Positions 1-64,000 of a DNA stretch of 64,000 nucleotides are shown piece by piece (the stretch's first letter is position 1; each line of letters opens with the position of its first letter). The notes below the pieces were generated by a model. It was not told the DNA's origin. It was given only the letters and a program-made list of their open reading frames with translations, and made no database searches. This stretch comes from Candidatus Heimdallarchaeota archaeon (GTDB lineage Archaea > Asgardarchaeota > Heimdallarchaeia > Hodarchaeales > Hodarchaeaceae). The stretch is from positions 2,358,966-2,422,965 of the forward strand of contig CP070695.1 in assembly GCA_020353515.1 (NCBI GenBank), in the 5' to 3' direction. The translations under genes were made by a program, and so were the position numbers.

Positions 1-47
1 CCCACGAGCTGGATAGATTATATTCTATCTCGAATTAAATGAAGTGA

Positions 48-512
48 ATGTTAATGCCCTTTGCTAAAAAATTTGCAAAACACATGAAAATTCCAAAGGA
101 AGGAGATAAATTAAAAGATTTTACAGTAGAATCAGTTAAAGTAGAACACACTCCGATAGGAAGCGGAAGATATGAATATCCAACTGAAATAATAGTGATA
201 GGGAAAGGAGGAAAAAAAGGTGTCAAGGATACTTTTAGACAATTTTTTGATCAACGAATCACGTTATTTTCTGGTTATGGAAACCCGTATCAGTGTCAGG
301 GTGGACAGATGAAGATAGAGAGCTTGGGAGCAAATAAATACAGAATTAATGCGATTGGAAGTTGTGTAAGGATTTTTTTAAAGAGAGAACTCAATGAATT
401 TTTAGAGTATTTACTGAAAAATGATCATTTATCGGATGAAATTGATACAGCGGAAAGAGAGGTATTAATAGAAGATTACATGAAGATTTACCTTAAAAAG
501 ACGAAAAAATAA
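48..512 (+). CDS. Hypothetical protein
   Basis: 154-aa ORF with normal composition and no recognised motif; the start may be the ATG at 54. Confidence 0.7.
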   Translation: MLMPFAKKFAKHMKIPKEGDKLKDFTVESVKVEHTPIGSGRYEYPTEIIVIGKGGKKGVKDTFRQFFDQRITLFSGYGNPYQCQGGQMKIESLGANKYRINAIGSCVRIFLKRELNEFLEYLLKNDHLSDEIDTAEREVLIEDYMKIYLKKTKK

Positions 513-561
513 TACATATTTTGTTATGATCAAGTTACCTTAATGATACTAGTATCCCCAA

Positions 562-900
562 TCAAGCAGGTAATTTGAATTGAGATATTAGCTCAGTTAA
601 TGCATCATCTAACGCACTTAAGGATTTGCGGAGGTAGCATATGTTGAGTTGCTGTAGTTTGTTCTTGTGTTGATGCAGCAACCTCCTGACTACTTACGGA
701 GAACTCCTCGGCTTGGGAAGCGAAAGTTTGAAAGTTTTCAGAAATTTCTATTACAGATGTTCTAATATTTACTAAAGAGGTTTTAATTAAAGTAGCAATC
801 TCAATCAAGTTATTTTTTGTTTCCTCTGCTAACCAGCGAACATTATCAGCTACTACTGCAAATCCACGGCCATATTCTCCCGCACGAGCAGCCTCATTAT
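562..900 (-). pseudogene. Methyl-accepting chemotaxis protein signalling-domain remnant
   Basis: Reads [26 protein letters not shown] (MCP hairpin tip) in frame with ORF 605..808. There is an in-frame TAG just upstream and no start codon. The MCP-like tail [19 protein letters not shown] lies in a shifted frame ending at 562. Confidence 0.85.
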
Positions 901-937
901 ACTATCATGATTGTATTAATTAATTTCATTTAATCTT

Positions 938-1549
938 CTAGGTATTTAGTAAATTGGAAAACTCTTTTGCCCATTTACGGATCAATTCCCAATCTCTGAA
1001 ATCATTCATTTTATAATCATCTATAACTATCCCGCCTTCAACAGATTTAGCAAGTCGTTGGATAATCTTCTTTTCTAGAAATGAATAAGTAGAGTCAGAA
1101 GAGAAATCAAAAACCCCACCAAAAGCTTCTGTTATATCTGCTTTAACACCCGTCTTTCCCATCATCCTTTCAAGGTATTTCCTACGGGCTTCGGTATAAG
1201 TTTTAGGATTAGCTGCTTCTCCAGAGCTCACAAATAACCCTAAAACTTTACTATTAAGCTTATTCTGATTTTCTTTCAAAAATTTATATGATTCCTTCGT
1301 CCAACGGCCCATTTTAATACCAGAACCCACAATAATGCCATCAAAATCTTCTAGTGAGGGAGTTTTTACACCATCCCTTAGATTATGAACTTTAGTTAGG
1401 ATTTTGTGTCGCTCGAGTTCATCTGCGATCTCATGAGCAATTTCATCAGTACTTCCAAACCGACTTGCAAAAACGATTAACACTGATTTCAATTCTGTCA
1501 CCATCATCTTTGGAGAACCTTTTAGATGATAGTTTGGAATAGATATCAA
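938..1549 (-). CDS. Flavodoxin-domain protein (HemG/Flavodoxin_5-like)
   Basis: FASRFGSTDEIA FMN loop, FDGIIVGSGI, C-terminal DFRDWELIRKWA; the true start is probably MMVTELK. Confidence 0.85.
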   Translation of the reverse strand: MISIPNYHLKGSPKMMVTELKSVLIVFASRFGSTDEIAHEIADELERHKILTKVHNLRDGVKTPSLEDFDGIIVGSGIKMGRWTKESYKFLKENQNKLNSKVLGLFVSSGEAANPKTYTEARRKYLERMMGKTGVKADITEAFGGVFDFSSDSTYSFLEKKIIQRLAKSVEGGIVIDDYKMNDFRDWELIRKWAKEFSNLLNT

Positions 1550-1595
1550 TGAATCTTGTTCTACGAATTTAGCACAAGCAAGTGAATCCGCTCAA

Positions 1596-2117
1596 TTAAA
1601 GTTCTTCATTGTTAAAATAGATACGACAGCCTTTTTCTTTCAATTTAATGATTTCATCGGGGATTGAATCAGTTTCTTTACTTGCTATTGATAGTTCCTT
1701 CAAATTAGTTAAATCTCCAATCTCTTTAGGAACATCAAGTAAATTATCTTCCAATAAATAGAAATAAATCAAATCCTTAAGGTTTTTGATTGATCTTGGA
1801 AGAAGCTTGATCTTATTTCCTCCAATATAAAGTACCCTTAAGGAGGACAAAGTCCCAATCTCTTCAGGTATTTCGATTAATCCATTATTAACCAAATTCA
1901 GGACTTCTAAATTTTTAAAATTCCAGAGCTCTTTTGGGATGTAATCCATATTTTGCGAATAAAAGCCTAATCCATGAATACAATTATTTTGAATAAAGAC
2001 CCCAAGATCATTCCACTTGATTTGCTTAGTAAACACTGGAAATTGAATGTTTAGAGCCCTCTCTATTGCTTCTAAACGTGCTACTTCGGAACCATCATCT
2101 TTTTTTTCCCAGTTCAT
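1596..2117 (-). CDS. Leucine-rich repeat protein
   Basis: Tandem LxxLxLxxNxLxxIPxxIxxL units (NLEVLNLVNNGLIEIPEEIGTL, SLRVLYIGGNKIKLLPRSIKNL). Confidence 0.9.
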   Translation of the reverse strand: MNWEKKDDGSEVARLEAIERALNIQFPVFTKQIKWNDLGVFIQNNCIHGLGFYSQNMDYIPKELWNFKNLEVLNLVNNGLIEIPEEIGTLSSLRVLYIGGNKIKLLPRSIKNLKDLIYFYLLEDNLLDVPKEIGDLTNLKELSIASKETDSIPDEIIKLKEKGCRIYFNNEEL

Positions 2118-2126
2118 ATAATCACC

Positions 2127-3416
2127 CTATTTCTGATTTTTAAGCACAAGAATGCGATCAAATTTCTTTCTTTTAGATTGACTTACCACTTTATTTAAAG
2201 GAATTTCATCGTTAACTGTAATTAGTTCTTTGAAACCAAGCTCTTCTTGAAAGACGTTAGAAACTTCCTTGGCTGTGTTTATAGAATATTTAGCTCGATG
2301 AACATCACCAAGGACAAAGATAATCAATGATTCATCCTTTAAAACTCGCTTTAACTCCTTTCCAACCTTGACCATATCCTCCAAGTAGTTTTTACTATCT
2401 TGGATTAACTCTTGTCTAAGGTTATCTTGTTTTTCTTTGTTTAAGCCACAAAAATATAATCTCACCCTGTTTTGACCAACATAGTCAAGTGTATTATAAT
2501 AGGGGGGGCTGCAAATCACTACATCGATCGAATTGTCAGCTAACTCTAAATGACGGGCGTCTCCAAGCAAAACTTTAGCGTTTGTCTCTAATGGGAATCC
2601 TGTTGAATACATTCGCATGATTTTCGCAGCCATACGTGGAATAACAGCTCTATATTCTGGTTTATCTTTATCAGGACGATAATTAGGGTGTGTGGCTGAG
2701 CGTGGAGTCATGGGTATTATACAGCCTGTCCAGACGGAAAGGTAACCAGGACGATTCCCATGTAAGACCCCCATCAAACAACCAAGAAGAAACCATTCAT
2801 TTTCCTCAGAAAGCTTCCTATTTAGATATACAATCTCTTTAAGAGTTTCATGATGAAAATATGCTTGAATCCAAGTAGGAATGTCAGTAATATCTATCTT
2901 GGAGACATCAATATGCTCAATATTAGTAAGATAATTTAGGTAATAATCGCATGGCTTTCGTTCGAATTTACCTTTTGCTACCATATAACCGTAAATATTT
3001 AAATCAATGCCTACAGCTCTTCGCTGTAAAAAATCAGCTTCTAGTGAAACAGTTCCAACTCCCATAAACGGATCTAATACAAGATCTCCCTTTTTTGAAA
3101 ATATTTTGACTAGCCAATGTGCTAATGAAGGAGTCATTCTACCTTGGTAGGGTGACAAACTATGTAACCAGTTACCCCAGTGTTGTTTATCATAAGGTTC
3201 ATTACGCCAACCAACGGTTTTTAAGAGCTTAATTGTATTTCTTTCGATCCTAGGACAATTATCAGAGTAGAATTCATCAGTGTATTGTTTGGAATCAAAT
3301 TTCTTGTTAAATTCCAGTGTGAAAGACTTTTTTAACTTTCCTCTGAGAAGATCTGTCCAAATCCTTTGATACCGAGGATAGGGTTCTTTTTCAATAAAGG
3401 AATCTATTGCCATCAA
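2127..3416 (-). CDS. DNA methyltransferase, amino type (probably N4-cytosine, alpha motif order)
   Basis: SAM-binding VLDPFMGVGT precedes catalytic SPPYY. Confidence 0.85.
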   Translation of the reverse strand: MMAIDSFIEKEPYPRYQRIWTDLLRGKLKKSFTLEFNKKFDSKQYTDEFYSDNCPRIERNTIKLLKTVGWRNEPYDKQHWGNWLHSLSPYQGRMTPSLAHWLVKIFSKKGDLVLDPFMGVGTVSLEADFLQRRAVGIDLNIYGYMVAKGKFERKPCDYYLNYLTNIEHIDVSKIDITDIPTWIQAYFHHETLKEIVYLNRKLSEENEWFLLGCLMGVLHGNRPGYLSVWTGCIIPMTPRSATHPNYRPDKDKPEYRAVIPRMAAKIMRMYSTGFPLETNAKVLLGDARHLELADNSIDVVICSPPYYNTLDYVGQNRVRLYFCGLNKEKQDNLRQELIQDSKNYLEDMVKVGKELKRVLKDESLIIFVLGDVHRAKYSINTAKEVSNVFQEELGFKELITVNDEIPLNKVVSQSKRKKFDRILVLKNQK

Positions 3417-3475
3417 GGTCTCCTGACTTTTTTCAATCTCTTACTTTTATTTAAAGGTAAGTAATCCCTCTATTC

Positions 3476-3985
3476 TTAAGCATGAAGTTGTTTAATGGGT
3501 TTGATAACGCGTTGGAATAATTGATCTAGCTCTTCTTCGTCTATTCCAGCAATTTTTGCCAAAGTGGAAGTGGAGGGAAGCGACCATTTACTTTCAGCCT
3601 CAGCGAGAACAACACCATCTTTAGATGTAATTCTAGAACGTACTATCGCATTTTTCTCGTCGGAACTGACAATTTCCCCTTCAACGTAAATAATTGTGTT
3701 TACTTGAACTGGATTCAGATATTTAGTAGTGATTTCACGGGTGATCCCAACACGGAAAAGATGGGACATGATAGACCAAGCTGCTACTTCATCCAGCATG
3801 CTAGCTATGATTCCCCCATGAACCCACTGATCAAATCCACAGAAATAACTAGATACGGTATATTCAGCATAACATCCTTTTTTAGAAAGATAAAAACGAA
3901 GTTGTAACCCGTGTTCATTCGTGGGGGAACATCCAAAGCAGTTGAATTCCCAAGAATTAGGGATCTCTTTTTTTTGTTCTTCCAT
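3476..3985 (-). CDS. PaaI/hotdog-fold thioesterase
   Basis: CFGCSPTNEHGLQLRF and VHGGIIASMLDE. Confidence 0.9.
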   Translation of the reverse strand: MEEQKKEIPNSWEFNCFGCSPTNEHGLQLRFYLSKKGCYAEYTVSSYFCGFDQWVHGGIIASMLDEVAAWSIMSHLFRVGITREITTKYLNPVQVNTIIYVEGEIVSSDEKNAIVRSRITSKDGVVLAEAESKWSLPSTSTLAKIAGIDEEELDQLFQRVIKPIKQLHA

Positions 3986-4004
3986 GTTAAAAACACATCG
4001 AATC

Positions 4005-4730
4005 TTAATTAACTCCAGGTAGAATTAATATGTGATCTATGTTGCTTGTTTCAGTTTGGTCAATAATTACCCTAGCTACTTTTGCTACATCTTCCGCAGT
4101 TAACATTTTAGCATGATCAACTTTCTTTCCATCAAACCATGGTGTTGAAACTGACCCTGGATTTATTGTTGCTGCTTTTACTAAAGTTCCCTTGAGCTCT
4201 TCCCGTAATGAGTTCACCATAGCTTGAACAGCATGTTTAGTGGCAGCATAGATGCTTGCTCGTCCAGCTGTATTCAGACCTAAATTTGAAGAAGTGACAA
4301 CGATTTGACCAGAATTCTGTTGTTTCATAATTGGCAAAACCTTTCTTAACCATAAAAATACGCCACGTACATTAGTTTTAAACTGTTCATCAAATTGAAG
4401 AACAGTCATTTCTTCCAGTAAGCCAAAATATCCGACTCCAGCATTCGCCACGAGAATATCTACTCCCTTCAATAGTTTAAATGCTTCACTAAACAATGTT
4501 TCGACCTCATCTACGTCACCCACATCACCAACACCAAAGAAGGCTTCTCCCCCCATATTATTAATAGTATCAGCTACAGATTGTAATTTTTCTTTATTAC
4601 GTCCAGTTAAGAAGAATGAATGTTTACTTCGAGCCATTTCTAAAGCGATAGCTCTTCCAATACCACTGGAACCACCAGTTATAATGAACCGTAAAGTTTT
4701 ATGTGAATTTTTGGTTTCAATCATTATCAA
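4005..4730 (-). CDS. Short-chain dehydrogenase/reductase
   Basis: TGGSSGIG, NAG, YAATK. Confidence 0.95.
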   Translation of the reverse strand: MIMIETKNSHKTLRFIITGGSSGIGRAIALEMARSKHSFFLTGRNKEKLQSVADTINNMGGEAFFGVGDVGDVDEVETLFSEAFKLLKGVDILVANAGVGYFGLLEEMTVLQFDEQFKTNVRGVFLWLRKVLPIMKQQNSGQIVVTSSNLGLNTAGRASIYAATKHAVQAMVNSLREELKGTLVKAATINPGSVSTPWFDGKKVDHAKMLTAEDVAKVARVIIDQTETSNIDHILILPGVN

Positions 4731-5316
4731 GACTCCGTAAGACTTTGTATGATTTTTGTAAACCTTTTACTACAAATGGTAGACCTATAAGAAAAGCGAG
4801 AAGGACATCAATGGTTGAAATAAGAGCACCTTCTTGGTCGTATGTTAAATCATAATCAAATTTTTCAATAAGAAACCCAAGTGAGAAATTAGAAATCTGA
4901 GGCGGTATTGACTGAACAATCACAATATCAAAATTCAATTGATAACCCCGAGTATCAAGAGGATAAAATAACGGTACTTGCCCTTCTAGATCCAATATTG
5001 GGTGAGTTAAAAAAGCAATGGATGCAAAAAGCAAGTAGCTAAGGATATTAGGGTATCTTGACTTAATATCTGGGTTTGAATTTATATAGTACCAAGCAAC
5101 GAGATTTAAGAATAATAAGAAAAGTCCAGATACCAGTAACGAATGGAATGGAAATCGTGTTCCTGTCAGCGCCTTATCAATGAGGTCGGGCAGAACTGCA
5201 GTGAGAGAAAGAAGTATAATATATTCCAATGGCAGTTTAAAATCCTGAAATCGATTTAGGACCAATAAAACCAAGGAAGCACCCATTACATGGAAAAAAA
5301 TGGTTGTCATTTTCAT
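4717..5316 (-). CDS. Membrane-bound metal-dependent hydrolase (YdjM-like)
   Basis: N-terminal His, LPDLID, FHSL and THPILD motifs with TM segments; overlaps the SDR gene. Confidence 0.75.
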   Translation of the reverse strand: MKMTTIFFHVMGASLVLLVLNRFQDFKLPLEYIILLSLTAVLPDLIDKALTGTRFPFHSLLVSGLFLLFLNLVAWYYINSNPDIKSRYPNILSYLLFASIAFLTHPILDLEGQVPLFYPLDTRGYQLNFDIVIVQSIPPQISNFSLGFLIEKFDYDLTYDQEGALISTIDVLLAFLIGLPFVVKGLQKSYKVLRSLDND

Positions 5317-5346
5317 GTTATTTGCTAATTTCCTGGTTATAAAAAT

Positions 5347-5832
5347 CTAATCATGAACTAACCAAGCCAGCATTGCATTATTTCGTTTTTCTCGTTCCAC
5401 TTGAATTATATTACAATTAAGCTTCTCTAGTACATCAATAAGTCCTTCTATGGACTGAAAATATCGTTTAGACAGATTCATAAAGGATTCAGAATAATGA
5501 GTCAGATCTAAAGTTTTGACTTGTGCTTTTATCATTTTCTTCAAGAAGCTTATTCTTTCCATTTTTAAAGCCTCATCGTAATAGGGGATTTTATCTAGCG
5601 GATTTAGAAGACCAAATTTAGCTGACACAATTATTAAATCAATATGTTGGGGCCATAAGCTATTGGAAATGATTGATTTTAAGATAAGGAAAACTTCCCC
5701 AGAATAGCGAAGGATAGCTGGGATATCTTTAGCCTCGGGATCTTTTGTAGCAGAACAAGAAACAATTAGTAATTTGCGAGCTTTCCCCAATGAAGTAGTA
5801 CAAAGAAGAGCTTCAAGATGACTAGTTCTCAA
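5347..5832 (-). CDS. DUF6884/YaaA-like domain protein
   Basis: IVSCSATK...LRYSG...IVSAKFGLL...IPYYD pattern; start uncertain. Confidence 0.7.
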   Translation of the reverse strand: MRTSHLEALLCTTSLGKARKLLIVSCSATKDPEAKDIPAILRYSGEVFLILKSIISNSLWPQHIDLIIVSAKFGLLNPLDKIPYYDEALKMERISFLKKMIKAQVKTLDLTHYSESFMNLSKRYFQSIEGLIDVLEKLNCNIIQVEREKRNNAMLAWLVHD

Positions 5833-5894
5833 AATATGGTTTTGCTGTTCCCCGACTTGTTTAAGTAGTTCAAAATGTGGTCTGATTGATGTCC

Positions 5895-6192
5895 CTACAG
5901 GTGATTATACTTTTTTCTATTGTCTTTGAGTTTAGTGAAATTCCCAGTTATAGAGTTTTCCCCTAAATACTCTAAAAAATAATTTAAGATCTTTGACGAA
6001 ATGTTGTCTAAACCTATTAGTACCTCTGCTTCTTTATTTTGACCGATGAAAAAATGTTCTACTCCATGGTAAAGTTGAGAAGGGAGCTTTATTCTATGGG
6101 AATTATTTTCTACGCCTATTATGACTCTGGATGGCAACTTTTTCTTAGGATCCCAATCTAGTTTTACAATCCTTCCTGGGTTTCCTTTTCAT
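5895..6192 (-). pseudogene. Small hypothetical gene with an apparent frameshift after the start codon
   Basis: The ATG at 6192 joins ORF 5895..6137 (GNPGRIVKLDWDPKKKLPSRV...) if one A is removed from ATGAAAAGGA. Confidence 0.35.
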
Positions 6193-6671
6193 ATCCCTTT
6201 CCTTGAATTCAATTGATTTTTGAAACCAAAAGAACAATATGAGATCATTTTACGTAAAAAAAGTTAAAAGAAAAATATCAAAGATTTTCCTTGCAGGTTT
6301 TTGACTGTAAGAAAAGATACAGTGGTTGGTATGTTCTTGGACTGGCGGTAACGCAGAACGATGACATTTTTCTTCACTTGACGTTGATTCTGATCCAAGC
6401 TTTCGGTAAATATATCGCTTTTTTGATTATTTATAGCCAAGAACATCACTACATCAAAAACTTCTTTTTTAGTTGTTGTGCTGCAACATTCTTTCTTTCT
6501 TCTTTTTTTATTTCTTGGCGCTGGTGGCATTGTCTCTAAGGTTTCTTAACAAGAAATAATTGTGAATATTTCATTTGAGAATCCTATACAACTGTTAAAT
6601 GCCTCCTCACTCTCTCTTTTCTGATGTCATGACCTGTTGACGGAAAAAAATACACAAATGAGAGATAAATA

Positions 6672-7973
6672 ATGCGAAAACGATTTGAATTAGACGAAAA
6701 TGAACTACCAAAAAAGTGGTGTAACATCCTCCCAGAATTACCTAAACCATTGCCACCGCCTCTTTCACCAGCTACAAATGAACCACTGAATCCCAAGGAT
6801 TTGGAAGCACTCTTTCCAAAGGAGCTAATCAATCAAGAAATTTCTAAAGAACCTGATATTGCCATTCCAAACGAAATCAGAGAAAAATTACAAAGAATAC
6901 GGCCTTCACCTTTGATCAGAGCTCAAAGCCTGGAAGAATTTCTCAAAACAAAAGTTCGAATATATTACAAATACGAAGGAGAAAGGTCTCCTACAGGGTC
7001 ACACAAAGTGAACACTGCTATCGCCCAAGCATTCTACAACACTAAGGAAGGAACTAGATCCCTAACCACTGAAACTGGAGCAGGCCAATGGGGAAGTGCA
7101 TTGGCTTATGCCTCCCACTTATTTGATCTTAACTGTAAGGTCATGATGGTCAAAGCGAGTTATGATCAAAAACCCCATCGAAGAACAATCATGGAATTAT
7201 ATGGAGCAGAAGTCCACCCATCCCCCTCATTGATAACAGATTTCGGTAAACAGTTGCTAAAATTAGATCCCCAACACCCTGGCAGTTTAGGAATTGCGAT
7301 CAGTGAAGCTATTTTATTAGCTCTCAAGGAAGAACAAACCAAGTACTCCTTGGGTTCTGTACTAAACCATGTATTACTCCACCAGACAATCATCGGTCTG
7401 GAGGCTATCAAACAATTTCAAATGGCCGAAAGCCAGAAATTTGGACCAGATTTTGTAGTAGGATGTGTTGGAGGCGGATCAAATTTTGCAGGTCTAGCTT
7501 ATCCATTTATCCGTGAAAAGATTCGAAATGGGTATGAAATGCAAGCTATCGCTGCTGAATCCACCGCTGCATCGAAAATGTCTGATGGAGATTATCGTTA
7601 TGACTTTGGTGATACCGCTAATATGACTCCATTGTTAAAAATGCACACTTTAGGGTCTGACTATATACCACCACCCATTCATGCAGGTGGATTAAGATAT
7701 CATGGTGTTGCCCCTAGTTTATCAGTTTTAATCGACACTGGTTTTGTAACCCCACTGAAATTCGAGCAACAAAAAGCATTTGAAGCAGCAGAAATCTTTG
7801 CAAAGAGTGAAGGAATCATCCCCGCTCCTGAATCTTCACATGCAATAGCGGCTGTGATAGATATTGCAAAAGAGTATAGGAATGATGAGCAAACAGTTCT
7901 CTTCAATCTTTCTGGTCATGGACTACTTGATCTACTAGGATACCAGAAATACATTGCAAGAGAATTAGAATAA
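6672..7973 (+). CDS. trpB2: Stand-alone tryptophan synthase beta chain 2 (TrpB2, PLP enzyme)
   Basis: SPTGSHKVNTA (PLP Lys), TETGAGQWG, GCVGGGSN, IHAGGLRYHG, PAPESSHA, NLSGHG. Confidence 0.95.
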   Translation: MRKRFELDENELPKKWCNILPELPKPLPPPLSPATNEPLNPKDLEALFPKELINQEISKEPDIAIPNEIREKLQRIRPSPLIRAQSLEEFLKTKVRIYYKYEGERSPTGSHKVNTAIAQAFYNTKEGTRSLTTETGAGQWGSALAYASHLFDLNCKVMMVKASYDQKPHRRTIMELYGAEVHPSPSLITDFGKQLLKLDPQHPGSLGIAISEAILLALKEEQTKYSLGSVLNHVLLHQTIIGLEAIKQFQMAESQKFGPDFVVGCVGGGSNFAGLAYPFIREKIRNGYEMQAIAAESTAASKMSDGDYRYDFGDTANMTPLLKMHTLGSDYIPPPIHAGGLRYHGVAPSLSVLIDTGFVTPLKFEQQKAFEAAEIFAKSEGIIPAPESSHAIAAVIDIAKEYRNDEQTVLFNLSGHGLLDLLGYQKYIARELE

Positions 7974-7976
7974 ATC

Positions 7977-8030
7977 CTCTCTTCTTTTTTTTTATTTTTA
8001 ACCTGTGTTTAGAAAAAAAAAGAGAAGGAG
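7977..8030. terminator. Bidirectional oligo-T terminator region between convergent genes
   Basis: CTCTCTTC-T9 on + and A9-GAGAAGGAG (a T-tract on -) form an imperfect inverted repeat. Confidence 0.55.
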
Positions 8031-8044
8031 TAGTTGATATATCC

Positions 8045-9007
8045 TTAGTTTTCTGTAGTGTTTAGAGCAGTTTCGATGAGCACAGGTGTGTCAGCACCGA
8101 TTATTAACAGTGAGTCATCATGTTCCTGAATAGCCATGATCCATAACAATGCTAATAACTCGGAAGAAGATAGATTCAATTGTTGGCCCATTGCGTAATA
8201 AGCCAATCGTTCTGCTGTTAGAGTAATATTTAAAGCCTCTGCTTGAGCCTCCATGTTGATCAAGTACGCCTCCGCATCAGCTTCAGCCAAGACAACCGTA
8301 ATATTTGCCTCTGCTTGAGCCTCAATAATCTGGGTTTGTGCACGTATAATAGCTGCTTCCTGTTCATAAAGTGCGATTTGGTATTGTTGTTGTGCAATTT
8401 GTACTTGTTTCAGTGCCTCTTCAAACTCATCAGGAAGATCAATTTCTCGGAGTTGGAAGTAGACAACGTCTGCGTACATTGCATCAATGTCCTGAATAAG
8501 ATACTCAAACATTATATCTCCTATGAAAGTTCTGTTATTAAAAAACTCAATTGCGTTATAGAAACTTGCGACATCTCGTAAGGTAGTTCTTGATTGTGAG
8601 ACGAAATAATTCTCATAATCAAGTGCAAACGTTCCGTACAAGTGAATAAGATCATTTTTTCTTAATTTATACTGAAATGATAATTGAATGTGGATTAAGA
8701 GACCATCCTTAGTCCGTGAGTCGAGACGGTACGATTCGTAGAACTCAATTGGCTGGACTGTGGTAGGGAATTTGATAAAGCGGTTTAGGGGACCTATGTG
8801 ATAAAATCCTTTTTCGTAAACTTTATTCTCAATTTCCTGAGTGAGACCATTTTGATTTAATGCATACTGGTTGTAGCCTACAGAATCAAATGCTAAGATG
8901 AAATATACAATAAAGACACTGGTAACTACTATTGCACATACGAATATCCCTCCTAGAATTTTCTTCCTTCTATCTAATGTACTAAAAGTATTATTTTTTG
9001 CATTCAT
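8045..9007 (-). CDS. SPFH/Band-7/prohibitin family membrane protein
   Basis: N-terminal TM, SRTKDGLLIHIQLSFQY, LREIDLPDEFEEAL and an AQAEA-rich coiled coil. Confidence 0.9.
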   Translation of the reverse strand: MNAKNNTFSTLDRRKKILGGIFVCAIVVTSVFIVYFILAFDSVGYNQYALNQNGLTQEIENKVYEKGFYHIGPLNRFIKFPTTVQPIEFYESYRLDSRTKDGLLIHIQLSFQYKLRKNDLIHLYGTFALDYENYFVSQSRTTLRDVASFYNAIEFFNNRTFIGDIMFEYLIQDIDAMYADVVYFQLREIDLPDEFEEALKQVQIAQQQYQIALYEQEAAIIRAQTQIIEAQAEANITVVLAEADAEAYLINMEAQAEALNITLTAERLAYYAMGQQLNLSSSELLALLWIMAIQEHDDSLLIIGADTPVLIETALNTTEN

Positions 9008-9093
9008 TTCTCTCTGATTAGTTTAGAGCATAAATATTATTATAAAGATATACATTCCAGAATCCGAAGGTTTATAATGGTCTGTATGAGCGA

Positions 9094-9831
9094 TTAACTA
9101 GCTTTTATTGAGAATTCATGGGCCCGTCCCCTCCTTCCCACTTGATTCAGGACTCCGAGACGACAGAGACTATAAGTTATAATGCCTGGAATTCTCTGTA
9201 TTCTTCCCCTTTTTCCCTTAATTCCCATTTTTTCTGCTAAATCAGTATTTGTAAATGCATCTGGCAATCCTTTAGGTAGTATACCAATGAAATCAGATTT
9301 TGTTTGAAATTTCATAATTTTTTCTATACAAATTAGATCTCTTTGGATAGTCTTGTATCTTCTCCTCATACTCCTCCCATAATAACCAGTAAACTCTTTC
9401 AACACATGTTCTTTAGTGAACACAACATGAAATTCCATTCTTTGAGGTTTAAACTCTACTTTAAAATGAACTAACTTCTCAAACAAAGAATAAAGATTTC
9501 CTTGTTTGCTATAATGACTAACACCTACAATTTTCCCCTGGTTCATTCGAGTTACTTTTTGTGTTAGTACTATAGGATGCACGATTATTATTTTCATCTC
9601 AGTAAATTCTAATAGATCTCTAATTTTATCTGAGAATATACTTCCAAAATTTGTAAGCTGGATTTCGTAGATAATGGTTTTTGATTGGTTAAGAACATCT
9701 ATTCGATATTTTTTCCCTTTAATATCTACAAGTGCTTCTTCTGTCCCTCCAACTTCCGATAAATAGTGCTCTTTGAGCTTTTTATGGATTAATGTTTGAT
9801 TTCCTGAATATGATCCGGCGCTGAGAACCAC
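9094..9831 (-). CDS. PD-(D/E)xK nuclease-fold hypothetical protein
   Basis: HKKLKEHY...E...RIDVL...IYEIQ pattern, with a probable C-terminal winged helix. Confidence 0.6.
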   Translation of the reverse strand: MVLSAGSYSGNQTLIHKKLKEHYLSEVGGTEEALVDIKGKKYRIDVLNQSKTIIYEIQLTNFGSIFSDKIRDLLEFTEMKIIIVHPIVLTQKVTRMNQGKIVGVSHYSKQGNLYSLFEKLVHFKVEFKPQRMEFHVVFTKEHVLKEFTGYYGRSMRRRYKTIQRDLICIEKIMKFQTKSDFIGILPKGLPDAFTNTDLAEKMGIKGKRGRIQRIPGIITYSLCRLGVLNQVGRRGRAHEFSIKAS

Positions 9832-9950
9832 TTATGCTCACTTTTTTATTCATTTACCATCAATATCGGTAAGAGATTGAAAAAGGTATATATTATGACT
9901 GGCATGTATTCGAAGATTTTCAAATCAAGATTCAATAGTGAAACAACATA

Positions 9951-10523
9951 ATGTCTGATCGAAATTTGGGAATGTATATATGGATTGTATATGTCCTTTT
10001 ATTGATTGGAATCGTTATTACTTCATTTATATTAACGAAATACGAAAAGTTTGAACGTAAGATTATTAGAACTGGGTTTGTATTTGCAGGGGCTTTTATT
10101 GGGATTATCTCCTTTTTCCTTGTTTTTATAGAGCAACCACGCTTTGGAAATGTCATTCTCAACAATATAGTGGGTATACCAATTTTCTTCAGTGGTATCA
10201 TTGGTAGAATTTATGCTGCGTTTTATCTTAGATCAAAAGGGACAACGATAGCTCTAGATACAGTTTCTTCTGTAATTAAATTCGGCCCTTATCGATGGGT
10301 AAGGCATCCTCAATATGTAACGGGAATCATAAGCATTATTGGATGGTTTATGATATGGGGAGCAAGTTATTGTTTATTGATTCTTCCACTTTTAGCTCTG
10401 ATAGTCATACTTCAGGCTTTTATAGAGGAGAAATTCATCCTGGAGAAAGAGTTTGATATAGAATACTCTGATTACCAAAAGCAAGTAGGAATGTTTTTTC
10501 CAAAGATAAAACGCGTCTTTTAA
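9951..10523 (+). CDS. Isoprenylcysteine carboxyl methyltransferase / PEMT family membrane protein
   Basis: GPYRWVRHPQY and EE...F..EY..Y...V..FFP. Confidence 0.9.
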   Translation: MSDRNLGMYIWIVYVLLLIGIVITSFILTKYEKFERKIIRTGFVFAGAFIGIISFFLVFIEQPRFGNVILNNIVGIPIFFSGIIGRIYAAFYLRSKGTTIALDTVSSVIKFGPYRWVRHPQYVTGIISIIGWFMIWGASYCLLILPLLALIVILQAFIEEKFILEKEFDIEYSDYQKQVGMFFPKIKRVF

Positions 10524-10616
10524 CTAATTAAATAACATTTATCCCGAATGTTCACAATAGAAAACATTATTATTTGATGATATCTAAGATTATGAATTAG
10601 AAAAAGAATATATTTT

Positions 10617-11292
10617 TTGACATTATTTAAAAAAAAAATCCCCCATTTAGAGGTGTTGGCAGTGAAATCAACCATAGAACTTGTCAATCTAACTAAATAT
10701 TATGGGAGACATCGTGGAATTGAAAATCTGACAATGAAAATTAATCCAGGGGTAATTTCTGGTTTTTTAGGTCCTAATGGAGCGGATAAAACAACAACCA
10801 TTCGTTGCCTTCTAGGAATTCTAAAACCAACAAATGGACAAGATAAAGTCTTTGGGCATGAAATAACAAACTGGAGTTCACAGATTGCTCTGAAAGAAAT
10901 GATCGGCTATTTACCTGGAGAATTTGATCTATACAAACATTTTACAGTAAAAGGGATACTCGATTATTTTGCATCATTGAGAAAAAGACCAGCCAAACTC
11001 CGAACCGCATTTTCTTATTGCAGTCAGTCTACTTTTCCCATTTCCAGATAATCGAAAAAAGGTTGTTTATGCTTTAGGTGCCCTTTCAATTATTCTAGTT
11101 ACATTACCATATTTTAGCGAACCTATTTTACCTTTAAGGTTCCTTTCACCACTATATTATATGGATCTAGTTGGATTGATTGCTCAGGGATATCAATATG
11201 AACATGTAAGCTTATTAATGGTTCTTTTTGGAATTTTATTCTCTTCTATCCTTGTTATTTTTCGATCGAGTAATAGAACTACGTATGTTTAA
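10617..11292 (+). pseudogene. ABC exporter remnant: ATPase N-half joined to an ABC-2 permease C-terminus
   Basis: Walker A is mutated (GPNGADKTT) and the signature and Walker B are absent. From about 11008 another frame gives a hydrophobic permease tail (...LRFLSPLYYMDLVG...TTYV*). Confidence 0.8.
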
Positions 11293-11411
11293 ACCTAGTA
11301 TCAAGAAAATAAATCAAATTTCACTAATCGGTTTTGCCAATAGCGAGTCCCTTTAAAATCACAACTAAAAGCGATATTTTTTGAAGAATAGGATCAGCTC
11401 GAGGACTAAAA

Positions 11412-12719
11412 ATGACAGAGTTTAACAAAAATGAAGAAAAAACTGATACTAACGTTCGAGGCTATTTAGTTTTCCTAGTTGGACAATGGATCTCAATGTT
11501 CGGATCGAATGTTGTTGGATTTAGTATCATATGGTTTTTAACGGTCACTACAGGCAGTACATTCGTGTTAGGACTAGCTACATTTTTAAATTTCGCCCCT
11601 TTTATAATAGCAACACCTGTTGCTGGCGTTTTCATAGATCGTTGGAGCCGGAAAAAGGTTATCGCGTTTGTTGATTTTATGCAAGCTTTTTTCACTGTAG
11701 TACTTATTGGTTTCTTCTTAATGGATGTTTTTAGCCCTCTAGAACTTGTAGCGATACTTTTAACCCTGAATACAATTCGAGCTTTGTTTGGAGCTTTCCA
11801 TACATCCGCAGTTGATACACTCCTCCCCATAATGGTTCCAAAAAAGCATTATAGCAGAATAAATGGTATAAACTATCTTGTAAATGGTATTATTGGGGGT
11901 ATTGCAGGGCCCATTATTGGAGCGTATACTTTAGAGGTCTTGCTCATTCCACTGAAAACTATTCTATGGTTAGATGTAATAACGTTTCTAGTCGCTATAC
12001 TTCCAACAGTATTGATTTATTTCCCCAAAGTTAAAAAAAGAGTTCTAGATGAAAAAGAAAAAACTTCGTTTAAATCCGAATTTAGTGAGGGAATGAAATT
12101 TATTAAAGAAACACCCGGGTTATTTGCCCTTTTATTTGTGTTCGCTGGGGCAAACTTATTCATGACACCCTTTTACATCCAACTTCCTCTTTTTGTAACT
12201 GCTATTCATCTTGGTGGGGCCTCTCAACTAGCTTTTCTTTTAACCGCCCAGCAATCAGGAATGCTTATTGGTTCAATTGTCATGTCTACATGGAAAGGAT
12301 TCGAGAATCATGCAAAAGGTGTGGCTTTAGCCTTGTTTATGGGATATTTTGGATTTGCTATTATGGTCTCTGCGCCTTTTGGATATTTTGCATTAATTGG
12401 TATTGGATTATTTATTGCTGGATTTACCTTACCAGCTGCTAATGTCTCTAGTGAGGCAATATGGGCCAGTACTGTTCCCCAAGAGATATTGGGCAGAGTT
12501 TATGCTGTACGACGAACGTTAGCTCAAATAACTGCTCCATTAGCAATGTTATTATCAGGAATTATAGCAGAATTCATTAATTTAAGCTTAGTTTTACTTG
12601 TATGCACTGTTTGTGGTCTTTTGGTTCTTGGATATTCATGGTTCTTCACTAAATTACCTGAAGTGGAGAAGATGATAGAGATTAATGAAAAAACCAAAAT
12701 TCAACCTACTCCCAGTTAA
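11412..12719 (+). CDS. MFS transporter (MefA/DHA3-like)
   Basis: GQWISMFGS, GVFIDRWSRKK, VPQEILGRV; about 12 TMs. Confidence 0.9.
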   Translation: MTEFNKNEEKTDTNVRGYLVFLVGQWISMFGSNVVGFSIIWFLTVTTGSTFVLGLATFLNFAPFIIATPVAGVFIDRWSRKKVIAFVDFMQAFFTVVLIGFFLMDVFSPLELVAILLTLNTIRALFGAFHTSAVDTLLPIMVPKKHYSRINGINYLVNGIIGGIAGPIIGAYTLEVLLIPLKTILWLDVITFLVAILPTVLIYFPKVKKRVLDEKEKTSFKSEFSEGMKFIKETPGLFALLFVFAGANLFMTPFYIQLPLFVTAIHLGGASQLAFLLTAQQSGMLIGSIVMSTWKGFENHAKGVALALFMGYFGFAIMVSAPFGYFALIGIGLFIAGFTLPAANVSSEAIWASTVPQEILGRVYAVRRTLAQITAPLAMLLSGIIAEFINLSLVLLVCTVCGLLVLGYSWFFTKLPEVEKMIEINEKTKIQPTPS

Positions 12720-12766
12720 TATCAAGTAAAAAGGACTTCAGAATTAAGTTTCTACCATTCTAATCA

Positions 12767-13870
12767 TTATTTCTGATTACGGAGATCATATTCTCTGTAA
12801 GTAAGATCATGCTCTTGGACCCATGTAATAATTGTCTTCCTCGTTGTTTTTAATGTAGTCCCTCGACCGCCAGCAGCTCTAGGATGGCCTCCACCAGAGA
12901 AATTAATGGCTAAATTATCAACACGATATTTTTCTAAATCAGCTGTAGAGACCTGAGAATTGACTCTTAATGAAATTCCTGTGAACTGCTTACCTGGGAA
13001 TAATATACAAGTGATTTTCACTCCCTTCTCGAATAATCTATTTACTAACGCCGAAGTCATAATCTTTTCCTTTCCCCTTATAATAACAAGTACATCTGCT
13101 ATTTCAAACTGGTCTCCAATATTGGTACTTTTCTTCCTAAGGCTTCTTAAACTTGAAATTTTTTGTAAATATACTTCATTAGAAAATATATCTAACTTTT
13201 GATGTGAAAAAGCTTGGAAGAGTGAATATACTTCTTCTGTTGACTCAGGAGTGCGACAAATATCGTTTAAAAGCCATGCTTGTTCTTGACGCGATGTATC
13301 ACAAAAATTTAATGGAATTTCTTCTGGAGGAGAGGTTGTAAAGCTAGCTGTATCAGTAATGATGGTAAGATCAGATAATAACTTCAAAAAATGTGGAATT
13401 TGGTCTTTAAAATGGTTGGATAGCAAATACGCTGCACTAGGAGCATTTTCATCGAAGAGTACTAGTTCAGCGTTTTTTATTAAGAATTTGTTTGATTGGT
13501 GATGGTCACAGTAGAGATTGATTGTTGAATTATTGAACGGAGGAAGATCAACGATTGCCTGCCAGTTTAGTGCTCTTAAAAATGTACCAAACTGTGAATG
13601 ATGAATTTCCTGATATTCAAGGGGGATAAAAATCGCCTCTTGAAATTCTACCACGGTTTTCAAGATCACTGCTGATATGATCCCATCTGCATCTGCACCG
13701 TGGAAAGCGATTTTTGGTTTTGGGAGGAGGGAGAGGGAGTAAATGAAGCGTAAATCTCTCTGCATCTGATCTGAAGAATCAGTAAGAATACTTTCCAGAT
13801 TAAATAGAACAGTCATACTCTCATAACCTTCCTTCTTATGCAGATTTTTTGTGGCTAGTATCCAACACAT
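12767..13870 (-). CDS. DHH/DHHA1 phosphoesterase
   Basis: HGADADG, IVDLP, CDHH, GGGHPRAAG; the start is probably MTVLF. Confidence 0.9.
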   Translation of the reverse strand: MCWILATKNLHKKEGYESMTVLFNLESILTDSSDQMQRDLRFIYSLSLLPKPKIAFHGADADGIISAVILKTVVEFQEAIFIPLEYQEIHHSQFGTFLRALNWQAIVDLPPFNNSTINLYCDHHQSNKFLIKNAELVLFDENAPSAAYLLSNHFKDQIPHFLKLLSDLTIITDTASFTTSPPEEIPLNFCDTSRQEQAWLLNDICRTPESTEEVYSLFQAFSHQKLDIFSNEVYLQKISSLRSLRKKSTNIGDQFEIADVLVIIRGKEKIMTSALVNRLFEKGVKITCILFPGKQFTGISLRVNSQVSTADLEKYRVDNLAINFSGGGHPRAAGGRGTTLKTTRKTIITWVQEHDLTYREYDLRNQK

Positions 13871-13880
13871 CTTTAGAATA

Positions 13881-14528
13881 TCACAATGAAATGACCCGAT
13901 CTAAAGGAATATTCCTTTGTTTTAGATAATTAATGGCCAAAGTAGTATTTCCCAGAGCATCTTTATGGTGAGCATCAGACCCAATAGAATACCAGTATTC
14001 ACTATCAAGATAATTGAACCATTGATCCATATAATTCCCATATCTTGTGTTTAACTCTATAATAATTTCAAATTCTTGTATTTTGTTTAAGACATAATCA
14101 ATTCTTGACTCCGATACACGCGTGAAGCGTGCGTGGGCTAGCCCGACTTTGTAATCTGGATTTTTCTTCTTAAAATTAAGTACTTGTTGGAAGGATTTCT
14201 CCCAGGATGACTGAGCGAATACATATTCAAACAGAATTAAATCCCATTGGAATTCTTGAAGTTGAAATAAACTGTCTATTGATGAGAGATCTACCTCTAT
14301 ACCAATAAATACTTCTGTACCTAAAGAGTCCTGCCTCCGTATTTCATCAAGGGTGATGAAATATTCTTCTAAATCCAATACTGAAAGAGCGGGCTTCCAT
14401 CCAGAATGGTGGTCAGTGATGCATACCTCTTGGATTCCTCGTGCAGCAGCAGCTTGAATCATGTCCCGGGGATCAAAGAAACCGTCAGAAAATGATGTAT
14501 GAATGTGATAATCGATGATTCTAGACAC
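13881..14528 (-). CDS. PHP-domain phosphoesterase
   Basis: DYHIHTSFSDG, ITDH, GIEVD, GSDAH. Confidence 0.9.
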   Translation of the reverse strand: MSRIIDYHIHTSFSDGFFDPRDMIQAAAARGIQEVCITDHHSGWKPALSVLDLEEYFITLDEIRRQDSLGTEVFIGIEVDLSSIDSLFQLQEFQWDLILFEYVFAQSSWEKSFQQVLNFKKKNPDYKVGLAHARFTRVSESRIDYVLNKIQEFEIIIELNTRYGNYMDQWFNYLDSEYWYSIGSDAHHKDALGNTTLAINYLKQRNIPLDRVISL

Positions 14529-14704
14529 AGGACCAAGATTTCCTCCTATAACTTTTGTTACACAAAAGGTTGATAAATAAGTAAGTATTTTATTAATTCA
14601 TAGGAAATGAGTATTACATATTTGAAATTATGAGTGGTTACAATTTAAGCATCAAACAAGCTGAATGATGTCTATATCTCGTTTTAATGCTTTAGCATAT
14701 TTAA

Positions 14705-15475
14705 TTGGAGCTGTTGAAATTTACTAAACTTGCGATTCTGATTGATCCCAATAAGGGAAAAGCAACAGAGCGCATGTTTCATGCACTAAAAGGAATCTTA
14801 ACAGAATGTGATGATCCGACAAAACTTCCACTGGAGATCTGGGTTGGGGATAGTTCTGAAATTTACAGAGGAGTTCATCGCTATTTAAAGAGACTTCACC
14901 AACTAAAAACTACTCTTCCCCCCGTAGTTATATTTCCTGGTCATCCTTTACAAATTTCATCTTTAGCTGACTTTATTCAGATGCCTACCCTTCTTAATGC
15001 TTATCGATTTAGAATCAAGGTCGTTGTCAAGCTAGGTAAAAAATATCATTGGTTAATGAAATGGTGTCGAAAACCCTTCAGTAAACACTGGCCCATTGAT
15101 CGTAAATATGGATACATGGTTCTTAGTCCTCATTCCTCTGTTGGTAAAAAGCTTCACGCAAAAGAATTAACTGATGAACAAGCATATGAGGAAATAACAA
15201 GAAAATGGAGGGATTATTGGTCGATGATCTATCTCGAAGCAGGCTCTGGGCGGTTTGGTGCCTCAATAGCAGGAAGATTAGATTTAGTAAGACAAGTAAA
15301 GGAATTTACTAAAACAAAAGATGCCGCTTTAATTACAGGTGGAGGAATTCGCACAAAAACACAAGTGGAGGACTTGGTTAAATCAGGTTCAGATCTGGTT
15401 GTAGTATCAACTGTACTAGAACAATCAGAAAATCCTAAAGAGTTAATGGAACAGTTTCTTGAAGCAGTTAGCTAA
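14705..15475 (+). CDS. Geranylgeranylglyceryl-phosphate synthase family protein (divergent GGGPS/PcrB)
   Basis: LIDPNK, VVIFPG, TLLN, GYMV, YLEAGSG, GGGIR. Confidence 0.85.
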   Translation: MELLKFTKLAILIDPNKGKATERMFHALKGILTECDDPTKLPLEIWVGDSSEIYRGVHRYLKRLHQLKTTLPPVVIFPGHPLQISSLADFIQMPTLLNAYRFRIKVVVKLGKKYHWLMKWCRKPFSKHWPIDRKYGYMVLSPHSSVGKKLHAKELTDEQAYEEITRKWRDYWSMIYLEAGSGRFGASIAGRLDLVRQVKEFTKTKDAALITGGGIRTKTQVEDLVKSGSDLVVVSTVLEQSENPKELMEQFLEAVS

Positions 15476-15522
15476 AGTATAGGAGAATCTCCTGAAGGAG
15501 AGTGAGTTTTCTCATACTTCGG

Positions 15523-16056
15523 TCAGTTGAACTTTCTACCATATTCAAATAAGGTTCCTGCTTGATAGATGTCTAATTGAACTTTTGATAAAGGAGTGGC
15601 AGCTTTCAACGTCTGGTTCTTGGTGAAGTTAACGATTTCTCCAGTTTCTAAGTTAACTTTAATCATGTCACCTGTTTCAATATCCTCATTCATGATTTCT
15701 AGGGAAGTCATAAGAGGCATGCCTGAATTAATGGCATTACGTTTATAGATTGCCCCAAAAGATTCACCAACAATCATTTGGATCCCTAAAGCACGGAAGC
15801 AATCAACTGCTTGTTGTCTACTACTTCCAGCACCAAAATTCTTACCAACAACTAGAATATCACCAGATTTCGCAGTTCTAGAGAATTCTTTCCAGCCTTG
15901 AAGATTTCCAAAAGCATATTGACCCATTTCATCAATATCAGTGATGTGTAAATGTTTATTATGAAAGATCATGTCTGTATCTATATCATCTATCGCTTTT
16001 CCGCTCTCATCCTTTATTATAACAACTCTTCCTTCTAAAATGGTTGGTTTATGCAT
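15523..16056 (-). CDS. Aconitase-family (LeuD/HacB-type) small subunit, copy A
   Basis: DIDTDMIF, GKNFGAGSSRQQA, SFGAIYKRNAIN. Confidence 0.9.
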   Translation of the reverse strand: MHKPTILEGRVVIIKDESGKAIDDIDTDMIFHNKHLHITDIDEMGQYAFGNLQGWKEFSRTAKSGDILVVGKNFGAGSSRQQAVDCFRALGIQMIVGESFGAIYKRNAINSGMPLMTSLEIMNEDIETGDMIKVNLETGEIVNFTKNQTLKAATPLSKVQLDIYQAGTLFEYGRKFN

Positions 16057-16078
16057 TCAAACACCTCTGACAATGTTC

Positions 16079-17344
16079 CTAAATTTCAGGAACCGAGATT
16101 TCACCTGCTAAAGCCGTTGCTGCAGCTGTTGCTGGAGATGCCAAATAAGTGTCTCCGCCTCCTTGTTTTCCAGCAAAGTTACGATTTCCAGTAGAAACTT
16201 GTACCTCACCTTTTCCCGTCATTCCAATTTGACCTGCGGCACATCCACCACACCCTGGGTTCGTGATAATTGCTCCAGCTTCATACAGGACAGTGATCAA
16301 GCCATTCTTTAATAATTGGCCATAAACCTCTTTAGTAGCTGGGACAATCTTTAGCATGACATTTGGATTAATCTTCTTATTTTTGAGAATTCTCGCTACT
16401 AGGGAAATATCTTCATAGCGACCATTAGTACAGCTAGCGATAACTACAGAGTCAACTGGTATTCCTGCAACTTCTGCAACAGGTTTAACATTAGCAGGGG
16501 AAGGTGGTAAAGCAATTAATGGTTCAAGATTAGAAAAATCGAAATTTAATGTTTCGGTATACTCCACATCTACATCTGACTTATAAACAGGAAAATTATT
16601 TCCACTTCGTTCTTTACAATATTTTATAACCTGATCATTGGGAGGAATGAGACCAATTATCCCACCCATTTCAGTAACCATAGATGCAAGAGTAATTCTT
16701 TCAGCTAAATCAAGGGATTCAACAGTATTTCCATAAAATTCTATAGCTTTCCCTAAAGCTCCTTTTGAACCAATCTGTTGAAGAACCCCTAGAGTTACGT
16801 CCTTCGCAAAAGCGTTTGGTTTTGGATTACCCTCAATAGTAATGTTCATTGATTCTGGCACTTCAAACCAAGTTCTACCTGTTTTAAATGTGAAAGCGAT
16901 ATCTTGATCACCCATCCCTTGTCCAAAAGAACCTATAGCTCCAAGAATGTTTAAGTGTGAGTCGGTACCTACAACAGTATTTCCTGGTACAGCAATCCCT
17001 TCCTCTATCATTATATGGGAACCAACTCCAGCATCAACATCATAAAGATGTTCACGAGGGAGGTTTTCACGAGCAAAAACCCGCGCAATATGTTGGTTCT
17101 CTGCATAACCAATGGTTTTAGCTGGGACAACACAGTCAAATGTGAAATAAGTCTTTCTAGGATCCGCTATCTGCGACTCATTTGGGTAATATTTCTCTAA
17201 GTTTTTCACAACGTTGGCCCCACCAAAATCTCGGGCCGTTCGAACGTCGATCTCCATCCAAACAATATTTCCTGGTGCTACATCCTCAGTTGTATGGTTT
17301 GCAATAATTTTTTCAATGATTGTTTTTCCCAATGGCTCAGACAC
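16079..17344 (-). CDS. Aconitase-family (LeuC/HacA-type) large subunit, copy A
   Basis: GKTIIEKI, GTDSH, SCTNGR, PGCGGC, STGNRNF. Confidence 0.92.
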   Translation of the reverse strand: MSEPLGKTIIEKIIANHTTEDVAPGNIVWMEIDVRTARDFGGANVVKNLEKYYPNESQIADPRKTYFTFDCVVPAKTIGYAENQHIARVFARENLPREHLYDVDAGVGSHIMIEEGIAVPGNTVVGTDSHLNILGAIGSFGQGMGDQDIAFTFKTGRTWFEVPESMNITIEGNPKPNAFAKDVTLGVLQQIGSKGALGKAIEFYGNTVESLDLAERITLASMVTEMGGIIGLIPPNDQVIKYCKERSGNNFPVYKSDVDVEYTETLNFDFSNLEPLIALPPSPANVKPVAEVAGIPVDSVVIASCTNGRYEDISLVARILKNKKINPNVMLKIVPATKEVYGQLLKNGLITVLYEAGAIITNPGCGGCAAGQIGMTGKGEVQVSTGNRNFAGKQGGGDTYLASPATAAATALAGEISVPEI

Positions 17345-17538
17345 CCTTTTGATTCTAATACATGGCGTATTCCATAAATGATATTTAATATAATCTTATA
17401 AGTAATTGAAATTACATACCAATAACAATATGATTAAAAACTAACGATTCAAACTAACATATCGAATAATGTAATTCACTTTAAATTTAATGTAAACATC
17501 TAGGAATCACCTCAATAATGAAGTAGGATATTGCAAAG

Positions 17539-17751
17539 ATGACTCTAGGAATCAGTGAAGACGCTGATCTTCATCATAAGGCTGAATTAGAATTGACATG
17601 CCCTTGGTGCCATACTCACACCATTAAGACCACTGTCAATCATGGAACCCTTCGTTTGAAGTGCACTGAATGTAACATGAATGCTTTTGCCACTAGAATC
17701 CCCCGAAATAGGAAATTAGCTGATTATATTTCACGACGATTAATTTCTTGA
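17539..17751 (+). CDS. Small zinc-ribbon protein
   Basis: CPWC-x17-CTEC; ATG start with a purine-rich upstream sequence. Confidence 0.65.
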   Translation: MTLGISEDADLHHKAELELTCPWCHTHTIKTTVNHGTLRLKCTECNMNAFATRIPRNRKLADYISRRLIS

Positions 17752-17887
17752 TTAATACTCTCTTTATTTCCTTCTGTTTTTCATAATTGTATGTATCAAG
17801 AGTGTATACTCTCATTCTGGAATAATGAAGCTAACAACAAAGAATTTAACTCCTCCTACTATTTTCTAGTTCACGAGGATTCTGAGT

Positions 17888-19150
17888 ATGACTGGGCAAA
17901 CATTAATTCAGAAAATTCTTTCACGAGCTGCAGGGAAAGAAAAGGAAGGAGTTGCAGAAAATGAGATCGTTTTTGTTTCCCCTCATATGATTCTTAGTCA
18001 TGACAATTCTGCTGCTATTTCAAAGACCTTTCATCAAATTACTGGATCCGATGGGAAGGTTTGGGATCCAAATAGGATTTTTATTGATTTAGATCACGCT
18101 GTTCCTCCACCCGACTATAAGAAAGCAGAAAATCATAAAATAATCAGAGAATTTGTTAAAAAACAGGGAATAAAACATTTTTATGATTGTGGAACTGGAA
18201 TTTGCCATCAAGTTCTCCCTGAAGAAGGTTTAGTCCCACCAAATGTTGTAATTCTGGGTTCTGATTCTCACACAACAACTCATGGAGCCTTTGGTGCTGC
18301 TGGTATTCCAATAGGTCGTACTGAAACAGCTTCAGTATGGGCAATTGGAGAGACTTGGTTAAAAGTTCCTGAAACGATTAAGATAACCCTTGAAAACTAT
18401 TTACCAAATGATGTTTATGCAAAAGATGTTATTCTAGATATAATTGGTAAAATTTCTGCAGATGGAGCTACATACAAGTCTATTGAATTCTATGGAAAAG
18501 CAGTGGAAAGGATGTCCATAAGTGACCGTATGACTATCAGTAATATGTCAGCAGAGGCAGGAGCAAAAGCTGGAATCTTTCCCGTTGACAATGTGACCAA
18601 TGATTGGAATAAACAGTTTAATATTTCTTATGATAGATTAGCAGCGGATGAAGATGCAAGTTATGAACAAGAACTGAATTTTGATCTTGCAAGTCTGACA
18701 CCACGGGTAGCTCAACCACACAAAGTTGATAATGTTGTTCCTATAGAAGATCTACCAAGAATTAAAATTGACGTTGCTCTTCTTGGGACATGCACCAATG
18801 GCAGGATCGAAGATCTCCGAATTGCTTCCGAAATTTTGAAAGATAAGAAGATAAATCCTAACACTAGACTACTTATTTATCCTGCGTCAAGGAGTACCCT
18901 TAATCAGGCAATAAAAGAAGGGATAATGGAAAACTTAGTTGATGCTGAAGGACAGATAGGTGTCCCTGCTTGTGGGCCATGTCTTGGTGAATACGGAGGT
19001 ACTTTAGCACCAGGAGAAAAGGCCATTTCTACAGCAAATCGTAATTTTAAAGGGAGGATGGGGACAAGGGATGCTGAAATTTACTTGGCAAACCCAGCAG
19101 TTGTTGCCAAATCAGCGATTGCAGGGTATATCACCAATGAGGAGGTTTGA
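17888..19150 (+). CDS. Homoaconitase-like (LeuC/HacA-type) large subunit, copy B
   Basis: SHDNS, LDHAVP, GICHQ, GSDSHT, TCTNGR, ACGPC, STANRNFKGRMG. Confidence 0.92.
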   Translation: MTGQTLIQKILSRAAGKEKEGVAENEIVFVSPHMILSHDNSAAISKTFHQITGSDGKVWDPNRIFIDLDHAVPPPDYKKAENHKIIREFVKKQGIKHFYDCGTGICHQVLPEEGLVPPNVVILGSDSHTTTHGAFGAAGIPIGRTETASVWAIGETWLKVPETIKITLENYLPNDVYAKDVILDIIGKISADGATYKSIEFYGKAVERMSISDRMTISNMSAEAGAKAGIFPVDNVTNDWNKQFNISYDRLAADEDASYEQELNFDLASLTPRVAQPHKVDNVVPIEDLPRIKIDVALLGTCTNGRIEDLRIASEILKDKKINPNTRLLIYPASRSTLNQAIKEGIMENLVDAEGQIGVPACGPCLGEYGGTLAPGEKAISTANRNFKGRMGTRDAEIYLANPAVVAKSAIAGYITNEEV

Positions 19151-19668
19151 AAATGAAATTTACAGGTAAAATATGGATATTCCCAGACGATGACATCAAT
19201 ACTGATGTCATATTCCCAGGAAAATATACTTATGAACCTCTAACTCCAGAACAGATGGCAGAACACGCTATGGAAGATTATCTCCCTAATTTTGCAAAAG
19301 AAGTTACTAAGGGTGACATTATCGTGGCAGGGAAGAACTTTGGTTGTGGTAGCAGCCGTGAACAGGCAGTCATTTGTTTAGCGAAAGCAGGTTTGAGTTG
19401 TATCATTGCAAAGTCTTTCGCACGGATTTTTTATAGAAACGCTATAAATCAAGCCCTACCCCTTGTAATCTCTTTTGACTGCTCTGATTATGTCATACGA
19501 AATAGATATGCACTAAAAGACGGTGAAATTTCCGTAGATTTTGACACAGGTGTCATCAAACTTCAAGATAAAGAATTTCTTTTTCCTAAGCTCGATAGTC
19601 AGGCATTAGAGATCTTTAAAGCTGGAGGATTGGTTGAATATACAAAAAAACGTTTACAATCTCTATGA
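19147..19668 (+). CDS. Homoaconitase-like small subunit, copy B
   Basis: [14 protein letters not shown] and [11 protein letters not shown]; coupled to the large subunit with a GGAGG SD. Confidence 0.92.
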
Positions 19669-19680
19669 GAAACTGCTAGG

Positions 19681-20172
19681 TTGAATGAATCAATGGCTGA
19701 GATTATAGACTCCGAAGAGAAATCTATAAGGAATTCGTTAGGGTTCTATGGCTTAGTATCATTCTTGATCTTTCTTCTTTACACTTTTATAGTCGCATTA
19801 GGATTTTTCATGCTTTTCTCGACTGTTCAATTTGGATTCTTTGAATCAGGTTCATTCTCCGAGTGGAATCTAACTGGTTTTTTTGAGTGGTTATTGTCGT
19901 TTGAGTGGTTTAGTAAGTTCTTAACTGATTCATTGTTCCTGTTGGTGATTTTATACATATATACTATTATCACTTGGATATATGTTTATTATAGTACTGT
20001 TAAGATCGTTTTTTGTGGAGAGAAAGAGAAAGACTGGTCATTAGGATGGTACCTAGGAGGTTGGCTAGCGTTCATCTCGATATTTTTTGTCCCTGCAATT
20101 TTGGCTGTTCAAAACCTTCCTTTTAGAGCGAAGAATGTTCACTACAAATTCCACCTAAATATTCGTTTATAA
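19681..20172 (+). CDS. Hypothetical membrane protein
   Basis: About 3 hydrophobic segments; follows the copy B operon. Confidence 0.65.
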   Translation: MNESMAEIIDSEEKSIRNSLGFYGLVSFLIFLLYTFIVALGFFMLFSTVQFGFFESGSFSEWNLTGFFEWLLSFEWFSKFLTDSLFLLVILYIYTIITWIYVYYSTVKIVFCGEKEKDWSLGWYLGGWLAFISIFFVPAILAVQNLPFRAKNVHYKFHLNIRL

Positions 20173-20254
20173 CAGTGAAATCATTGCATTTTTACCTGAA
20201 TGACGCATCAGATTAGGTCATCCAGTTATAAAAAGCAATATGAAAGAAAATAGT

Positions 20255-21571
20255 TTATTCTTTCTCTCTTTTAGGAGTAATGTCGATTAACTCATACTCT
20301 CGTGAACCAATGCCCTGCGTATGCGCAGCTGCAAGTTGGGTCTCAGCAATTATGGGTCTGGATTCTGTATCTACCCAAAAACTAAATAGACCGAGTTTCA
20401 TGCTATCAGGTTCCATTGCTTCTGGTACAGGATCAATTTTCCCCTGAGGAAAATCTAATCCAGTTTCCGCTGGGGATTCAGGTAAACCAGGTGCTTTTGT
20501 TACAAGATCAACACATGCTTGATCAATAGCAATTGGATCATTTGAGTATAAAATTCCTTGGTCTGGAACTAAAAGGTTACCACCCGCACTCATACAGTCG
20601 CAATGACTTGTAATATCTATTGCGATATTGATGTATCGAAGTCTTTCTTCCCTATCACTATTTATTCCTTTCACAACTCCAGCTGCGTTGTCCATCATCC
20701 GTTCTACCTGCTCAACACTGGGAACTCGACGCTTAACTGCGAAGATGCGTTTCTCTTCTAACTCCTCAGGAGGAATCCCAAAATGACACACCGCGAAGCA
20801 CATTGTACATGCAATACATTTCTCTGGGTCATGTACGATTTTCTGATTCTCATCTAAAGAAAGAGCTTGTGTTGGACAGATTCTAATACATTTTTCACAT
20901 GCAGTACAATTCTCTGGTCTTTTCACATAGATATTCTCTCCACCACCCCAATGAGCTCCACCTTTTCCCTCATTACCAACGCAACCGATTCCCAATTGCT
21001 TAAGGGCACCTCCAAATCCTGCTCCATCATGGCCCTTGAAGCGTGATACAATTAGGGTTTTATCTGCTATTCGCAAACCCATAGCTAATGCTACATCTTT
21101 AATGTACTTCCCTTTATCATTATGAACTCTGAAAACCTCTGTTCCCACGATACCATCGTCCATGACAACGGGAGCATTCATAGTCCCAATATTAAATCCA
21201 TTTCTATTTGCTAAAAATACAAATCCTGGGCCATTAGACATAGTTTCTTCTTTGTGCCGTTCATCCCAGAATAACCCAACTCCCTCGCAAACCCACGGAA
21301 TACCACCTGCTTCACGAACTAAATCTACAACTTTCCTGATATACATCGGCCGAAGGTGTCGGGTCTGATTACGACTTCCAAAATGAGTCTTGATTGCGAC
21401 TATTTCTCCTTTCTTTATCCAATCCTTTAATCCAACTGCTTCATGGTTCCATAAGTGTTCTAAACGACCTATGAGCGAATCGCCCATTCCTAACCCTTTT
21501 GTGTTTACTATAAAGACTTTTGATTTACTCATAATCTTCACAACGTAATTTAGTTTATGTTTTAAGTACAA
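20255..21571 (-). CDS. DUF362-domain Fe-S protein with a 2x[4Fe-4S] insert
   Basis: VAIKTHFG, FKGHDGAGFGGALKQLGIGC, CTACEKCIRICP, CIACTMCFAVC, CDC, DPIAIDQA; the start is probably MSKSK. Confidence 0.9.
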   Translation of the reverse strand: MYLKHKLNYVVKIMSKSKVFIVNTKGLGMGDSLIGRLEHLWNHEAVGLKDWIKKGEIVAIKTHFGSRNQTRHLRPMYIRKVVDLVREAGGIPWVCEGVGLFWDERHKEETMSNGPGFVFLANRNGFNIGTMNAPVVMDDGIVGTEVFRVHNDKGKYIKDVALAMGLRIADKTLIVSRFKGHDGAGFGGALKQLGIGCVGNEGKGGAHWGGGENIYVKRPENCTACEKCIRICPTQALSLDENQKIVHDPEKCIACTMCFAVCHFGIPPEELEEKRIFAVKRRVPSVEQVERMMDNAAGVVKGINSDREERLRYINIAIDITSHCDCMSAGGNLLVPDQGILYSNDPIAIDQACVDLVTKAPGLPESPAETGLDFPQGKIDPVPEAMEPDSMKLGLFSFWVDTESRPIIAETQLAAAHTQGIGSREYELIDITPKREKE

Positions 21572-21729
21572 CAGCCTATGGTTTGCCGTTGTTTAATAAG
21601 AATTAAATAATGATGGTATGTAGGTAATCCTTTTGAGAGACAATAACTCTAAAATAACAATAATTAATTCAGATTAGTAACATTTGAAAGAGTAGGATCT
21701 TGTTTTTTTATTCACTGAATTTCAGGTGA

Positions 21730-21993
21730 ATGATGATGTCAAATCTAAGAATTGAAGTAATTAAGATACTAGAAGCGGGAAAATGTAATTTTGGTCATAA
21801 ACCAGGTGAGACCTTCGATTATCCAGAAGAAAAAGGGAAAATTTGTTCTGCTGCTTGGCATACACTGTATCCTTATCTTAGTGGACTCCAATACGGAGCA
21901 AGCTATCCATGGGAAGAAGATGCCAATAGTATTACCCTGTGTTGTCCTGATTATAAGAATCCTGTAGTATTCAAGATCACACGGATTGAATGA
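21730..21993 (+). CDS. TIGR04076-family small Cys protein
   Basis: GKCNFGHKPGE, ICSAAW, CCPDYKNPVVFKI. Confidence 0.85.
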   Translation: MMMSNLRIEVIKILEAGKCNFGHKPGETFDYPEEKGKICSAAWHTLYPYLSGLQYGASYPWEEDANSITLCCPDYKNPVVFKITRIE

Positions 21994-22064
21994 AGACCAA
22001 AATAGATGCTTCTACATTCATATAGATTTATATTAATCTAATCGCTTAACTACAAAATTCACTA

Positions 22065-22553
22065 TTGGGAAAGTTAATTCTAGTGCCTCTTGATAAAGAG
22101 AAGTTAGATGCATTATTAGAGGAGATCAAACGTCTAGAAGAAAGACCAATTAAAAAACGACGAGTTGTAAAACATCATTCTATCCAAACAAACAATAAAT
22201 CAATTTTTCCGATAAAAAAAGACTTTCTCTTGGTTACAGAAAAAAAAGTGTTTTTTATGATGAGTCATTACTACAAATTAGTGATGCTTTCTATAGATGA
22301 CACTGCTACTGCATTTGAGATATGGATTAAAGGAGTATTACCCTTATTACTTGGCCGATATGGTCTTGATCGTGAAGAGTGGGAAAGAGTCAGTGATCTT
22401 GGGGACCGCGATTCACAACTCGAACAAGAACTAACTGAGGACTGGAAATTATTTTTTCAGAATACGATCCAAAAAGGTCTGATAGATAATGAAATCTTAG
22501 CTTTAATTAATGAAGGAAAAAAACGGGTCGAAAAAATGCGAAGAAAATCGTAG
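22065..22553 (+). CDS. Hypothetical protein
   Basis: 162-aa charged, helical-looking ORF with a TTG start. Confidence 0.6.
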   Translation: MGKLILVPLDKEKLDALLEEIKRLEERPIKKRRVVKHHSIQTNNKSIFPIKKDFLLVTEKKVFFMMSHYYKLVMLSIDDTATAFEIWIKGVLPLLLGRYGLDREEWERVSDLGDRDSQLEQELTEDWKLFFQNTIQKGLIDNEILALINEGKKRVEKMRRKS

Positions 22554-22683
22554 AAGACTTATTGTTTCTGTAGAGAGTAAAGGGCTTGTGTAAAGAGAAA
22601 ATGGTGTTTTTATGAGGAAAAAAAAGAATGAGAAAAAAAATTGATAATGGGTACTAGAGTTCAACCTAGATAAAATTCATGTC

Positions 22684-24867
22684 TTATTGATAAGGACTAA
22701 TGACCTTAATTACTTCGTCGGAATCGATACCTAATTCTTTAACCTTTGAGAAAGAGGGACAGCCTCGTTTACTCCAGCCTCGACGCTCATACGCGGCATC
22801 TTGAAGTCTAGCATAGTTTTCTTCGCGGTACTTTCGTAAAATTTTCATTTTTTCTTCGGTGGCTTTCCCTGAAGGATCTTCACCAATTTCTTCTTTAATT
22901 TGTTTGTCGTAACGTTCATATCGACTCTCATATTCTTCTTTTGTAACAGGACCCATGGCACGATAGGGGAAATTTGAGTCACTTTCTCTGAGGCCTTTTC
23001 CTTGGCGAACATTGAGAATACGCTGGAAGTTATATACTCGTTCTGACATTTTAATGAGGTCATCAGGTGTTGATTTCCTTCCAGTTACCCCACTGAAGTA
23101 CTCTGCATACCAATTTACATGTTTGGGAATTTTTGCACGAGCATCTGGTAATGTTAATGGTCGTTGAGGGTTCTCAACATTATCGGGTGGCACTACATCG
23201 TTCCACGGTAATTTACATAAACCATTAAGTCCAAACCATGTCCTCCAGAATGGAAACCAGGCTAGAGCTTCAGCTTTATCTTCAAATGTAGGTAAATTAC
23301 CCCTAACCGAATCTTCAAAGATTAACCAGGCTTCATCATGTTGTGGTCCTTTCAATGTTAATCCGTAACCACCCTGTTGGGCTAATGATTCTTTAGTCAC
23401 ATATTCTGAAAATTCAAGTCCTTTATGTTCCATTCCAATATCTTGAAGAAATTGAGGATCCGCACCGTATTTTTCTGCAAATGCTTTCTTCATTTCTACA
23501 ATACCTTGGCCTACAATGACTCCAAATCCCTCACCTTGAGCCATTTGATGCACTAATTCTAATGCTGCTTCAGCATTCCCAAAATTTAGTTCAAGGCCGC
23601 CAGTTATCTCCTTGGTTAAAATTCCTGCTTCATAGCATTCCATCACAAATGCTATTCCAGTTCCTACTGATATGGTATCTAAGCCATAAGCATCACAATA
23701 GAAGTTAGCCTCCAAAACCCATTTTGGATCCCATACACCCCAATTACTACCACATCCAGCTATTGTTTCGTATTCAGGTCCATCTACATTCACTTTTTGT
23801 CCTTTGAAAGGTCCTGAGAGAACAGTATGTCCTTTGGAAATATGGCTGCATGAAATAGTGCATCCAATCCAACAACCATCTGTTCCCTTTCCAGTGTCAG
23901 TATACACATTTCTCATTATTTCTCGTGTGTAAGGGAACTGTTCACCTTTCAATTCTTTATGAGCGCCAAATCGAAAGTTTTCTACTGGAAGAAGATCAAA
24001 ATCATTCATGATCTCTGGGAGATGTCCTGTACCGACCACTCTCATCTCATTTTGTTCTGGATCATTCTTGATGATTTCTAAATTGTGTTTTTTACCCGCA
24101 TTTTTTGCCATATCAAGTTGTACGGGATTATTTATCTTTGAATCGACCTTAGGAGAGCGGCAGACTAAAGCTTTTAGTCGTTTATTTCTAAAAACTGTTC
24201 CAATACCTCCTCTACCAGCCTGCTTACAACTAGCCCATTGACGTTTCTTACTATACCAGGAAAAATTTAAACAACCCCATTTTGAATACTCAGCTCCTTT
24301 TCCTGCGGAAACAACACTCACACGATGTTTTTCTTTATCACTTGAATTCACAGCATACTTCTCTGTTAATTGCTGAGTAAGCAAGTGAGATTCATCTGGA
24401 ATTTTCTCTGCGTCTTCAATTCTGATTGTTCCTTCATCGCTGTTGATGAAAACAACCACGTCATCTTTGGATTTACCCTGAATTTCAATTGCATCAAAAC
24501 CTGAAAATTTAGTGTAGGGGCCAAAGTATCCTCCCACATTACTATCGATGACGATTCCTGTTAAGGGGGAAATTGTTGTAACGATAGATTTCCCTGATCC
24601 TGGATAGAATGTGCTTCCTCCCAAAGGGCCAGAAGCAATACAAATTACGTTTTCAGGATCATCCCATTTAGTTACACGGTCTTTAGGTAAGGAATTCCAC
24701 ATCAACCATAAGTCAAATCCTTTTCCTCCGATGAATTTTTCCTTCATTTCATCGGTAACAGGTTTAATCTGTATTTCATTGGTAGTTAAGTTGATATATA
24801 ATGTTCTATTTGCATAACCTTTTTCAACTGGTCTTAAATCATAAGATAGTTCGTTTAAAATCGCCAT
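22684..24867 (-). CDS. Tungsten-dependent aldehyde:ferredoxin oxidoreductase family protein
   Basis: DSNVGG, AGRGGIG, GCWIGCTISC, DGPEYET, CDAYGLDTIS, GLCKLPW. Confidence 0.95.
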   Translation of the reverse strand: MAILNELSYDLRPVEKGYANRTLYINLTTNEIQIKPVTDEMKEKFIGGKGFDLWLMWNSLPKDRVTKWDDPENVICIASGPLGGSTFYPGSGKSIVTTISPLTGIVIDSNVGGYFGPYTKFSGFDAIEIQGKSKDDVVVFINSDEGTIRIEDAEKIPDESHLLTQQLTEKYAVNSSDKEKHRVSVVSAGKGAEYSKWGCLNFSWYSKKRQWASCKQAGRGGIGTVFRNKRLKALVCRSPKVDSKINNPVQLDMAKNAGKKHNLEIIKNDPEQNEMRVVGTGHLPEIMNDFDLLPVENFRFGAHKELKGEQFPYTREIMRNVYTDTGKGTDGCWIGCTISCSHISKGHTVLSGPFKGQKVNVDGPEYETIAGCGSNWGVWDPKWVLEANFYCDAYGLDTISVGTGIAFVMECYEAGILTKEITGGLELNFGNAEAALELVHQMAQGEGFGVIVGQGIVEMKKAFAEKYGADPQFLQDIGMEHKGLEFSEYVTKESLAQQGGYGLTLKGPQHDEAWLIFEDSVRGNLPTFEDKAEALAWFPFWRTWFGLNGLCKLPWNDVVPPDNVENPQRPLTLPDARAKIPKHVNWYAEYFSGVTGRKSTPDDLIKMSERVYNFQRILNVRQGKGLRESDSNFPYRAMGPVTKEEYESRYERYDKQIKEEIGEDPSGKATEEKMKILRKYREENYARLQDAAYERRGWSKRGCPSFSKVKELGIDSDEVIKVISPYQ

Positions 24868-24982
24868 TATTGTTTTCCTCCAATATAAACAGGAGAATAC
24901 TAGACACTAAGAACAGAGAGGGTTCAAACATCCGATTTAAATAAAACTATATTAATTTGATTCTTGAAGGAAGCAATCCAAA

Positions 24983-25798
24983 ATGAGTAAAACCCAGAGA
25001 CATCGAAGTGAACTACAATTAATTTTTACCGAGTTTTTCCAAACAAACGACGATAAGAAGCTGACGGAGTATTTATTGTCCAATAGCAATTTACCAGGTC
25101 GTAGAGCAAATTTAGAGTTAGCAAGAGCCTTTACAATAGTTGTTAATGATAATTGGAAAGATCATAAGGATTTTCTATGGAAACTTTTGATTTCATTAAT
25201 CAATATTGATCCAATTCAAGCCCCTACAAATAATCCACAGGAATTTCTCTCTTTCTGCGCTACTTGGGCACTTGGTACTATTGGAGCTAGTTCAGAAATC
25301 CAATACATCGACGCTTTATCTCATCTGAAGGAATTATCAACTGATTCACGTTGGCGTATTCGAGAAGCTGTCGCAAAAGGTATCCATGAACTCATTTCAC
25401 TTCGGAGTATTGAAACCATCAAAGAAATTGACACATGGATATCAAAAGATCATTGGCTTTCAATGAGAGCTGTTGTAACAGGAGTTGCTGCACCAACGTT
25501 ACTCCAGGATAATCAGATAGCGAAACAAGCATTGAATCTTCACAAAAAAGTTCTTACTCAAGTAGAAACCTGCAAAGATAGAAAATCAGAAGAATTCAAA
25601 GTTCTTAGAAAAGGATTAGCATATTCATTAAGCGTTGTTGTTCAGGCAATTCCTGAAGAAGGTTTTAAGTACCTAAAAGAGCTTGCAACGTCTCAGGATA
25701 ATGATATTTCATGGATTCTCAAAGAAAATCTAAAAAAGAATCGATTGGTTAAAAATTTCCCGTCTAAAGTCAAAGAAATAACTAGATTGCTGCAATAA
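24983..25798 (+). CDS. HEAT-repeat protein
   Basis: SNLPGRRANLELA and DSRWRIREAVA helical repeats. Confidence 0.7.
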   Translation: MSKTQRHRSELQLIFTEFFQTNDDKKLTEYLLSNSNLPGRRANLELARAFTIVVNDNWKDHKDFLWKLLISLINIDPIQAPTNNPQEFLSFCATWALGTIGASSEIQYIDALSHLKELSTDSRWRIREAVAKGIHELISLRSIETIKEIDTWISKDHWLSMRAVVTGVAAPTLLQDNQIAKQALNLHKKVLTQVETCKDRKSEEFKVLRKGLAYSLSVVVQAIPEEGFKYLKELATSQDNDISWILKENLKKNRLVKNFPSKVKEITRLLQ

Positions 25799-25805
25799 TA
25801 GCATA

Positions 25806-26096
25806 TTAAGGATCTTTTGATCCTCCCCCTACAGGGGGGACGCATGTTATAATGTCCCCGTCCTTTACTTTTTCATCCAGACCATTAAGAGATTCTATAT
25901 CTTTTCCATTTAAAAGTACATGAAAATGACTTTTTATTTTCCCAGTTTCAGAATGAACCATGTGTGCTAGCACGGATTTTCCAATCTGTGTCTCTAATGC
26001 AACTAGAACTTCTCGGATAGAAGTTCCCTCCGCCTGAAAGACCTTTTTTCCACTCCAGCGCTCTAGAGGACCGTAAAAAGTGACTGTAATTGTCAT
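25806..26096 (-). CDS. MoaD/ThiS/SAMP ubiquitin-like protein
   Basis: VLLNGKDI...DGD.I...PPVGGG followed by SKDP. Confidence 0.9.
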   Translation of the reverse strand: MTITVTFYGPLERWSGKKVFQAEGTSIREVLVALETQIGKSVLAHMVHSETGKIKSHFHVLLNGKDIESLNGLDEKVKDGDIITCVPPVGGGSKDP

Positions 26097-26137
26097 GAGG
26101 AGATTCTCTCAAACACTTGATTGGAGAAGAGATAGGA

Positions 26138-27265
26138 TTAAGTCATTTTCTTTACGACTTCTTCAGCTACTTCTAGTGTGGTATTAGAACCACCCATATC
26201 ATAAGTTCTTACTCTCTCTTCCTTTATAACGGTAGAAATTCCTTCTTCAATATTTTTTGCTATTTTTAGAAGGGAAGGATCACCCTTAGCGCCTAACCAA
26301 TCTAACATAAGTTTTACAGATAAGAATGCAGCAGTTGGATTTACCTTATACTGGCCAGCATATTTCGGTGCAGATCCATGAGTTGGTTCGAAAAGTCCAT
26401 AAACATCTCCATTTGACGATGCACTAGATGCAAATCCTAATCCTCCTACTAATTGAGCAGCAAGGTCGCTTATAATGTCACCAAACATATTTGTGGTAAC
26501 CATCACTCCATAATCTTGAGGATTTTTAATTAACCACATACACATTGCATCTATGTTTGTTTCCCACATTTCTACTTCGGGATAATCTTTAGCTACTTCA
26601 AAGGCGATTCGTCGAAACATACCACACGTCTGTCGGATAACATTAGCTTTATGTATCACAGTCACGGTTGGGTATCCAAATTTTTTTGCATAATCGAATG
26701 CTGTGACTAAAATTCTACGACAACCTTTTTCAGTAAATACACGGACAGAAGCAGTGGATTTTTCAGGATTAAATTTCTTAAATTTCTCTAGTGAGGCGAG
26801 CTGTTTGAATTCTTCCCCACTATCGTATTCAATTCCTATATAAAGACCTTCAGTGTTCTCTCTAAATGTTATCAGGTCAATATCATCCCTATAATTGAGT
26901 GGATTACCTGGATATGCCTTGGTAGGGCGCATATTAGAGTACAAGTCGAAAATCTGTCGTAAACGGACAATTGGCGAGCGATATGGGATTCCGAACTTCT
27001 GAACTGTCTTAACTACTTCTGGATCTGTTGTTGAACGGGAAGTAATTGCTCCAAATAGAGCAGCGTCAGTTTCTTTCATTCCCTCAACTGTCCTGTCAGG
27101 GAGAGGATCTCCTTCAGCTTTGAAAATATCAAACCCAATATCTAGTGGGATATATTCCGCATCAAAGTTAGTTGCGTCAAGGACAATTCGGGCAGCCTCT
27201 AAAACATCATTACCTATTCCATCACCAGGCATATACGCAATCTTGTATTTAGTCATAAATTCCAC
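26138..27265 (-). CDS. Beta-decarboxylating dehydrogenase, homoisocitrate-dehydrogenase-like
   Basis: PGDGIG, FGAITS, YRSPIVRLRQ, RENTEGLY, HKANV, NMFGDIISD, EPTHGSAP. Confidence 0.92.
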   Translation of the reverse strand: MEFMTKYKIAYMPGDGIGNDVLEAARIVLDATNFDAEYIPLDIGFDIFKAEGDPLPDRTVEGMKETDAALFGAITSRSTTDPEVVKTVQKFGIPYRSPIVRLRQIFDLYSNMRPTKAYPGNPLNYRDDIDLITFRENTEGLYIGIEYDSGEEFKQLASLEKFKKFNPEKSTASVRVFTEKGCRRILVTAFDYAKKFGYPTVTVIHKANVIRQTCGMFRRIAFEVAKDYPEVEMWETNIDAMCMWLIKNPQDYGVMVTTNMFGDIISDLAAQLVGGLGFASSASSNGDVYGLFEPTHGSAPKYAGQYKVNPTAAFLSVKLMLDWLGAKGDPSLLKIAKNIEEGISTVIKEERVRTYDMGGSNTTLEVAEEVVKKMT

Positions 27266-27829
27266 CTATTTTGATTCTAGTGAGATTTTTAACGGACCAA
27301 AATGTAAAAAATCGCAACGATGTACAATTTCACCTTCGATAGTTCGTCCAGGTCCTTTATCTCCTTCCCAAGAGTGTTGATAAATGTTTTGTACGACGTC
27401 AAATGGAAGCTCGTGTTTCATCGCTAATCCTGCTCCAGTAATAGGGTGTCTAAGTTTGTTTCCAACATTTGATTTCACTACTTCTCCACTCGATGTCAAA
27501 GCAAATTCGAGTGGCTTTCCTATATCATGAAGAATTGCACTCGCAACAAGAATATCATGGTTCACAGGAATTCCTTGTTTTTCTAGTATAGACGCAGATT
27601 GAAGGGCTAAGTCTGTCACGATTCTGACATGGTCAACAAAAGGTACCTTTACACCAGGAATAACAAGGGTAAATGGAAAATCCATGTTCTTCCATCCATT
27701 TCCATCATTACCCATTTTTAGAGCTTCAACACATACATCTATCACTTTCTGTCTCAATGTATTGTCTGAAATCTGCGCTAACTGGTTTGAGAAGACTTCT
27801 TGCACATAATCATCCAATGTTTTCACCAA
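27266..27829 (-). CDS. HD (HDIG) domain phosphohydrolase
   Basis: H...LHDIGK...RH...HS...D metal ligands; abuts the dehydrogenase gene. Confidence 0.88.
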   Translation of the reverse strand: MVKTLDDYVQEVFSNQLAQISDNTLRQKVIDVCVEALKMGNDGNGWKNMDFPFTLVIPGVKVPFVDHVRIVTDLALQSASILEKQGIPVNHDILVASAILHDIGKPLEFALTSSGEVVKSNVGNKLRHPITGAGLAMKHELPFDVVQNIYQHSWEGDKGPGRTIEGEIVHRCDFLHFGPLKISLESK

Positions 27830-27957
27830 TATTCATTCTGATCTAATGATTATTCTATTGATACAAGTTAGAAGACGAAAAAGGATGAAAATATTTATCG
27901 AATAAACATTGTTGTAATTCATTTCATTCTTAAAAGGTGAGAGCTTCTTGATTAGAT

Positions 27958-29976
27958 TTAGAGATCATCCCCATTTTTTCCGAGTTCTTCGGATTTAAAG
28001 TTCTCATGGGTACTTGAAAAATCATGAGAACTTCTCACTTCTTCAGATTCATCTTTTTCTGAAGTCTCATAACTAAAATCCTTTTTCTCTCTCAAGCGAT
28101 GTCGAACTCCTGAATACAAGAAAATTATGGCTACACTCAGAAAAATAATCAATCCAAGGGGGAGGATCAAGAATTCATTCATTTCAAAATCCATCTGAAA
28201 GATTTGGGAAAGAGTCTGGTTTGCAGATGGAGGTGGAGGTCCTTCTCCTGAAGGAATGGAACCAATACCCATGGTTAACAAATACCAGAGAAGTTCGGTA
28301 CCGATAAGGCAAATAACTACACAACTAGCAATAATTTTGCGATTTCTCCTATATTCATGTACAACAAAATACATCAAAAATAGAATGAAAAACCAAGTAC
28401 TAACAGTCAGAAGGCCATGAATCCAGTCACCTGGATGAGACATAAATGTATCTGGTAGAAAATACCAACCGTTATTAGTATGCTTGAGAAGATAAAACAT
28501 CTCTTGTGTTGTTCGTTGGGTGGGGATCATCCAAAACCATGGACTTCTTGAACTTATATCTACACGTGAGTAAGAATAAAAAGGATTCTGACCAGATCTC
28601 ATTTCCATATTGACTTCAATAAGGGTTCCTAATCCTGGTACTCTTGTAAATATTGTAGCTGCCATTGAAAAAAAGAAAATGGGACATAAAGCTCCTATAA
28701 TAAGAATTATTATACCAAAATTCCGAAAAATACCCCTTAAGTTTTTTTTAATTAGATCCTGATAGTTTTCTCTTAGATTACTATAGTAATCTTGCATGGT
28801 TTTTAGTAAAGAAGTATTAGCTTCAGAACAGGCTTTGTATAACTCTTTATTAGTTATTATCTGAATTCCACATATAAGAACAACCGCTCCGAGAGAAAAA
28901 CTCTTGATAATTGTTTTTAATAAACTTCCTCCTAAATCTCCAAATAAAATTGTACGGTCCACAAAAATAACTAATCCAAAAGGAATTACAGGAAGAAGAA
29001 TTATAAGAGAAAAGAGGAGTGGTTTCAGTACATCTTCTGAAAAACGAAAATCAAGAAGTGAGTCTAACCATGGTGGTATCGAAGAAGTTGACCAGAATGT
29101 TGTTATTCCATCAAAAAAGAGATAGAAAAAGAGGAAAATCCCTATAGAAACGAAAATTAATAGGAACAGTGAGTATAATTCTTTTAATGGAAGGAAAAAT
29201 GGGTGGAACATTGTCAAAAATTGAATATAGATTACACAATTTACTAAAGATCTTAATATAATTGGGTATTTCACATTTTGGGTCTTATGAAACACGATAG
29301 CAAGAATCAAGCCACTGAATATTCGAATTACAAAATCCCAGATTGCTTGTTCTTCTGAATAAATAACAAGATTTGAGATAAAAGGAGAAATAGCATACAT
29401 TAAGGAAGATAAAACTAAAATCCAGCCAATTCGAATTTGTTTCTTAGATAAAACTTGTATTATGACTTTTCTATATAGTAGTTCTTCAAAAATAGGTAAA
29501 ATCGCAAATAATAGCGAGACCAGAACTATCTGATAACCGATATAGTCAATTGACACACGAGATAATATTATCTCTGGCCATACTTTGATGATTGTAGCTT
29601 TATCAGAAATTATGAGCAAAGGATTGTTTAGGTTTTGCATTAAGAAAGTGGTACATCCTACATAAATCAAAATTACACCCAAGTAGGTTTGTAATTTTAT
29701 ATCTCGAGAAGCTTCAATTTCTTCTAATCTCAGTTTTTGGGTTAGTAATAAGAAGATAACAAGTATTCCTATTCCTTTGGCTAATGTTAATACCACAAGA
29801 TCCAAGAATTCGTCTGAATATGGTAATATCTCGCTATTCATATTTTTTATAGTTGATACCATGAATTCTAGTATGGTAAAAACGATTAATTCACTTGAAA
29901 GCACAAAAAGAACAATAAAGACTGGTAATAACGCATGATTCTTTAATTTTTTAGGCAAAATCAAGTAAATAACCAT
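27958..29976 (-). CDS. Large polytopic membrane protein with a CPBP (CAAX/Abi) protease-like domain
   Basis: PIFEELLYR motif and many TMs; the downstream His motifs are degenerate. Confidence 0.7.
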   Translation of the reverse strand: MVIYLILPKKLKNHALLPVFIVLFVLSSELIVFTILEFMVSTIKNMNSEILPYSDEFLDLVVLTLAKGIGILVIFLLLTQKLRLEEIEASRDIKLQTYLGVILIYVGCTTFLMQNLNNPLLIISDKATIIKVWPEIILSRVSIDYIGYQIVLVSLLFAILPIFEELLYRKVIIQVLSKKQIRIGWILVLSSLMYAISPFISNLVIYSEEQAIWDFVIRIFSGLILAIVFHKTQNVKYPIILRSLVNCVIYIQFLTMFHPFFLPLKELYSLFLLIFVSIGIFLFFYLFFDGITTFWSTSSIPPWLDSLLDFRFSEDVLKPLLFSLIILLPVIPFGLVIFVDRTILFGDLGGSLLKTIIKSFSLGAVVLICGIQIITNKELYKACSEANTSLLKTMQDYYSNLRENYQDLIKKNLRGIFRNFGIIILIIGALCPIFFFSMAATIFTRVPGLGTLIEVNMEMRSGQNPFYSYSRVDISSRSPWFWMIPTQRTTQEMFYLLKHTNNGWYFLPDTFMSHPGDWIHGLLTVSTWFFILFLMYFVVHEYRRNRKIIASCVVICLIGTELLWYLLTMGIGSIPSGEGPPPPSANQTLSQIFQMDFEMNEFLILPLGLIIFLSVAIIFLYSGVRHRLREKKDFSYETSEKDESEEVRSSHDFSSTHENFKSEELGKNGDDL

Positions 29977-30206
29977 GTTAATTGGATAATGTTTAAGTAA
30001 TTATTCGAGAAATTTAACCATTTCTCTTAATAATTCTTCTCTCGAATTCATTTAGAGACCTGATAAGAACTATGAATCTTTCTGTTTTTTCTCTCATAAA
30101 AAAACTTCTCATAGAAAAGATGTAAAGGATGATAGTTAAAGGAGAATTAAACGAATAAAATAAAAAATAAAGAAAAGGAAAAAGGGGAGGAAGGAGTTGG
30201 GATACC

Positions 30207-32078
30207 CTACTTTCGTCGCTTAATGATCACTGAGACAGCAGCGACTAACACCAACGCTGGAATAATGGAGAAACCTGGAGTAGGAAGTCCACCACCGTCT
30301 CCATCTTCGCCTTCGGTGTCTTTAGGTAATTTTGTTGGATCAGGAATATTATCGATATCTTTGTTGACAATTTCAGCGTTGAATTCTATTTGGATAGACC
30401 CATCATCGTATATAGGTTCGTACTCATAGGTTTCCTCGTTCCATTCTGAGCCAAATGGGAATTCTTCGAACATGGCATCCAACAAAAGATCAATACCCAT
30501 GCTAACAATCAAACCCTTTGTAGTATATCCGAGCCACATTTCGATTGTAGCAGTGACTTCTACATAAGGTTCCTCAGGATCCTCGGATGGCCACTCAGCT
30601 GCTTGTGTAGAATCAAAAACTACGTCAAGTTCACCGGTGAAATAGAAGAACTTGTATTCATTATTTCCACGGATTTCATAAGTAACATCGAGTTTATCAA
30701 GGGTGATTCCTATATCACCTAACGCATCCTCAGCTTCAGAAGCCGTTACTGCTTCCTCTAGAAGCTCTACAATAGATGAAATGGTTAATGTAGAGGCTTG
30801 CCACATATCCCAATCAGGTGTGATACCAGGAGCGATAAGGGGGATGATGCCATTCGATGAAAACGGATATAATTGCCAGTTTCGGTAGGGGCCTGACGAC
30901 CATTCGCCATAATCGTAACAGGGAGAACCGATGAAACCATTCCACCACAAGGGTTCTTCCATCTGTTCAAGATTATTTCCATCGTAAACTGAGACATCAG
31001 TCTCATAGAAGCATCCGTCTACATCAGTAACTTCAAATTCGAAAATATCCTCGCCATCAGCATCATCAATTGTATCCTGCATCTCGTCTAGCTGATCTTT
31101 GAAATCTTGATGCGCGTCAAACCAACCCTCTGGTGTATAATCGAATGTAGCTTCAGCCATCTCGAGAGTGATTGTTTCTTCGTCTAAGATTTCATCTGGA
31201 AGAGGATTGTGTCTCTTACTCTCAAAGGCTACTTCAACATTCATCTCAACATTTGTCTCGTCTCCAATATCTCCATCGAAACTACCTGTTACTCGTTTGA
31301 AAACTCCTGCATGATCTCCAGATGCAAACCATGCGACTTCAAGAGTGATATCAGCATCAATTTCAGGACCACCAACTGGTTCAGGATAATACACTGAGGT
31401 CTCTTCAGTCCACCACCAAGGTTCTGTAGTTGTGTATTCAGTGGTGTATTCGAGCTCAGCCCCCTCACCAACGTGTCCTTCAATTGTAACTATGAATTCA
31501 CCTTCTTTTTCTTCAGTTGTGAGGTCAACACCTGCATCTTCTAATTGTTCAGCAAGTTCATCGAATAAGTCATCCTCATACTGAGACCACTCGTTAGCAT
31601 CAAGATAGAATGGTAATCCAGCATATTGTCCATCAAAGTCCTCAGCGATAAATTCTAGAAAATCACTACCAGGGATAGGTGTTCCGATACCCATACCAAC
31701 GCCCTTAGGAATAATAAATGCATCACCAAAAATTTCTTCAACATCAGGGGTAAGAGATTCTTCAGGGATAGGAATCTCAATGCTTCTTCCTAAAACAACA
31801 TAAGCATTTAGGGCATAAAAACCATCATTTGCATCAACTGCCATTACTTTTACGCCAAGAGTACTACCTGCAAGATCCAATACAAAATCTTCCATTGGAA
31901 AAGGTGCTTCCATTCCTCCTAGCAAGTCCTCCCAAGGGACGTCGAATTCTGTTACCTCATATATAAAGGTGTCACCAGGTTCCATGACATCTTCATCTAC
32001 CTCGGCAATCCCTATTGATGGGACTAATAATAGCAAGAAGATACTGATTGCTATCATAAATGAAAATTTTTTTCTCAT
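30207..32078 (-). CDS. Acidic cell-surface protein with a PGF-type C-terminal sorting signal
   Basis: Signal peptide MRKKFSFMIAISIFLLLLVPSIGIA, D/E-rich body, and a Gly linker + TPGF + TM + KRRK tail. Confidence 0.88.
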   Translation of the reverse strand: MRKKFSFMIAISIFLLLLVPSIGIAEVDEDVMEPGDTFIYEVTEFDVPWEDLLGGMEAPFPMEDFVLDLAGSTLGVKVMAVDANDGFYALNAYVVLGRSIEIPIPEESLTPDVEEIFGDAFIIPKGVGMGIGTPIPGSDFLEFIAEDFDGQYAGLPFYLDANEWSQYEDDLFDELAEQLEDAGVDLTTEEKEGEFIVTIEGHVGEGAELEYTTEYTTTEPWWWTEETSVYYPEPVGGPEIDADITLEVAWFASGDHAGVFKRVTGSFDGDIGDETNVEMNVEVAFESKRHNPLPDEILDEETITLEMAEATFDYTPEGWFDAHQDFKDQLDEMQDTIDDADGEDIFEFEVTDVDGCFYETDVSVYDGNNLEQMEEPLWWNGFIGSPCYDYGEWSSGPYRNWQLYPFSSNGIIPLIAPGITPDWDMWQASTLTISSIVELLEEAVTASEAEDALGDIGITLDKLDVTYEIRGNNEYKFFYFTGELDVVFDSTQAAEWPSEDPEEPYVEVTATIEMWLGYTTKGLIVSMGIDLLLDAMFEEFPFGSEWNEETYEYEPIYDDGSIQIEFNAEIVNKDIDNIPDPTKLPKDTEGEDGDGGGLPTPGFSIIPALVLVAAVSVIIKRRK

Positions 32079-32228
32079 TCTTGTTTCCTCGTTTTTTAAG
32101 AAGTCTTTATTGAATAAAGATTCAGGTACAATTTCTAATTATCAAAAAATATAAGAGTTTCCAAATGGTAACACGAAAAATATATTCTAAAATGGATTTA
32201 CCATTCATTCAAATTTCTGATATTGATT

Positions 32229-32870
32229 TTATTCGACTGCTACATGATCAATTTCTCCTAATTTAACTCGTCCTATGAGAAAGAGTAACCAGCTTGGTAA
32301 GAGGAGAATCATACTAAAAGCAGATTGAAGATATAAGTCGCTTCCTATTATCGCAAAAACTACTCCTATAAAGAGAGTAACATGTTGAATTAATCTAATA
32401 TTTGGTTTAAGAACAAAAAAATACCGACTATAAGAAATTAGAATCAGAACTATTCCTATTAACAAAAAGGTTATGAATGAGTTATTGGAAAACCAATTAG
32501 GATATAAAAAATACATTAGAAATAATAATTCAGCAAAAACAATGCTTAGGAAACTCCCTACGCATCCAGAACAAATAGAATGCTCTCCAAGCTGAAATTC
32601 ATGATCAACTTGTAATGGAGGAGGATGATGATTGAGGTCAATTCTACAGCTAGGAAACAATCCTGAAAAGGAGAATTGAAAATGAAGGAGTCTAGGAATA
32701 ATCGATAATCCTGCAAACATAAACATTCCAATTAAAAATTGCCGTGTGATCCAATCCTCATCCAAGGGACTTGAAATATCTCGAGTCAGAATTGTAGCTA
32801 TGCAGATACTGACTATCAACACGGAAAAGGGAGTACCGATAATCAAGGCTTTTTTTATAGCAGTATTCAA
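32229..32870 (-). CDS. Membrane protein, DUF2085-like
   Basis: C...H.F.LG...ICSGCVG between TM helices. Confidence 0.6.
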   Translation of the reverse strand: MNTAIKKALIIGTPFSVLIVSICIATILTRDISSPLDEDWITRQFLIGMFMFAGLSIIPRLLHFQFSFSGLFPSCRIDLNHHPPPLQVDHEFQLGEHSICSGCVGSFLSIVFAELLFLMYFLYPNWFSNNSFITFLLIGIVLILISYSRYFFVLKPNIRLIQHVTLFIGVVFAIIGSDLYLQSAFSMILLLPSWLLFLIGRVKLGEIDHVAVE

Positions 32871-32981
32871 AAGGAAGCACCTATGAATTGATGTTCAGTT
32901 AGGTTGAGGAAGAAATTTAAAACTACCTAAGAACTTATGCTGTTTTAGTGAATTCAGACTAGTTCCCTCGAGATGAGTTAA

Positions 32982-33977
32982 GTGAAATTCATGGTTACAG
33001 GTGGTAGTGGTTTCGTAGGGAGTCACATTGTTGATGCTTTAGAAAAACATTTTCCTCCCTCAAGCATATCACTAATTGTTCGTAATCCAACGAAAGTAAA
33101 AATACGATCAGAGGCAGGAATTACTGTTTTTCAAGGGGATATTACTAATCTTGAATCATTACACCGTGTTATGACAGATTTTCGTCCTAATGTTGTAATT
33201 CATGCCGCAGCACTGGCAGATGATTGGGCTCCCCTCTCAAAATTGATGGAGACAAATGCTCAAGGTACTCAAAATATAATTGATGCAATGGTTCAATCAT
33301 GTACAGCTGATTTGCTGATTCACATTTCTTCCTCAGGAGTTTATCCTAGAAAAACTTCTGTTCATTTAGCTGAAGATACTCCATATGGGCCATATGGTGA
33401 TTACCATAAATCTAAAGTAGCTGCGGAAGAGATAGTCAAGGCTACAATGGAAAAGAGACTTGTAAATACTACAATAATACGCCCACCCAACGTTATGGGA
33501 ATTAGAGATTTCACACATATGGCAAGAATATGTCAGGCCATTAAAAAAAGGAAATTTCCCATTATAAATGAAGGTAAGGCCATTCAGACATGGGTAGCTG
33601 CAGAGGATTTAGCACAAGCAGTCATTCTTGCTATAAACCTGCAAAAAAAGGCAAGTGGTCAAATATATAATGTTAAATCATTTGAAATATCTGTGAAAGA
33701 ACTTTACAATCAAATTGCGTCAAGATTAAACATTACAAAACCTCCCAAAAAATATTCTTACCGTTTAGCATATATCGGAGGATTTATTTCAGAAATTATT
33801 GGAAAATTAAAACAAAAACCCTCTACTCTTAATCGTTACCGTGTTATCAAATTTGGTAAGGATCGCCTTTTTGATGATTCAAAAATTCGTTCTGAGCTGA
33901 ATTATCAACCTATAGCGTCAGCAAAAGATACAATCGCAGACACGGTGACATGGCTACAAAAAGAAGGAATAGTATGA
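32982..33977 (+). CDS. NAD-dependent epimerase/dehydratase (3-beta-HSD-like extended SDR)
   Basis: TGGSGFVG, HAAA, YHKSK, IIRP. Confidence 0.92.
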   Translation: MKFMVTGGSGFVGSHIVDALEKHFPPSSISLIVRNPTKVKIRSEAGITVFQGDITNLESLHRVMTDFRPNVVIHAAALADDWAPLSKLMETNAQGTQNIIDAMVQSCTADLLIHISSSGVYPRKTSVHLAEDTPYGPYGDYHKSKVAAEEIVKATMEKRLVNTTIIRPPNVMGIRDFTHMARICQAIKKRKFPIINEGKAIQTWVAAEDLAQAVILAINLQKKASGQIYNVKSFEISVKELYNQIASRLNITKPPKKYSYRLAYIGGFISEIIGKLKQKPSTLNRYRVIKFGKDRLFDDSKIRSELNYQPIASAKDTIADTVTWLQKEGIV

Positions 33978-33990
33978 TTGATGTGAGTTT

Positions 33991-34488
33991 ATGGAAGCAA
34001 GATACATCATTAGAACATTATGTTATGCGCTAGAGAATCAAGTACGTTTTGTTACCAATGATTTAAATGATGAGGATCTACGGTGGAGATCTGATATTGG
34101 ATCTCCAGCCATCGGATGGATAGTAGGTCATGTATTGGTTGGACATGATATGATTGCTAGTCATCGGTTTTGTGGAAATGCAATAATCCTCTCTGAAGAG
34201 TATAGTACCAACTTTGGAATGGGTACTAATGGAGATTTTCCTGAACCTTTCACTTTAGATGATCTTTTTATTAAATTTAAACAGGTAAATGGGAAAATAA
34301 CTAAAGTTCTGAGTGATAAAAATGATAAGTGGCTTGAAGAATTTTATGATGACTCTGGATTCCCTCCAAATTGGCAAAATAAAAATATCGGAAAAGCGTT
34401 CATTTTGCATTTTAACCATCAATTTACCCATACAGGGCAAATCTTAGAAATCAGACGAATGCGGGGTCGAGGAGCATGGGGGTTTTAA
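33991..34488 (+). CDS. DinB-family protein
   Basis: IGWIVGH and HQFTHTGQI metal-triad pattern. Confidence 0.85.
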   Translation: MEARYIIRTLCYALENQVRFVTNDLNDEDLRWRSDIGSPAIGWIVGHVLVGHDMIASHRFCGNAIILSEEYSTNFGMGTNGDFPEPFTLDDLFIKFKQVNGKITKVLSDKNDKWLEEFYDDSGFPPNWQNKNIGKAFILHFNHQFTHTGQILEIRRMRGRGAWGF

Positions 34489-34508
34489 TAGCTTTGTAAA
34501 TTCTAAAG

Positions 34509-35543
34509 ATGAGGAATTTGGACCAGAAGATTGCGAGAATTGTCAATGTGGAATGGATAGCTCAAGAACTACAACAAAAGTTTGAAACTACTGGACCATT
34601 AATTGAGGTTGTTGTTGATATCGTTCCAAAAACTATCCAGGTGAAGAAAGAAGCTTACAAACCGTCCCACTATCTTATTATCCAAGGGTCTTTCGATCCT
34701 CCTACTTCATCGCATATAAATCTTATTTCAAAAGCAATTTATCTTCACTCTAAACTCTATGCGTCAAACAAAATTAAAGTTTTACTCCTACTCTCGCTTT
34801 CTCATGTTGATAAAAGAATAGATGTCTTAAATCGCTCATTATTAGGTTATAGAGTCGAAATGCTAGAAAATTTATATTCTTCTCTTAAGATAAAAACCCC
34901 CATTTCGATTGGTTTGTCAAATGTGGCCCGATACATTGATTTAATTGATGCTATTCGGCAATTTTTTCCTAAAATAGAAAAATTATCATTTGTTATGGGG
35001 ATGGACGTCTTTAAGAAACTTCTGGATGCTTCTTACTACTCAAAGCCTGTCGAAGAAGTGTTACATCTGATTTTTAGAGCTAATTACTATATTGCAGGTA
35101 GAAGGGACGTTTTTTCAAAAAAAGAATTTGATACATTCCTCAATAAACATTTACACCAGAAATATCACCAATACGTTCATTTCTTATCTTTATCAAAATC
35201 CTATAGATTTCTAAATGCGACATCAATTCGAGAAAAATATTCTAATGATCAACCCATTCAGGAATTGTATACTCACTCCACGATAATTAAATATTTGAAA
35301 AAGAATAATATATACCGTCTAACACCAAAATGGATTGCAACGAAAATCGCAATCCATTTAGTTGTCCAATTGACATTAGAATCAGGTAAAGATCAAATAA
35401 TAGCAATTAAGATCTTGAGACAGTTGTTACCTGAAATTGAAAGAAAACCTGATTTGCAACAACAACTAATTAATGACTACAAATCCAAAAAAACAGAAGA
35501 AATTTCCAAGAGATGGAACCAATTAATCAACCTAATTTCGTAA
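34509..35543 (+). CDS. Nicotinamide/nicotinate-nucleotide adenylyltransferase-like protein
   Basis: GSFDPPTSSH, HVDK, FVMGMD, YY, NATSIR. Confidence 0.8.
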   Translation: MRNLDQKIARIVNVEWIAQELQQKFETTGPLIEVVVDIVPKTIQVKKEAYKPSHYLIIQGSFDPPTSSHINLISKAIYLHSKLYASNKIKVLLLLSLSHVDKRIDVLNRSLLGYRVEMLENLYSSLKIKTPISIGLSNVARYIDLIDAIRQFFPKIEKLSFVMGMDVFKKLLDASYYSKPVEEVLHLIFRANYYIAGRRDVFSKKEFDTFLNKHLHQKYHQYVHFLSLSKSYRFLNATSIREKYSNDQPIQELYTHSTIIKYLKKNNIYRLTPKWIATKIAIHLVVQLTLESGKDQIIAIKILRQLLPEIERKPDLQQQLINDYKSKKTEEISKRWNQLINLIS

Positions 35544-36124
35544 AAGAACTCCAAGAAATAATAGATGGGGTATTTGATCCAATAAAATCTACATATGCAA
35601 TTTCTTACGGATTACTCCACGCATATACCAAGAGGTATATCATTCCATTACTTCATAAAAATGATTTAACAATAGCAACCGTAGAACTAACTACATGTGG
35701 TCTAATAAGTGATCTACTTACAGGATCAAGTGGTGCCTCACACATATTTATTCTAGGGATGATCCCCTACTCAAATGAAATGAAAATTAAATTAGGAATA
35801 GAAGATGAGGATTTATCATTTGGAGGATATGGAGTTGCTTCTCCAGAGACAGCTAAGCAACTAGCAGAGCGAATAAGAGAGTTTTCTGGAGCTAATATTG
35901 GTCTTGCAGAAACAGGTTTAATATCATCATCAGAATTAGAAAAGAGAAGAACAGAAAAAAAAGCTGGAGAAGTGTATACAGCGATTTCTTTTCACGAAGA
36001 GGTTTTAGTAACAAGGTTATCAATCCAAGAGGATCTAAAAAGAAGAGAAATGCGTCAAGAAATAGCTTACCGTGTTTTACAGTTTCTAGGAGATTTTTTG
36101 AAAACTCAGGTAACTGATGACTAA
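35513..36124 (+). CDS. CinA/PncC (NMN deamidase)-like protein
   Basis: TIATVELTTCGLI, SGAS, YSNEMK, GVASPETA, GLAETG. Confidence 0.85.
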   Translation: MEPINQPNFVKELQEIIDGVFDPIKSTYAISYGLLHAYTKRYIIPLLHKNDLTIATVELTTCGLISDLLTGSSGASHIFILGMIPYSNEMKIKLGIEDEDLSFGGYGVASPETAKQLAERIREFSGANIGLAETGLISSSELEKRRTEKKAGEVYTAISFHEEVLVTRLSIQEDLKRREMRQEIAYRVLQFLGDFLKTQVTDD

Positions 36125-37665
36125 TTGTTTACCTCATAGACAACATCAAGTAACGTTCCATCACGATATTCTACAACTGTGCAAATTTCATCTGTGAATT
36201 CTAGTTCTGGTGGTGCAGCTTGACTATAAGCCATATCCTTTAATTCAGTGATATCTGTTATTTCAATCCCTCCTTTTGATAACATATTTCTTAACTTAAC
36301 TCTTTTTGGATTTACAGCTATCCCAGCATCTGTTATCAAGACATCAATCATTTCACCTGGAGTTGAAACAGTTGTGACCCGATCTCGTACAATCGGCACC
36401 TTCCTAGCAATTGGACAGGTAATAATTGTTAATTGAGCAGCTGCGGCATCAGTATGACCTCCGATACCGTGAAGTAACAAACCATCAGAATGTGTATTAA
36501 CATTTACATTGAAATCTACGTCAATTTCAGTTGCTCCAAGGGCGACCACATCTACATAATGAGCAAGAGGACCACCAGGGGCCCAAATATTATAGGAATT
36601 TTGAGCAGACCATTCATAATGACAAGGATTTTCTCGTAAGGATTTCGCAGCAACAAGGTCAAAGGATTGTCCATCAAAGATCTTTCTGACTAACCCTTCC
36701 TCTAACAACTTAACTGCGGCTCCTGTAGTTCCCCCATGAATAAAAGATCCTTGAATTTCTCTTTCAATCATTATTTCGTGGAGGAATTGGGTTGTGCCAA
36801 GAGAAACCCCCCCTGCTCCTGCTTGAAATGACATCCCCTCTTTCACATAACCAGCTGCTTCAGCTACTTTTACTACTTGTTCTGCAATTTCTAAATGACG
36901 ATCAGTAACATTTCTGCCGAGAGAGCCCGCAACTATCTTTTTCGGATCTCCAATACGATCTACTGTTACTATATAGTCAACTTTATCGCCTCTTATGCTT
37001 ACAGGATAAACAGGTTCGTCTGTCAATAGATTATCAGTAACTAAAACGACTTTATCAGCGTAAATAGAATCAGTCTCATTAGCAAAACCACAGGCCCCAT
37101 AAGCAGAGGGTCCTTGACATCCATTCATATTACCCATTTCATCCACCGCAGGAGCAGCTATGAAAGAAACGTCAAGATGAAGTTCTCCGCATTCTACAGC
37201 GCGTGCTCGACCCCCGTGCGAACGTAAACTGGTTGGAATGTTTAATTCTCCTGTCGAAACAGCTTTTCCAATAGGACCATTCATCGATCCAGAAATACAG
37301 CTAATTACTCCTGAATGAATATGTTCAATGAGAGGTTCGTGATTAGGAAATAAAGCAGTAGATGCTATAGTTAAATTCTTGTAACCCATACTCGCTATTG
37401 TGTCCATCACCTCACAGATAACAAAATCGCCGTATCTGAGGTTGTGGATAAAGCCAATGGTCATACCATCACTGAGATTGACCTTGGAGATTACCTGTTC
37501 TAAATCATCAAATATTCGTTTTGTTTTAGTTGTAGTAATGTATGGAGAGTACTTACGACCGATTTTAGATCCTTTAGGTGCCGTTGAATATGCTCCTGCG
37601 TAAGGGATATATTTTCTTCCGAAGATTTTTTCTGGGACATTTCTTCTAACTGCGTTTATTACCAT
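36121..37665 (-). CDS. citF: Citrate lyase alpha chain (citrate CoA/ACP-transferase)
   Basis: DGMTIGFIHNLRYGD, RSHGGRARA, SFQAGAGG, EIDVDFNVNV, GGHTD, VEYRDGT. Confidence 0.9.
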   Translation of the reverse strand: MVINAVRRNVPEKIFGRKYIPYAGAYSTAPKGSKIGRKYSPYITTTKTKRIFDDLEQVISKVNLSDGMTIGFIHNLRYGDFVICEVMDTIASMGYKNLTIASTALFPNHEPLIEHIHSGVISCISGSMNGPIGKAVSTGELNIPTSLRSHGGRARAVECGELHLDVSFIAAPAVDEMGNMNGCQGPSAYGACGFANETDSIYADKVVLVTDNLLTDEPVYPVSIRGDKVDYIVTVDRIGDPKKIVAGSLGRNVTDRHLEIAEQVVKVAEAAGYVKEGMSFQAGAGGVSLGTTQFLHEIMIEREIQGSFIHGGTTGAAVKLLEEGLVRKIFDGQSFDLVAAKSLRENPCHYEWSAQNSYNIWAPGGPLAHYVDVVALGATEIDVDFNVNVNTHSDGLLLHGIGGHTDAAAAQLTIITCPIARKVPIVRDRVTTVSTPGEMIDVLITDAGIAVNPKRVKLRNMLSKGGIEITDITELKDMAYSQAAPPELEFTDEICTVVEYRDGTLLDVVYEVNN

Positions 37666-37791
37666 TAGAAATAGCCTCTGATAACTAATTTCCCCTAGAA
37701 GTCAATTTCAGGGTGTCAAAGAAAAGGGCAAAAATCTTTTGTAACAGGTAGGAGAAGATTGAGGGAGATAGGTATTGGTCGAATATATCTA

Positions 37792-38526
37792 TTAATGACT
37801 CATAAGTAAAATGAATACAATGAATATTATCCCTAATCCCAATATAGTAAGGTTAAATTTTGAAGCTTCCATCTCTGATTCAGGAAGTAACCTACTAGCT
37901 CCAATGTAAAGTAATGTACCAGCAGATAACGCTAATAATATACCTAATTGAGCATCTCCAATATTATAAACAAATGGAAAGGCGAGAATTGCCCCTAATG
38001 GAGTGGAGATAGATGCTGCCAAGAATGAGAATATTAATGATCTTCTTTCACTGAATCCAGCCTTTTTTAGAAGTAAAAATGTTATAATACCTTCAGGAAT
38101 TTCGTGAAAAACCATTGCAGTAGAGGTAACAACACCTGTGATCATACTCACGTTGAAAGTAACCATATATATTATGCCATCAACAAATGAATGAAGCCCA
38201 ATACCCCAAGCTGAAATGATTCCAAGGCTATAATATTGTTTTTCTTCTCGGTTAAAAGAGCCATGATCATCTAAGAATCTATCATATACATGTAATGATA
38301 AGAATCCTAGTAACACAAATAGAGGCGCACTCACATTCAATTCAATTGATTCTGGGATGACATGTAATAATGATACCGCTATCAATAGTCCTGCTGCAAA
38401 ACTCATGAAGTAAAAAACATTTCTTTGACCCCATTCTTGATACTTCCATATAATAATAATCCCTATAGATGTACTAATAGACGCGATTAAGCTGAAAATT
38501 ATCGCAAGGCTAGGTTCTGGAAGCAT
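37792..38526 (-). CDS. ZIP-family divalent metal transporter
   Basis: SFAAG, HVIPES, LHSFVDG, FHEIPEG. Confidence 0.93.
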   Translation of the reverse strand: MLPEPSLAIIFSLIASISTSIGIIIIWKYQEWGQRNVFYFMSFAAGLLIAVSLLHVIPESIELNVSAPLFVLLGFLSLHVYDRFLDDHGSFNREEKQYYSLGIISAWGIGLHSFVDGIIYMVTFNVSMITGVVTSTAMVFHEIPEGIITFLLLKKAGFSERRSLIFSFLAASISTPLGAILAFPFVYNIGDAQLGILLALSAGTLLYIGASRLLPESEMEASKFNLTILGLGIIFIVFILLMSH

Positions 38527-38546
38527 TATATTAACCTCTTTTCTTG

Positions 38547-38987
38547 TTAATTTTTATCGTTTAGACAAATTCTTTCGGACAAGACAGCTTCTTGTAGCTT
38601 ACAATCGTTACTGCAATTAAATTTATTTTTAACTGCATTTACAAAATCACAGGAAACAGTGGGAGTTAAACATAGTGTTTCCTTCTTTCTAATATCTTCT
38701 GAGAGATCAAGCGTTTCCTCAAAATATCTTTCAAGTAAATGCATATGCCAATTAAGATGTAAAGCCTCCTCGTTCCCTTTACCTGTTAATTCTACAACTC
38801 TATGAGGTTCCCATTCAACCAATTGGAATTTTTTCAGTTTTTTTATCATAGTGTGTAGAGATTGCCTAGTTCGGGAAAAACCATATTCATTTGTTAATAC
38901 TTCAAAAAGATGTCCGGCAGTGATTGGTTTCTTTCTTACATAAAGGAATAGAAGAATCAATTTCTCAGAGTCTGAAAATTCTACCAT
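38547..38987 (-). CDS. DtxR/MntR-like metal-dependent regulator
   Basis: Winged HTH, VELTGKG, HLLERYF; immediately upstream of the ZIP gene. Confidence 0.8.
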   Translation of the reverse strand: MVEFSDSEKLILLFLYVRKKPITAGHLFEVLTNEYGFSRTRQSLHTMIKKLKKFQLVEWEPHRVVELTGKGNEEALHLNWHMHLLERYFEETLDLSEDIRKKETLCLTPTVSCDFVNAVKNKFNCSNDCKLQEAVLSERICLNDKN

Positions 38988-39123
38988 TTTTTATCATCAA
39001 TCAAACATTTTTATAATGCCTAGAGTAATTTTATTCCGTTTATAGCTATTTACCAATCAGTTTTAAAGGTAGCTGACAAATATCAATAATCTTTAAATTC
39101 AAAAATAAAGCAATTAAATAATG

Positions 39124-39135
39124 TTAGTACCCTAA
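39124..39135. promoter_or_regulatory. Candidate DtxR-family operator TTAG-N4-CTAA
   Basis: Palindrome TTAGtaccCTAA in the AT-rich region upstream of the regulator-ZIP pair. Confidence 0.3.
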
Positions 39136-39270
39136 TTAAATTATTAAATATTAATAAAAGAACATCTAGATTGATTTTAATTCTGTGTACAATTTTTAGA
39201 GCTTCTCCTAAAGGAATAACGTTTTAAAAATGACAAGACTCATAATAAAAACGATAAAAACTGTATATCA

Positions 39271-40149
39271 ATGTCACATCAATTACACAGAATTACAGAC
39301 AATATTCATTTAGTACAAGGGAAAAATAACGGAAAATTTCCTTTTTCTCATTCCATCCTAATTTCTGGTGATTCAAAAGAAACCATCCTAATTGATACAG
39401 GATGTGGTATTGAAAATCTTAAATCACTAAAGGATGAATTTCAGATAAACTGTGTGATCAATTCTCATACTCATCCTGACCACTCTGCGGGTAACTGGCT
39501 TTTTCGAAATAATACAGAGGAAATTATGGTTCCTGTTGAAGGATTTAAAACTAGTGGGAATATTTTTGCATTATCTAACAGATTTACTGAACCTGGAGAG
39601 ATTGCTAAATACTGGAGGAATCATGTTCCAAGAATAATGGGAATGAAGAATTGCACTCCAACACAGAGCTTTGACCACAAATCAGTTTTTATCTTTGAAA
39701 ACGTTAAACTTCTCCCCATTTATACACCAGGACATACTATTGACCACTACTGTTTCTATGAACCAAATGACAAAATTCTATTTTCTTTTGATATAGATTT
39801 GACTTCTTTTGGTCCCTGGTATGGCCATCGTGAGTCAAGTATCCCTCAATTTAAAGAATCGATTACTAGGCTTAAAGAATTAGAAATTAATACTCTAGTT
39901 TCATCACATAAGGGTATACTAACAGAAAATATCCAAGACCAACTAGATAGTTTTTATGCGAAATTTGAAGAAAGAAAAAGAAAAATTAGTACTCTATTTC
40001 AAAATGGAGCCCTTACTATCAATCAACTTGTCGAAGAAAAACCAATTTATGGAGAATTTCCATATGCAAAGCCTTTACTCCGTTATTGGGAAATACAAAT
40101 GATAAAAAAGCACTTAGCAGAGATCAAACATCAATCTAATGATTTATAG
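39271..40149 (+). CDS. MBL-fold metallo-hydrolase
   Basis: LIDTG, SHTHPDH, TPGHT, SSH. Confidence 0.92.
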   Translation: MSHQLHRITDNIHLVQGKNNGKFPFSHSILISGDSKETILIDTGCGIENLKSLKDEFQINCVINSHTHPDHSAGNWLFRNNTEEIMVPVEGFKTSGNIFALSNRFTEPGEIAKYWRNHVPRIMGMKNCTPTQSFDHKSVFIFENVKLLPIYTPGHTIDHYCFYEPNDKILFSFDIDLTSFGPWYGHRESSIPQFKESITRLKELEINTLVSSHKGILTENIQDQLDSFYAKFEERKRKISTLFQNGALTINQLVEEKPIYGEFPYAKPLLRYWEIQMIKKHLAEIKHQSNDL

Positions 40150-40152
40150 GTT

Positions 40153-40233
40153 ATGACAAAAAGATTACGTGTTGCCTACCTTGAAAGGTGGGTTGAGTGT
40201 TATGAAAGCATGTTGACTTGCGTAGGAGTAATC
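40153..40233 (+). pseudogene. 5' fragment of a 4Fe-4S ferredoxin-like gene
   Basis: MTKRLRVAYLERWVECYESMLTC is an eroded CxxCxxCxxxC motif; it continues after an insertion at 41002. Confidence 0.7.
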
Positions 40234-40373
40234 ATAAATTCTATACGTTTCTAAAATAGTTATAAATTTGAAAAAATTAGCCTAGAATTTCCCTTTTTCA
40301 TGATTTATCCCACTTCTGACATTATTCATAGCTTCGTGTCATATTTGAAAATCTTTCTCATATATATATTGGT

Positions 40374-40844
40374 ATGGTATCTCTTTTCTCATCGAAAAAA
40401 AACACAAAATTCCCAAGGATTTCGTTAATTATGTCCGCTTCAGAAGATTATGAATTAAATAGTTTAATGATTGTTGAGGATAATCCAGACTTGCAGGAGT
40501 TCTACACGATTTTATTTGAGACAACCCCTTGGAGAATTATTTCCCAGACTGATAATTGTTTAATAGCGAAAAAATGTTATACTGATATTTTTCCAAAGCC
40601 TACAATAGTATTGATTGATATTGAACTTCCTGGATGTTCTGGATTTAGTGTTGCTCGGTACATTCTGAAAAATAACCCAGTTCAGAAAATTGTTTTTATT
40701 AGTGGTAAAGTAGACTTGATGAATGATTCATCAATCCCACCTGATCTATGTACCATTCCAAGGATGCCTAAACCATTTCATTTTAATGACTTGCTTGATA
40801 TTTTGGACAAATTAACATCTTCTTCTCAATTAATCTGTTCATAA
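40374..40844 (+). CDS. Single-domain response regulator receiver
   Basis: IVED, LIDIELP (phospho-Asp), ISG, KPF; the start is probably 40431. Confidence 0.9.
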   Translation: MVSLFSSKKNTKFPRISLIMSASEDYELNSLMIVEDNPDLQEFYTILFETTPWRIISQTDNCLIAKKCYTDIFPKPTIVLIDIELPGCSGFSVARYILKNNPVQKIVFISGKVDLMNDSSIPPDLCTIPRMPKPFHFNDLLDILDKLTSSSQLICS

Positions 40845-41001
40845 GATTAAAATCTATAGAGTTTTTTGAAATAATCTATAATTCTGATTGACATACACCA
40901 CAAGTAGATGAATGTAAACATATTTTTTCTTCAGAAGATCTTTAATTTTAATAATCCTAAGTTTGAAATACTCTTCTTAGATCAGGATTTAAGGATGAAT
41001 C

Positions 41002-41441
41002 GATGATGTACTAAGCGGTGATCGTTCATCTATTCATGTGAGAACTGTAGGAGGTTATGAGGGATCATTTGTTGTTGTTGTGTGTAGAGGATGTCTTGAT
41101 CCACCATGTGTTTCTGTTTGTCCTATTGAAGGAGCTATCCGAAGAAGAGAAAAGGGAGGGGGAGTTCTAATTGATAGAACAATATGCAACTCAGAAGATT
41201 GTCACCATGAATGTGTGGACGCCTGTCCAAAGAACTGAGGATGAATTATTAAACTTAAGGATAGAAATCCAAAGAAAGCGAATTGAAACAAAATTACGAT
41301 TTGGATACGAATATGATACGACAATTGAAAAACTTCCAAATCGTATCTATGAGATGCCAACTGCTCATGGATTACTTTCTGAAATTTAATTAAAAAATCT
41401 CTATAAAGATTATGAAGCTCTCTTAGAAAAGCGATATTAAA
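41002..41441 (+). pseudogene. 3' ferredoxin fragment fused by deletion to an AOR-like C-terminal remnant
   Basis: CRGCLDPPCVSVCP...CVDACP, then in another frame TEDELL...KLRFGY...LPNRIYEMPTAHG with an internal TAA. Confidence 0.7.
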
Positions 41442-41445
41442 AGAC

Positions 41446-42282
41446 CTAGAGAGTTTGTGCAACTTGTTTAGCTTTTCGGTTGATTATTAGATTAGAAAAT
41501 AAGATTAGTATTATTGACAAAATAAACGCAATGATAGGAACCCAAAATAATACGTTATTACTTGGTTGTAACCAAAGGACGAGTATTGTTGCCACAAGAC
41601 TGGGAATAAATAAGTAAGCTCCAGTCCTTAAAATCCAAAAACCATTTGTACCATGTTTGTGATCAAAGCGTCTAGGAAGACCACCGAAGGAAGCAGCATC
41701 ACCAATTATTCGATTAAGCTGTTCTTTTGGAGGTGAGGACGGAAAGTGAACTATCACTCTTTTGAATTTCTTTCGAAATATACCGAATGTAATTAGATTA
41801 AATATCCCAAGAGTAAGAGCTAATACAAGTTCGAATCCAAGCACAACGACTGGTCCAATGATGGGAGCTAAGAAAATCAGAAGTAAGACCACAGCAATGA
41901 TCAGGAAAAAAATGATGAAAGCTCCTGATGAATCACTACTAGTATCACAATCTCCAGTTCCTGAACAATCCGAAGAGGTGCAATCAGCTGCTCTTGAAGA
42001 TTCTCTTCGACCTGACCTCGTTCGAATGGTAGTGCGATCACGATCTGTTGGATAATGTGGTGTACGACCACAACGGAACCCTCCACACCAGTAATAACCA
42101 TGCCAGCAGCTTTCTTCAGCTAAATAGTACGTTCCTTCATCGCCAAATTCACGTCCTTCTTCTCGAGGACAAATCGTGTCACGACTCCTTAATGGAAATA
42201 TTTCTGCGGTTACTCCATGATTATTACATATTTCCTGTATAGTATTAGAAGCAATCCCGTTAAATTCAATATCCATTATCAA
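41446..42282 (-). CDS. Hypothetical membrane protein with a Cys/Ser/Asp-rich N-region
   Basis: CTSSDCSGTGDCD precedes 4 TM segments. Confidence 0.7.
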   Translation of the reverse strand: MIMDIEFNGIASNTIQEICNNHGVTAEIFPLRSRDTICPREEGREFGDEGTYYLAEESCWHGYYWCGGFRCGRTPHYPTDRDRTTIRTRSGRRESSRAADCTSSDCSGTGDCDTSSDSSGAFIIFFLIIAVVLLLIFLAPIIGPVVVLGFELVLALTLGIFNLITFGIFRKKFKRVIVHFPSSPPKEQLNRIIGDAASFGGLPRRFDHKHGTNGFWILRTGAYLFIPSLVATILVLWLQPSNNVLFWVPIIAFILSIILILFSNLIINRKAKQVAQTL

Positions 42283-42312
42283 TTCCCCATGATTCTGATT
42301 TCATTACTAGAT

Positions 42313-43341
42313 TCAGGAACAAAACCTCTTTTTAATTATACGAAGTGCTTGAAGTTCTCCAAATAATAATAATTTAGATCCAGGTACAACTTTATCCTCA
42401 GAATCAGGATGAGCAATCTTATCGATCGCCAAAATGGAAATTTTGTATAACTCTTCAAAGTTTTCTACCTGAATTGGCTCAAATTGTGAATCTAATGTTA
42501 ATTCCATCAGATGAAACTCAGTATCGCCCTTTTTAGACTTAAGAGATTGAATAATCCCATCTTCGAAGCTTGTTGCGACAAAAGCAGGAGCAGCGATTGC
42601 GGATGTACTTATGGCTGCATCAATGTCAAATAAATCTGTAACTTTTTGAGCGAAATCTTGATCAAAAGCACGGATAACCGTTCGTAGTTCTTTATTCAAT
42701 CCCTTTGCTTTGGAGGCGATCTTAAAGTTCATTAAATCATCATTTGTGACTGCTAACAAGGCTCGAGCTTTTGAGACATTTGCTTGTTCCAGTATTACGT
42801 CCTTACTTGCGTCTCCAAAAATAACAGCAATATTCGGATCTTCAAGAAGCTGCTCTAGTATTTCTGTATGTTTTTCACTTTCAACCGTGATAACAGTTGT
42901 TTGAATTTCGTCGTCAGCCAATTCTCTTAGAATTCGCGTTCCAACATTCCCCAATCCTACCAAAATCGTGTGATTCTCCATTGTGTTTGCCAACCATTCA
43001 TTCCAGGTGTGTAAACGATATCTAAAAGTAAAAGCGACCATTCCAAATTCAATAACCCCAATCCCGATTAGCACCAGACCTAAAAAAGGATATACCACAT
43101 AAATCAGTTTTATTATCAGTTCACCCTCATGAGGAAAGGTATAAACTTCCATTGATAATAATAGGGCAATTGTGGCAAATATTGAATCAAGAATATCCCC
43201 AGAAAATTGAGGATCGTAAGATGAATGATAAAAAAGCTGGAATATTAATGTACCACTAATAATTGTGATTAAAAGAATTATTAAAACTACTTTAAGCTGA
43301 CTAAAAGCTAAGAGAAAGCTTCTTAGAAAGACTTTAACCAT
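42313..43341 (-). CDS. Two-TM channel-like protein with a TrkA-N/RCK domain
   Basis: HTILVGLGNVG, GDAS, AVTNDDLMN, RTVIRAFD. Confidence 0.85.
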   Translation of the reverse strand: MVKVFLRSFLLAFSQLKVVLIILLITIISGTLIFQLFYHSSYDPQFSGDILDSIFATIALLLSMEVYTFPHEGELIIKLIYVVYPFLGLVLIGIGVIEFGMVAFTFRYRLHTWNEWLANTMENHTILVGLGNVGTRILRELADDEIQTTVITVESEKHTEILEQLLEDPNIAVIFGDASKDVILEQANVSKARALLAVTNDDLMNFKIASKAKGLNKELRTVIRAFDQDFAQKVTDLFDIDAAISTSAIAAPAFVATSFEDGIIQSLKSKKGDTEFHLMELTLDSQFEPIQVENFEELYKISILAIDKIAHPDSEDKVVPGSKLLLFGELQALRIIKKRFCS

Positions 43342-43455
43342 TTTAATAGTTCCTTCAGCTTTGCAGGGTCATCTGAACAACAATTTAAAGCAATAGTGAT
43401 CTTATTAATAATTTATTAGTCACAAACAAAATCGTATGGATATAAGGGATGAACA

Positions 43456-44298
43456 ATGAGACGCTTTGTAGTCGGTGGTAACTGGAAGATGCAAATTTCA
43501 CAGGTCGAAGAGGCCGTGAGAATTACTGAAAATATAGCAAACGCGATAAAAAATATTTCAATGGTTGATGTATTCATTGCTCCCTCTTTTAACGCCCTAT
43601 ATTCAGTTGGAAAATCTATTTCAAATACGAATTTAAAATTAGCAAGCCAAAATATCCATTATCTTGAACAGGGGGCATTTACTGGAGAAACTTCAATTCT
43701 TTCCTGCATTAATGCTGGTTGTGAGTATGTCATTCTTGGGCATAGTGAACGACGACGGATATTTGGGGAAACAGGTGAGAATATAAATCAAAAAGTCTTG
43801 AAAACATTGGAAAAAGGTCTCAAAGCAGTTTTATGTATTGGAGAGACTGCGAAAGAACGTGCTGAAGGCCGTGTTAAAGAAGTTAATCAAAGTCAGCTAG
43901 CTGGGAGTTTGAAAGGGGTATCTCAAACCCAAATTGAAAAAATAATCATAGCATATGAACCAGTTTGGGCAATCAACAACAAATTTCTAAATCCTGATAT
44001 TGAAATCAAGCCAGCTACACCACATCAAGCCAGTGAAGCTCATGCAATGGTTCGTGATTGGTTTAGGCAAGAATATGGAGACTCCATCGCCAACTCAATC
44101 CAGATTATTTACGGTGGGTCAATGAACCAGAAAAACGCCGAAGAACTCCTCAAAATAGATGATATCGACGGGGGATTAATAGGTGGAGCATCCTTGACCG
44201 CAAAAACCTTTCTACCAATTATACGCTCTGCAGAGAAACTTTCAAAACAGGATCCTGAATATGAATGGGATAGTAATACTCTGAGGTTTAGAAAATGA
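43456..44298 (+). CDS. tpiA: Triosephosphate isomerase (long bacterial/eukaryotic type)
   Basis: GGNWKM, GAFTGE, GHSERR, AYEPVWAI, YGGS, DGGLIGGASL. Confidence 0.97.
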   Translation: MRRFVVGGNWKMQISQVEEAVRITENIANAIKNISMVDVFIAPSFNALYSVGKSISNTNLKLASQNIHYLEQGAFTGETSILSCINAGCEYVILGHSERRRIFGETGENINQKVLKTLEKGLKAVLCIGETAKERAEGRVKEVNQSQLAGSLKGVSQTQIEKIIIAYEPVWAINNKFLNPDIEIKPATPHQASEAHAMVRDWFRQEYGDSIANSIQIIYGGSMNQKNAEELLKIDDIDGGLIGGASLTAKTFLPIIRSAEKLSKQDPEYEWDSNTLRFRK

Positions 44299-44450
44299 AA
44301 TAGTATTTTATTCCTAGAGTTGTAATCAATAACATCAGGAATAATTTCGTGACCTTCTTGGCGTTTTACCTATGCAACGTTTTTATAGACAAATTGCATA
44401 ATAAAACTTACGTGGTTTTCTGAAACTAAAACCCCTAAGGAGAGCATAAA

Positions 44451-44657
44451 ATGGATTCCACCTATAAAGTTATCCAACTAGTTGGTTCCTCCCCAACAAG
44501 TTGGGAAGAGGCGGTTACACACGCTGTTGAGAAAGCTTCTAAGACCCTTCGTGATTTACGTATTGTCACAGTTGATGAGCTAGATTGTCGAGTTGAAGAG
44601 GGCAAAATAACTGCTTTTCGAGCGCGAGTTCGTCTCAGCTTCAAGATGGAAGGCTAA
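44451..44657 (+). CDS. Dodecin (flavin-binding)
   Basis: YKVIQLVGSSPTSWEEAV...ASKTLR...RLSFK; AGGAG SD. Confidence 0.93.
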   Translation: MDSTYKVIQLVGSSPTSWEEAVTHAVEKASKTLRDLRIVTVDELDCRVEEGKITAFRARVRLSFKMEG

Positions 44658-44706
44658 GATTTAGTCTTCTTTATCATTCTTTTTTTTTCAAGGAAAGAAA
44701 ATCTTA

Positions 44707-45141
44707 ATGAGCAACAGGAAATACCCTCAGAGACCTTGGGTCAGTGCACACGGCATTATTTTTGACCAACAAAAAGAAAAGATACTTCTGACTAAAAGAG
44801 CAGCACCTCCCAAGGCTTTATTTTGGTTTCCACCTGGAGGAGCGATTGACCTCGGTGAAACTGTGGAAGAGGGCTTGAAACGAGAAATTCTCGAGGAAAC
44901 CGACATTGTAGTTAAGAACCTACAGTTTATCAATTATATTGATGGAATAACTCCTGATTCGAATGGTAAAGTTAAATATCATTTCGTTGTGTTCATGTTT
45001 GAAGCAGAGTATTTTAAAGGCACAATAAAAGCTAAAGACGATGCATTGGATGTAAAGTGGGTATCTATTGAGGACATAATGTCTGAAACTATTCCCGTAC
45101 CATCAGAATTAATTTCTATTTTAAAAGAAACGAAAAAATGA
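44707..45141 (+). CDS. NUDIX hydrolase
   Basis: PGGAIDLGETVEEGLKREILEET Nudix box. Confidence 0.95.
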   Translation: MSNRKYPQRPWVSAHGIIFDQQKEKILLTKRAAPPKALFWFPPGGAIDLGETVEEGLKREILEETDIVVKNLQFINYIDGITPDSNGKVKYHFVVFMFEAEYFKGTIKAKDDALDVKWVSIEDIMSETIPVPSELISILKETKK

Positions 45142-45180
45142 CCAGAGAAGTTAAATCATCATTTTTTTTTATTTTATAAT

Positions 45181-45993
45181 CTAACTATTTTCACTGATAA
45201 TTTTTTTAATTGCCGCCATATAATCTTCTGGACCAATTAATAGTAGGTCGTTATGTCCTGCCCCAGGTACGATTAGAATATTCTTCTCTTCACTTGCAAC
45301 GTTTTTATGGAGAGCAACACCATCCTCTAAGGGAATTATTACATCATTTTCTCCATGAATAAATAGAGAAGGAATCCTGACATTTTTAATAAGAGGGAGA
45401 GTAGAAGCAACCTCTTCTTTTTCTGGAGGTAACATTGAAGAAGGGATACCTAAACGTCTAAGGAGATTATAAGTGTAGGCAAACCCACTTTCAATAATCA
45501 AGCAGACTAGTTGATTTTGGTAATGGGCCGCGATTTCAATTGCTGAAGCACTTCCAAGAGATCTACCCATTACTGAAACTGATCCTAAGAATTTATTTTC
45601 GAAGAGATATTTTCTAAACTCTTGATAAATCGCATGAGCATCTTTAATCATACTAGAAAAGGTTGGATACCCAGTACTTTGGCCATAACCTCTATAATCA
45701 GCAACAAAAAGGTTTATCCCCAACTGTTGGTAAGTCGGCCCTATAAAATCATAATCAGTTGCGATTTCTCCGTTACCATGGAAAAATAAAATTGTTGGAG
45801 CAAGTTTATATTCATTTGTCCGGTAGAAACGCCCTACAATATTAATATCCCCCTTTATAGGAATTGTAAGGGAGTAAGTATCGTTTGTTTCTCGGGACGC
45901 TCCTTGATGCCTTCGGGGGTAAAAAATAAACCGTACCAAATCAGGATGATCAAGGAATGTTAAATCTCTCTCTTCAGAGCTCATAATTAACAC
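45181..45993 (-). CDS. Alpha/beta hydrolase (BEM46/ABHD13/17-like)
   Basis: FFHGNGE, DYRGYGQS, GRSLG, IHGENDVII, GAGHND. Confidence 0.9.
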   Translation of the reverse strand: MLIMSSEERDLTFLDHPDLVRFIFYPRRHQGASRETNDTYSLTIPIKGDINIVGRFYRTNEYKLAPTILFFHGNGEIATDYDFIGPTYQQLGINLFVADYRGYGQSTGYPTFSSMIKDAHAIYQEFRKYLFENKFLGSVSVMGRSLGSASAIEIAAHYQNQLVCLIIESGFAYTYNLLRRLGIPSSMLPPEKEEVASTLPLIKNVRIPSLFIHGENDVIIPLEDGVALHKNVASEEKNILIVPGAGHNDLLLIGPEDYMAAIKKIISENS

Positions 45994-46014
45994 AATGTCC
46001 TAAACTTAAATTTC

Positions 46015-46755
46015 TCATGTTATCGGTACAAGGATGTCGAGAATTATTTTAATTACAACCATTATGGGAGCATAAACAAAAATTGAAGCTATTAAATCCC
46101 AGATGTAATGTTCTCCTAGGTATATCACGGAAAAAGAAAAGAAAGTTACCAAAATTAAAAAGAAGAGAATACCCACAATCCAACCAGACCAAGAATCATT
46201 CAAAAAGAAGAAGAAGCATAAGAGGGCGCCTGCTAGCATCATCCCAAAATGATTACTTGGTAAGCCATTATATAATAGTCCATTTACGTTATCGCTCTGC
46301 TTAAACTTTAGAAGTCGAATCGGAACCACTGGTAATTCACGGTCAAATTGATCCCATCGTATTGGAACCACTACAGGGAATAAAAATTGAATAGTCATCG
46401 AGGTTCCCCACGCGGTCAAGACCATTATGCCATATCGCCAAGCATTTTCCCCTTGTAGTCCACAGATAAAGATTTCAATTGCAACAGTTACAGCGAACAC
46501 CCAAAACCAGACTTGAATAGTAATAAAATCGAGGAACTTCCCCAATGTCTCATTAGATCTAAGATGTTTCTGTAGAAATTGCGTTGGATTGGGATTCATA
46601 AAAATAGCTCGATTGCGAACTCGGTCGGGAGTCTGCCATTTATTAGCACTTAACCAAAATATGAGCATTACAATCATTAGAAGTAGTAAAAAAACATTGA
46701 AAGGTACTGCAAATGCTTCTTGGTAAGCCTCGATTATTTCATTTAATACACCCAA
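46015..46755 (-). CDS. PAP2-superfamily membrane phosphotransferase (Aur1/IPC-synthase-like)
   Basis: FPVVVP, YNGLPSNH and IYLGEHYIWD motifs with TMs. Confidence 0.8.
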   Translation of the reverse strand: MGVLNEIIEAYQEAFAVPFNVFLLLLMIVMLIFWLSANKWQTPDRVRNRAIFMNPNPTQFLQKHLRSNETLGKFLDFITIQVWFWVFAVTVAIEIFICGLQGENAWRYGIMVLTAWGTSMTIQFLFPVVVPIRWDQFDRELPVVPIRLLKFKQSDNVNGLLYNGLPSNHFGMMLAGALLCFFFFLNDSWSGWIVGILFFLILVTFFSFSVIYLGEHYIWDLIASIFVYAPIMVVIKIILDILVPIT

Positions 46756-46877
46756 GACATCACCGACTAGAACTGTACATTCTTTGAAATAAGGTAAGGA
46801 GGTAGAAATTTGTCTCAGTTCTTGTATATTACGCTAAAAAGAGAAAATCACTTTTTAATCAAACTGCGAAATAATTA

Positions 46878-47294
46878 CTATTTCTTTTTCTTATGCGATT
46901 TTATGAATCCTGACACATCTAAAAATGACTGTGCTTTCTCAAAATCAGCTTCATCTACTGAAAGGGCAATCTCTGCATTTTTTGCTATAAAACGTAAGAC
47001 ATAAAATGACAGAAGCCGAATTCCTTGATCTTTAAACAGTTGAGTAAAATGCCCAAAGGATCCTGGTTCATCAGGAATTGATGCAATCAAAATATCCTGA
47101 GTTGAAAACGGAATATTTAGTTTTTTTAGGACATTTATTGTACCTTTTATATTATCAGTGAATAAAACGGCTGTACATACCCCAAAGGCACTTGTACCTG
47201 CCATTGAGACGATATCAATGTCTTGTTGGCCCAAAGCTTTTCCGATCTTGGCGAGCGCATCACTATTTTCAAGATGAATTACAAATTGCTGCAA
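46878..47294 (-). CDS. Tandem ACT-domain protein
   Basis: LENSDALAKIGKALGQQDIDI and IPDEPGSFGHFTQLF. Confidence 0.85.
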   Translation of the reverse strand: MQQFVIHLENSDALAKIGKALGQQDIDIVSMAGTSAFGVCTAVLFTDNIKGTINVLKKLNIPFSTQDILIASIPDEPGSFGHFTQLFKDQGIRLLSFYVLRFIAKNAEIALSVDEADFEKAQSFLDVSGFIKSHKKKK

Positions 47295-47363
47295 TCATAA
47301 CCCCTCGTGCTAGAGTATTTTACTCAATGTTTGTTTATAAAGTTTCACTGCTACAGAGATTTA

Positions 47364-48128
47364 CTATAAATAATGAGGAAGCTCTGTGATATTAGTAATA
47401 GTATTATGGATATCGAAGTCTTTTATTTTTTCTTTTTTTGATTCGTCTTGAGAAGAATATACCCAAAGAGCTTTAATGCCAAAAGATAAAGCTCCTTTAA
47501 TATCAGCGACAATCTCATCGCCTACATGAAGTACATGTTCTTTACTACGATAAGATAAACCTGATAATGCAGCAGAGAACACCTTGGGACTTGGTTTTCT
47601 CCAACCAAGATCTCCAGAGAATACAACCTGATCAAAATAGCTGATTATATCATATTTCCTAAGAACATCCCAGCCATTTGGAGCCCAAGAATGGTTTGAT
47701 GTTAATACTAAAGTATATTCATTTTCTTTCAAATAATCTAAAGTCTTAATCAATCCTGGAAACGCATGAATTAACGGTAATGCTGACTCAAAATAAAATT
47801 GAATTATCTCTGTTGCTAATGTTGATAATTCTGAGGATATTTCCGTAGAACTCTTTAATACTTCATATAGAATCTCATCATTTCGAAATTCCCTTTCAGT
47901 CTCTTTGTCGTGGATTTTTTGGCGAACAGAACTGTAATAATCTGTAATTATGTTATCCATGGTTATGTCAGTAATATATTGCTGAAGTCTTGGAAATTCA
48001 AGTAGTGCTTTTTCCATATGAGAATATAAATCAAAGGAGCTACGATCTACATACACAAGAGTGTTAAAAAGATCCAATGAAATAACATCAAAATTCTTTG
48101 GCGACATTCGGTTTATCTCCTCAATCAT
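47364..48128 (-). CDS. HAD-family hydrolase
   Basis: DLFNTL, TSN, RKPSP, HVGDEIVADIKGA. Confidence 0.92.
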   Translation of the reverse strand: MIEEINRMSPKNFDVISLDLFNTLVYVDRSSFDLYSHMEKALLEFPRLQQYITDITMDNIITDYYSSVRQKIHDKETEREFRNDEILYEVLKSSTEISSELSTLATEIIQFYFESALPLIHAFPGLIKTLDYLKENEYTLVLTSNHSWAPNGWDVLRKYDIISYFDQVVFSGDLGWRKPSPKVFSAALSGLSYRSKEHVLHVGDEIVADIKGALSFGIKALWVYSSQDESKKEKIKDFDIHNTITNITELPHYL

Positions 48129-48325
48129 GCGGGGAAATGACGATATTTCATATACGTAAGAGTGAGTCGACGTGCTAACAATCGCCTGAGCGAACCTTGG
48201 GATTTTAACACAGAAGCAAAGAGTATACGGGGATCTTGGATTACTTTCTCCATGTTAGGAAAGGTTCCTATCGGAAGTCCTTTTGTAACGATTTCACCTT
48301 TGAGTAAATTGCCATAAACTCTCAT
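48125..48325 (-). CDS. Small basic hypothetical protein
   Basis: ATG start; its stop overlaps the HAD start (ATGA). Confidence 0.5.
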   Translation of the reverse strand: MRVYGNLLKGEIVTKGLPIGTFPNMEKVIQDPRILFASVLKSQGSLRRLLARRLTLTYMKYRHFPA

Positions 48326-48370
48326 TAATCATCTATCCAATATTTAAAGATGTAAGAAAAAACCATTATG

Positions 48371-49927
48371 TCATCCAGAAAATGTTTCAGGTGAGAACTT
48401 AAACATTCGTGCAAATTTCATTAGAAGATCCATATCATCAGTGGTGATATTGACTTTACCAGCCAGCATCGCTTGCATAGCATCTTGCTTTCCTAACATA
48501 ATATGCTTCCACGTAATAGAGTCTGTTGATACTTTCATTGTGGCTTGATCTGATGTAGCTTCTTCTACACGACATTTTTGATTCTTTATATATAACAACC
48601 AAGAATGCGCATCAGAAAAATCAAATTGAATTAAAGCAGTGACGCCCTCTGCTCTTTCAGGACGGAAACCTTTAGGAATCTGGGACATCATTGATGAAAA
48701 ATCAATATCTAAATCTTGAATTTTCTCTGCTGGTCCTCGTTTTTGTTCGATATAAACTTCTCTTTGAATAAGGAACCGCATAATTTCTGATGTTCCTCCA
48801 CCAATGGTTCCTAGACGAGCATCACGATAAAATTTTTCAATTCCAGAGTAATCTTTAACATATCCTTCCCCGCCAAGGATTTGGATTGCCATATCTGTGA
48901 CTTTTAACGCTGCTTCTGTTGCAAACAGTTTAGCCATGGTGGCTTCTTTAGTTGCTGGTTGTTTTCGTTCTATCATCCTAGCTGCGGAAACAGTCATTAA
49001 TCTACTAGCTCGCATGAGTGTTGCCATGTCAGCAATTTTAAACGATATTGCTTCAAAACGTGATATTGGTCTTCCAAATTGAACTCTATTCATTGAATGT
49101 TCAACAGCTGTTTCAAAAGGTTTTCTCATACAACCAAGGGATTCAGCTGCAATACCAACCCGCTCAGTGTCTAATTCATCCATTAAAATTAAAAATCCTT
49201 GATTCTGTTTACCAAGCATATTTTCAGGAGGAACCCTCATATCATCGATTTTAAAATGAGTATTACAAACTCCACGTCGACCCATAAGATCAAAATCTTT
49301 GATCACTGTGAATCCCTCCCATTTTGTTTCGATTATGAATGCTGACATACCTGACTTACTGTCAACAGATTGATCTGTTATTGCAAAGGTCACTATCTGA
49401 TCCGCGATCGATCCATTTGTAATGAACCTTTTCTCACCGTTTAATATCCAAACTTGTTCATTTTCGTCCCAAGTGGCTTTTGTTTCCATACCTGCAGTAT
49501 CACTACCGACATTCGGTTCAGTGATAGCAAGTGATCCTATTGTTTTTCCTTTTGCTAATGGTAATAGATATTTTTGTTTCTGTTCTTCAGTTCCAAATCG
49601 CAATATAGGGATTGCAGAGAGCGTACAGCTCGCACCAAATCCCATTGTTAGAGCTGGACTTACAGCAGAGATTTCTTCACCTGTAAGGAGTTGAAACATT
49701 AAAGATTTGCCCAATCCACCGTATTCTTTAGGAATCATTATCCCAGCGAAACCCTCTCGTCCCATTTTTTGCATGAGATCGCGCCACATATGGTCTGGTA
49801 GTGGGGCATCGGTTTCAACCTTCTTAGCAATGTGTTCAATTTCTTTCTCTACAAATCTTCTAGCAACCTCACGAAATATGAGTTCTTCTTCATTGTAGAG
49901 TATTTCTTCATCATTAATCAAGGTCAT
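48371..49927 (-). CDS. Acyl-CoA dehydrogenase fused to a C-terminal SCP2 domain
   Basis: AITEPNVGSD, NGEKRFITNG, RVQFGRPI, IGGGTSEI; then FRPERAEGV...IQFDF...DAMQAMLAGKV. Confidence 0.92.
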   Translation of the reverse strand: MTLINDEEILYNEEELIFREVARRFVEKEIEHIAKKVETDAPLPDHMWRDLMQKMGREGFAGIMIPKEYGGLGKSLMFQLLTGEEISAVSPALTMGFGASCTLSAIPILRFGTEEQKQKYLLPLAKGKTIGSLAITEPNVGSDTAGMETKATWDENEQVWILNGEKRFITNGSIADQIVTFAITDQSVDSKSGMSAFIIETKWEGFTVIKDFDLMGRRGVCNTHFKIDDMRVPPENMLGKQNQGFLILMDELDTERVGIAAESLGCMRKPFETAVEHSMNRVQFGRPISRFEAISFKIADMATLMRASRLMTVSAARMIERKQPATKEATMAKLFATEAALKVTDMAIQILGGEGYVKDYSGIEKFYRDARLGTIGGGTSEIMRFLIQREVYIEQKRGPAEKIQDLDIDFSSMMSQIPKGFRPERAEGVTALIQFDFSDAHSWLLYIKNQKCRVEEATSDQATMKVSTDSITWKHIMLGKQDAMQAMLAGKVNITTDDMDLLMKFARMFKFSPETFSG

Positions 49928-50203
49928 TACGGATCATCTTACAAAAATAAACTTAAATACTATATTATCTTTGATATTTCTTCTTTTTAGGGCTGTACGA
50001 CAATTTTTGAGGTGAGTGCTATAGACTTTTTTCGTCAGTTCACTTGCTAGTTGCTGTTTATTGTTTCTGATTTTTCTTTTTATTCCTTACCACTATTTTC
50101 CTATAAAACTATCGATTTTTTCGAAATTCTTCTTAATAGACTAATTTATATACGAAAAATAATTAATTAATATCCTGCTTTCAATTCTAGACTTCAGTTT
50201 AAG

Positions 50204-51916
50204 GTGACTGATCCGATGAGTCAAGAACCCTTTTTTTGGAAAAAAAACTGGGACGAGGGTGTAAAAGACTTAGATCCACGTATATGGGAAACAACTTATC
50301 CCCAAGCAATTAGAGACACTTTTGAAACATTAACAGATAATCTAGCCCTTGAATACCTAGGAATAGAAATTACGTTTGGTGAATTAGATCGTTATTCTAA
50401 TCAATTTGCTCATATGTTGATTGAAGAGGGTTTTCAGGTTGGTGATCGGATTGGGATTAACTTACCGAACATTCCACAGTTTGTAATAGCTTTACTAGGT
50501 GCACTAAAAGCGGGGTGTGTTGTCACTGGTGTGTCTTTCCTTCTTTCTGAAGATCAGTTACTCTACCAGCTAAATGACGCAGAAGCAAAAGGAATTGTAA
50601 CACTAGACGCAATCTTCGAAAAAAGGTTGTTAAATATTGCTCCACAGCTACCAAACTTAAAATTATATGTTTGTACAAGCATAGGAGGTTTTTTACCTAA
50701 GATTAAACAGGTCTTAGGGAAATTACTTGGTAAGATTCCTATAGGGAATGTTGTACCTCTTAGCGGAAAAACAGTCATAGATTTTATGGATATTCTAAAA
50801 ACGAACCGTTATCCGACAATTTTACCAGAGAATACCTTAACTCCTGATGATATTGCTTACGTACTCTATACAGGGGGAACCACTGGCCCACCAAAAGGGG
50901 CTATGCTCACCCACCGTAATATCATGTCAAATATATTTATGGTAATGAAATGGTTGAACTGGGAGAAGGGTAGCGGGAGTGCACTGTCAGGGTTTCCTTT
51001 TTTCCATATAGCAGGATTATTTTTTTGTGAAAACTGTATAATTCTCGGATGGCCTCAATTACTTGTCCCAAATCCTCGAGATACAGACCATATTTGTAAA
51101 TTGATGAAAAAATATCAACCTACATGTGTTGTAAACGTACCCTCTCTTTTTCAAATGCTACTTGAGAATCCTAAGTTCAAGGAATTAGACCATTCGAAAT
51201 TAGACACATGCATTTCTGCAGCAGCCCCTTTTCCAGTGGAATCCCAAAGGGAACTTGAGAGTATCGTGGGAAAAGAGAAATTACTTGAAGTCTATGGTAT
51301 GACTGAAACTTCCCCCTTAACGACAATGAATCCCTATCTTGGTGTTAAAAAGTTGGGTACTATTGGTTTACCTATAATGAATACCGATATAAAATTAGTA
51401 GAACCCTCAACTGGAGATGAGATTAAACTAGGTGAACCTGGTGAGATTTGCGTGAAAGGTCCACAAGTAATGAAAGGTTACTGGAACAACCCTGAAGCTA
51501 CAAAACAAACGATTGATGAGAATGGCTACATTCATACTGGAGATGTAGCAATCATGGATGAAGATGGATACCTCCGTATTGTAGATCGTATAAAAGATAT
51601 GATTATTGTTAGTGGTTTCAAGGTCTTTTCGACTAAATTAGAAGACACCCTCACCCAGCATCCAGCAATAAATATGGTTGCAACCATTGGTATTCCCAAT
51701 CCAGACCGTCCAGGTTCAGAGCTAGTTAAGGCTTACATCACACTTTCCCCCAATTTTGAGTTTGATGGAAACAAAGATCGGTTAACTAAGACAATTATCG
51801 AATGGGCTAAAGAAAAAGTTTCTCCATATGAAGTTCCAAAAATCATTGAGATACGTGAGGAATTACCTCTAACCACTGTTGGCAAGGTAGATAAAATACT
51901 TCTACGGAAAGAATAG
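50204..51916 (+). CDS. Long-chain fatty acid-CoA ligase
   Basis: YTGGTTGPPKG, YGMTET, TGD, DRIKDMI, VGKVDK. Confidence 0.93.
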   Translation: MTDPMSQEPFFWKKNWDEGVKDLDPRIWETTYPQAIRDTFETLTDNLALEYLGIEITFGELDRYSNQFAHMLIEEGFQVGDRIGINLPNIPQFVIALLGALKAGCVVTGVSFLLSEDQLLYQLNDAEAKGIVTLDAIFEKRLLNIAPQLPNLKLYVCTSIGGFLPKIKQVLGKLLGKIPIGNVVPLSGKTVIDFMDILKTNRYPTILPENTLTPDDIAYVLYTGGTTGPPKGAMLTHRNIMSNIFMVMKWLNWEKGSGSALSGFPFFHIAGLFFCENCIILGWPQLLVPNPRDTDHICKLMKKYQPTCVVNVPSLFQMLLENPKFKELDHSKLDTCISAAAPFPVESQRELESIVGKEKLLEVYGMTETSPLTTMNPYLGVKKLGTIGLPIMNTDIKLVEPSTGDEIKLGEPGEICVKGPQVMKGYWNNPEATKQTIDENGYIHTGDVAIMDEDGYLRIVDRIKDMIIVSGFKVFSTKLEDTLTQHPAINMVATIGIPNPDRPGSELVKAYITLSPNFEFDGNKDRLTKTIIEWAKEKVSPYEVPKIIEIREELPLTTVGKVDKILLRKE

Positions 51917-51919
51917 ATT

Positions 51920-52582
51920 TTGCATATTGTATATCTGTATGGATTTGCCTCTGGACCTCAATCAAATAAAGCACAATTCTTTAAAAGAAAATTTGCTTTT
52001 TCAAACGTACCCTTCGATATATTTGATTACATTCCAGATAAAGAAAGCTTTACAAGTATGAGGTTGAGTATCTTAACAAATAATCTCCACGAATATATTG
52101 AAATGGAACATTCTGGGGAAAAAGAGCTAATCCTTTTTGGTTCAAGTTTTGGTTGCCTTGTCTCTGCTTGGTATACATACCTACATCCAGATAAAATCAA
52201 AAAGATGATTTTTATGGCACCAGCTTTAGGATTTTCAGCAAGGCGCATTGTAAAATTATTTGAAATTCCTCTTAATCTGTGGAAAAATCGAGGAAACGTC
52301 CCAGTCTTTCATTATAGATATAACCAAGAGATTCCCTTAGCCTATTCCTTCTATAATGATCTATTATCCAATCCCCCCCCAGAAATCAGTAAAATGAGAA
52401 TTCATGTTCCTACTTTGATATTTCATGGGAAATTTGACGATGTGGTACCATTATCTTGGAGTCAACAATTCATAGAAATTAATCCAGAAGCTTCACTTCA
52501 TATTTTGAATGGAGATCACCAGTTATTAAATCAAAAAGAAGACATGTGGAAGATTGTTAAAGATTTTCTCAATAGAGATTGA
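51920..52582 (+). CDS. YqiA/YcfP-type alpha/beta esterase
   Basis: YLYGFASGPQSNKA, GSSFG, HGKFDDVV, GDHQL. Confidence 0.88.
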   Translation: MHIVYLYGFASGPQSNKAQFFKRKFAFSNVPFDIFDYIPDKESFTSMRLSILTNNLHEYIEMEHSGEKELILFGSSFGCLVSAWYTYLHPDKIKKMIFMAPALGFSARRIVKLFEIPLNLWKNRGNVPVFHYRYNQEIPLAYSFYNDLLSNPPPEISKMRIHVPTLIFHGKFDDVVPLSWSQQFIEINPEASLHILNGDHQLLNQKEDMWKIVKDFLNRD

Positions 52583-52958
52583 AGATAATTTCTTCTAAAA
52601 TTTCGCGTAATTTCTTTATTTGTTCTTCCATTTCCTTCCCTTCCTCAGTTATTGCTCTCTGTTTCCATATAAATGAGTTACTCGACAATAATGGCCAAAC
52701 AGAGATGCCAGTATTTTCTTCATCTTGAATTTCTAGAAGTGGTGCAAGTATTCGCTCCAAATGTTGATGGATTTCATTTGAAATACGAATATTTGTAAGT
52801 GGGCAAAAGAAATGATTATTCTGAGGTAGAAGAGGGCGTGCATCTTGTGAAAAACAAAGAGAATCTTTCCCCATCTGAGCAACGCAGCCTGCTTGGAAAT
52901 CACCAACTAAGATGCGAAAAGGGCAAAAAACTCGTTGAGTGATGATTAGTGTCCTCAT
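52569..52958 (-). CDS. Unknown 4-Cys protein, paralog 1
   Basis: Homologous to the adjacent gene; start reassigned to ATG 52958 from TATA spacing. Confidence 0.8.
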   Translation of the reverse strand: MRTLIITQRVFCPFRILVGDFQAGCVAQMGKDSLCFSQDARPLLPQNNHFFCPLTNIRISNEIHQHLERILAPLLEIQDEENTGISVWPLLSSNSFIWKQRAITEEGKEMEEQIKKLREILEEIIFNLY

Positions 52959-52981
52959 CACTCTCAATGTTAATTCTATAA

Positions 52982-52994
52982 TTTTTAAACCTTG
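52982..52994 (-). promoter_or_regulatory. BRE/TATA-like promoter CAAGGTTTAAAAA
   Basis: Identical 13-mer 24 bp upstream of the ATG in both paralogs. Confidence 0.7.
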
Positions 52995-53133
52995 TCAAAG
53001 AAAATATCAGTAAGTAGATTAAGTGTTTTAATAAATGCAATTAATATTGATCTCAAGATTTATGGCTATTAAATCATTCTGTTTTTAACATTAAGCAGAT
53101 CTCTGAATTCATAATCGAAAAATCGTGAGTTTT

Positions 53134-53538
53134 TTAAGTAAGATTGAGTACTATTTCTTGTAATTCCTCCCTCACTCTTTTACTGAGATGTGAAATTTCC
53201 TTCCCCTTGTCTGTGACTAATTCCCTTGTTGGAAATGTAATCTTAGAATCACGGCAAAAAATTGGCCATAAATTCATTGTTAACTCATGTTCGTCCTGAA
53301 CTATTAGAATTTGAGACACAATTTGATCAATTTCTTGATATGTTTCTTGTGATAGGCGTAATTTTGTTACTAGAGGACAGGTATAATAATGGTTTTTAGT
53401 GTCGTCTGTTTCACGCTGGATTAATGGTCGCTGATCTCTTGTATAACAGAAAGAATCTCCTAACTGGAGAACGCACCCTGCTTGAAAACCAGGCTTCGCA
53501 ACTCGAAATGGGCAGAATCCTCTTTTTTCAGTTATCAT
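53134..53538 (-). CDS. Unknown 4-Cys protein, paralog 2
   Basis: FCPFR...FQAGCV.Q.G.DS.C...D.RPL...CPL shared with paralog 1; the start is probably MITEKR at 53538. Confidence 0.8.
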   Translation of the reverse strand: MITEKRGFCPFRVAKPGFQAGCVLQLGDSFCYTRDQRPLIQRETDDTKNHYYTCPLVTKLRLSQETYQEIDQIVSQILIVQDEHELTMNLWPIFCRDSKITFPTRELVTDKGKEISHLSKRVREELQEIVLNLT

Positions 53539-53561
53539 GAACTTTTTCACATCGATCATAT

Positions 53562-53574
53562 TTTTTAAACCTTG
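53562..53574 (-). promoter_or_regulatory. BRE/TATA-like promoter CAAGGTTTAAAAA
   Basis: Second copy at the same spacing from the ATG. Confidence 0.7.
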
Positions 53575-53641
53575 CTAATATCCAGTTCTCCACTTGATTA
53601 AGCGAACCTGCTAATGTCAAGTGTTATAATTAAAGCGAGGT

Positions 53642-53661
53642 TAGGCAATTCTAGGCAATTC
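53642..53661 (+). repeat. Tandem direct repeat TAGGCAATTC x2
   Basis: Seen directly in the divergent intergenic region. Confidence 0.7.
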
Positions 53662-53711
53662 ACTTAGAAGCGATAGTGTTTTCCTTTGTTTTTCAAGCTT
53701 TTAAAAGCTGA

Positions 53712-54455
53712 TTGGGTATGTTTTCAGAAGAGATTTCGGATGAAGCCCGAAAATGGATAATTTGGTTTTTCTTAAAGACTAATTTGGTCATCTTTGGCTT
53801 TTTTTTCTTATTAAATGCCTTCATATACCAATCATTATTAACCCTGATTATAGCTTCTGCATTGTTGCTAATAGGAGGGATATTAGTCTATCGTGATATT
53901 CAATCTGACCCTTATCAGATACTCAGACTACTAAAGATTCAAATTCTGGTATGGTGGAGATTACGAGGTCCTTTTATACAACGAAAACCTTTTTTCTACC
54001 ATTTTCCTGAAGGCAATCAATTACAACAGCAGGATTTAATATGTTCAATTTCCGTTTCGCAAAAAGAACTGTTGGAGGGAGTTAGTAAGATTATATCTAC
54101 AAAAATAGCTCAAATATGCCCTGAGTGTGGTGGAAAACGAAGTGAGTCAATGACTGTTCAGATTGAGTGTTCTCATTGTCAAAATGGGCGAGTAATGCAT
54201 CCGTTAGGGACAATACTCATCCCAGTTCCCTGTAAAAACTGTCTAGGAGTCGGGTGGACTCCTGTTAAGCCATGTTCTGTCTGTCGAGGGAAAGGAAGTG
54301 TTTGGGGAAAACAGAAGATTCGTGTTCAGATTCCACCCAATTCGTCAGCAGGTACAAAACTTCGTATTCCAGCATTAGGAAGAGTTGATCCAAAAACTCT
54401 CCAACAGGGAGATCTATTTCTTAAACTTAGGAAGAAATTATTTAACATAATTTGA
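53712..54455 (+). CDS. Membrane-anchored DnaJ zinc-finger/C-terminal domain protein lacking a J domain
   Basis: 2 N-terminal TMs; CPECGG, CSHCQNG, CKNCLGVG, CSVCRGKG; VQIPP..GTKLRI..G....GDL; no HPD. Confidence 0.85.
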   Translation: MGMFSEEISDEARKWIIWFFLKTNLVIFGFFFLLNAFIYQSLLTLIIASALLLIGGILVYRDIQSDPYQILRLLKIQILVWWRLRGPFIQRKPFFYHFPEGNQLQQQDLICSISVSQKELLEGVSKIISTKIAQICPECGGKRSESMTVQIECSHCQNGRVMHPLGTILIPVPCKNCLGVGWTPVKPCSVCRGKGSVWGKQKIRVQIPPNSSAGTKLRIPALGRVDPKTLQQGDLFLKLRKKLFNII

Positions 54456-54480
54456 AGTTGAAGATCAAGGAAGAATTAAG

Positions 54481-55668
54481 ATGAATAACATTAATTTAAA
54501 GCAAACTTTGATTAATGAAGCAAAAGAACTCGGAACTTATATAATTGAAAAGAGACGCCATATTCACATGTTCCCTGAAACCTCATACGAAGAGGAAAAA
54601 ACAGCTACCTTCATTGAAGACGAGTTGCATAAAATAGGATACACGACACAACGAACTGCTAAAACAGGTGTACTAGCAATCCTTAAGGGAACTATGGAAG
54701 GGAAAACAGTTGCTCTTCGTGCTGATATTGATGCTTTGAACATTACAGAAGAGAATGATGTTCCATACAAGAGTAAGAATCCTGGAAAGATGCATGCTTG
54801 TGGACACGATGCTCACGTTGCTATGTTATTGGGAGCCGCTAAAATTTTATTTAAATACAAAGATCACTTACAAGGTACAGTTAAACTCGTTTTTCAACCA
54901 GCTGAAGAAGGAGGAGGAGGAGGAAAGAAAATAGCGGAAGAGGGACATGTTGATGATGTTGATGTGATTTTTGGAATTCATGTATGGCATGAACTACCAA
55001 CAGGAGTAATTGGAACACGAAAGGGAGCAATGATGGCATCTGCAGATGACTTTGCAATCACGATCAAAGGAAAAGGTGGACATGCTGCAGCTCCCCATCA
55101 GTCCATTGATCCCACAGCAGTTCTTGCGGATATTTATAACGCTCTCCAGAAACTAATTAGTAGAGAAATTGATCCATTTGCAAACGTTGTTCTTACTTCT
55201 CCAATGTTTGAAGGTAGTGATGCTTTTAATGTTATACCTCCTCAAGCAATGTTAAAGGGCACATTTAGGACAATGGATCCTGAAGTAAGAGATCATATCA
55301 TTAAACGAATGAAAGAAATAGTAGAAGGGTATACTAAAGCTTGGCGTTGTGAGGGGAACGTTGAGTTAGGCATTGTTGCTGCCTATCCTCCTGTATTAAA
55401 TGATCCTCAAACTGTAGATGAACTAACAGAGATCCTTCAGGAATTAGACACTGTCACAACTATGGAGCCTACTATGGGTGGAGAAGACTTTGCTTTCTAT
55501 CTCGAAAAGACCAAAGGGGCTTTCATGGGACTTGGTATTTATAATGAAGAAAAAGGTATAACTTCTCCACACCATCACCCAAAATTCGATGTTGATGAAT
55601 CAATACTATGGAAAGGAACAGCGATTCACGCCCTTTTAGGTTTTTATTCCTCTCTTATTAGCTTTTAA
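54481..55668 (+). CDS. M20D amidohydrolase/carboxypeptidase
   Basis: LRADIDAL, MHACGHDAH, FQPAEEG, GGEDF, HHP.F. Confidence 0.95.
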   Translation: MNNINLKQTLINEAKELGTYIIEKRRHIHMFPETSYEEEKTATFIEDELHKIGYTTQRTAKTGVLAILKGTMEGKTVALRADIDALNITEENDVPYKSKNPGKMHACGHDAHVAMLLGAAKILFKYKDHLQGTVKLVFQPAEEGGGGGKKIAEEGHVDDVDVIFGIHVWHELPTGVIGTRKGAMMASADDFAITIKGKGGHAAAPHQSIDPTAVLADIYNALQKLISREIDPFANVVLTSPMFEGSDAFNVIPPQAMLKGTFRTMDPEVRDHIIKRMKEIVEGYTKAWRCEGNVELGIVAAYPPVLNDPQTVDELTEILQELDTVTTMEPTMGGEDFAFYLEKTKGAFMGLGIYNEEKGITSPHHHPKFDVDESILWKGTAIHALLGFYSSLISF

Positions 55669-55674
55669 TTTTAC

Positions 55675-56535
55675 TTACTCCTTTTTTCTGGTTTCCATTG
55701 TCCAGAAGAAGAGCCAAGCGAAAGAAATAGAGAGGACAACAATTATTCCAAAAAATGTTAATGCATTATTTACATCAATTCCTGTTGCGATACGCTCGTC
55801 CTCAGTCATGAGAAAGAAGTTAGTAATGAAAAATACTCGAAAATAGGTGGAGAATTCTAATATATCTTCAGTAGCGAATCCTAAAAAGACCGAACTAAAA
55901 ATAAAGAAAGGTATTACAAAAAAAACAAATATTGGAAAACCACTACTCAAGCCACTTAAAGATCTAAATTTCATAACCATTGTATTACCTAAAATTGTAA
56001 CTGCGAGAGGGACAAGGGAGACAATAATCAAAATAAGAAAGGCTAATGTAAATTGATCTGGAGAAATTGGTAGATCCTGCTGCCACATGAAAAAGGCTAA
56101 TACACAAGCAATCCAAGTGAACAAACTTGTTACTATTAATACGATTACAGCTGTAGCCGACTTACCTGCAAATAGTTCAAATCTTTTTGTAGATGATAAC
56201 AGGATTTCAATGGCAGATTCATGAAGAAATAATTCCTGAATCACGACTATCGAAACTAGAATATTGATGATATAAGCAAAAGTAACGAAAATTTGTAGAA
56301 CATGACTTGCAAACCATTCATAACCATTCTTGTGCAAATAGATCTCTAATGAAGCAGTTTGCCCAGCATAACTAACATATAACAATGTTGGGACAAAACA
56401 AAACACTAACAAAAATAATATCCGATTTGATAACAAATATCGTTTAGTTTCGTATTTAAAGACAATAAAACAATTTCGGACAGAAAGCCATATTCCAATG
56501 AAAAAATCATTAAGAAACATCCCAAGTTTACCCAT
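55675..56535 (-). CDS. ABC-2-type permease
   Basis: 6 TMs, E.LLS...R.ELFAGK; adjacent to an ATPase gene. Confidence 0.8.
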   Translation of the reverse strand: MGKLGMFLNDFFIGIWLSVRNCFIVFKYETKRYLLSNRILFLLVFCFVPTLLYVSYAGQTASLEIYLHKNGYEWFASHVLQIFVTFAYIINILVSIVVIQELFLHESAIEILLSSTKRFELFAGKSATAVIVLIVTSLFTWIACVLAFFMWQQDLPISPDQFTLAFLILIIVSLVPLAVTILGNTMVMKFRSLSGLSSGFPIFVFFVIPFFIFSSVFLGFATEDILEFSTYFRVFFITNFFLMTEDERIATGIDVNNALTFFGIIVVLSISFAWLFFWTMETRKKE

Positions 56536-56537
56536 GA

Positions 56538-57188
56538 TTAGTCCTCTTTTTCAATTGGAAATCGTATCTCCCGAAAATTGGTAAAATGCTCTTTATTGTG
56601 AGAAGCTGCAATTACGATGTTGTTGTTTTCAGTGTACTCTTGCAAGAATCTTTTCAGTTTTGCCCTCATTTCTTGATCTAGGTTATCATATGGTTCATCA
56701 AGTAGTAAAACATTTGGGTCATTCAATAGTGCTGAACACAGTCCTAAACGTTGGCGCATCCCTTCACTATAGACGCTGACATCAATGTCACGCCACTTAG
56801 TTAATCCAAATTCATCTATTAAATTTAATGCTCGATTCTTAGGATCCTTTAATCCCATTAACTTACTAAGATAAAATAAGAAAGTTAACCCAGAGATTCC
56901 ATGATGGAATTTACATTCTTCGGGCATAAATCCCAGTAAATTTAACAAAGCTCGGCTTCTTCTTCTTGTATTATATCCGTAGATTAGAATATTCCCTTGT
57001 GATGGTGTCAACAAAGAAGCAACCATTCGTAACAGAGTTGATTTTCCTGAACCATTGGGTCCTAAGAGTAATACAGAGTCACCTGCAGAGATTGATAGCG
57101 ATAAATCGTCAATTACTTTAATCCTAAGACTTGCTCTCCAAACTCGAAAAACTTTGCTTACATTTTGAATTTGAATTTCTTCACCCAA
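56538..57188 (-). CDS. ABC transporter ATP-binding protein
   Basis: GPNGSGKST, YSEGMRQR, LLLDEP, SH. Confidence 0.93.
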   Translation of the reverse strand: MGEEIQIQNVSKVFRVWRASLRIKVIDDLSLSISAGDSVLLLGPNGSGKSTLLRMVASLLTPSQGNILIYGYNTRRRSRALLNLLGFMPEECKFHHGISGLTFLFYLSKLMGLKDPKNRALNLIDEFGLTKWRDIDVSVYSEGMRQRLGLCSALLNDPNVLLLDEPYDNLDQEMRAKLKRFLQEYTENNNIVIAASHNKEHFTNFREIRFPIEKED

Positions 57189-57333
57189 CGTTTCTAATCA
57201 TCCTAAACTGTGTAAATAAGGATTGTCTCCAAATAGGAAAAGCTTTTTGGAGTTAGCTAAATGTATAAAATTAACATTAAACAATTATCAAATACTGATA
57301 GAAAGAGTTTTTTCATCAAAGCGAATAACAAAC

Positions 57334-58167
57334 ATGATGAGACTTAATACTAAACTCCTTTCGTTATTGCTAATTATTCTCTTTTTAACAGTATTCTATC
57401 CGCTTAAAGCAACAATCGCAGTACCAAGAACTGACCAACGATTAGTACCGTTCATTGGAATGGTAGTAGATTATAAACTGAAGGTTAGAATTGATGGGAT
57501 AATCCCAGTTACAGCGAATTGGACGGTCACCTGGGAGCAATATAATAAAACCACACCGAGTGTTTTTATCTCAAATTTAACAGTCCAATCTTTATATATT
57601 ACATTATTCACATTAGGGGTTAGGGATCGGGAGTCAGGAATAATTATTGAAAACATCACATCCCGTCAAGTACTGTATGTCAATCTAACGGACACAACAT
57701 TTCTCCAAATGCTATATAGCACATATTTTTCTCCTGACAAACCCAATTACTCTCCATTTTATATCAATACTACTGAGATAACCATTGGTGATCATATCAA
57801 CGTTTATAGCTTTAATATGACTGTTATTACAGCTAACCGTACACGTGTTGCTGATTTTGGATGGCGAGACGTTTGGATCATCCAAGTAATTGCTAAAGAA
57901 ATCAATGTTGAGCATTTCATCCGATTAATTTATGACAATACTACAGGAGTGCTTGTTGGAGGAAGGATAGAAACGCGTTGGTTCCAAGGGAATGAAACAC
58001 TACGTGATTATAAAGTCGAAATAATTTGTCAATATACAAATGCACTGGAAAGACATCTTATAATAATTGAAACGAATAGAATATTAGTTATTCTTGTGAG
58101 CTGTATCCCAATTATCCCCTCTCTTGCCAAAATCTTGCGAATGAAAGAAATCGAAGGTGGATTATAG
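57334..58167 (+). CDS. Secreted, C-terminally anchored putative glycoprotein
   Basis: Signal peptide from MMRLNTK (57334), 11 N-x-S/T sequons and a hydrophobic C-terminal segment. Confidence 0.75.
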   Translation: MMRLNTKLLSLLLIILFLTVFYPLKATIAVPRTDQRLVPFIGMVVDYKLKVRIDGIIPVTANWTVTWEQYNKTTPSVFISNLTVQSLYITLFTLGVRDRESGIIIENITSRQVLYVNLTDTTFLQMLYSTYFSPDKPNYSPFYINTTEITIGDHINVYSFNMTVITANRTRVADFGWRDVWIIQVIAKEINVEHFIRLIYDNTTGVLVGGRIETRWFQGNETLRDYKVEIICQYTNALERHLIIIETNRILVILVSCIPIIPSLAKILRMKEIEGGL

Positions 58168-58184
58168 TTTCTAAGTTATTTTTC

Positions 58185-58436
58185 TTAAGAACTCGCATTC
58201 AAGGAAATGACGGGAGGATTAGAAAAAAATGTATGATTTATTGAGTCTTTGAAACTATCAATTGTGAAATTATTACCAGCTTCATCATGAATAGTAAACT
58301 GAGCTTCAGAAACAAGTACTTCTAATACATCATAAGCCATCGTAGGGTAAAAGGAATTACCTGTAAAAGCACCTAGTGGAATAATCCGATGCTCGTTCTC
58401 TGATGTTTTTCTTTCTAAGTAATAGTAAGAAGGCAT
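58185..58436 (-). CDS. Small hypothetical protein
   Basis: ATG with upstream AGGA; fills the gap between genes. Confidence 0.55.
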   Translation of the reverse strand: MPSYYYLERKTSENEHRIIPLGAFTGNSFYPTMAYDVLEVLVSEAQFTIHDEAGNNFTIDSFKDSINHTFFSNPPVISLNASS

Positions 58437-58578
58437 TTTCTATTATCTTCCTTTTGATAAGCTGACATTAATTTCTCTTCAATTTATTAAAGAAAACATC
58501 AGATATTATCTCGAGAATATCAAACGCTAAGTCTGGTTCACATTCTAATTTTTAAGAAAAAAAAAAGGAGAAGTTATG

Positions 58579-60987
58579 TTAATATACCATACGACTATAA
58601 AGCATGTCGGGAAGGGAACTACGCCAAGTTCTCCAAGCAATGAGGCTAGTTGATAACAGTACACAAAGACCAATAATAACAAATAGGAAGACCCACAATT
58701 CTATTGGAACAACTGCTGGAAGATATAAATCAGGGAGAATAAATTCATAAGTTGGCTTTAACAAAACAATACTAAGAGGAACTCCAATGAAAAATCCAAT
58801 AATGCCATAAATTAGGTTCTCAATGAAAATCAGTTTTAATATAGTTCTCCGTTCTGACCCCATTGCTCGTAAAGCGAGAAATTCCATTTCACGTTCCATC
58901 ATAGCAAGAGACATGCTCGAAAATGTAAATAGAACGAGCGTAGCTAGACCTAGTAGGGCCACAAGCATTAAGATTTGCAAAAAAATACTTAGTAATTCCA
59001 TGATTGTTTGTTTGGCCTCATTACTATCAATGTACGCATAAGAACCGAATCTCTCTTGAATGAGCTTTTTTACCTCAGTTTTACTCGCTTTCGATATTGA
59101 TTCTTCAAAATCAAATACGAAAGCTGTCACATTTTCCATGAGCCCAATTTGTTGAACATCCGTAAAATGGTTTTGAATTCCTTCAATAGTCCAAAGTATA
59201 GTATTTTCTGCTATTTCACCAGTTACTCCGGCTATTTCTACACTAATATTAGATCGTAGATCAAAACTTAAGGAAATCTCATCTCCTGACTTTTTCTCTA
59301 ATTCTGTTGCTAAATTATTTCCTAAAAGGATTTTATCCTTATTGATTACTTTTGTACCCGATATAACATTATAGTCTCTTAACGAAGAATTTTGATGAAA
59401 AGCTTGCAAAGGAATCCGTCGATTCCCAATCCAAACAGATGTATATACAAAACCTTCTACATCAGAGATCTCCGGAATATTCTGTTGAACCCATTTTTTA
59501 ATATCCTTTTCAGCTTCTGGTTTTACTAAGAGTACTTTAACATCATATTTTTCATAGAAAGTATAATTTTGATCCAATGCATATACATAATCGTAGAATA
59601 AGCTTGAAGAGACAACCAAAATTACCATGGAAGCTGCGACCACAATCGCGGTCGAAAAAGACCGTCGCTTATTCATAAAAACGGATCTAAGTGGTATTTT
59701 GGAGACCAATCTCCTAAAAATTCTAAATTTAAGAAAAATTCGTTCCAGTAATGGTTCTCTACCAAGTTCACTCGTAGAATATGGAGCTCGCAACGCTTCA
59801 TGAGGAGTTAATTGTAGTATCGGAAGAGTAGCTAATATAGAAAAAATTAGGACTAATATTAATGCTAAAAGAGTTATTCCAATCCAATTGATGGGATTAG
59901 AAGAAATTACAATTACTGTTAATCCGAAGACATTAATTCCAATATTTACCAACAAAAATGTGGTTAATGCTGCTCCAATCCACCCAAGAATTATCCCAAT
60001 TAAACCTAAGATCAAACCAAATCCTGTGTAATGATTTAGGATTGTCTGATTTTTTGCACCTAATGCTCCATATAATCCAATATGGCTACGTTGTGCCATT
60101 ATTAGCTTACTTAAGGAATTATATATTGCAAGTGACCCCACGATTAGAGCAAAAAGTCCAAAAACGAATCCAATCTTCTCCATTGCATCAGTTCGCAGCT
60201 CTAACCAACCACGTTCCATTGATTCGTCCCAATAAATCACATTTTGAATTTTATTTTCGCCTAAAACAGGAGAAAGGGCTTGATCCGCCTTTTGGTTTGC
60301 ATGGTTTGACCTTTCTTGAGTTTTAACTAAGATTTCATTAATTCCAGTTAAATTAAACTTCTCATGTAGCATTTCAAGAGGCATATAGATAATACATAAA
60401 TCTCCCAACGTTATAACATTCGTCTGTTCATCTACAACAAAAATATACTCACTATCAGCAACAAATCCTGCTATTGACACATTTACCATTGAATTTCTAA
60501 AAAGAATTGAAAGATCGTCATTTAATTTTGCTCGAGCACCTAGAGGGAGAATGTTCCCAAAATGCTGTTCTACCAACACTTGATCATTAGATAGTTTATC
60601 ACTCCCAGTCCGAAGCTTTAACTTATTGATCTCAGTTTTTTTAAAATCTACGCCAATCAAATAGGCTTTATGGATCTTATTGTTGTGAATTACAGTAGAA
60701 TATTCAAAAATTCGTCCTTCCAATTCAGTTATCCCTGCTGTCTCCCTTTCAGACTCACTGAGAAGTGAAGATATTTCGTTTTCAGGCACATATTCCGTTA
60801 GTCGAATTCTTAAATCAGCATTGTTGAATTGACGATTAGTTTCTGCTACTGATTCCATAGCAGAGTCTTTTAAGTTAATTAAACCTAGTCCTAATGTAAG
60901 GGCAAGAAAAACTGCTAAGATAATCATACTAGAGCGGAATTTATTGAATCTAATCTCCCGAAAAATCTTCTTAGTAAGAATTTTCAA
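58579..60987 (-). CDS. FtsX/MacB-like ABC permease (duplicated architecture)
   Basis: QRSHIGLYGALGA and EREMEFLALRAMG; two extracellular domains. Confidence 0.92.
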   Translation of the reverse strand: MKILTKKIFREIRFNKFRSSMIILAVFLALTLGLGLINLKDSAMESVAETNRQFNNADLRIRLTEYVPENEISSLLSESERETAGITELEGRIFEYSTVIHNNKIHKAYLIGVDFKKTEINKLKLRTGSDKLSNDQVLVEQHFGNILPLGARAKLNDDLSILFRNSMVNVSIAGFVADSEYIFVVDEQTNVITLGDLCIIYMPLEMLHEKFNLTGINEILVKTQERSNHANQKADQALSPVLGENKIQNVIYWDESMERGWLELRTDAMEKIGFVFGLFALIVGSLAIYNSLSKLIMAQRSHIGLYGALGAKNQTILNHYTGFGLILGLIGIILGWIGAALTTFLLVNIGINVFGLTVIVISSNPINWIGITLLALILVLIFSILATLPILQLTPHEALRAPYSTSELGREPLLERIFLKFRIFRRLVSKIPLRSVFMNKRRSFSTAIVVAASMVILVVSSSLFYDYVYALDQNYTFYEKYDVKVLLVKPEAEKDIKKWVQQNIPEISDVEGFVYTSVWIGNRRIPLQAFHQNSSLRDYNVISGTKVINKDKILLGNNLATELEKKSGDEISLSFDLRSNISVEIAGVTGEIAENTILWTIEGIQNHFTDVQQIGLMENVTAFVFDFEESISKASKTEVKKLIQERFGSYAYIDSNEAKQTIMELLSIFLQILMLVALLGLATLVLFTFSSMSLAMMEREMEFLALRAMGSERRTILKLIFIENLIYGIIGFFIGVPLSIVLLKPTYEFILPDLYLPAVVPIELWVFLFVIIGLCVLLSTSLIAWRTWRSSLPDMLYSRMVY

Positions 60988-61005
60988 TTGTTTCTCACCT
61001 CTACT

Positions 61006-61710
61006 TTAATTTACAGATGAATGATCTTCGACGGATTCAATTTGTCCATCTTGAAGATGAAATACCCGTTTCGCTTTTTTGGTGATACTTATATCATGAG
61101 AAACAACAATATAAGTCCCCCCGAACTCTTCATTAAGGTTCTTCATAAGATCAGCAATTTTCTGTCCTGTATTATAATCCAAATTCCCAGTTGGTTCGTC
61201 AGCAACAATAATTTCTGGATTTTTCACAAGTGCACGTGCGATGGCCACTCGCTGTTGTTCTCCCCCTGATAGTTGGCTGGGAAAACGCTTAGTTTTATCT
61301 CCAAGACCAACAGCAGTTAGCATCTCAAATGCTCGTTTTTTGATATTTTTTCGATCCCCCTTAAACTCAAGTGCCAAAGCAACATTCTCCCATGCTCGAA
61401 GAGAAGGAATGAGATTGAAGAATTGAAAAATCCAACCAACGCTATTTCTACGATATTCACCTAGCTGTCCAGCCCGCCATTGGGTAATTTCTTCTCCCTT
61501 GATCTTTATACTCCCCTTAGTCGGGGAATCAATCCCCCCGATCTGATTAAGCAATGTAGTTTTACCGGATCCAGATGGTCCAAGCACGACAACAAATTCC
61601 CCTTCATACACTTCCATAGAAATACCACGTAAAGCATAGACAATATGGTCACCTAGTGTGAATTCACGATGCAGATTCTTAACAATAACCATAGGTTCTT
61701 TCGTTGCCAT
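61006..61710 (-). CDS. ABC ATP-binding protein (LolD/MacB-type)
   Basis: [33 protein letters not shown]. Confidence 0.96.
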
Positions 61711-61793
61711 TTTAAAATCTCTATTTTTCTTTTTTTTACATATTAGCTGATTTTTTTTTTCTATGATAATATTAAACTTTCAATCCAAATAGA

Positions 61794-62498
61794 TTGTGCT
61801 GTATATATCAGGGACTTTATAAGGGATCGATAGAAGAAAGCCACATGCGAAAAGTAACCATCCATTTAAGTCCTAAATTTTTATTTGAGTTCATTCCTAA
61901 TGAATTCTTTAAGACTTGTGAGCGCGTAGAAGGAAAAGCAATACTAAAATATGATTTAGGGAAGGGGGTTAAAATAGTCGTTAGTGAAATTCACATGAAA
62001 CCTGGGTTCATGATTAAAGATATGAAAATCCCTCCTGCATTAACTTTACTTGATGTATTAGAAAAAAAAAGAAACAAATATGTATGCTTAGTCAAAGTTG
62101 AATATTCAGATGAAAAGCTTGAATTTATCAAGTTGTTTGATCTTAAGAATATCATTTTTGACCTCCCTGCATCTCTATCTGAGGATAAGTTATCATTTTC
62201 ATTTATTGGCGATACGGAAACAATAAAGGAATTATTGAAACTCATTGAGTCATTAGGGCCTATTACAATAGATTCTGTTCAGAAATATCCCTTATCTGAA
62301 CTGAATATTTTCTCACCTTTAACTGAACGACAACAAGAAATTATTACTCTAGCTAAACAGACTGGATATTATGAAATCCCAAGAAAAATTAGTACTGAAG
62401 AGTTATCAAATAAATTAGGTATATCAAAATCAACCCTAACAGAACATCTGAGAAAGGCTGAAAATAGAATAGTTTCATCTCTTTTCAAGGGAATCTAG
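61794..62498 (+). CDS. HTH_10 (bacterio-opsin activator-like) transcription regulator
   Basis: LTERQQEII..A...GYYEIPRKIS..EL...LGISKST..EHLRKAE; the start is probably MRKVT. Confidence 0.9.
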   Translation: MCCIYQGLYKGSIEESHMRKVTIHLSPKFLFEFIPNEFFKTCERVEGKAILKYDLGKGVKIVVSEIHMKPGFMIKDMKIPPALTLLDVLEKKRNKYVCLVKVEYSDEKLEFIKLFDLKNIIFDLPASLSEDKLSFSFIGDTETIKELLKLIESLGPITIDSVQKYPLSELNIFSPLTERQQEIITLAKQTGYYEIPRKISTEELSNKLGISKSTLTEHLRKAENRIVSSLFKGI

Positions 62499-62949
62499 AT
62501 GACCAATGACTTAGAGAAAGGGATTAAAGAATATCTCTCATCTAGTAAAAATAAAATACAGGCCAATAAACAATAGAGGGCAACCACGACGAACCCCTAT
62601 AACCATGAGCACGAAATTTTGCATCTATCTTAGGATCCAGTTTTGCTTTGACCTCTTTTAAGATGACCCCCATTCCATCAACCTGAAAGAATTCATTTAC
62701 CTTTTCTATAAGTGAACAAGAGTTGAGATCTGACTTCAATGACGTTGGAATATCAGACTCACATGTTTTTAAATGAAGTTTTGGTTGCATGGACTTTTGT
62801 CCCGTAAGAATAGATATTCATTAATTGTTGATCAAACAAAATTTCAGTAATCAGTAGATAGAGTGCTTTGTAACAATTCTTCCTTGAATTTACTCCATTC
62901 TTAAGTTAATGAAGCTGAAAATAGTACTTAGGAAGAAAATTCGATAGAT

Positions 62950-63192
62950 TTAACCAACTTTTGTCTCAGCAAGTCGAATGTCATCAGCTTTAATGGTTTT
63001 ACGACCTGAATGACCCGCAATCTCTACCGCGTACTTAGCGATTTCCATACCTCGGTTAGCGATAACCTCATTCAGACTAGCGATAGCATCAGCTGAAACC
63101 CGAAATGCTCCCGCATCTCTAATGAGTTTTTCGACACGCGCACCTGCAAAGCCAGTTTTCCCTTCTGATTTGGCTGCTTTCTTTTTTGGCAT
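62950..63192 (-). CDS. Archaeal histone with an N-terminal Lys-rich tail
   Basis: Histone fold with RVSADA and GRKTIKADDI; MPKKKAAKSEGK extension. Confidence 0.95.
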   Translation of the reverse strand: MPKKKAAKSEGKTGFAGARVEKLIRDAGAFRVSADAIASLNEVIANRGMEIAKYAVEIAGHSGRKTIKADDIRLAETKVG

Positions 63193-63256
63193 TTTTTTCC
63201 CTTCAATTCTTCAAATAGAGTCAATTAATCACGTTCATAAAAATAATCCAGCGTTC

Positions 63257-63264
63257 TTTATAAA
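63257..63264 (-). promoter_or_regulatory. TATA box of the histone gene
   Basis: TTTATAAA about 65 bp upstream of the ATG. Confidence 0.55.
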
Positions 63265-63280
63265 TTTAACCTCTTGTATC

Positions 63281-64000
63281 TTAGAATGGTTCAATTGTAA
63301 AAGGGGGTTGATCAGTACTGAAAAGTTTATCTAGTAATTTGAGAAATCTTGTATCTGATAATTCAACCAATCCATAATTATAAAGTTTTGAGAGTCCAAC
63401 AGCACCCATTATTAGACTGGAAAAACGTGCAATATCAATAGACATTTCAACCTCGTTGTCTTCTTGGGCTGAAATCACCTTTGGTTTTCCTTTTTGAAAA
63501 TGAATGATATATGATCCATTATTTTCAGGTATAAAAGTATCTTGAATGGAAATTTTTAATTTAATGCTCTGACCCCCAAAACAATGATCAGATAAAAGCG
63601 AGAAGAATTTAGTTACATTAATCACCCTGTACATAATCCCTACTCCTTGGATATTGCTCTCTTGAAAGATATGAAAGATACTCTCATTACCACGGCTACG
63701 TGGTTCCTTTAAAAAATGATGAAAATCGTGATCATGAGTATTGTAAAGGATTCTATGAACTTGATCTTGCTGAGTGGCTAGAAATGTTAGGAGTCCACGA
63801 AAAGCTTTAGGTGATTCGTAAATAAACTCCATGATATGGATATTATGTTGAAGCCAACTCCCTCCTTCTACTTTTCTTATTCGAAAAGCGAGATAGCCAA
63901 TTAATCTCTCATCTTCCCGATAGCCAATGACTTTCATACCGCTAAGCATTTGGTTAAAAGTACTACTACCGTCTGATCGTAATATCATTCCATGAGTTGA
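63281..64000 (-). CDS. Eis-like GNAT acetyltransferase, C-terminal part (5' end beyond the window)
   Basis: GYLAF, EFIYE, GIMYRVINV, IQDTFIPENNG and an SCP2-like tail (SSLIMGA...L...G); frame open to the window edge. Confidence 0.85.
   Translation of the reverse strand, partial: STHGMILRSDGSSTFNQMLSGMKVIGYREDERLIGYLAFRIRKVEGGSWLQHNIHIMEFIYESPKAFRGLLTFLATQQDQVHRILYNTHDHDFHHFLKEPRSRGNESIFHIFQESNIQGVGIMYRVINVTKFFSLLSDHCFGGQSIKLKISIQDTFIPENNGSYIIHFQKGKPKVISAQEDNEVEMSIDIARFSSLIMGAVGLSKLYNYGLVELSDTRFLKLLDKLFSTDQPPFTIEPF

Follow-up and report, generated by a model that had tools for sequence, protein, structure and literature searches.

Scattered genes for two aconitase-type pairs, a dehydrogenase and an HD protein in a Heimdallarchaeota genome probably belong to one conserved enzyme module

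Introduction

A stretch of 64,000 nucleotides of Candidatus Heimdallarchaeota archaeon contig CP070695.1 (positions 2,358,966 to 2,422,965; hereafter the window) carries two heterodimers of the LeuCD type (pairs A and B), a beta-decarboxylating dehydrogenase (DH), an HD protein (HD) and a citrate-lyase alpha-type protein (CitF1). Do these genes act together, and on which acid? A preliminary description of the window had proposed a (homo)citrate pathway in which citrate lyase takes the place of a synthase. We followed the genes through the genome to which they belong (G000; 4.94 Mb, 96% complete) and through other archaea and bacteria. Pairs A and B, DH and HD are probably the scattered pieces of one conserved enzyme module, for which citrate, isocitrate and 2-oxoglutarate are the likeliest set of substrates. 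We found no paper in the literature that describes this module.

Genes in the window and in the genome

All seven genes are intact open reading frames with strong family matches, as the preliminary description had called them (Table 1), and its view of pairs A and B as non-redundant agrees with the identity of only ~35% between them. Its observation that the window holds neither LeuA or homocitrate synthase nor lysW is true of the entire 4.94-Mb genome, in which no match was found to the HMGL-like family (LeuA, CimA and homocitrate synthase) or to LysW. An HMGL-family synthase was found in 0/9 of the f2 Heimdall genomes sampled, and LysW in none of G003, G097 and the f2 genomes tested. G000 also encodes a cluster of canonical AclB, AclA, ICDH and aconitase, as well as AcnA and two citrate synthases. 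The components of the module are split over four places in this genome, and no upstream motif common to the four loci was found above chance level.

Table 1. Positions and family matches of the genes discussed (window positions, except for the last two rows, which are positions on C1 of G000)
Feature	Position	Strand	Description
LeuD-A	15523..16056	-	Small (swivel) subunit of pair A; Aconitase_C, LEUD_arch 136 bits
LeuC-A	16079..17344	-	Large subunit of pair A; Aconitase PF00330, 273 bits
LeuC-B	17888..19150	+	Large subunit of pair B; PF00330 328 bits, IPMI_arch 496 bits
LeuD-B	19147..19668	+	Small subunit of pair B; LEUD_arch 174 bits; 4-nt overlap with LeuC-B
DH	26138..27265	-	Beta-decarboxylating dehydrogenase; Iso_dh family PF00180, 287 bits
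HD	27266..27829	-	PF01966 and HDIG; abuts DH
CitF1	36121..37665	-	Citrate-lyase alpha-type CoA/ACP transferase; TIGR01584 529.9 bits, cut-off 501.45
CitF2	C1:4058522-4060066		Paralogue, 52% identical to CitF1; TIGR01584 497.8, just under cut-off; convergent with ACL-II
ACL-II beta/alpha	C1:4060075-4063499		1.64 Mb past the window end; convergent with CitF2

Synteny of the module in other genomes

In many other genomes, pairs A and B, DH and HD form one co-oriented operon that ends in a gene pair for an ATP-citrate-lyase-like enzyme (ACL-II). We surveyed 80 ACL-II loci, whose labels include Planctomycetota, Gemmatimonadota, Polyangiaceae, Aminicenantes, Eubacteriales and Thermoplasmatota. Counts were taken from the 54 of them that have 7 kb or more of upstream flank; their sources are several bacterial phyla as well as Heimdall, Hod and Borr archaea. 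HD, the first gene of the operon, accompanies ACL-II at 43/54 loci, as does pair A (43/54); pair B is present at 31 and DH at 28, and all four are found at 26. The Heimdall genomes G003 and G097 carry on a single strand HD, DH, LeuC(A), LeuD(A), a fused B gene, a 437-aa gene and a 714-aa gene, each of which is the reciprocal best match to one single G000 gene. The order in Borrarchaeum is HD, LeuC-A, LeuD-A and, further on, DH, ACL-II beta and ACL-II alpha. Co-location is also seen at loci from which ACL-II is absent, namely of A, HD and Iso_dh in an Odinarchaeia MAG and of A and HD in an Anaerolineae MAG. At three bacterial loci, genes for the alpha and beta subunits of a 2-oxoacid:ferredoxin oxidoreductase lie immediately upstream of the module. 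G107 and G119, two genus-mates of G000, have pairs A and B; neither DH (at E <= 1e-60) nor a full ACL-II was found in them.

The functional link proposed earlier among pairs A and B, DH and HD is thus borne out by their single operon in many other genomes. CitF was not found in the f2 or Borrarchaeum genomes that hold the module.

Pairs A and B

Aligned to the isopropylmalate isomerase (IPMI) of M. jannaschii (4kp1), LeuC-A shows FDC for FDH, GSH for CHQ, GKQG for GRQG and ARD for VHD, and it keeps all three cluster cysteines. These substitutions, including Cys for the catalytic His of the "DH" motif, are found in about 41 of the 43 module orthologues. Pair A is thus a widespread aconitase-family lineage with cysteine replacing the catalytic histidine. 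LeuD-A, whose orthologues adjoin LeuC-A within module operons, has the GSSR motif and a substrate-recognition loop, KHLHIT, that is unlike the IPMI or HACN loops. Pair A scores below the equivalog cut-offs of LEU2 (362 vs 610.65), leud (113 vs 245.85) and HacA_Meth (341 vs 550), and the HacB models reach at most 156 on LeuD-A and LeuD-B (cut-off 230). An ordinary isopropylmalate isomerase beside a canonical leuA or homocitrate synthase, the finding that the preliminary description had set against its own pathway, was considered for pair A and rejected, given its D-C, G-S-H and G-K-Q-G motifs, with Cys where the catalytic His would be, and a genome with no LeuA partner or other member of the HMGL family. 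Public annotations of A orthologues read 3-isopropylmalate dehydratase or homoaconitate hydratase.

The catalytic aconitase/IPMI motifs of LeuC-B are all canonical (D-H, C-H-Q, D-S-H, R..R and the three cluster cysteines), and the protein shares 45-48% identity with the product of the fused B gene (617-633 aa) in the Heimdall operon. The recognition loop of LeuD-B, GKYTYE (KYTYEP), is of the module consensus type GKYTYT, unlike RYLVY of IPMI, PYLRT of HACN (2pkp) and RYNLT of P. horikoshii. Pair B also stays below the equivalog cut-offs (LEU2 445 vs 610.65; leud 149 vs 245.85; HacA_Meth 459 vs 550); scores for B and for the small subunits lie above the cut-offs of the broad archaeal subfamily models for IPMI/HACN.

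Dehydrogenase and HD protein

DH is below the cut-off of every NCBIfam equivalog, the best being AksF2 (329.9 vs 540), with AksF at 276.5 (cut-off 500) and PRK08997 at 267 bits (cut-off 510), and its best PDB matches are NAD-IDHs (217 bits). The in-operon orthologues show 54-57% identity, and the conserved signature is Y-x-S-P-I-V, all module orthologues having Ser kept and Ile where ICDH has Asn; G000's own ICDH retains S-A-N. We take the S-x-N substrate motif of ICDH to be Ser113/Asn115 of the E. coli enzyme. Val100 of DH aligns to Arg85 of Thermus HICDH, presumably the HICDH-type site, and the next residue (101) is Arg. The resemblance of YRSPIVRLRQ to homoisocitrate dehydrogenases, as pointed out earlier, stands, but the segment is equally close to NAD-isocitrate dehydrogenases (YRSVNVTLRQ).

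HD has the conserved pattern H...HD...RHP...H..EG...H..DF, with H67, H101-D102, H128, H152 and D173 invariant. Its AF2 model (pLDDT 93.5) matches generic HD folds only, the best being YhaM, 1xx7 and PgpH. From the metal-ligand pattern of HD phosphohydrolases and the all-helical fold of the model, HD is predicted to be a metal-dependent hydrolase-like protein.

An ATP-citrate-lyase-like component

The fifth component of the module is ACL-II, judged from its domains a putative ATP-citrate-lyase-like enzyme. Its beta subunit is SucC-like, with ATP-grasp_2 and Ligase_CoA as its only domains; its alpha subunit joins a SucD-like part to a full-length citrate-synthase fold (CoA_binding, Ligase_CoA and Citrate_synt). 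The closest relatives are succinyl-CoA synthetase subunits and the Hydrogenobacter citryl-CoA lyase (CCL), and no NCBIfam model passes its cut-off on ACL-II. The C-terminal part aligns across the whole length of an archaeal citrate synthase with HGGA, GHR..DPR, NVD and R..G..AH kept; the first three align to both citrate synthase and CCL, and we take these motifs to hold the catalytic His/His/Asp of the citrate-synthase fold. The Citrate_bind domain (PF16114) is missing from ACL-II beta, whereas the canonical AclB of G000 has it (264 bits). The preliminary idea of a lyase in place of a synthase therefore holds in so far as the operon includes a C-C lyase-type enzyme and the genome no HMGL family, but the candidate lyase partner is this ATP-dependent fusion of SucCD-like and citrate-synthase-fold parts, encoded elsewhere in the genome, and not citrate lyase.

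Proposed reactions and substrate

The reactions that we infer for the module are as follows. ACL-II would reversibly couple ATP, CoA and a tertiary hydroxy-tricarboxylate to acetyl-CoA and a 2-oxo-dicarboxylate; pair B would isomerise the hydroxy acid via a cis-unsaturated intermediate; and DH would catalyse the oxidative decarboxylation (or reductive carboxylation) of the secondary-alcohol isomer. Pair A, with Cys for His and its other active-site changes, may contribute, on the side of ACL-II, a reaction that canonical enzymes do not catalyse, and HD may be a metal-dependent accessory. If the acids are citrate, isocitrate and 2-oxoglutarate, the module would be an ATP-coupled way into or out of the TCA branch. 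Citrate/isocitrate is slightly favoured as the substrate, because in four f2 genomes the only matches to the Aconitase, Iso_dh and Citrate_synt families come from the module, and because of the three loci with a 2-oxoacid:ferredoxin oxidoreductase upstream. Against this stands the canonical enzyme set of G000, beside which a module at the citrate level would be redundant; moreover, prochiral citrate should not need two distinct aconitase-type enzymes.

The module could instead work one carbon longer, between acetyl-CoA plus 2-oxoglutarate and 2-oxoadipate through homocitrate, homoaconitate and homoisocitrate, a reading that agrees with the canonical citrate enzymes of G000. This would be the chemistry of the preliminary description with ACL-II in the place of CitF as the lyase, and pair A would take the enantiomer that a Si-type enzyme of the citrate-synthase fold produces. 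The top models of DH are methanogen homoisocitrate dehydrogenases (AksF2, 330 bits) and the Asn of ICDH is missing from it; a chiral substrate would account for the divergent dehydratase that always accompanies ACL-II, and in fungi the isomerisation of homocitrate requires two aconitase-family enzymes (PMC3556520). We nevertheless regard this reading as unlikely. It would leave the four f2 genomes with no candidate citrate synthase, aconitase or ICDH, and the lack of LysW in G000, G003 and G097 means that there is no known route from 2-oxoadipate to lysine, and the lysine catabolism or synthesis suggested earlier finds no support in G000 and in the f2 genomes tested. Furthermore, all curated HICDH and HACN models stay under their cut-offs, the LeuD-B loop lacks the Arg of HACN PYLRT, Val occupies the site aligned to Arg85 of Thermus HICDH, and the citrate-synthase-fold domain retains the motif pattern of oxaloacetate-using enzymes. 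Only tentatively, and with low expectation, do we suggest a third, undescribed route of one-carbon lengthening or shortening of 2-oxoacids beside the LeuA/homocitrate-synthase and citrate-synthase types, in which an ATP-coupled Si-type ligase-lyase would act on a chiral 2-substituted malate (e.g. homocitrate), a Cys-type pair A and HD would serve the enantiomer barred to canonical LeuCD, and a CitF-type CoA-transferase would possibly replace ATP-dependent activation in this genus.

The pathway of the preliminary description, in which CitF cleaves (homo)citrate for pairs A and B and DH while HD maintains the ACP prosthetic group, is very unlikely. In its favour, CitF1 lies 8.9 kb from HD-DH in both G000 and G062, a CitF paralogue adjoins ACL-II at seven Hod-clade loci, an Undinarchaeales MAG has a CitF-type gene after ACL-II in the same orientation, and in G107 and G119 a gene for a stand-alone citryl-CoA lyase is ~2 kb away from CitF2. 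However, CitF by itself is a transferase and no lyase, and four of its usual partners were not found: CitE (HpcH_HpaI, PF03328) and CitD (PF06857) have no match in the 4.94 Mb of G000, nor CitG (PF01874) and CitX (PF03802) in G000 or five genus-mates, so that HD would have no ACP group to service. Among 121 Asgard genomes sampled, CitF matches occur only in the genus of G000 and in one f4 genome, which leaves out the f2 and Borrarchaeum carriers of the module. The operon partners also differ, since CitF1 stands in genus-mates in an operon with a 129-aa ORF and AcnA (in this order), and CitF2 of G000 with indolepyruvate oxidoreductase subunits and a thioesterase. CitF1 thus looks like a carrier-free orphan transferase and is only a candidate for module membership. 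In a related family (G092), an adjacent citE-citF pair has an unannotated 91-aa ORF ahead of it.

That these are ordinary leucine/isoleucine enzymes (LeuCD, LeuB) or coenzyme-B-type chain-elongation enzymes in a meaningless neighbourhood, as the public annotations of A orthologues and the broad archaeal subfamily models passed by B and the small subunits might suggest, is highly improbable in a genome without LeuA, CimA or homocitrate synthase and with only weak KARI-like matches, given the missing catalytic His of A, the failed LEU2, leud and HacA cut-offs and an operon with ACL-II and HD that persists across domains.

Significance

Routine annotation of these genes as enzymes of leucine or lysine biosynthesis would lead metabolic reconstructions astray, both for Asgard archaea and for many uncultured anaerobes. 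If citrate is the substrate, the module would be an independently assembled ATP-citrate lyase system, which could conserve ATP in citrate synthesis or drive a reductive branch, and would be the only way for some Heimdall archaea to reach 2-oxoglutarate; if the substrate is another acid, the pathway would be new. All components are small soluble proteins amenable to expression and assay.

Comparison with known systems

ACL-II resembles both type I ATP-citrate lyase (AclB/AclA; PDB 6hxj, 6hxi) and the citryl-CoA synthetase (CCS) plus citryl-CoA lyase of Hydrogenobacter thermophilus (6hxq, 6hxp) in having an ATP-grasp part, a CoA-ligase/phospho-His part and a citrate-synthase-fold lyase part, the latter two being joined in ACL-II as in type I. 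It differs from type I in the lack of Citrate_bind in the beta subunit and from CCL, which is short, in the full size of its citrate-synthase fold. Succinyl-CoA synthetase scores higher than ACL or CCS against each subunit (alpha 192 bits, vs 115 and 100 bits for ACL and CCS; beta 159 vs 70 bits). Another close system is the 'type II ACL' of Magnetococcus, which was postulated and not assayed (PMC6783814) and which ACL-II may resemble in general subunit architecture. As for citrate lyase (CitDEF), CitF1 passes the citF equivalog model, but G000 has no CitD, CitE, CitG or CitX matches.

The chain-elongation modules (LeuA-LeuCD-LeuB, and the homocitrate synthase, homoaconitase and HICDH of the alpha-aminoadipate and coenzyme B pathways) likewise combine a LeuCD-type Fe-S hydro-lyase with an Iso_dh-family beta-decarboxylating dehydrogenase. 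Unlike them, the present module has no HMGL synthase, its putative condensing or cleaving enzyme being ATP-coupled and of the citrate-synthase fold; in pair A, Cys replaces the catalytic His, and the small-subunit loops are neither IPMI nor HACN. The methylcitrate cycle offers a precedent, in that the product of a citrate-synthase-family enzyme is refractory to ordinary aconitase and is handled by a specialised dehydratase of the aconitase family, AcnD, with its accessory PrpF, followed by hydration by a canonical enzyme. The module described here has a dehydrogenase where that cycle uses a lyase, and its pair A is of the LeuCD type, not the AcnA type.

Conserved Neighborhoods of the Tricarboxylate Genes

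The preliminary description had joined seven genes into one candidate (homo)citrate pathway: two aconitase-type pairs (LeuC-A/LeuD-A, pair A, and LeuC-B/LeuD-B, pair B), an Iso_dh-family dehydrogenase (DH), an HD-domain protein (HD) and a citrate-lyase alpha-type protein (CitF1). In this single-contig genome of 4.94 Mb, where the window spans C1:2358966-2422965, all seven are intact ORFs with strong family matches at the coordinates collected in the table below, and the families that intervene are unrelated (DUF362/ferredoxin, tungsten aldehyde oxidoreductase, ThiS-like, Rce1-like, epimerase, DinB, CinA and ZIP transporter). Their linkage cannot be proven from the window, and we searched 121 Asgard genomes with LeuC-A as a query and read the neighborhoods of the matches. 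Two Heimdall genomes of family f2 carry on one strand HD, DH, an A-type LeuC, LeuD, a fused B-type LeuCD of 617-633 aa and two proteins of 437 and 714 aa, and each gene of this run is the best match to a single gene of the genome under study. The 437-aa protein matches an ATP-grasp SucC-like protein (C1:4062213-4063499) and the 714-aa protein a fusion of a SucD-like protein with a Citrate_synt domain (C1:4060075-4062216), referred to here as the beta and alpha subunits of ACL-II. Similarly, HD, LeuC-A and LeuD-A, and DH, ACL-II beta and ACL-II alpha, lie within one neighborhood in two Borrarchaeum genomes. A PALP gene inside the Borrarchaeum cluster was rejected as a member; it is highly conserved and cysteine-synthase-like, is on the opposite strand and is located elsewhere in our genome.

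With an ACL-II alpha alignment, 80 loci were fetched from a species-representative genome collection. Fifty-four of these include at least 7 kb of upstream sequence; HD and A are each found in 43 of them, B in 31, DH in 28, and the full set of four in 26. The order is HD, DH, A, B (fused), ACL-II in Heimdall; DH, HD, A (fused), B, ACL-II in several bacterial phyla; HD, A (fused), ACL-II in Aminicenantes and Eubacteriales; and HD, ACL-II in Thermoplasmatota. Two MAGs show groupings that lack ACL-II: A, HD and an Iso_dh gene in one from Odinarchaeia, A and HD in one from Anaerolineae. These shared neighborhoods, across Asgard archaea and the 80 loci, support well a functional association of A, B, DH and HD, together with a member missing from the window, ACL-II. 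A, B, DH and HD are members of an undescribed tricarboxylate module.

When the ORFs flanking the 80 loci were all clustered, no other neighbors recurred across lineages, save 2-oxoacid:ferredoxin oxidoreductase genes directly upstream in three bacterial loci. In two Thermoplasmatota-type MAGs, genes for the large and small subunits of aconitase X occupy pair A's usual place upstream of HD and ACL-II, directly adjacent in one (L025, 488-2127) and ~1.7 kb off in the other (L091, 4925-6489). In one Anaerolineae locus (L095, 2136-9898) HD and pair A are separated by an insertion of a reverse transcriptase and bAvd pair, of the kind known from diversity-generating retroelements, together with a NACHT/FGE-sulfatase protein. 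A search for an operator shared by the regions upstream of A, B, HD, ACL-II beta, IorA and CitF1 gave as its best 12-mer TATTCGATAAAT, found with at most two mismatches in 5 of the 6 regions; because shuffled sequences reach 4-6 regions, it gives no evidence for co-regulation.

Features of the window
Feature	Position	Strand	Remarks
PcrB/GGGP-synthase-family gene	14705-15475	+	adjoins LeuD-A
LeuCD-type pair A	15523-17344	-	family match
70-aa Zn-ribbon-like ORF	17539-17751	+	two CxxC pairs; inside the 543-bp gap between A and B
LeuCD-type pair B	17888-19668	+	family match; divergent from A
163-aa ORF	19681-20172	+	very hydrophobic, Trp/Phe-rich; starts 12 nt after LeuD-B
Tungsten-type aldehyde:ferredoxin oxidoreductase	22684-24867	-	1 kb beyond the ThiS/MoaD-like gene
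ThiS/MoaD-like gene (96 aa)	25806-26096	-	starts 41 nt 3' of DH
DH	26138-27265	-	Iso_dh family
HD gene	27266-27829	-	family match; abuts DH
623-aa protein	30207-32078	-	no Pfam match
213-aa protein	32229-32870	-	no Pfam match
CitF1	36121-37665	-	passes the citF equivalog model

Several other features lie beside these genes. The ThiS/MoaD-like gene may be co-transcribed with HD and DH. Just upstream of the PcrB/GGGP-synthase-family gene come a gene with a PHP domain and a weakly DHHA1-like one, a neighborhood kept in the genus-mate G119. The 163-aa ORF has no Pfam or NCBIfam match and was not found after LeuD-B in G119; the Zn-ribbon-like ORF was dropped as a module part, having no similarity to the ORF at the equivalent place there. 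Paralogous or orthologous copies of the 623-aa and 213-aa proteins are found on either side of CitF1 in both genus-mates, G107 and G119.

The Lyase of the Module

The lyase of this module is ACL-like rather than CitF-based. The earlier interpretation, in which CitF served as the lyase, is not supported in this part: among the 121 Asgard genomes CitF matches are confined to this genus and one genome of family f4, with none detected in the module-bearing f2 and Borrarchaeum genomes, and the partners of citrate lyase sought elsewhere in our genome (CitE, CitD, CitG and CitX) were not found. With no CitD, CitG or CitX found there, the idea that HD turns over the prosthetic group of a lyase ACP fails as well. 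In the f4 genome citE and citF are adjacent, preceded by an unannotated 91-aa ORF. CitF1 itself is followed by an unannotated 129-aa ORF and AcnA (896 aa) in a one-strand run in G107 (L013, 7021-11787) and G119 (L012, 4193-9025), where the surrounding genes are syntenic with the window; in our genome AcnA is displaced 1.5 Mb from CitF1.

An operon (L001, 3380-8067; C1:4055379-4060066) of indolepyruvate:ferredoxin oxidoreductase alpha (IorA), a 4HBT thioesterase and IorB ends with the paralogue CitF2. This operon is convergent with ACL-II in our genome and in the five close Hod-clade loci in which those oxidoreductase genes could be identified, and CitF2 itself is so in seven Hod-clade loci. 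Its setting, an operon of aryl-pyruvate oxidation, suggests for this CitF-family protein a CoA-transferase function that does not involve citrate. A connection between CitF and the lyase is kept in consideration by three observations: an Undinarchaeales MAG has a CitF-type gene after ACL-II on the same strand; full ACL-II was not found in G107 or G119; and both of these carry a stand-alone citryl-CoA lyase ~2 kb from CitF2, separated from it by a housekeeping GTPase gene. These are only suggestive, and concern CitF2 more than CitF1.

Substrate of the Module

Citrate/isocitrate/2-oxoglutarate chemistry is the reading we favor, at close to an even chance. The module genes are, in four f2 genomes of 88-95% completeness, the sole members of the Aconitase, Iso_dh and Citrate_synt families, oxidoreductase genes precede the module in the three bacterial loci, and the lyase domain of ACL-II looks, from its sequence, like an oxaloacetate-using enzyme: this half is a whole citrate-synthase fold that keeps the HGGA, GHR..DPR, NVD and R..G..AH motifs. 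Across the class the relation of the module to citrate synthase is mixed, as the module is alone in f2, coexists with the synthase in families f27 and f1, and neither is present in two complete f2 genomes. What probability citrate and homocitrate leave falls to other 2-substituted malates as possible substrates.

The homocitrate series is a minority possibility and an unlikely one, to which the family content of the four f2 genomes is opposed. In its favor, the module coexists in our genome with a complete canonical set of citrate enzymes (a cluster of AclB, AclA and ICDH next to a fused aconitase, and further an AcnA and two citrate synthases). DH is equidistant from NAD-isocitrate dehydrogenases (217 bits) and Thermus homoisocitrate dehydrogenase (213 bits) and is below the cut-off of every curated equivalog. 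Of the ICDH serine and asparagine, only the serine is retained in its conserved S-P-I-V signature; the lack of the asparagine also favors a homologue of citrate. The dehydratases bear on the same point. Pair B keeps every catalytic motif of aconitase and isopropylmalate isomerase (IPMI), whereas pair A, compared with Methanocaldococcus jannaschii IPMI, retains the three cluster cysteines but has FDC for FDH, GSH for CHQ, GKQG for GRQG and ARD for VHD. In aconitase the D-H histidine serves as the catalytic acid. These substitutions are present in ~41 of 43 A-type genes of archaeal and bacterial modules. A second, altered dehydratase would have no reason with prochiral citrate, but would have one if a Si-type enzyme made a chiral product, for which there is a fungal precedent (PMC3556520).

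A role in lysine metabolism by the alpha-aminoadipate route is unsupported, as no LysW was found. The lack of LeuA/homocitrate synthase and lysW noted in the window extends genome-wide; HMGL-family proteins (LeuA, CimA, homocitrate synthase or Re-citrate synthase) were likewise not found. KARI-like matches in this genome are weak only; two tandem 369-aa frames outside the window (C1:2478976-2480418; KARI_C, 52-57 bits) are its sole IlvC-like genes.

Comparison with Known Systems

The earlier interpretation is thus supported for the link among A, B, DH and HD, and not for the CitF-based lyase or the HD/ACP idea. HD has a ligand pattern of H, HD, H, H, D and a confidently predicted model (pLDDT 93.5), to which fold search and the Atlas returned only generic HD-domain relatives. 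Among the papers searched, none treats this operon in any Asgard archaeon; the nearest mention is of a "type II ACL" postulated, but not assayed, in Magnetococcus (PMC6783814). Succinyl-CoA synthetase is a nearer relative of ACL-II than are ACL or citryl-CoA synthetase, and no Citrate_bind domain is present in the beta subunit of ACL-II. Substrate choice is set by the recognition loop of the small subunit (PMC7308503), and the loops of A (KHLHIT) and B (KYTYEP) differ from those of IPMI (RYLVY), homoaconitase (PYLRT) and the Pyrococcus horikoshii enzyme (RYNLT).
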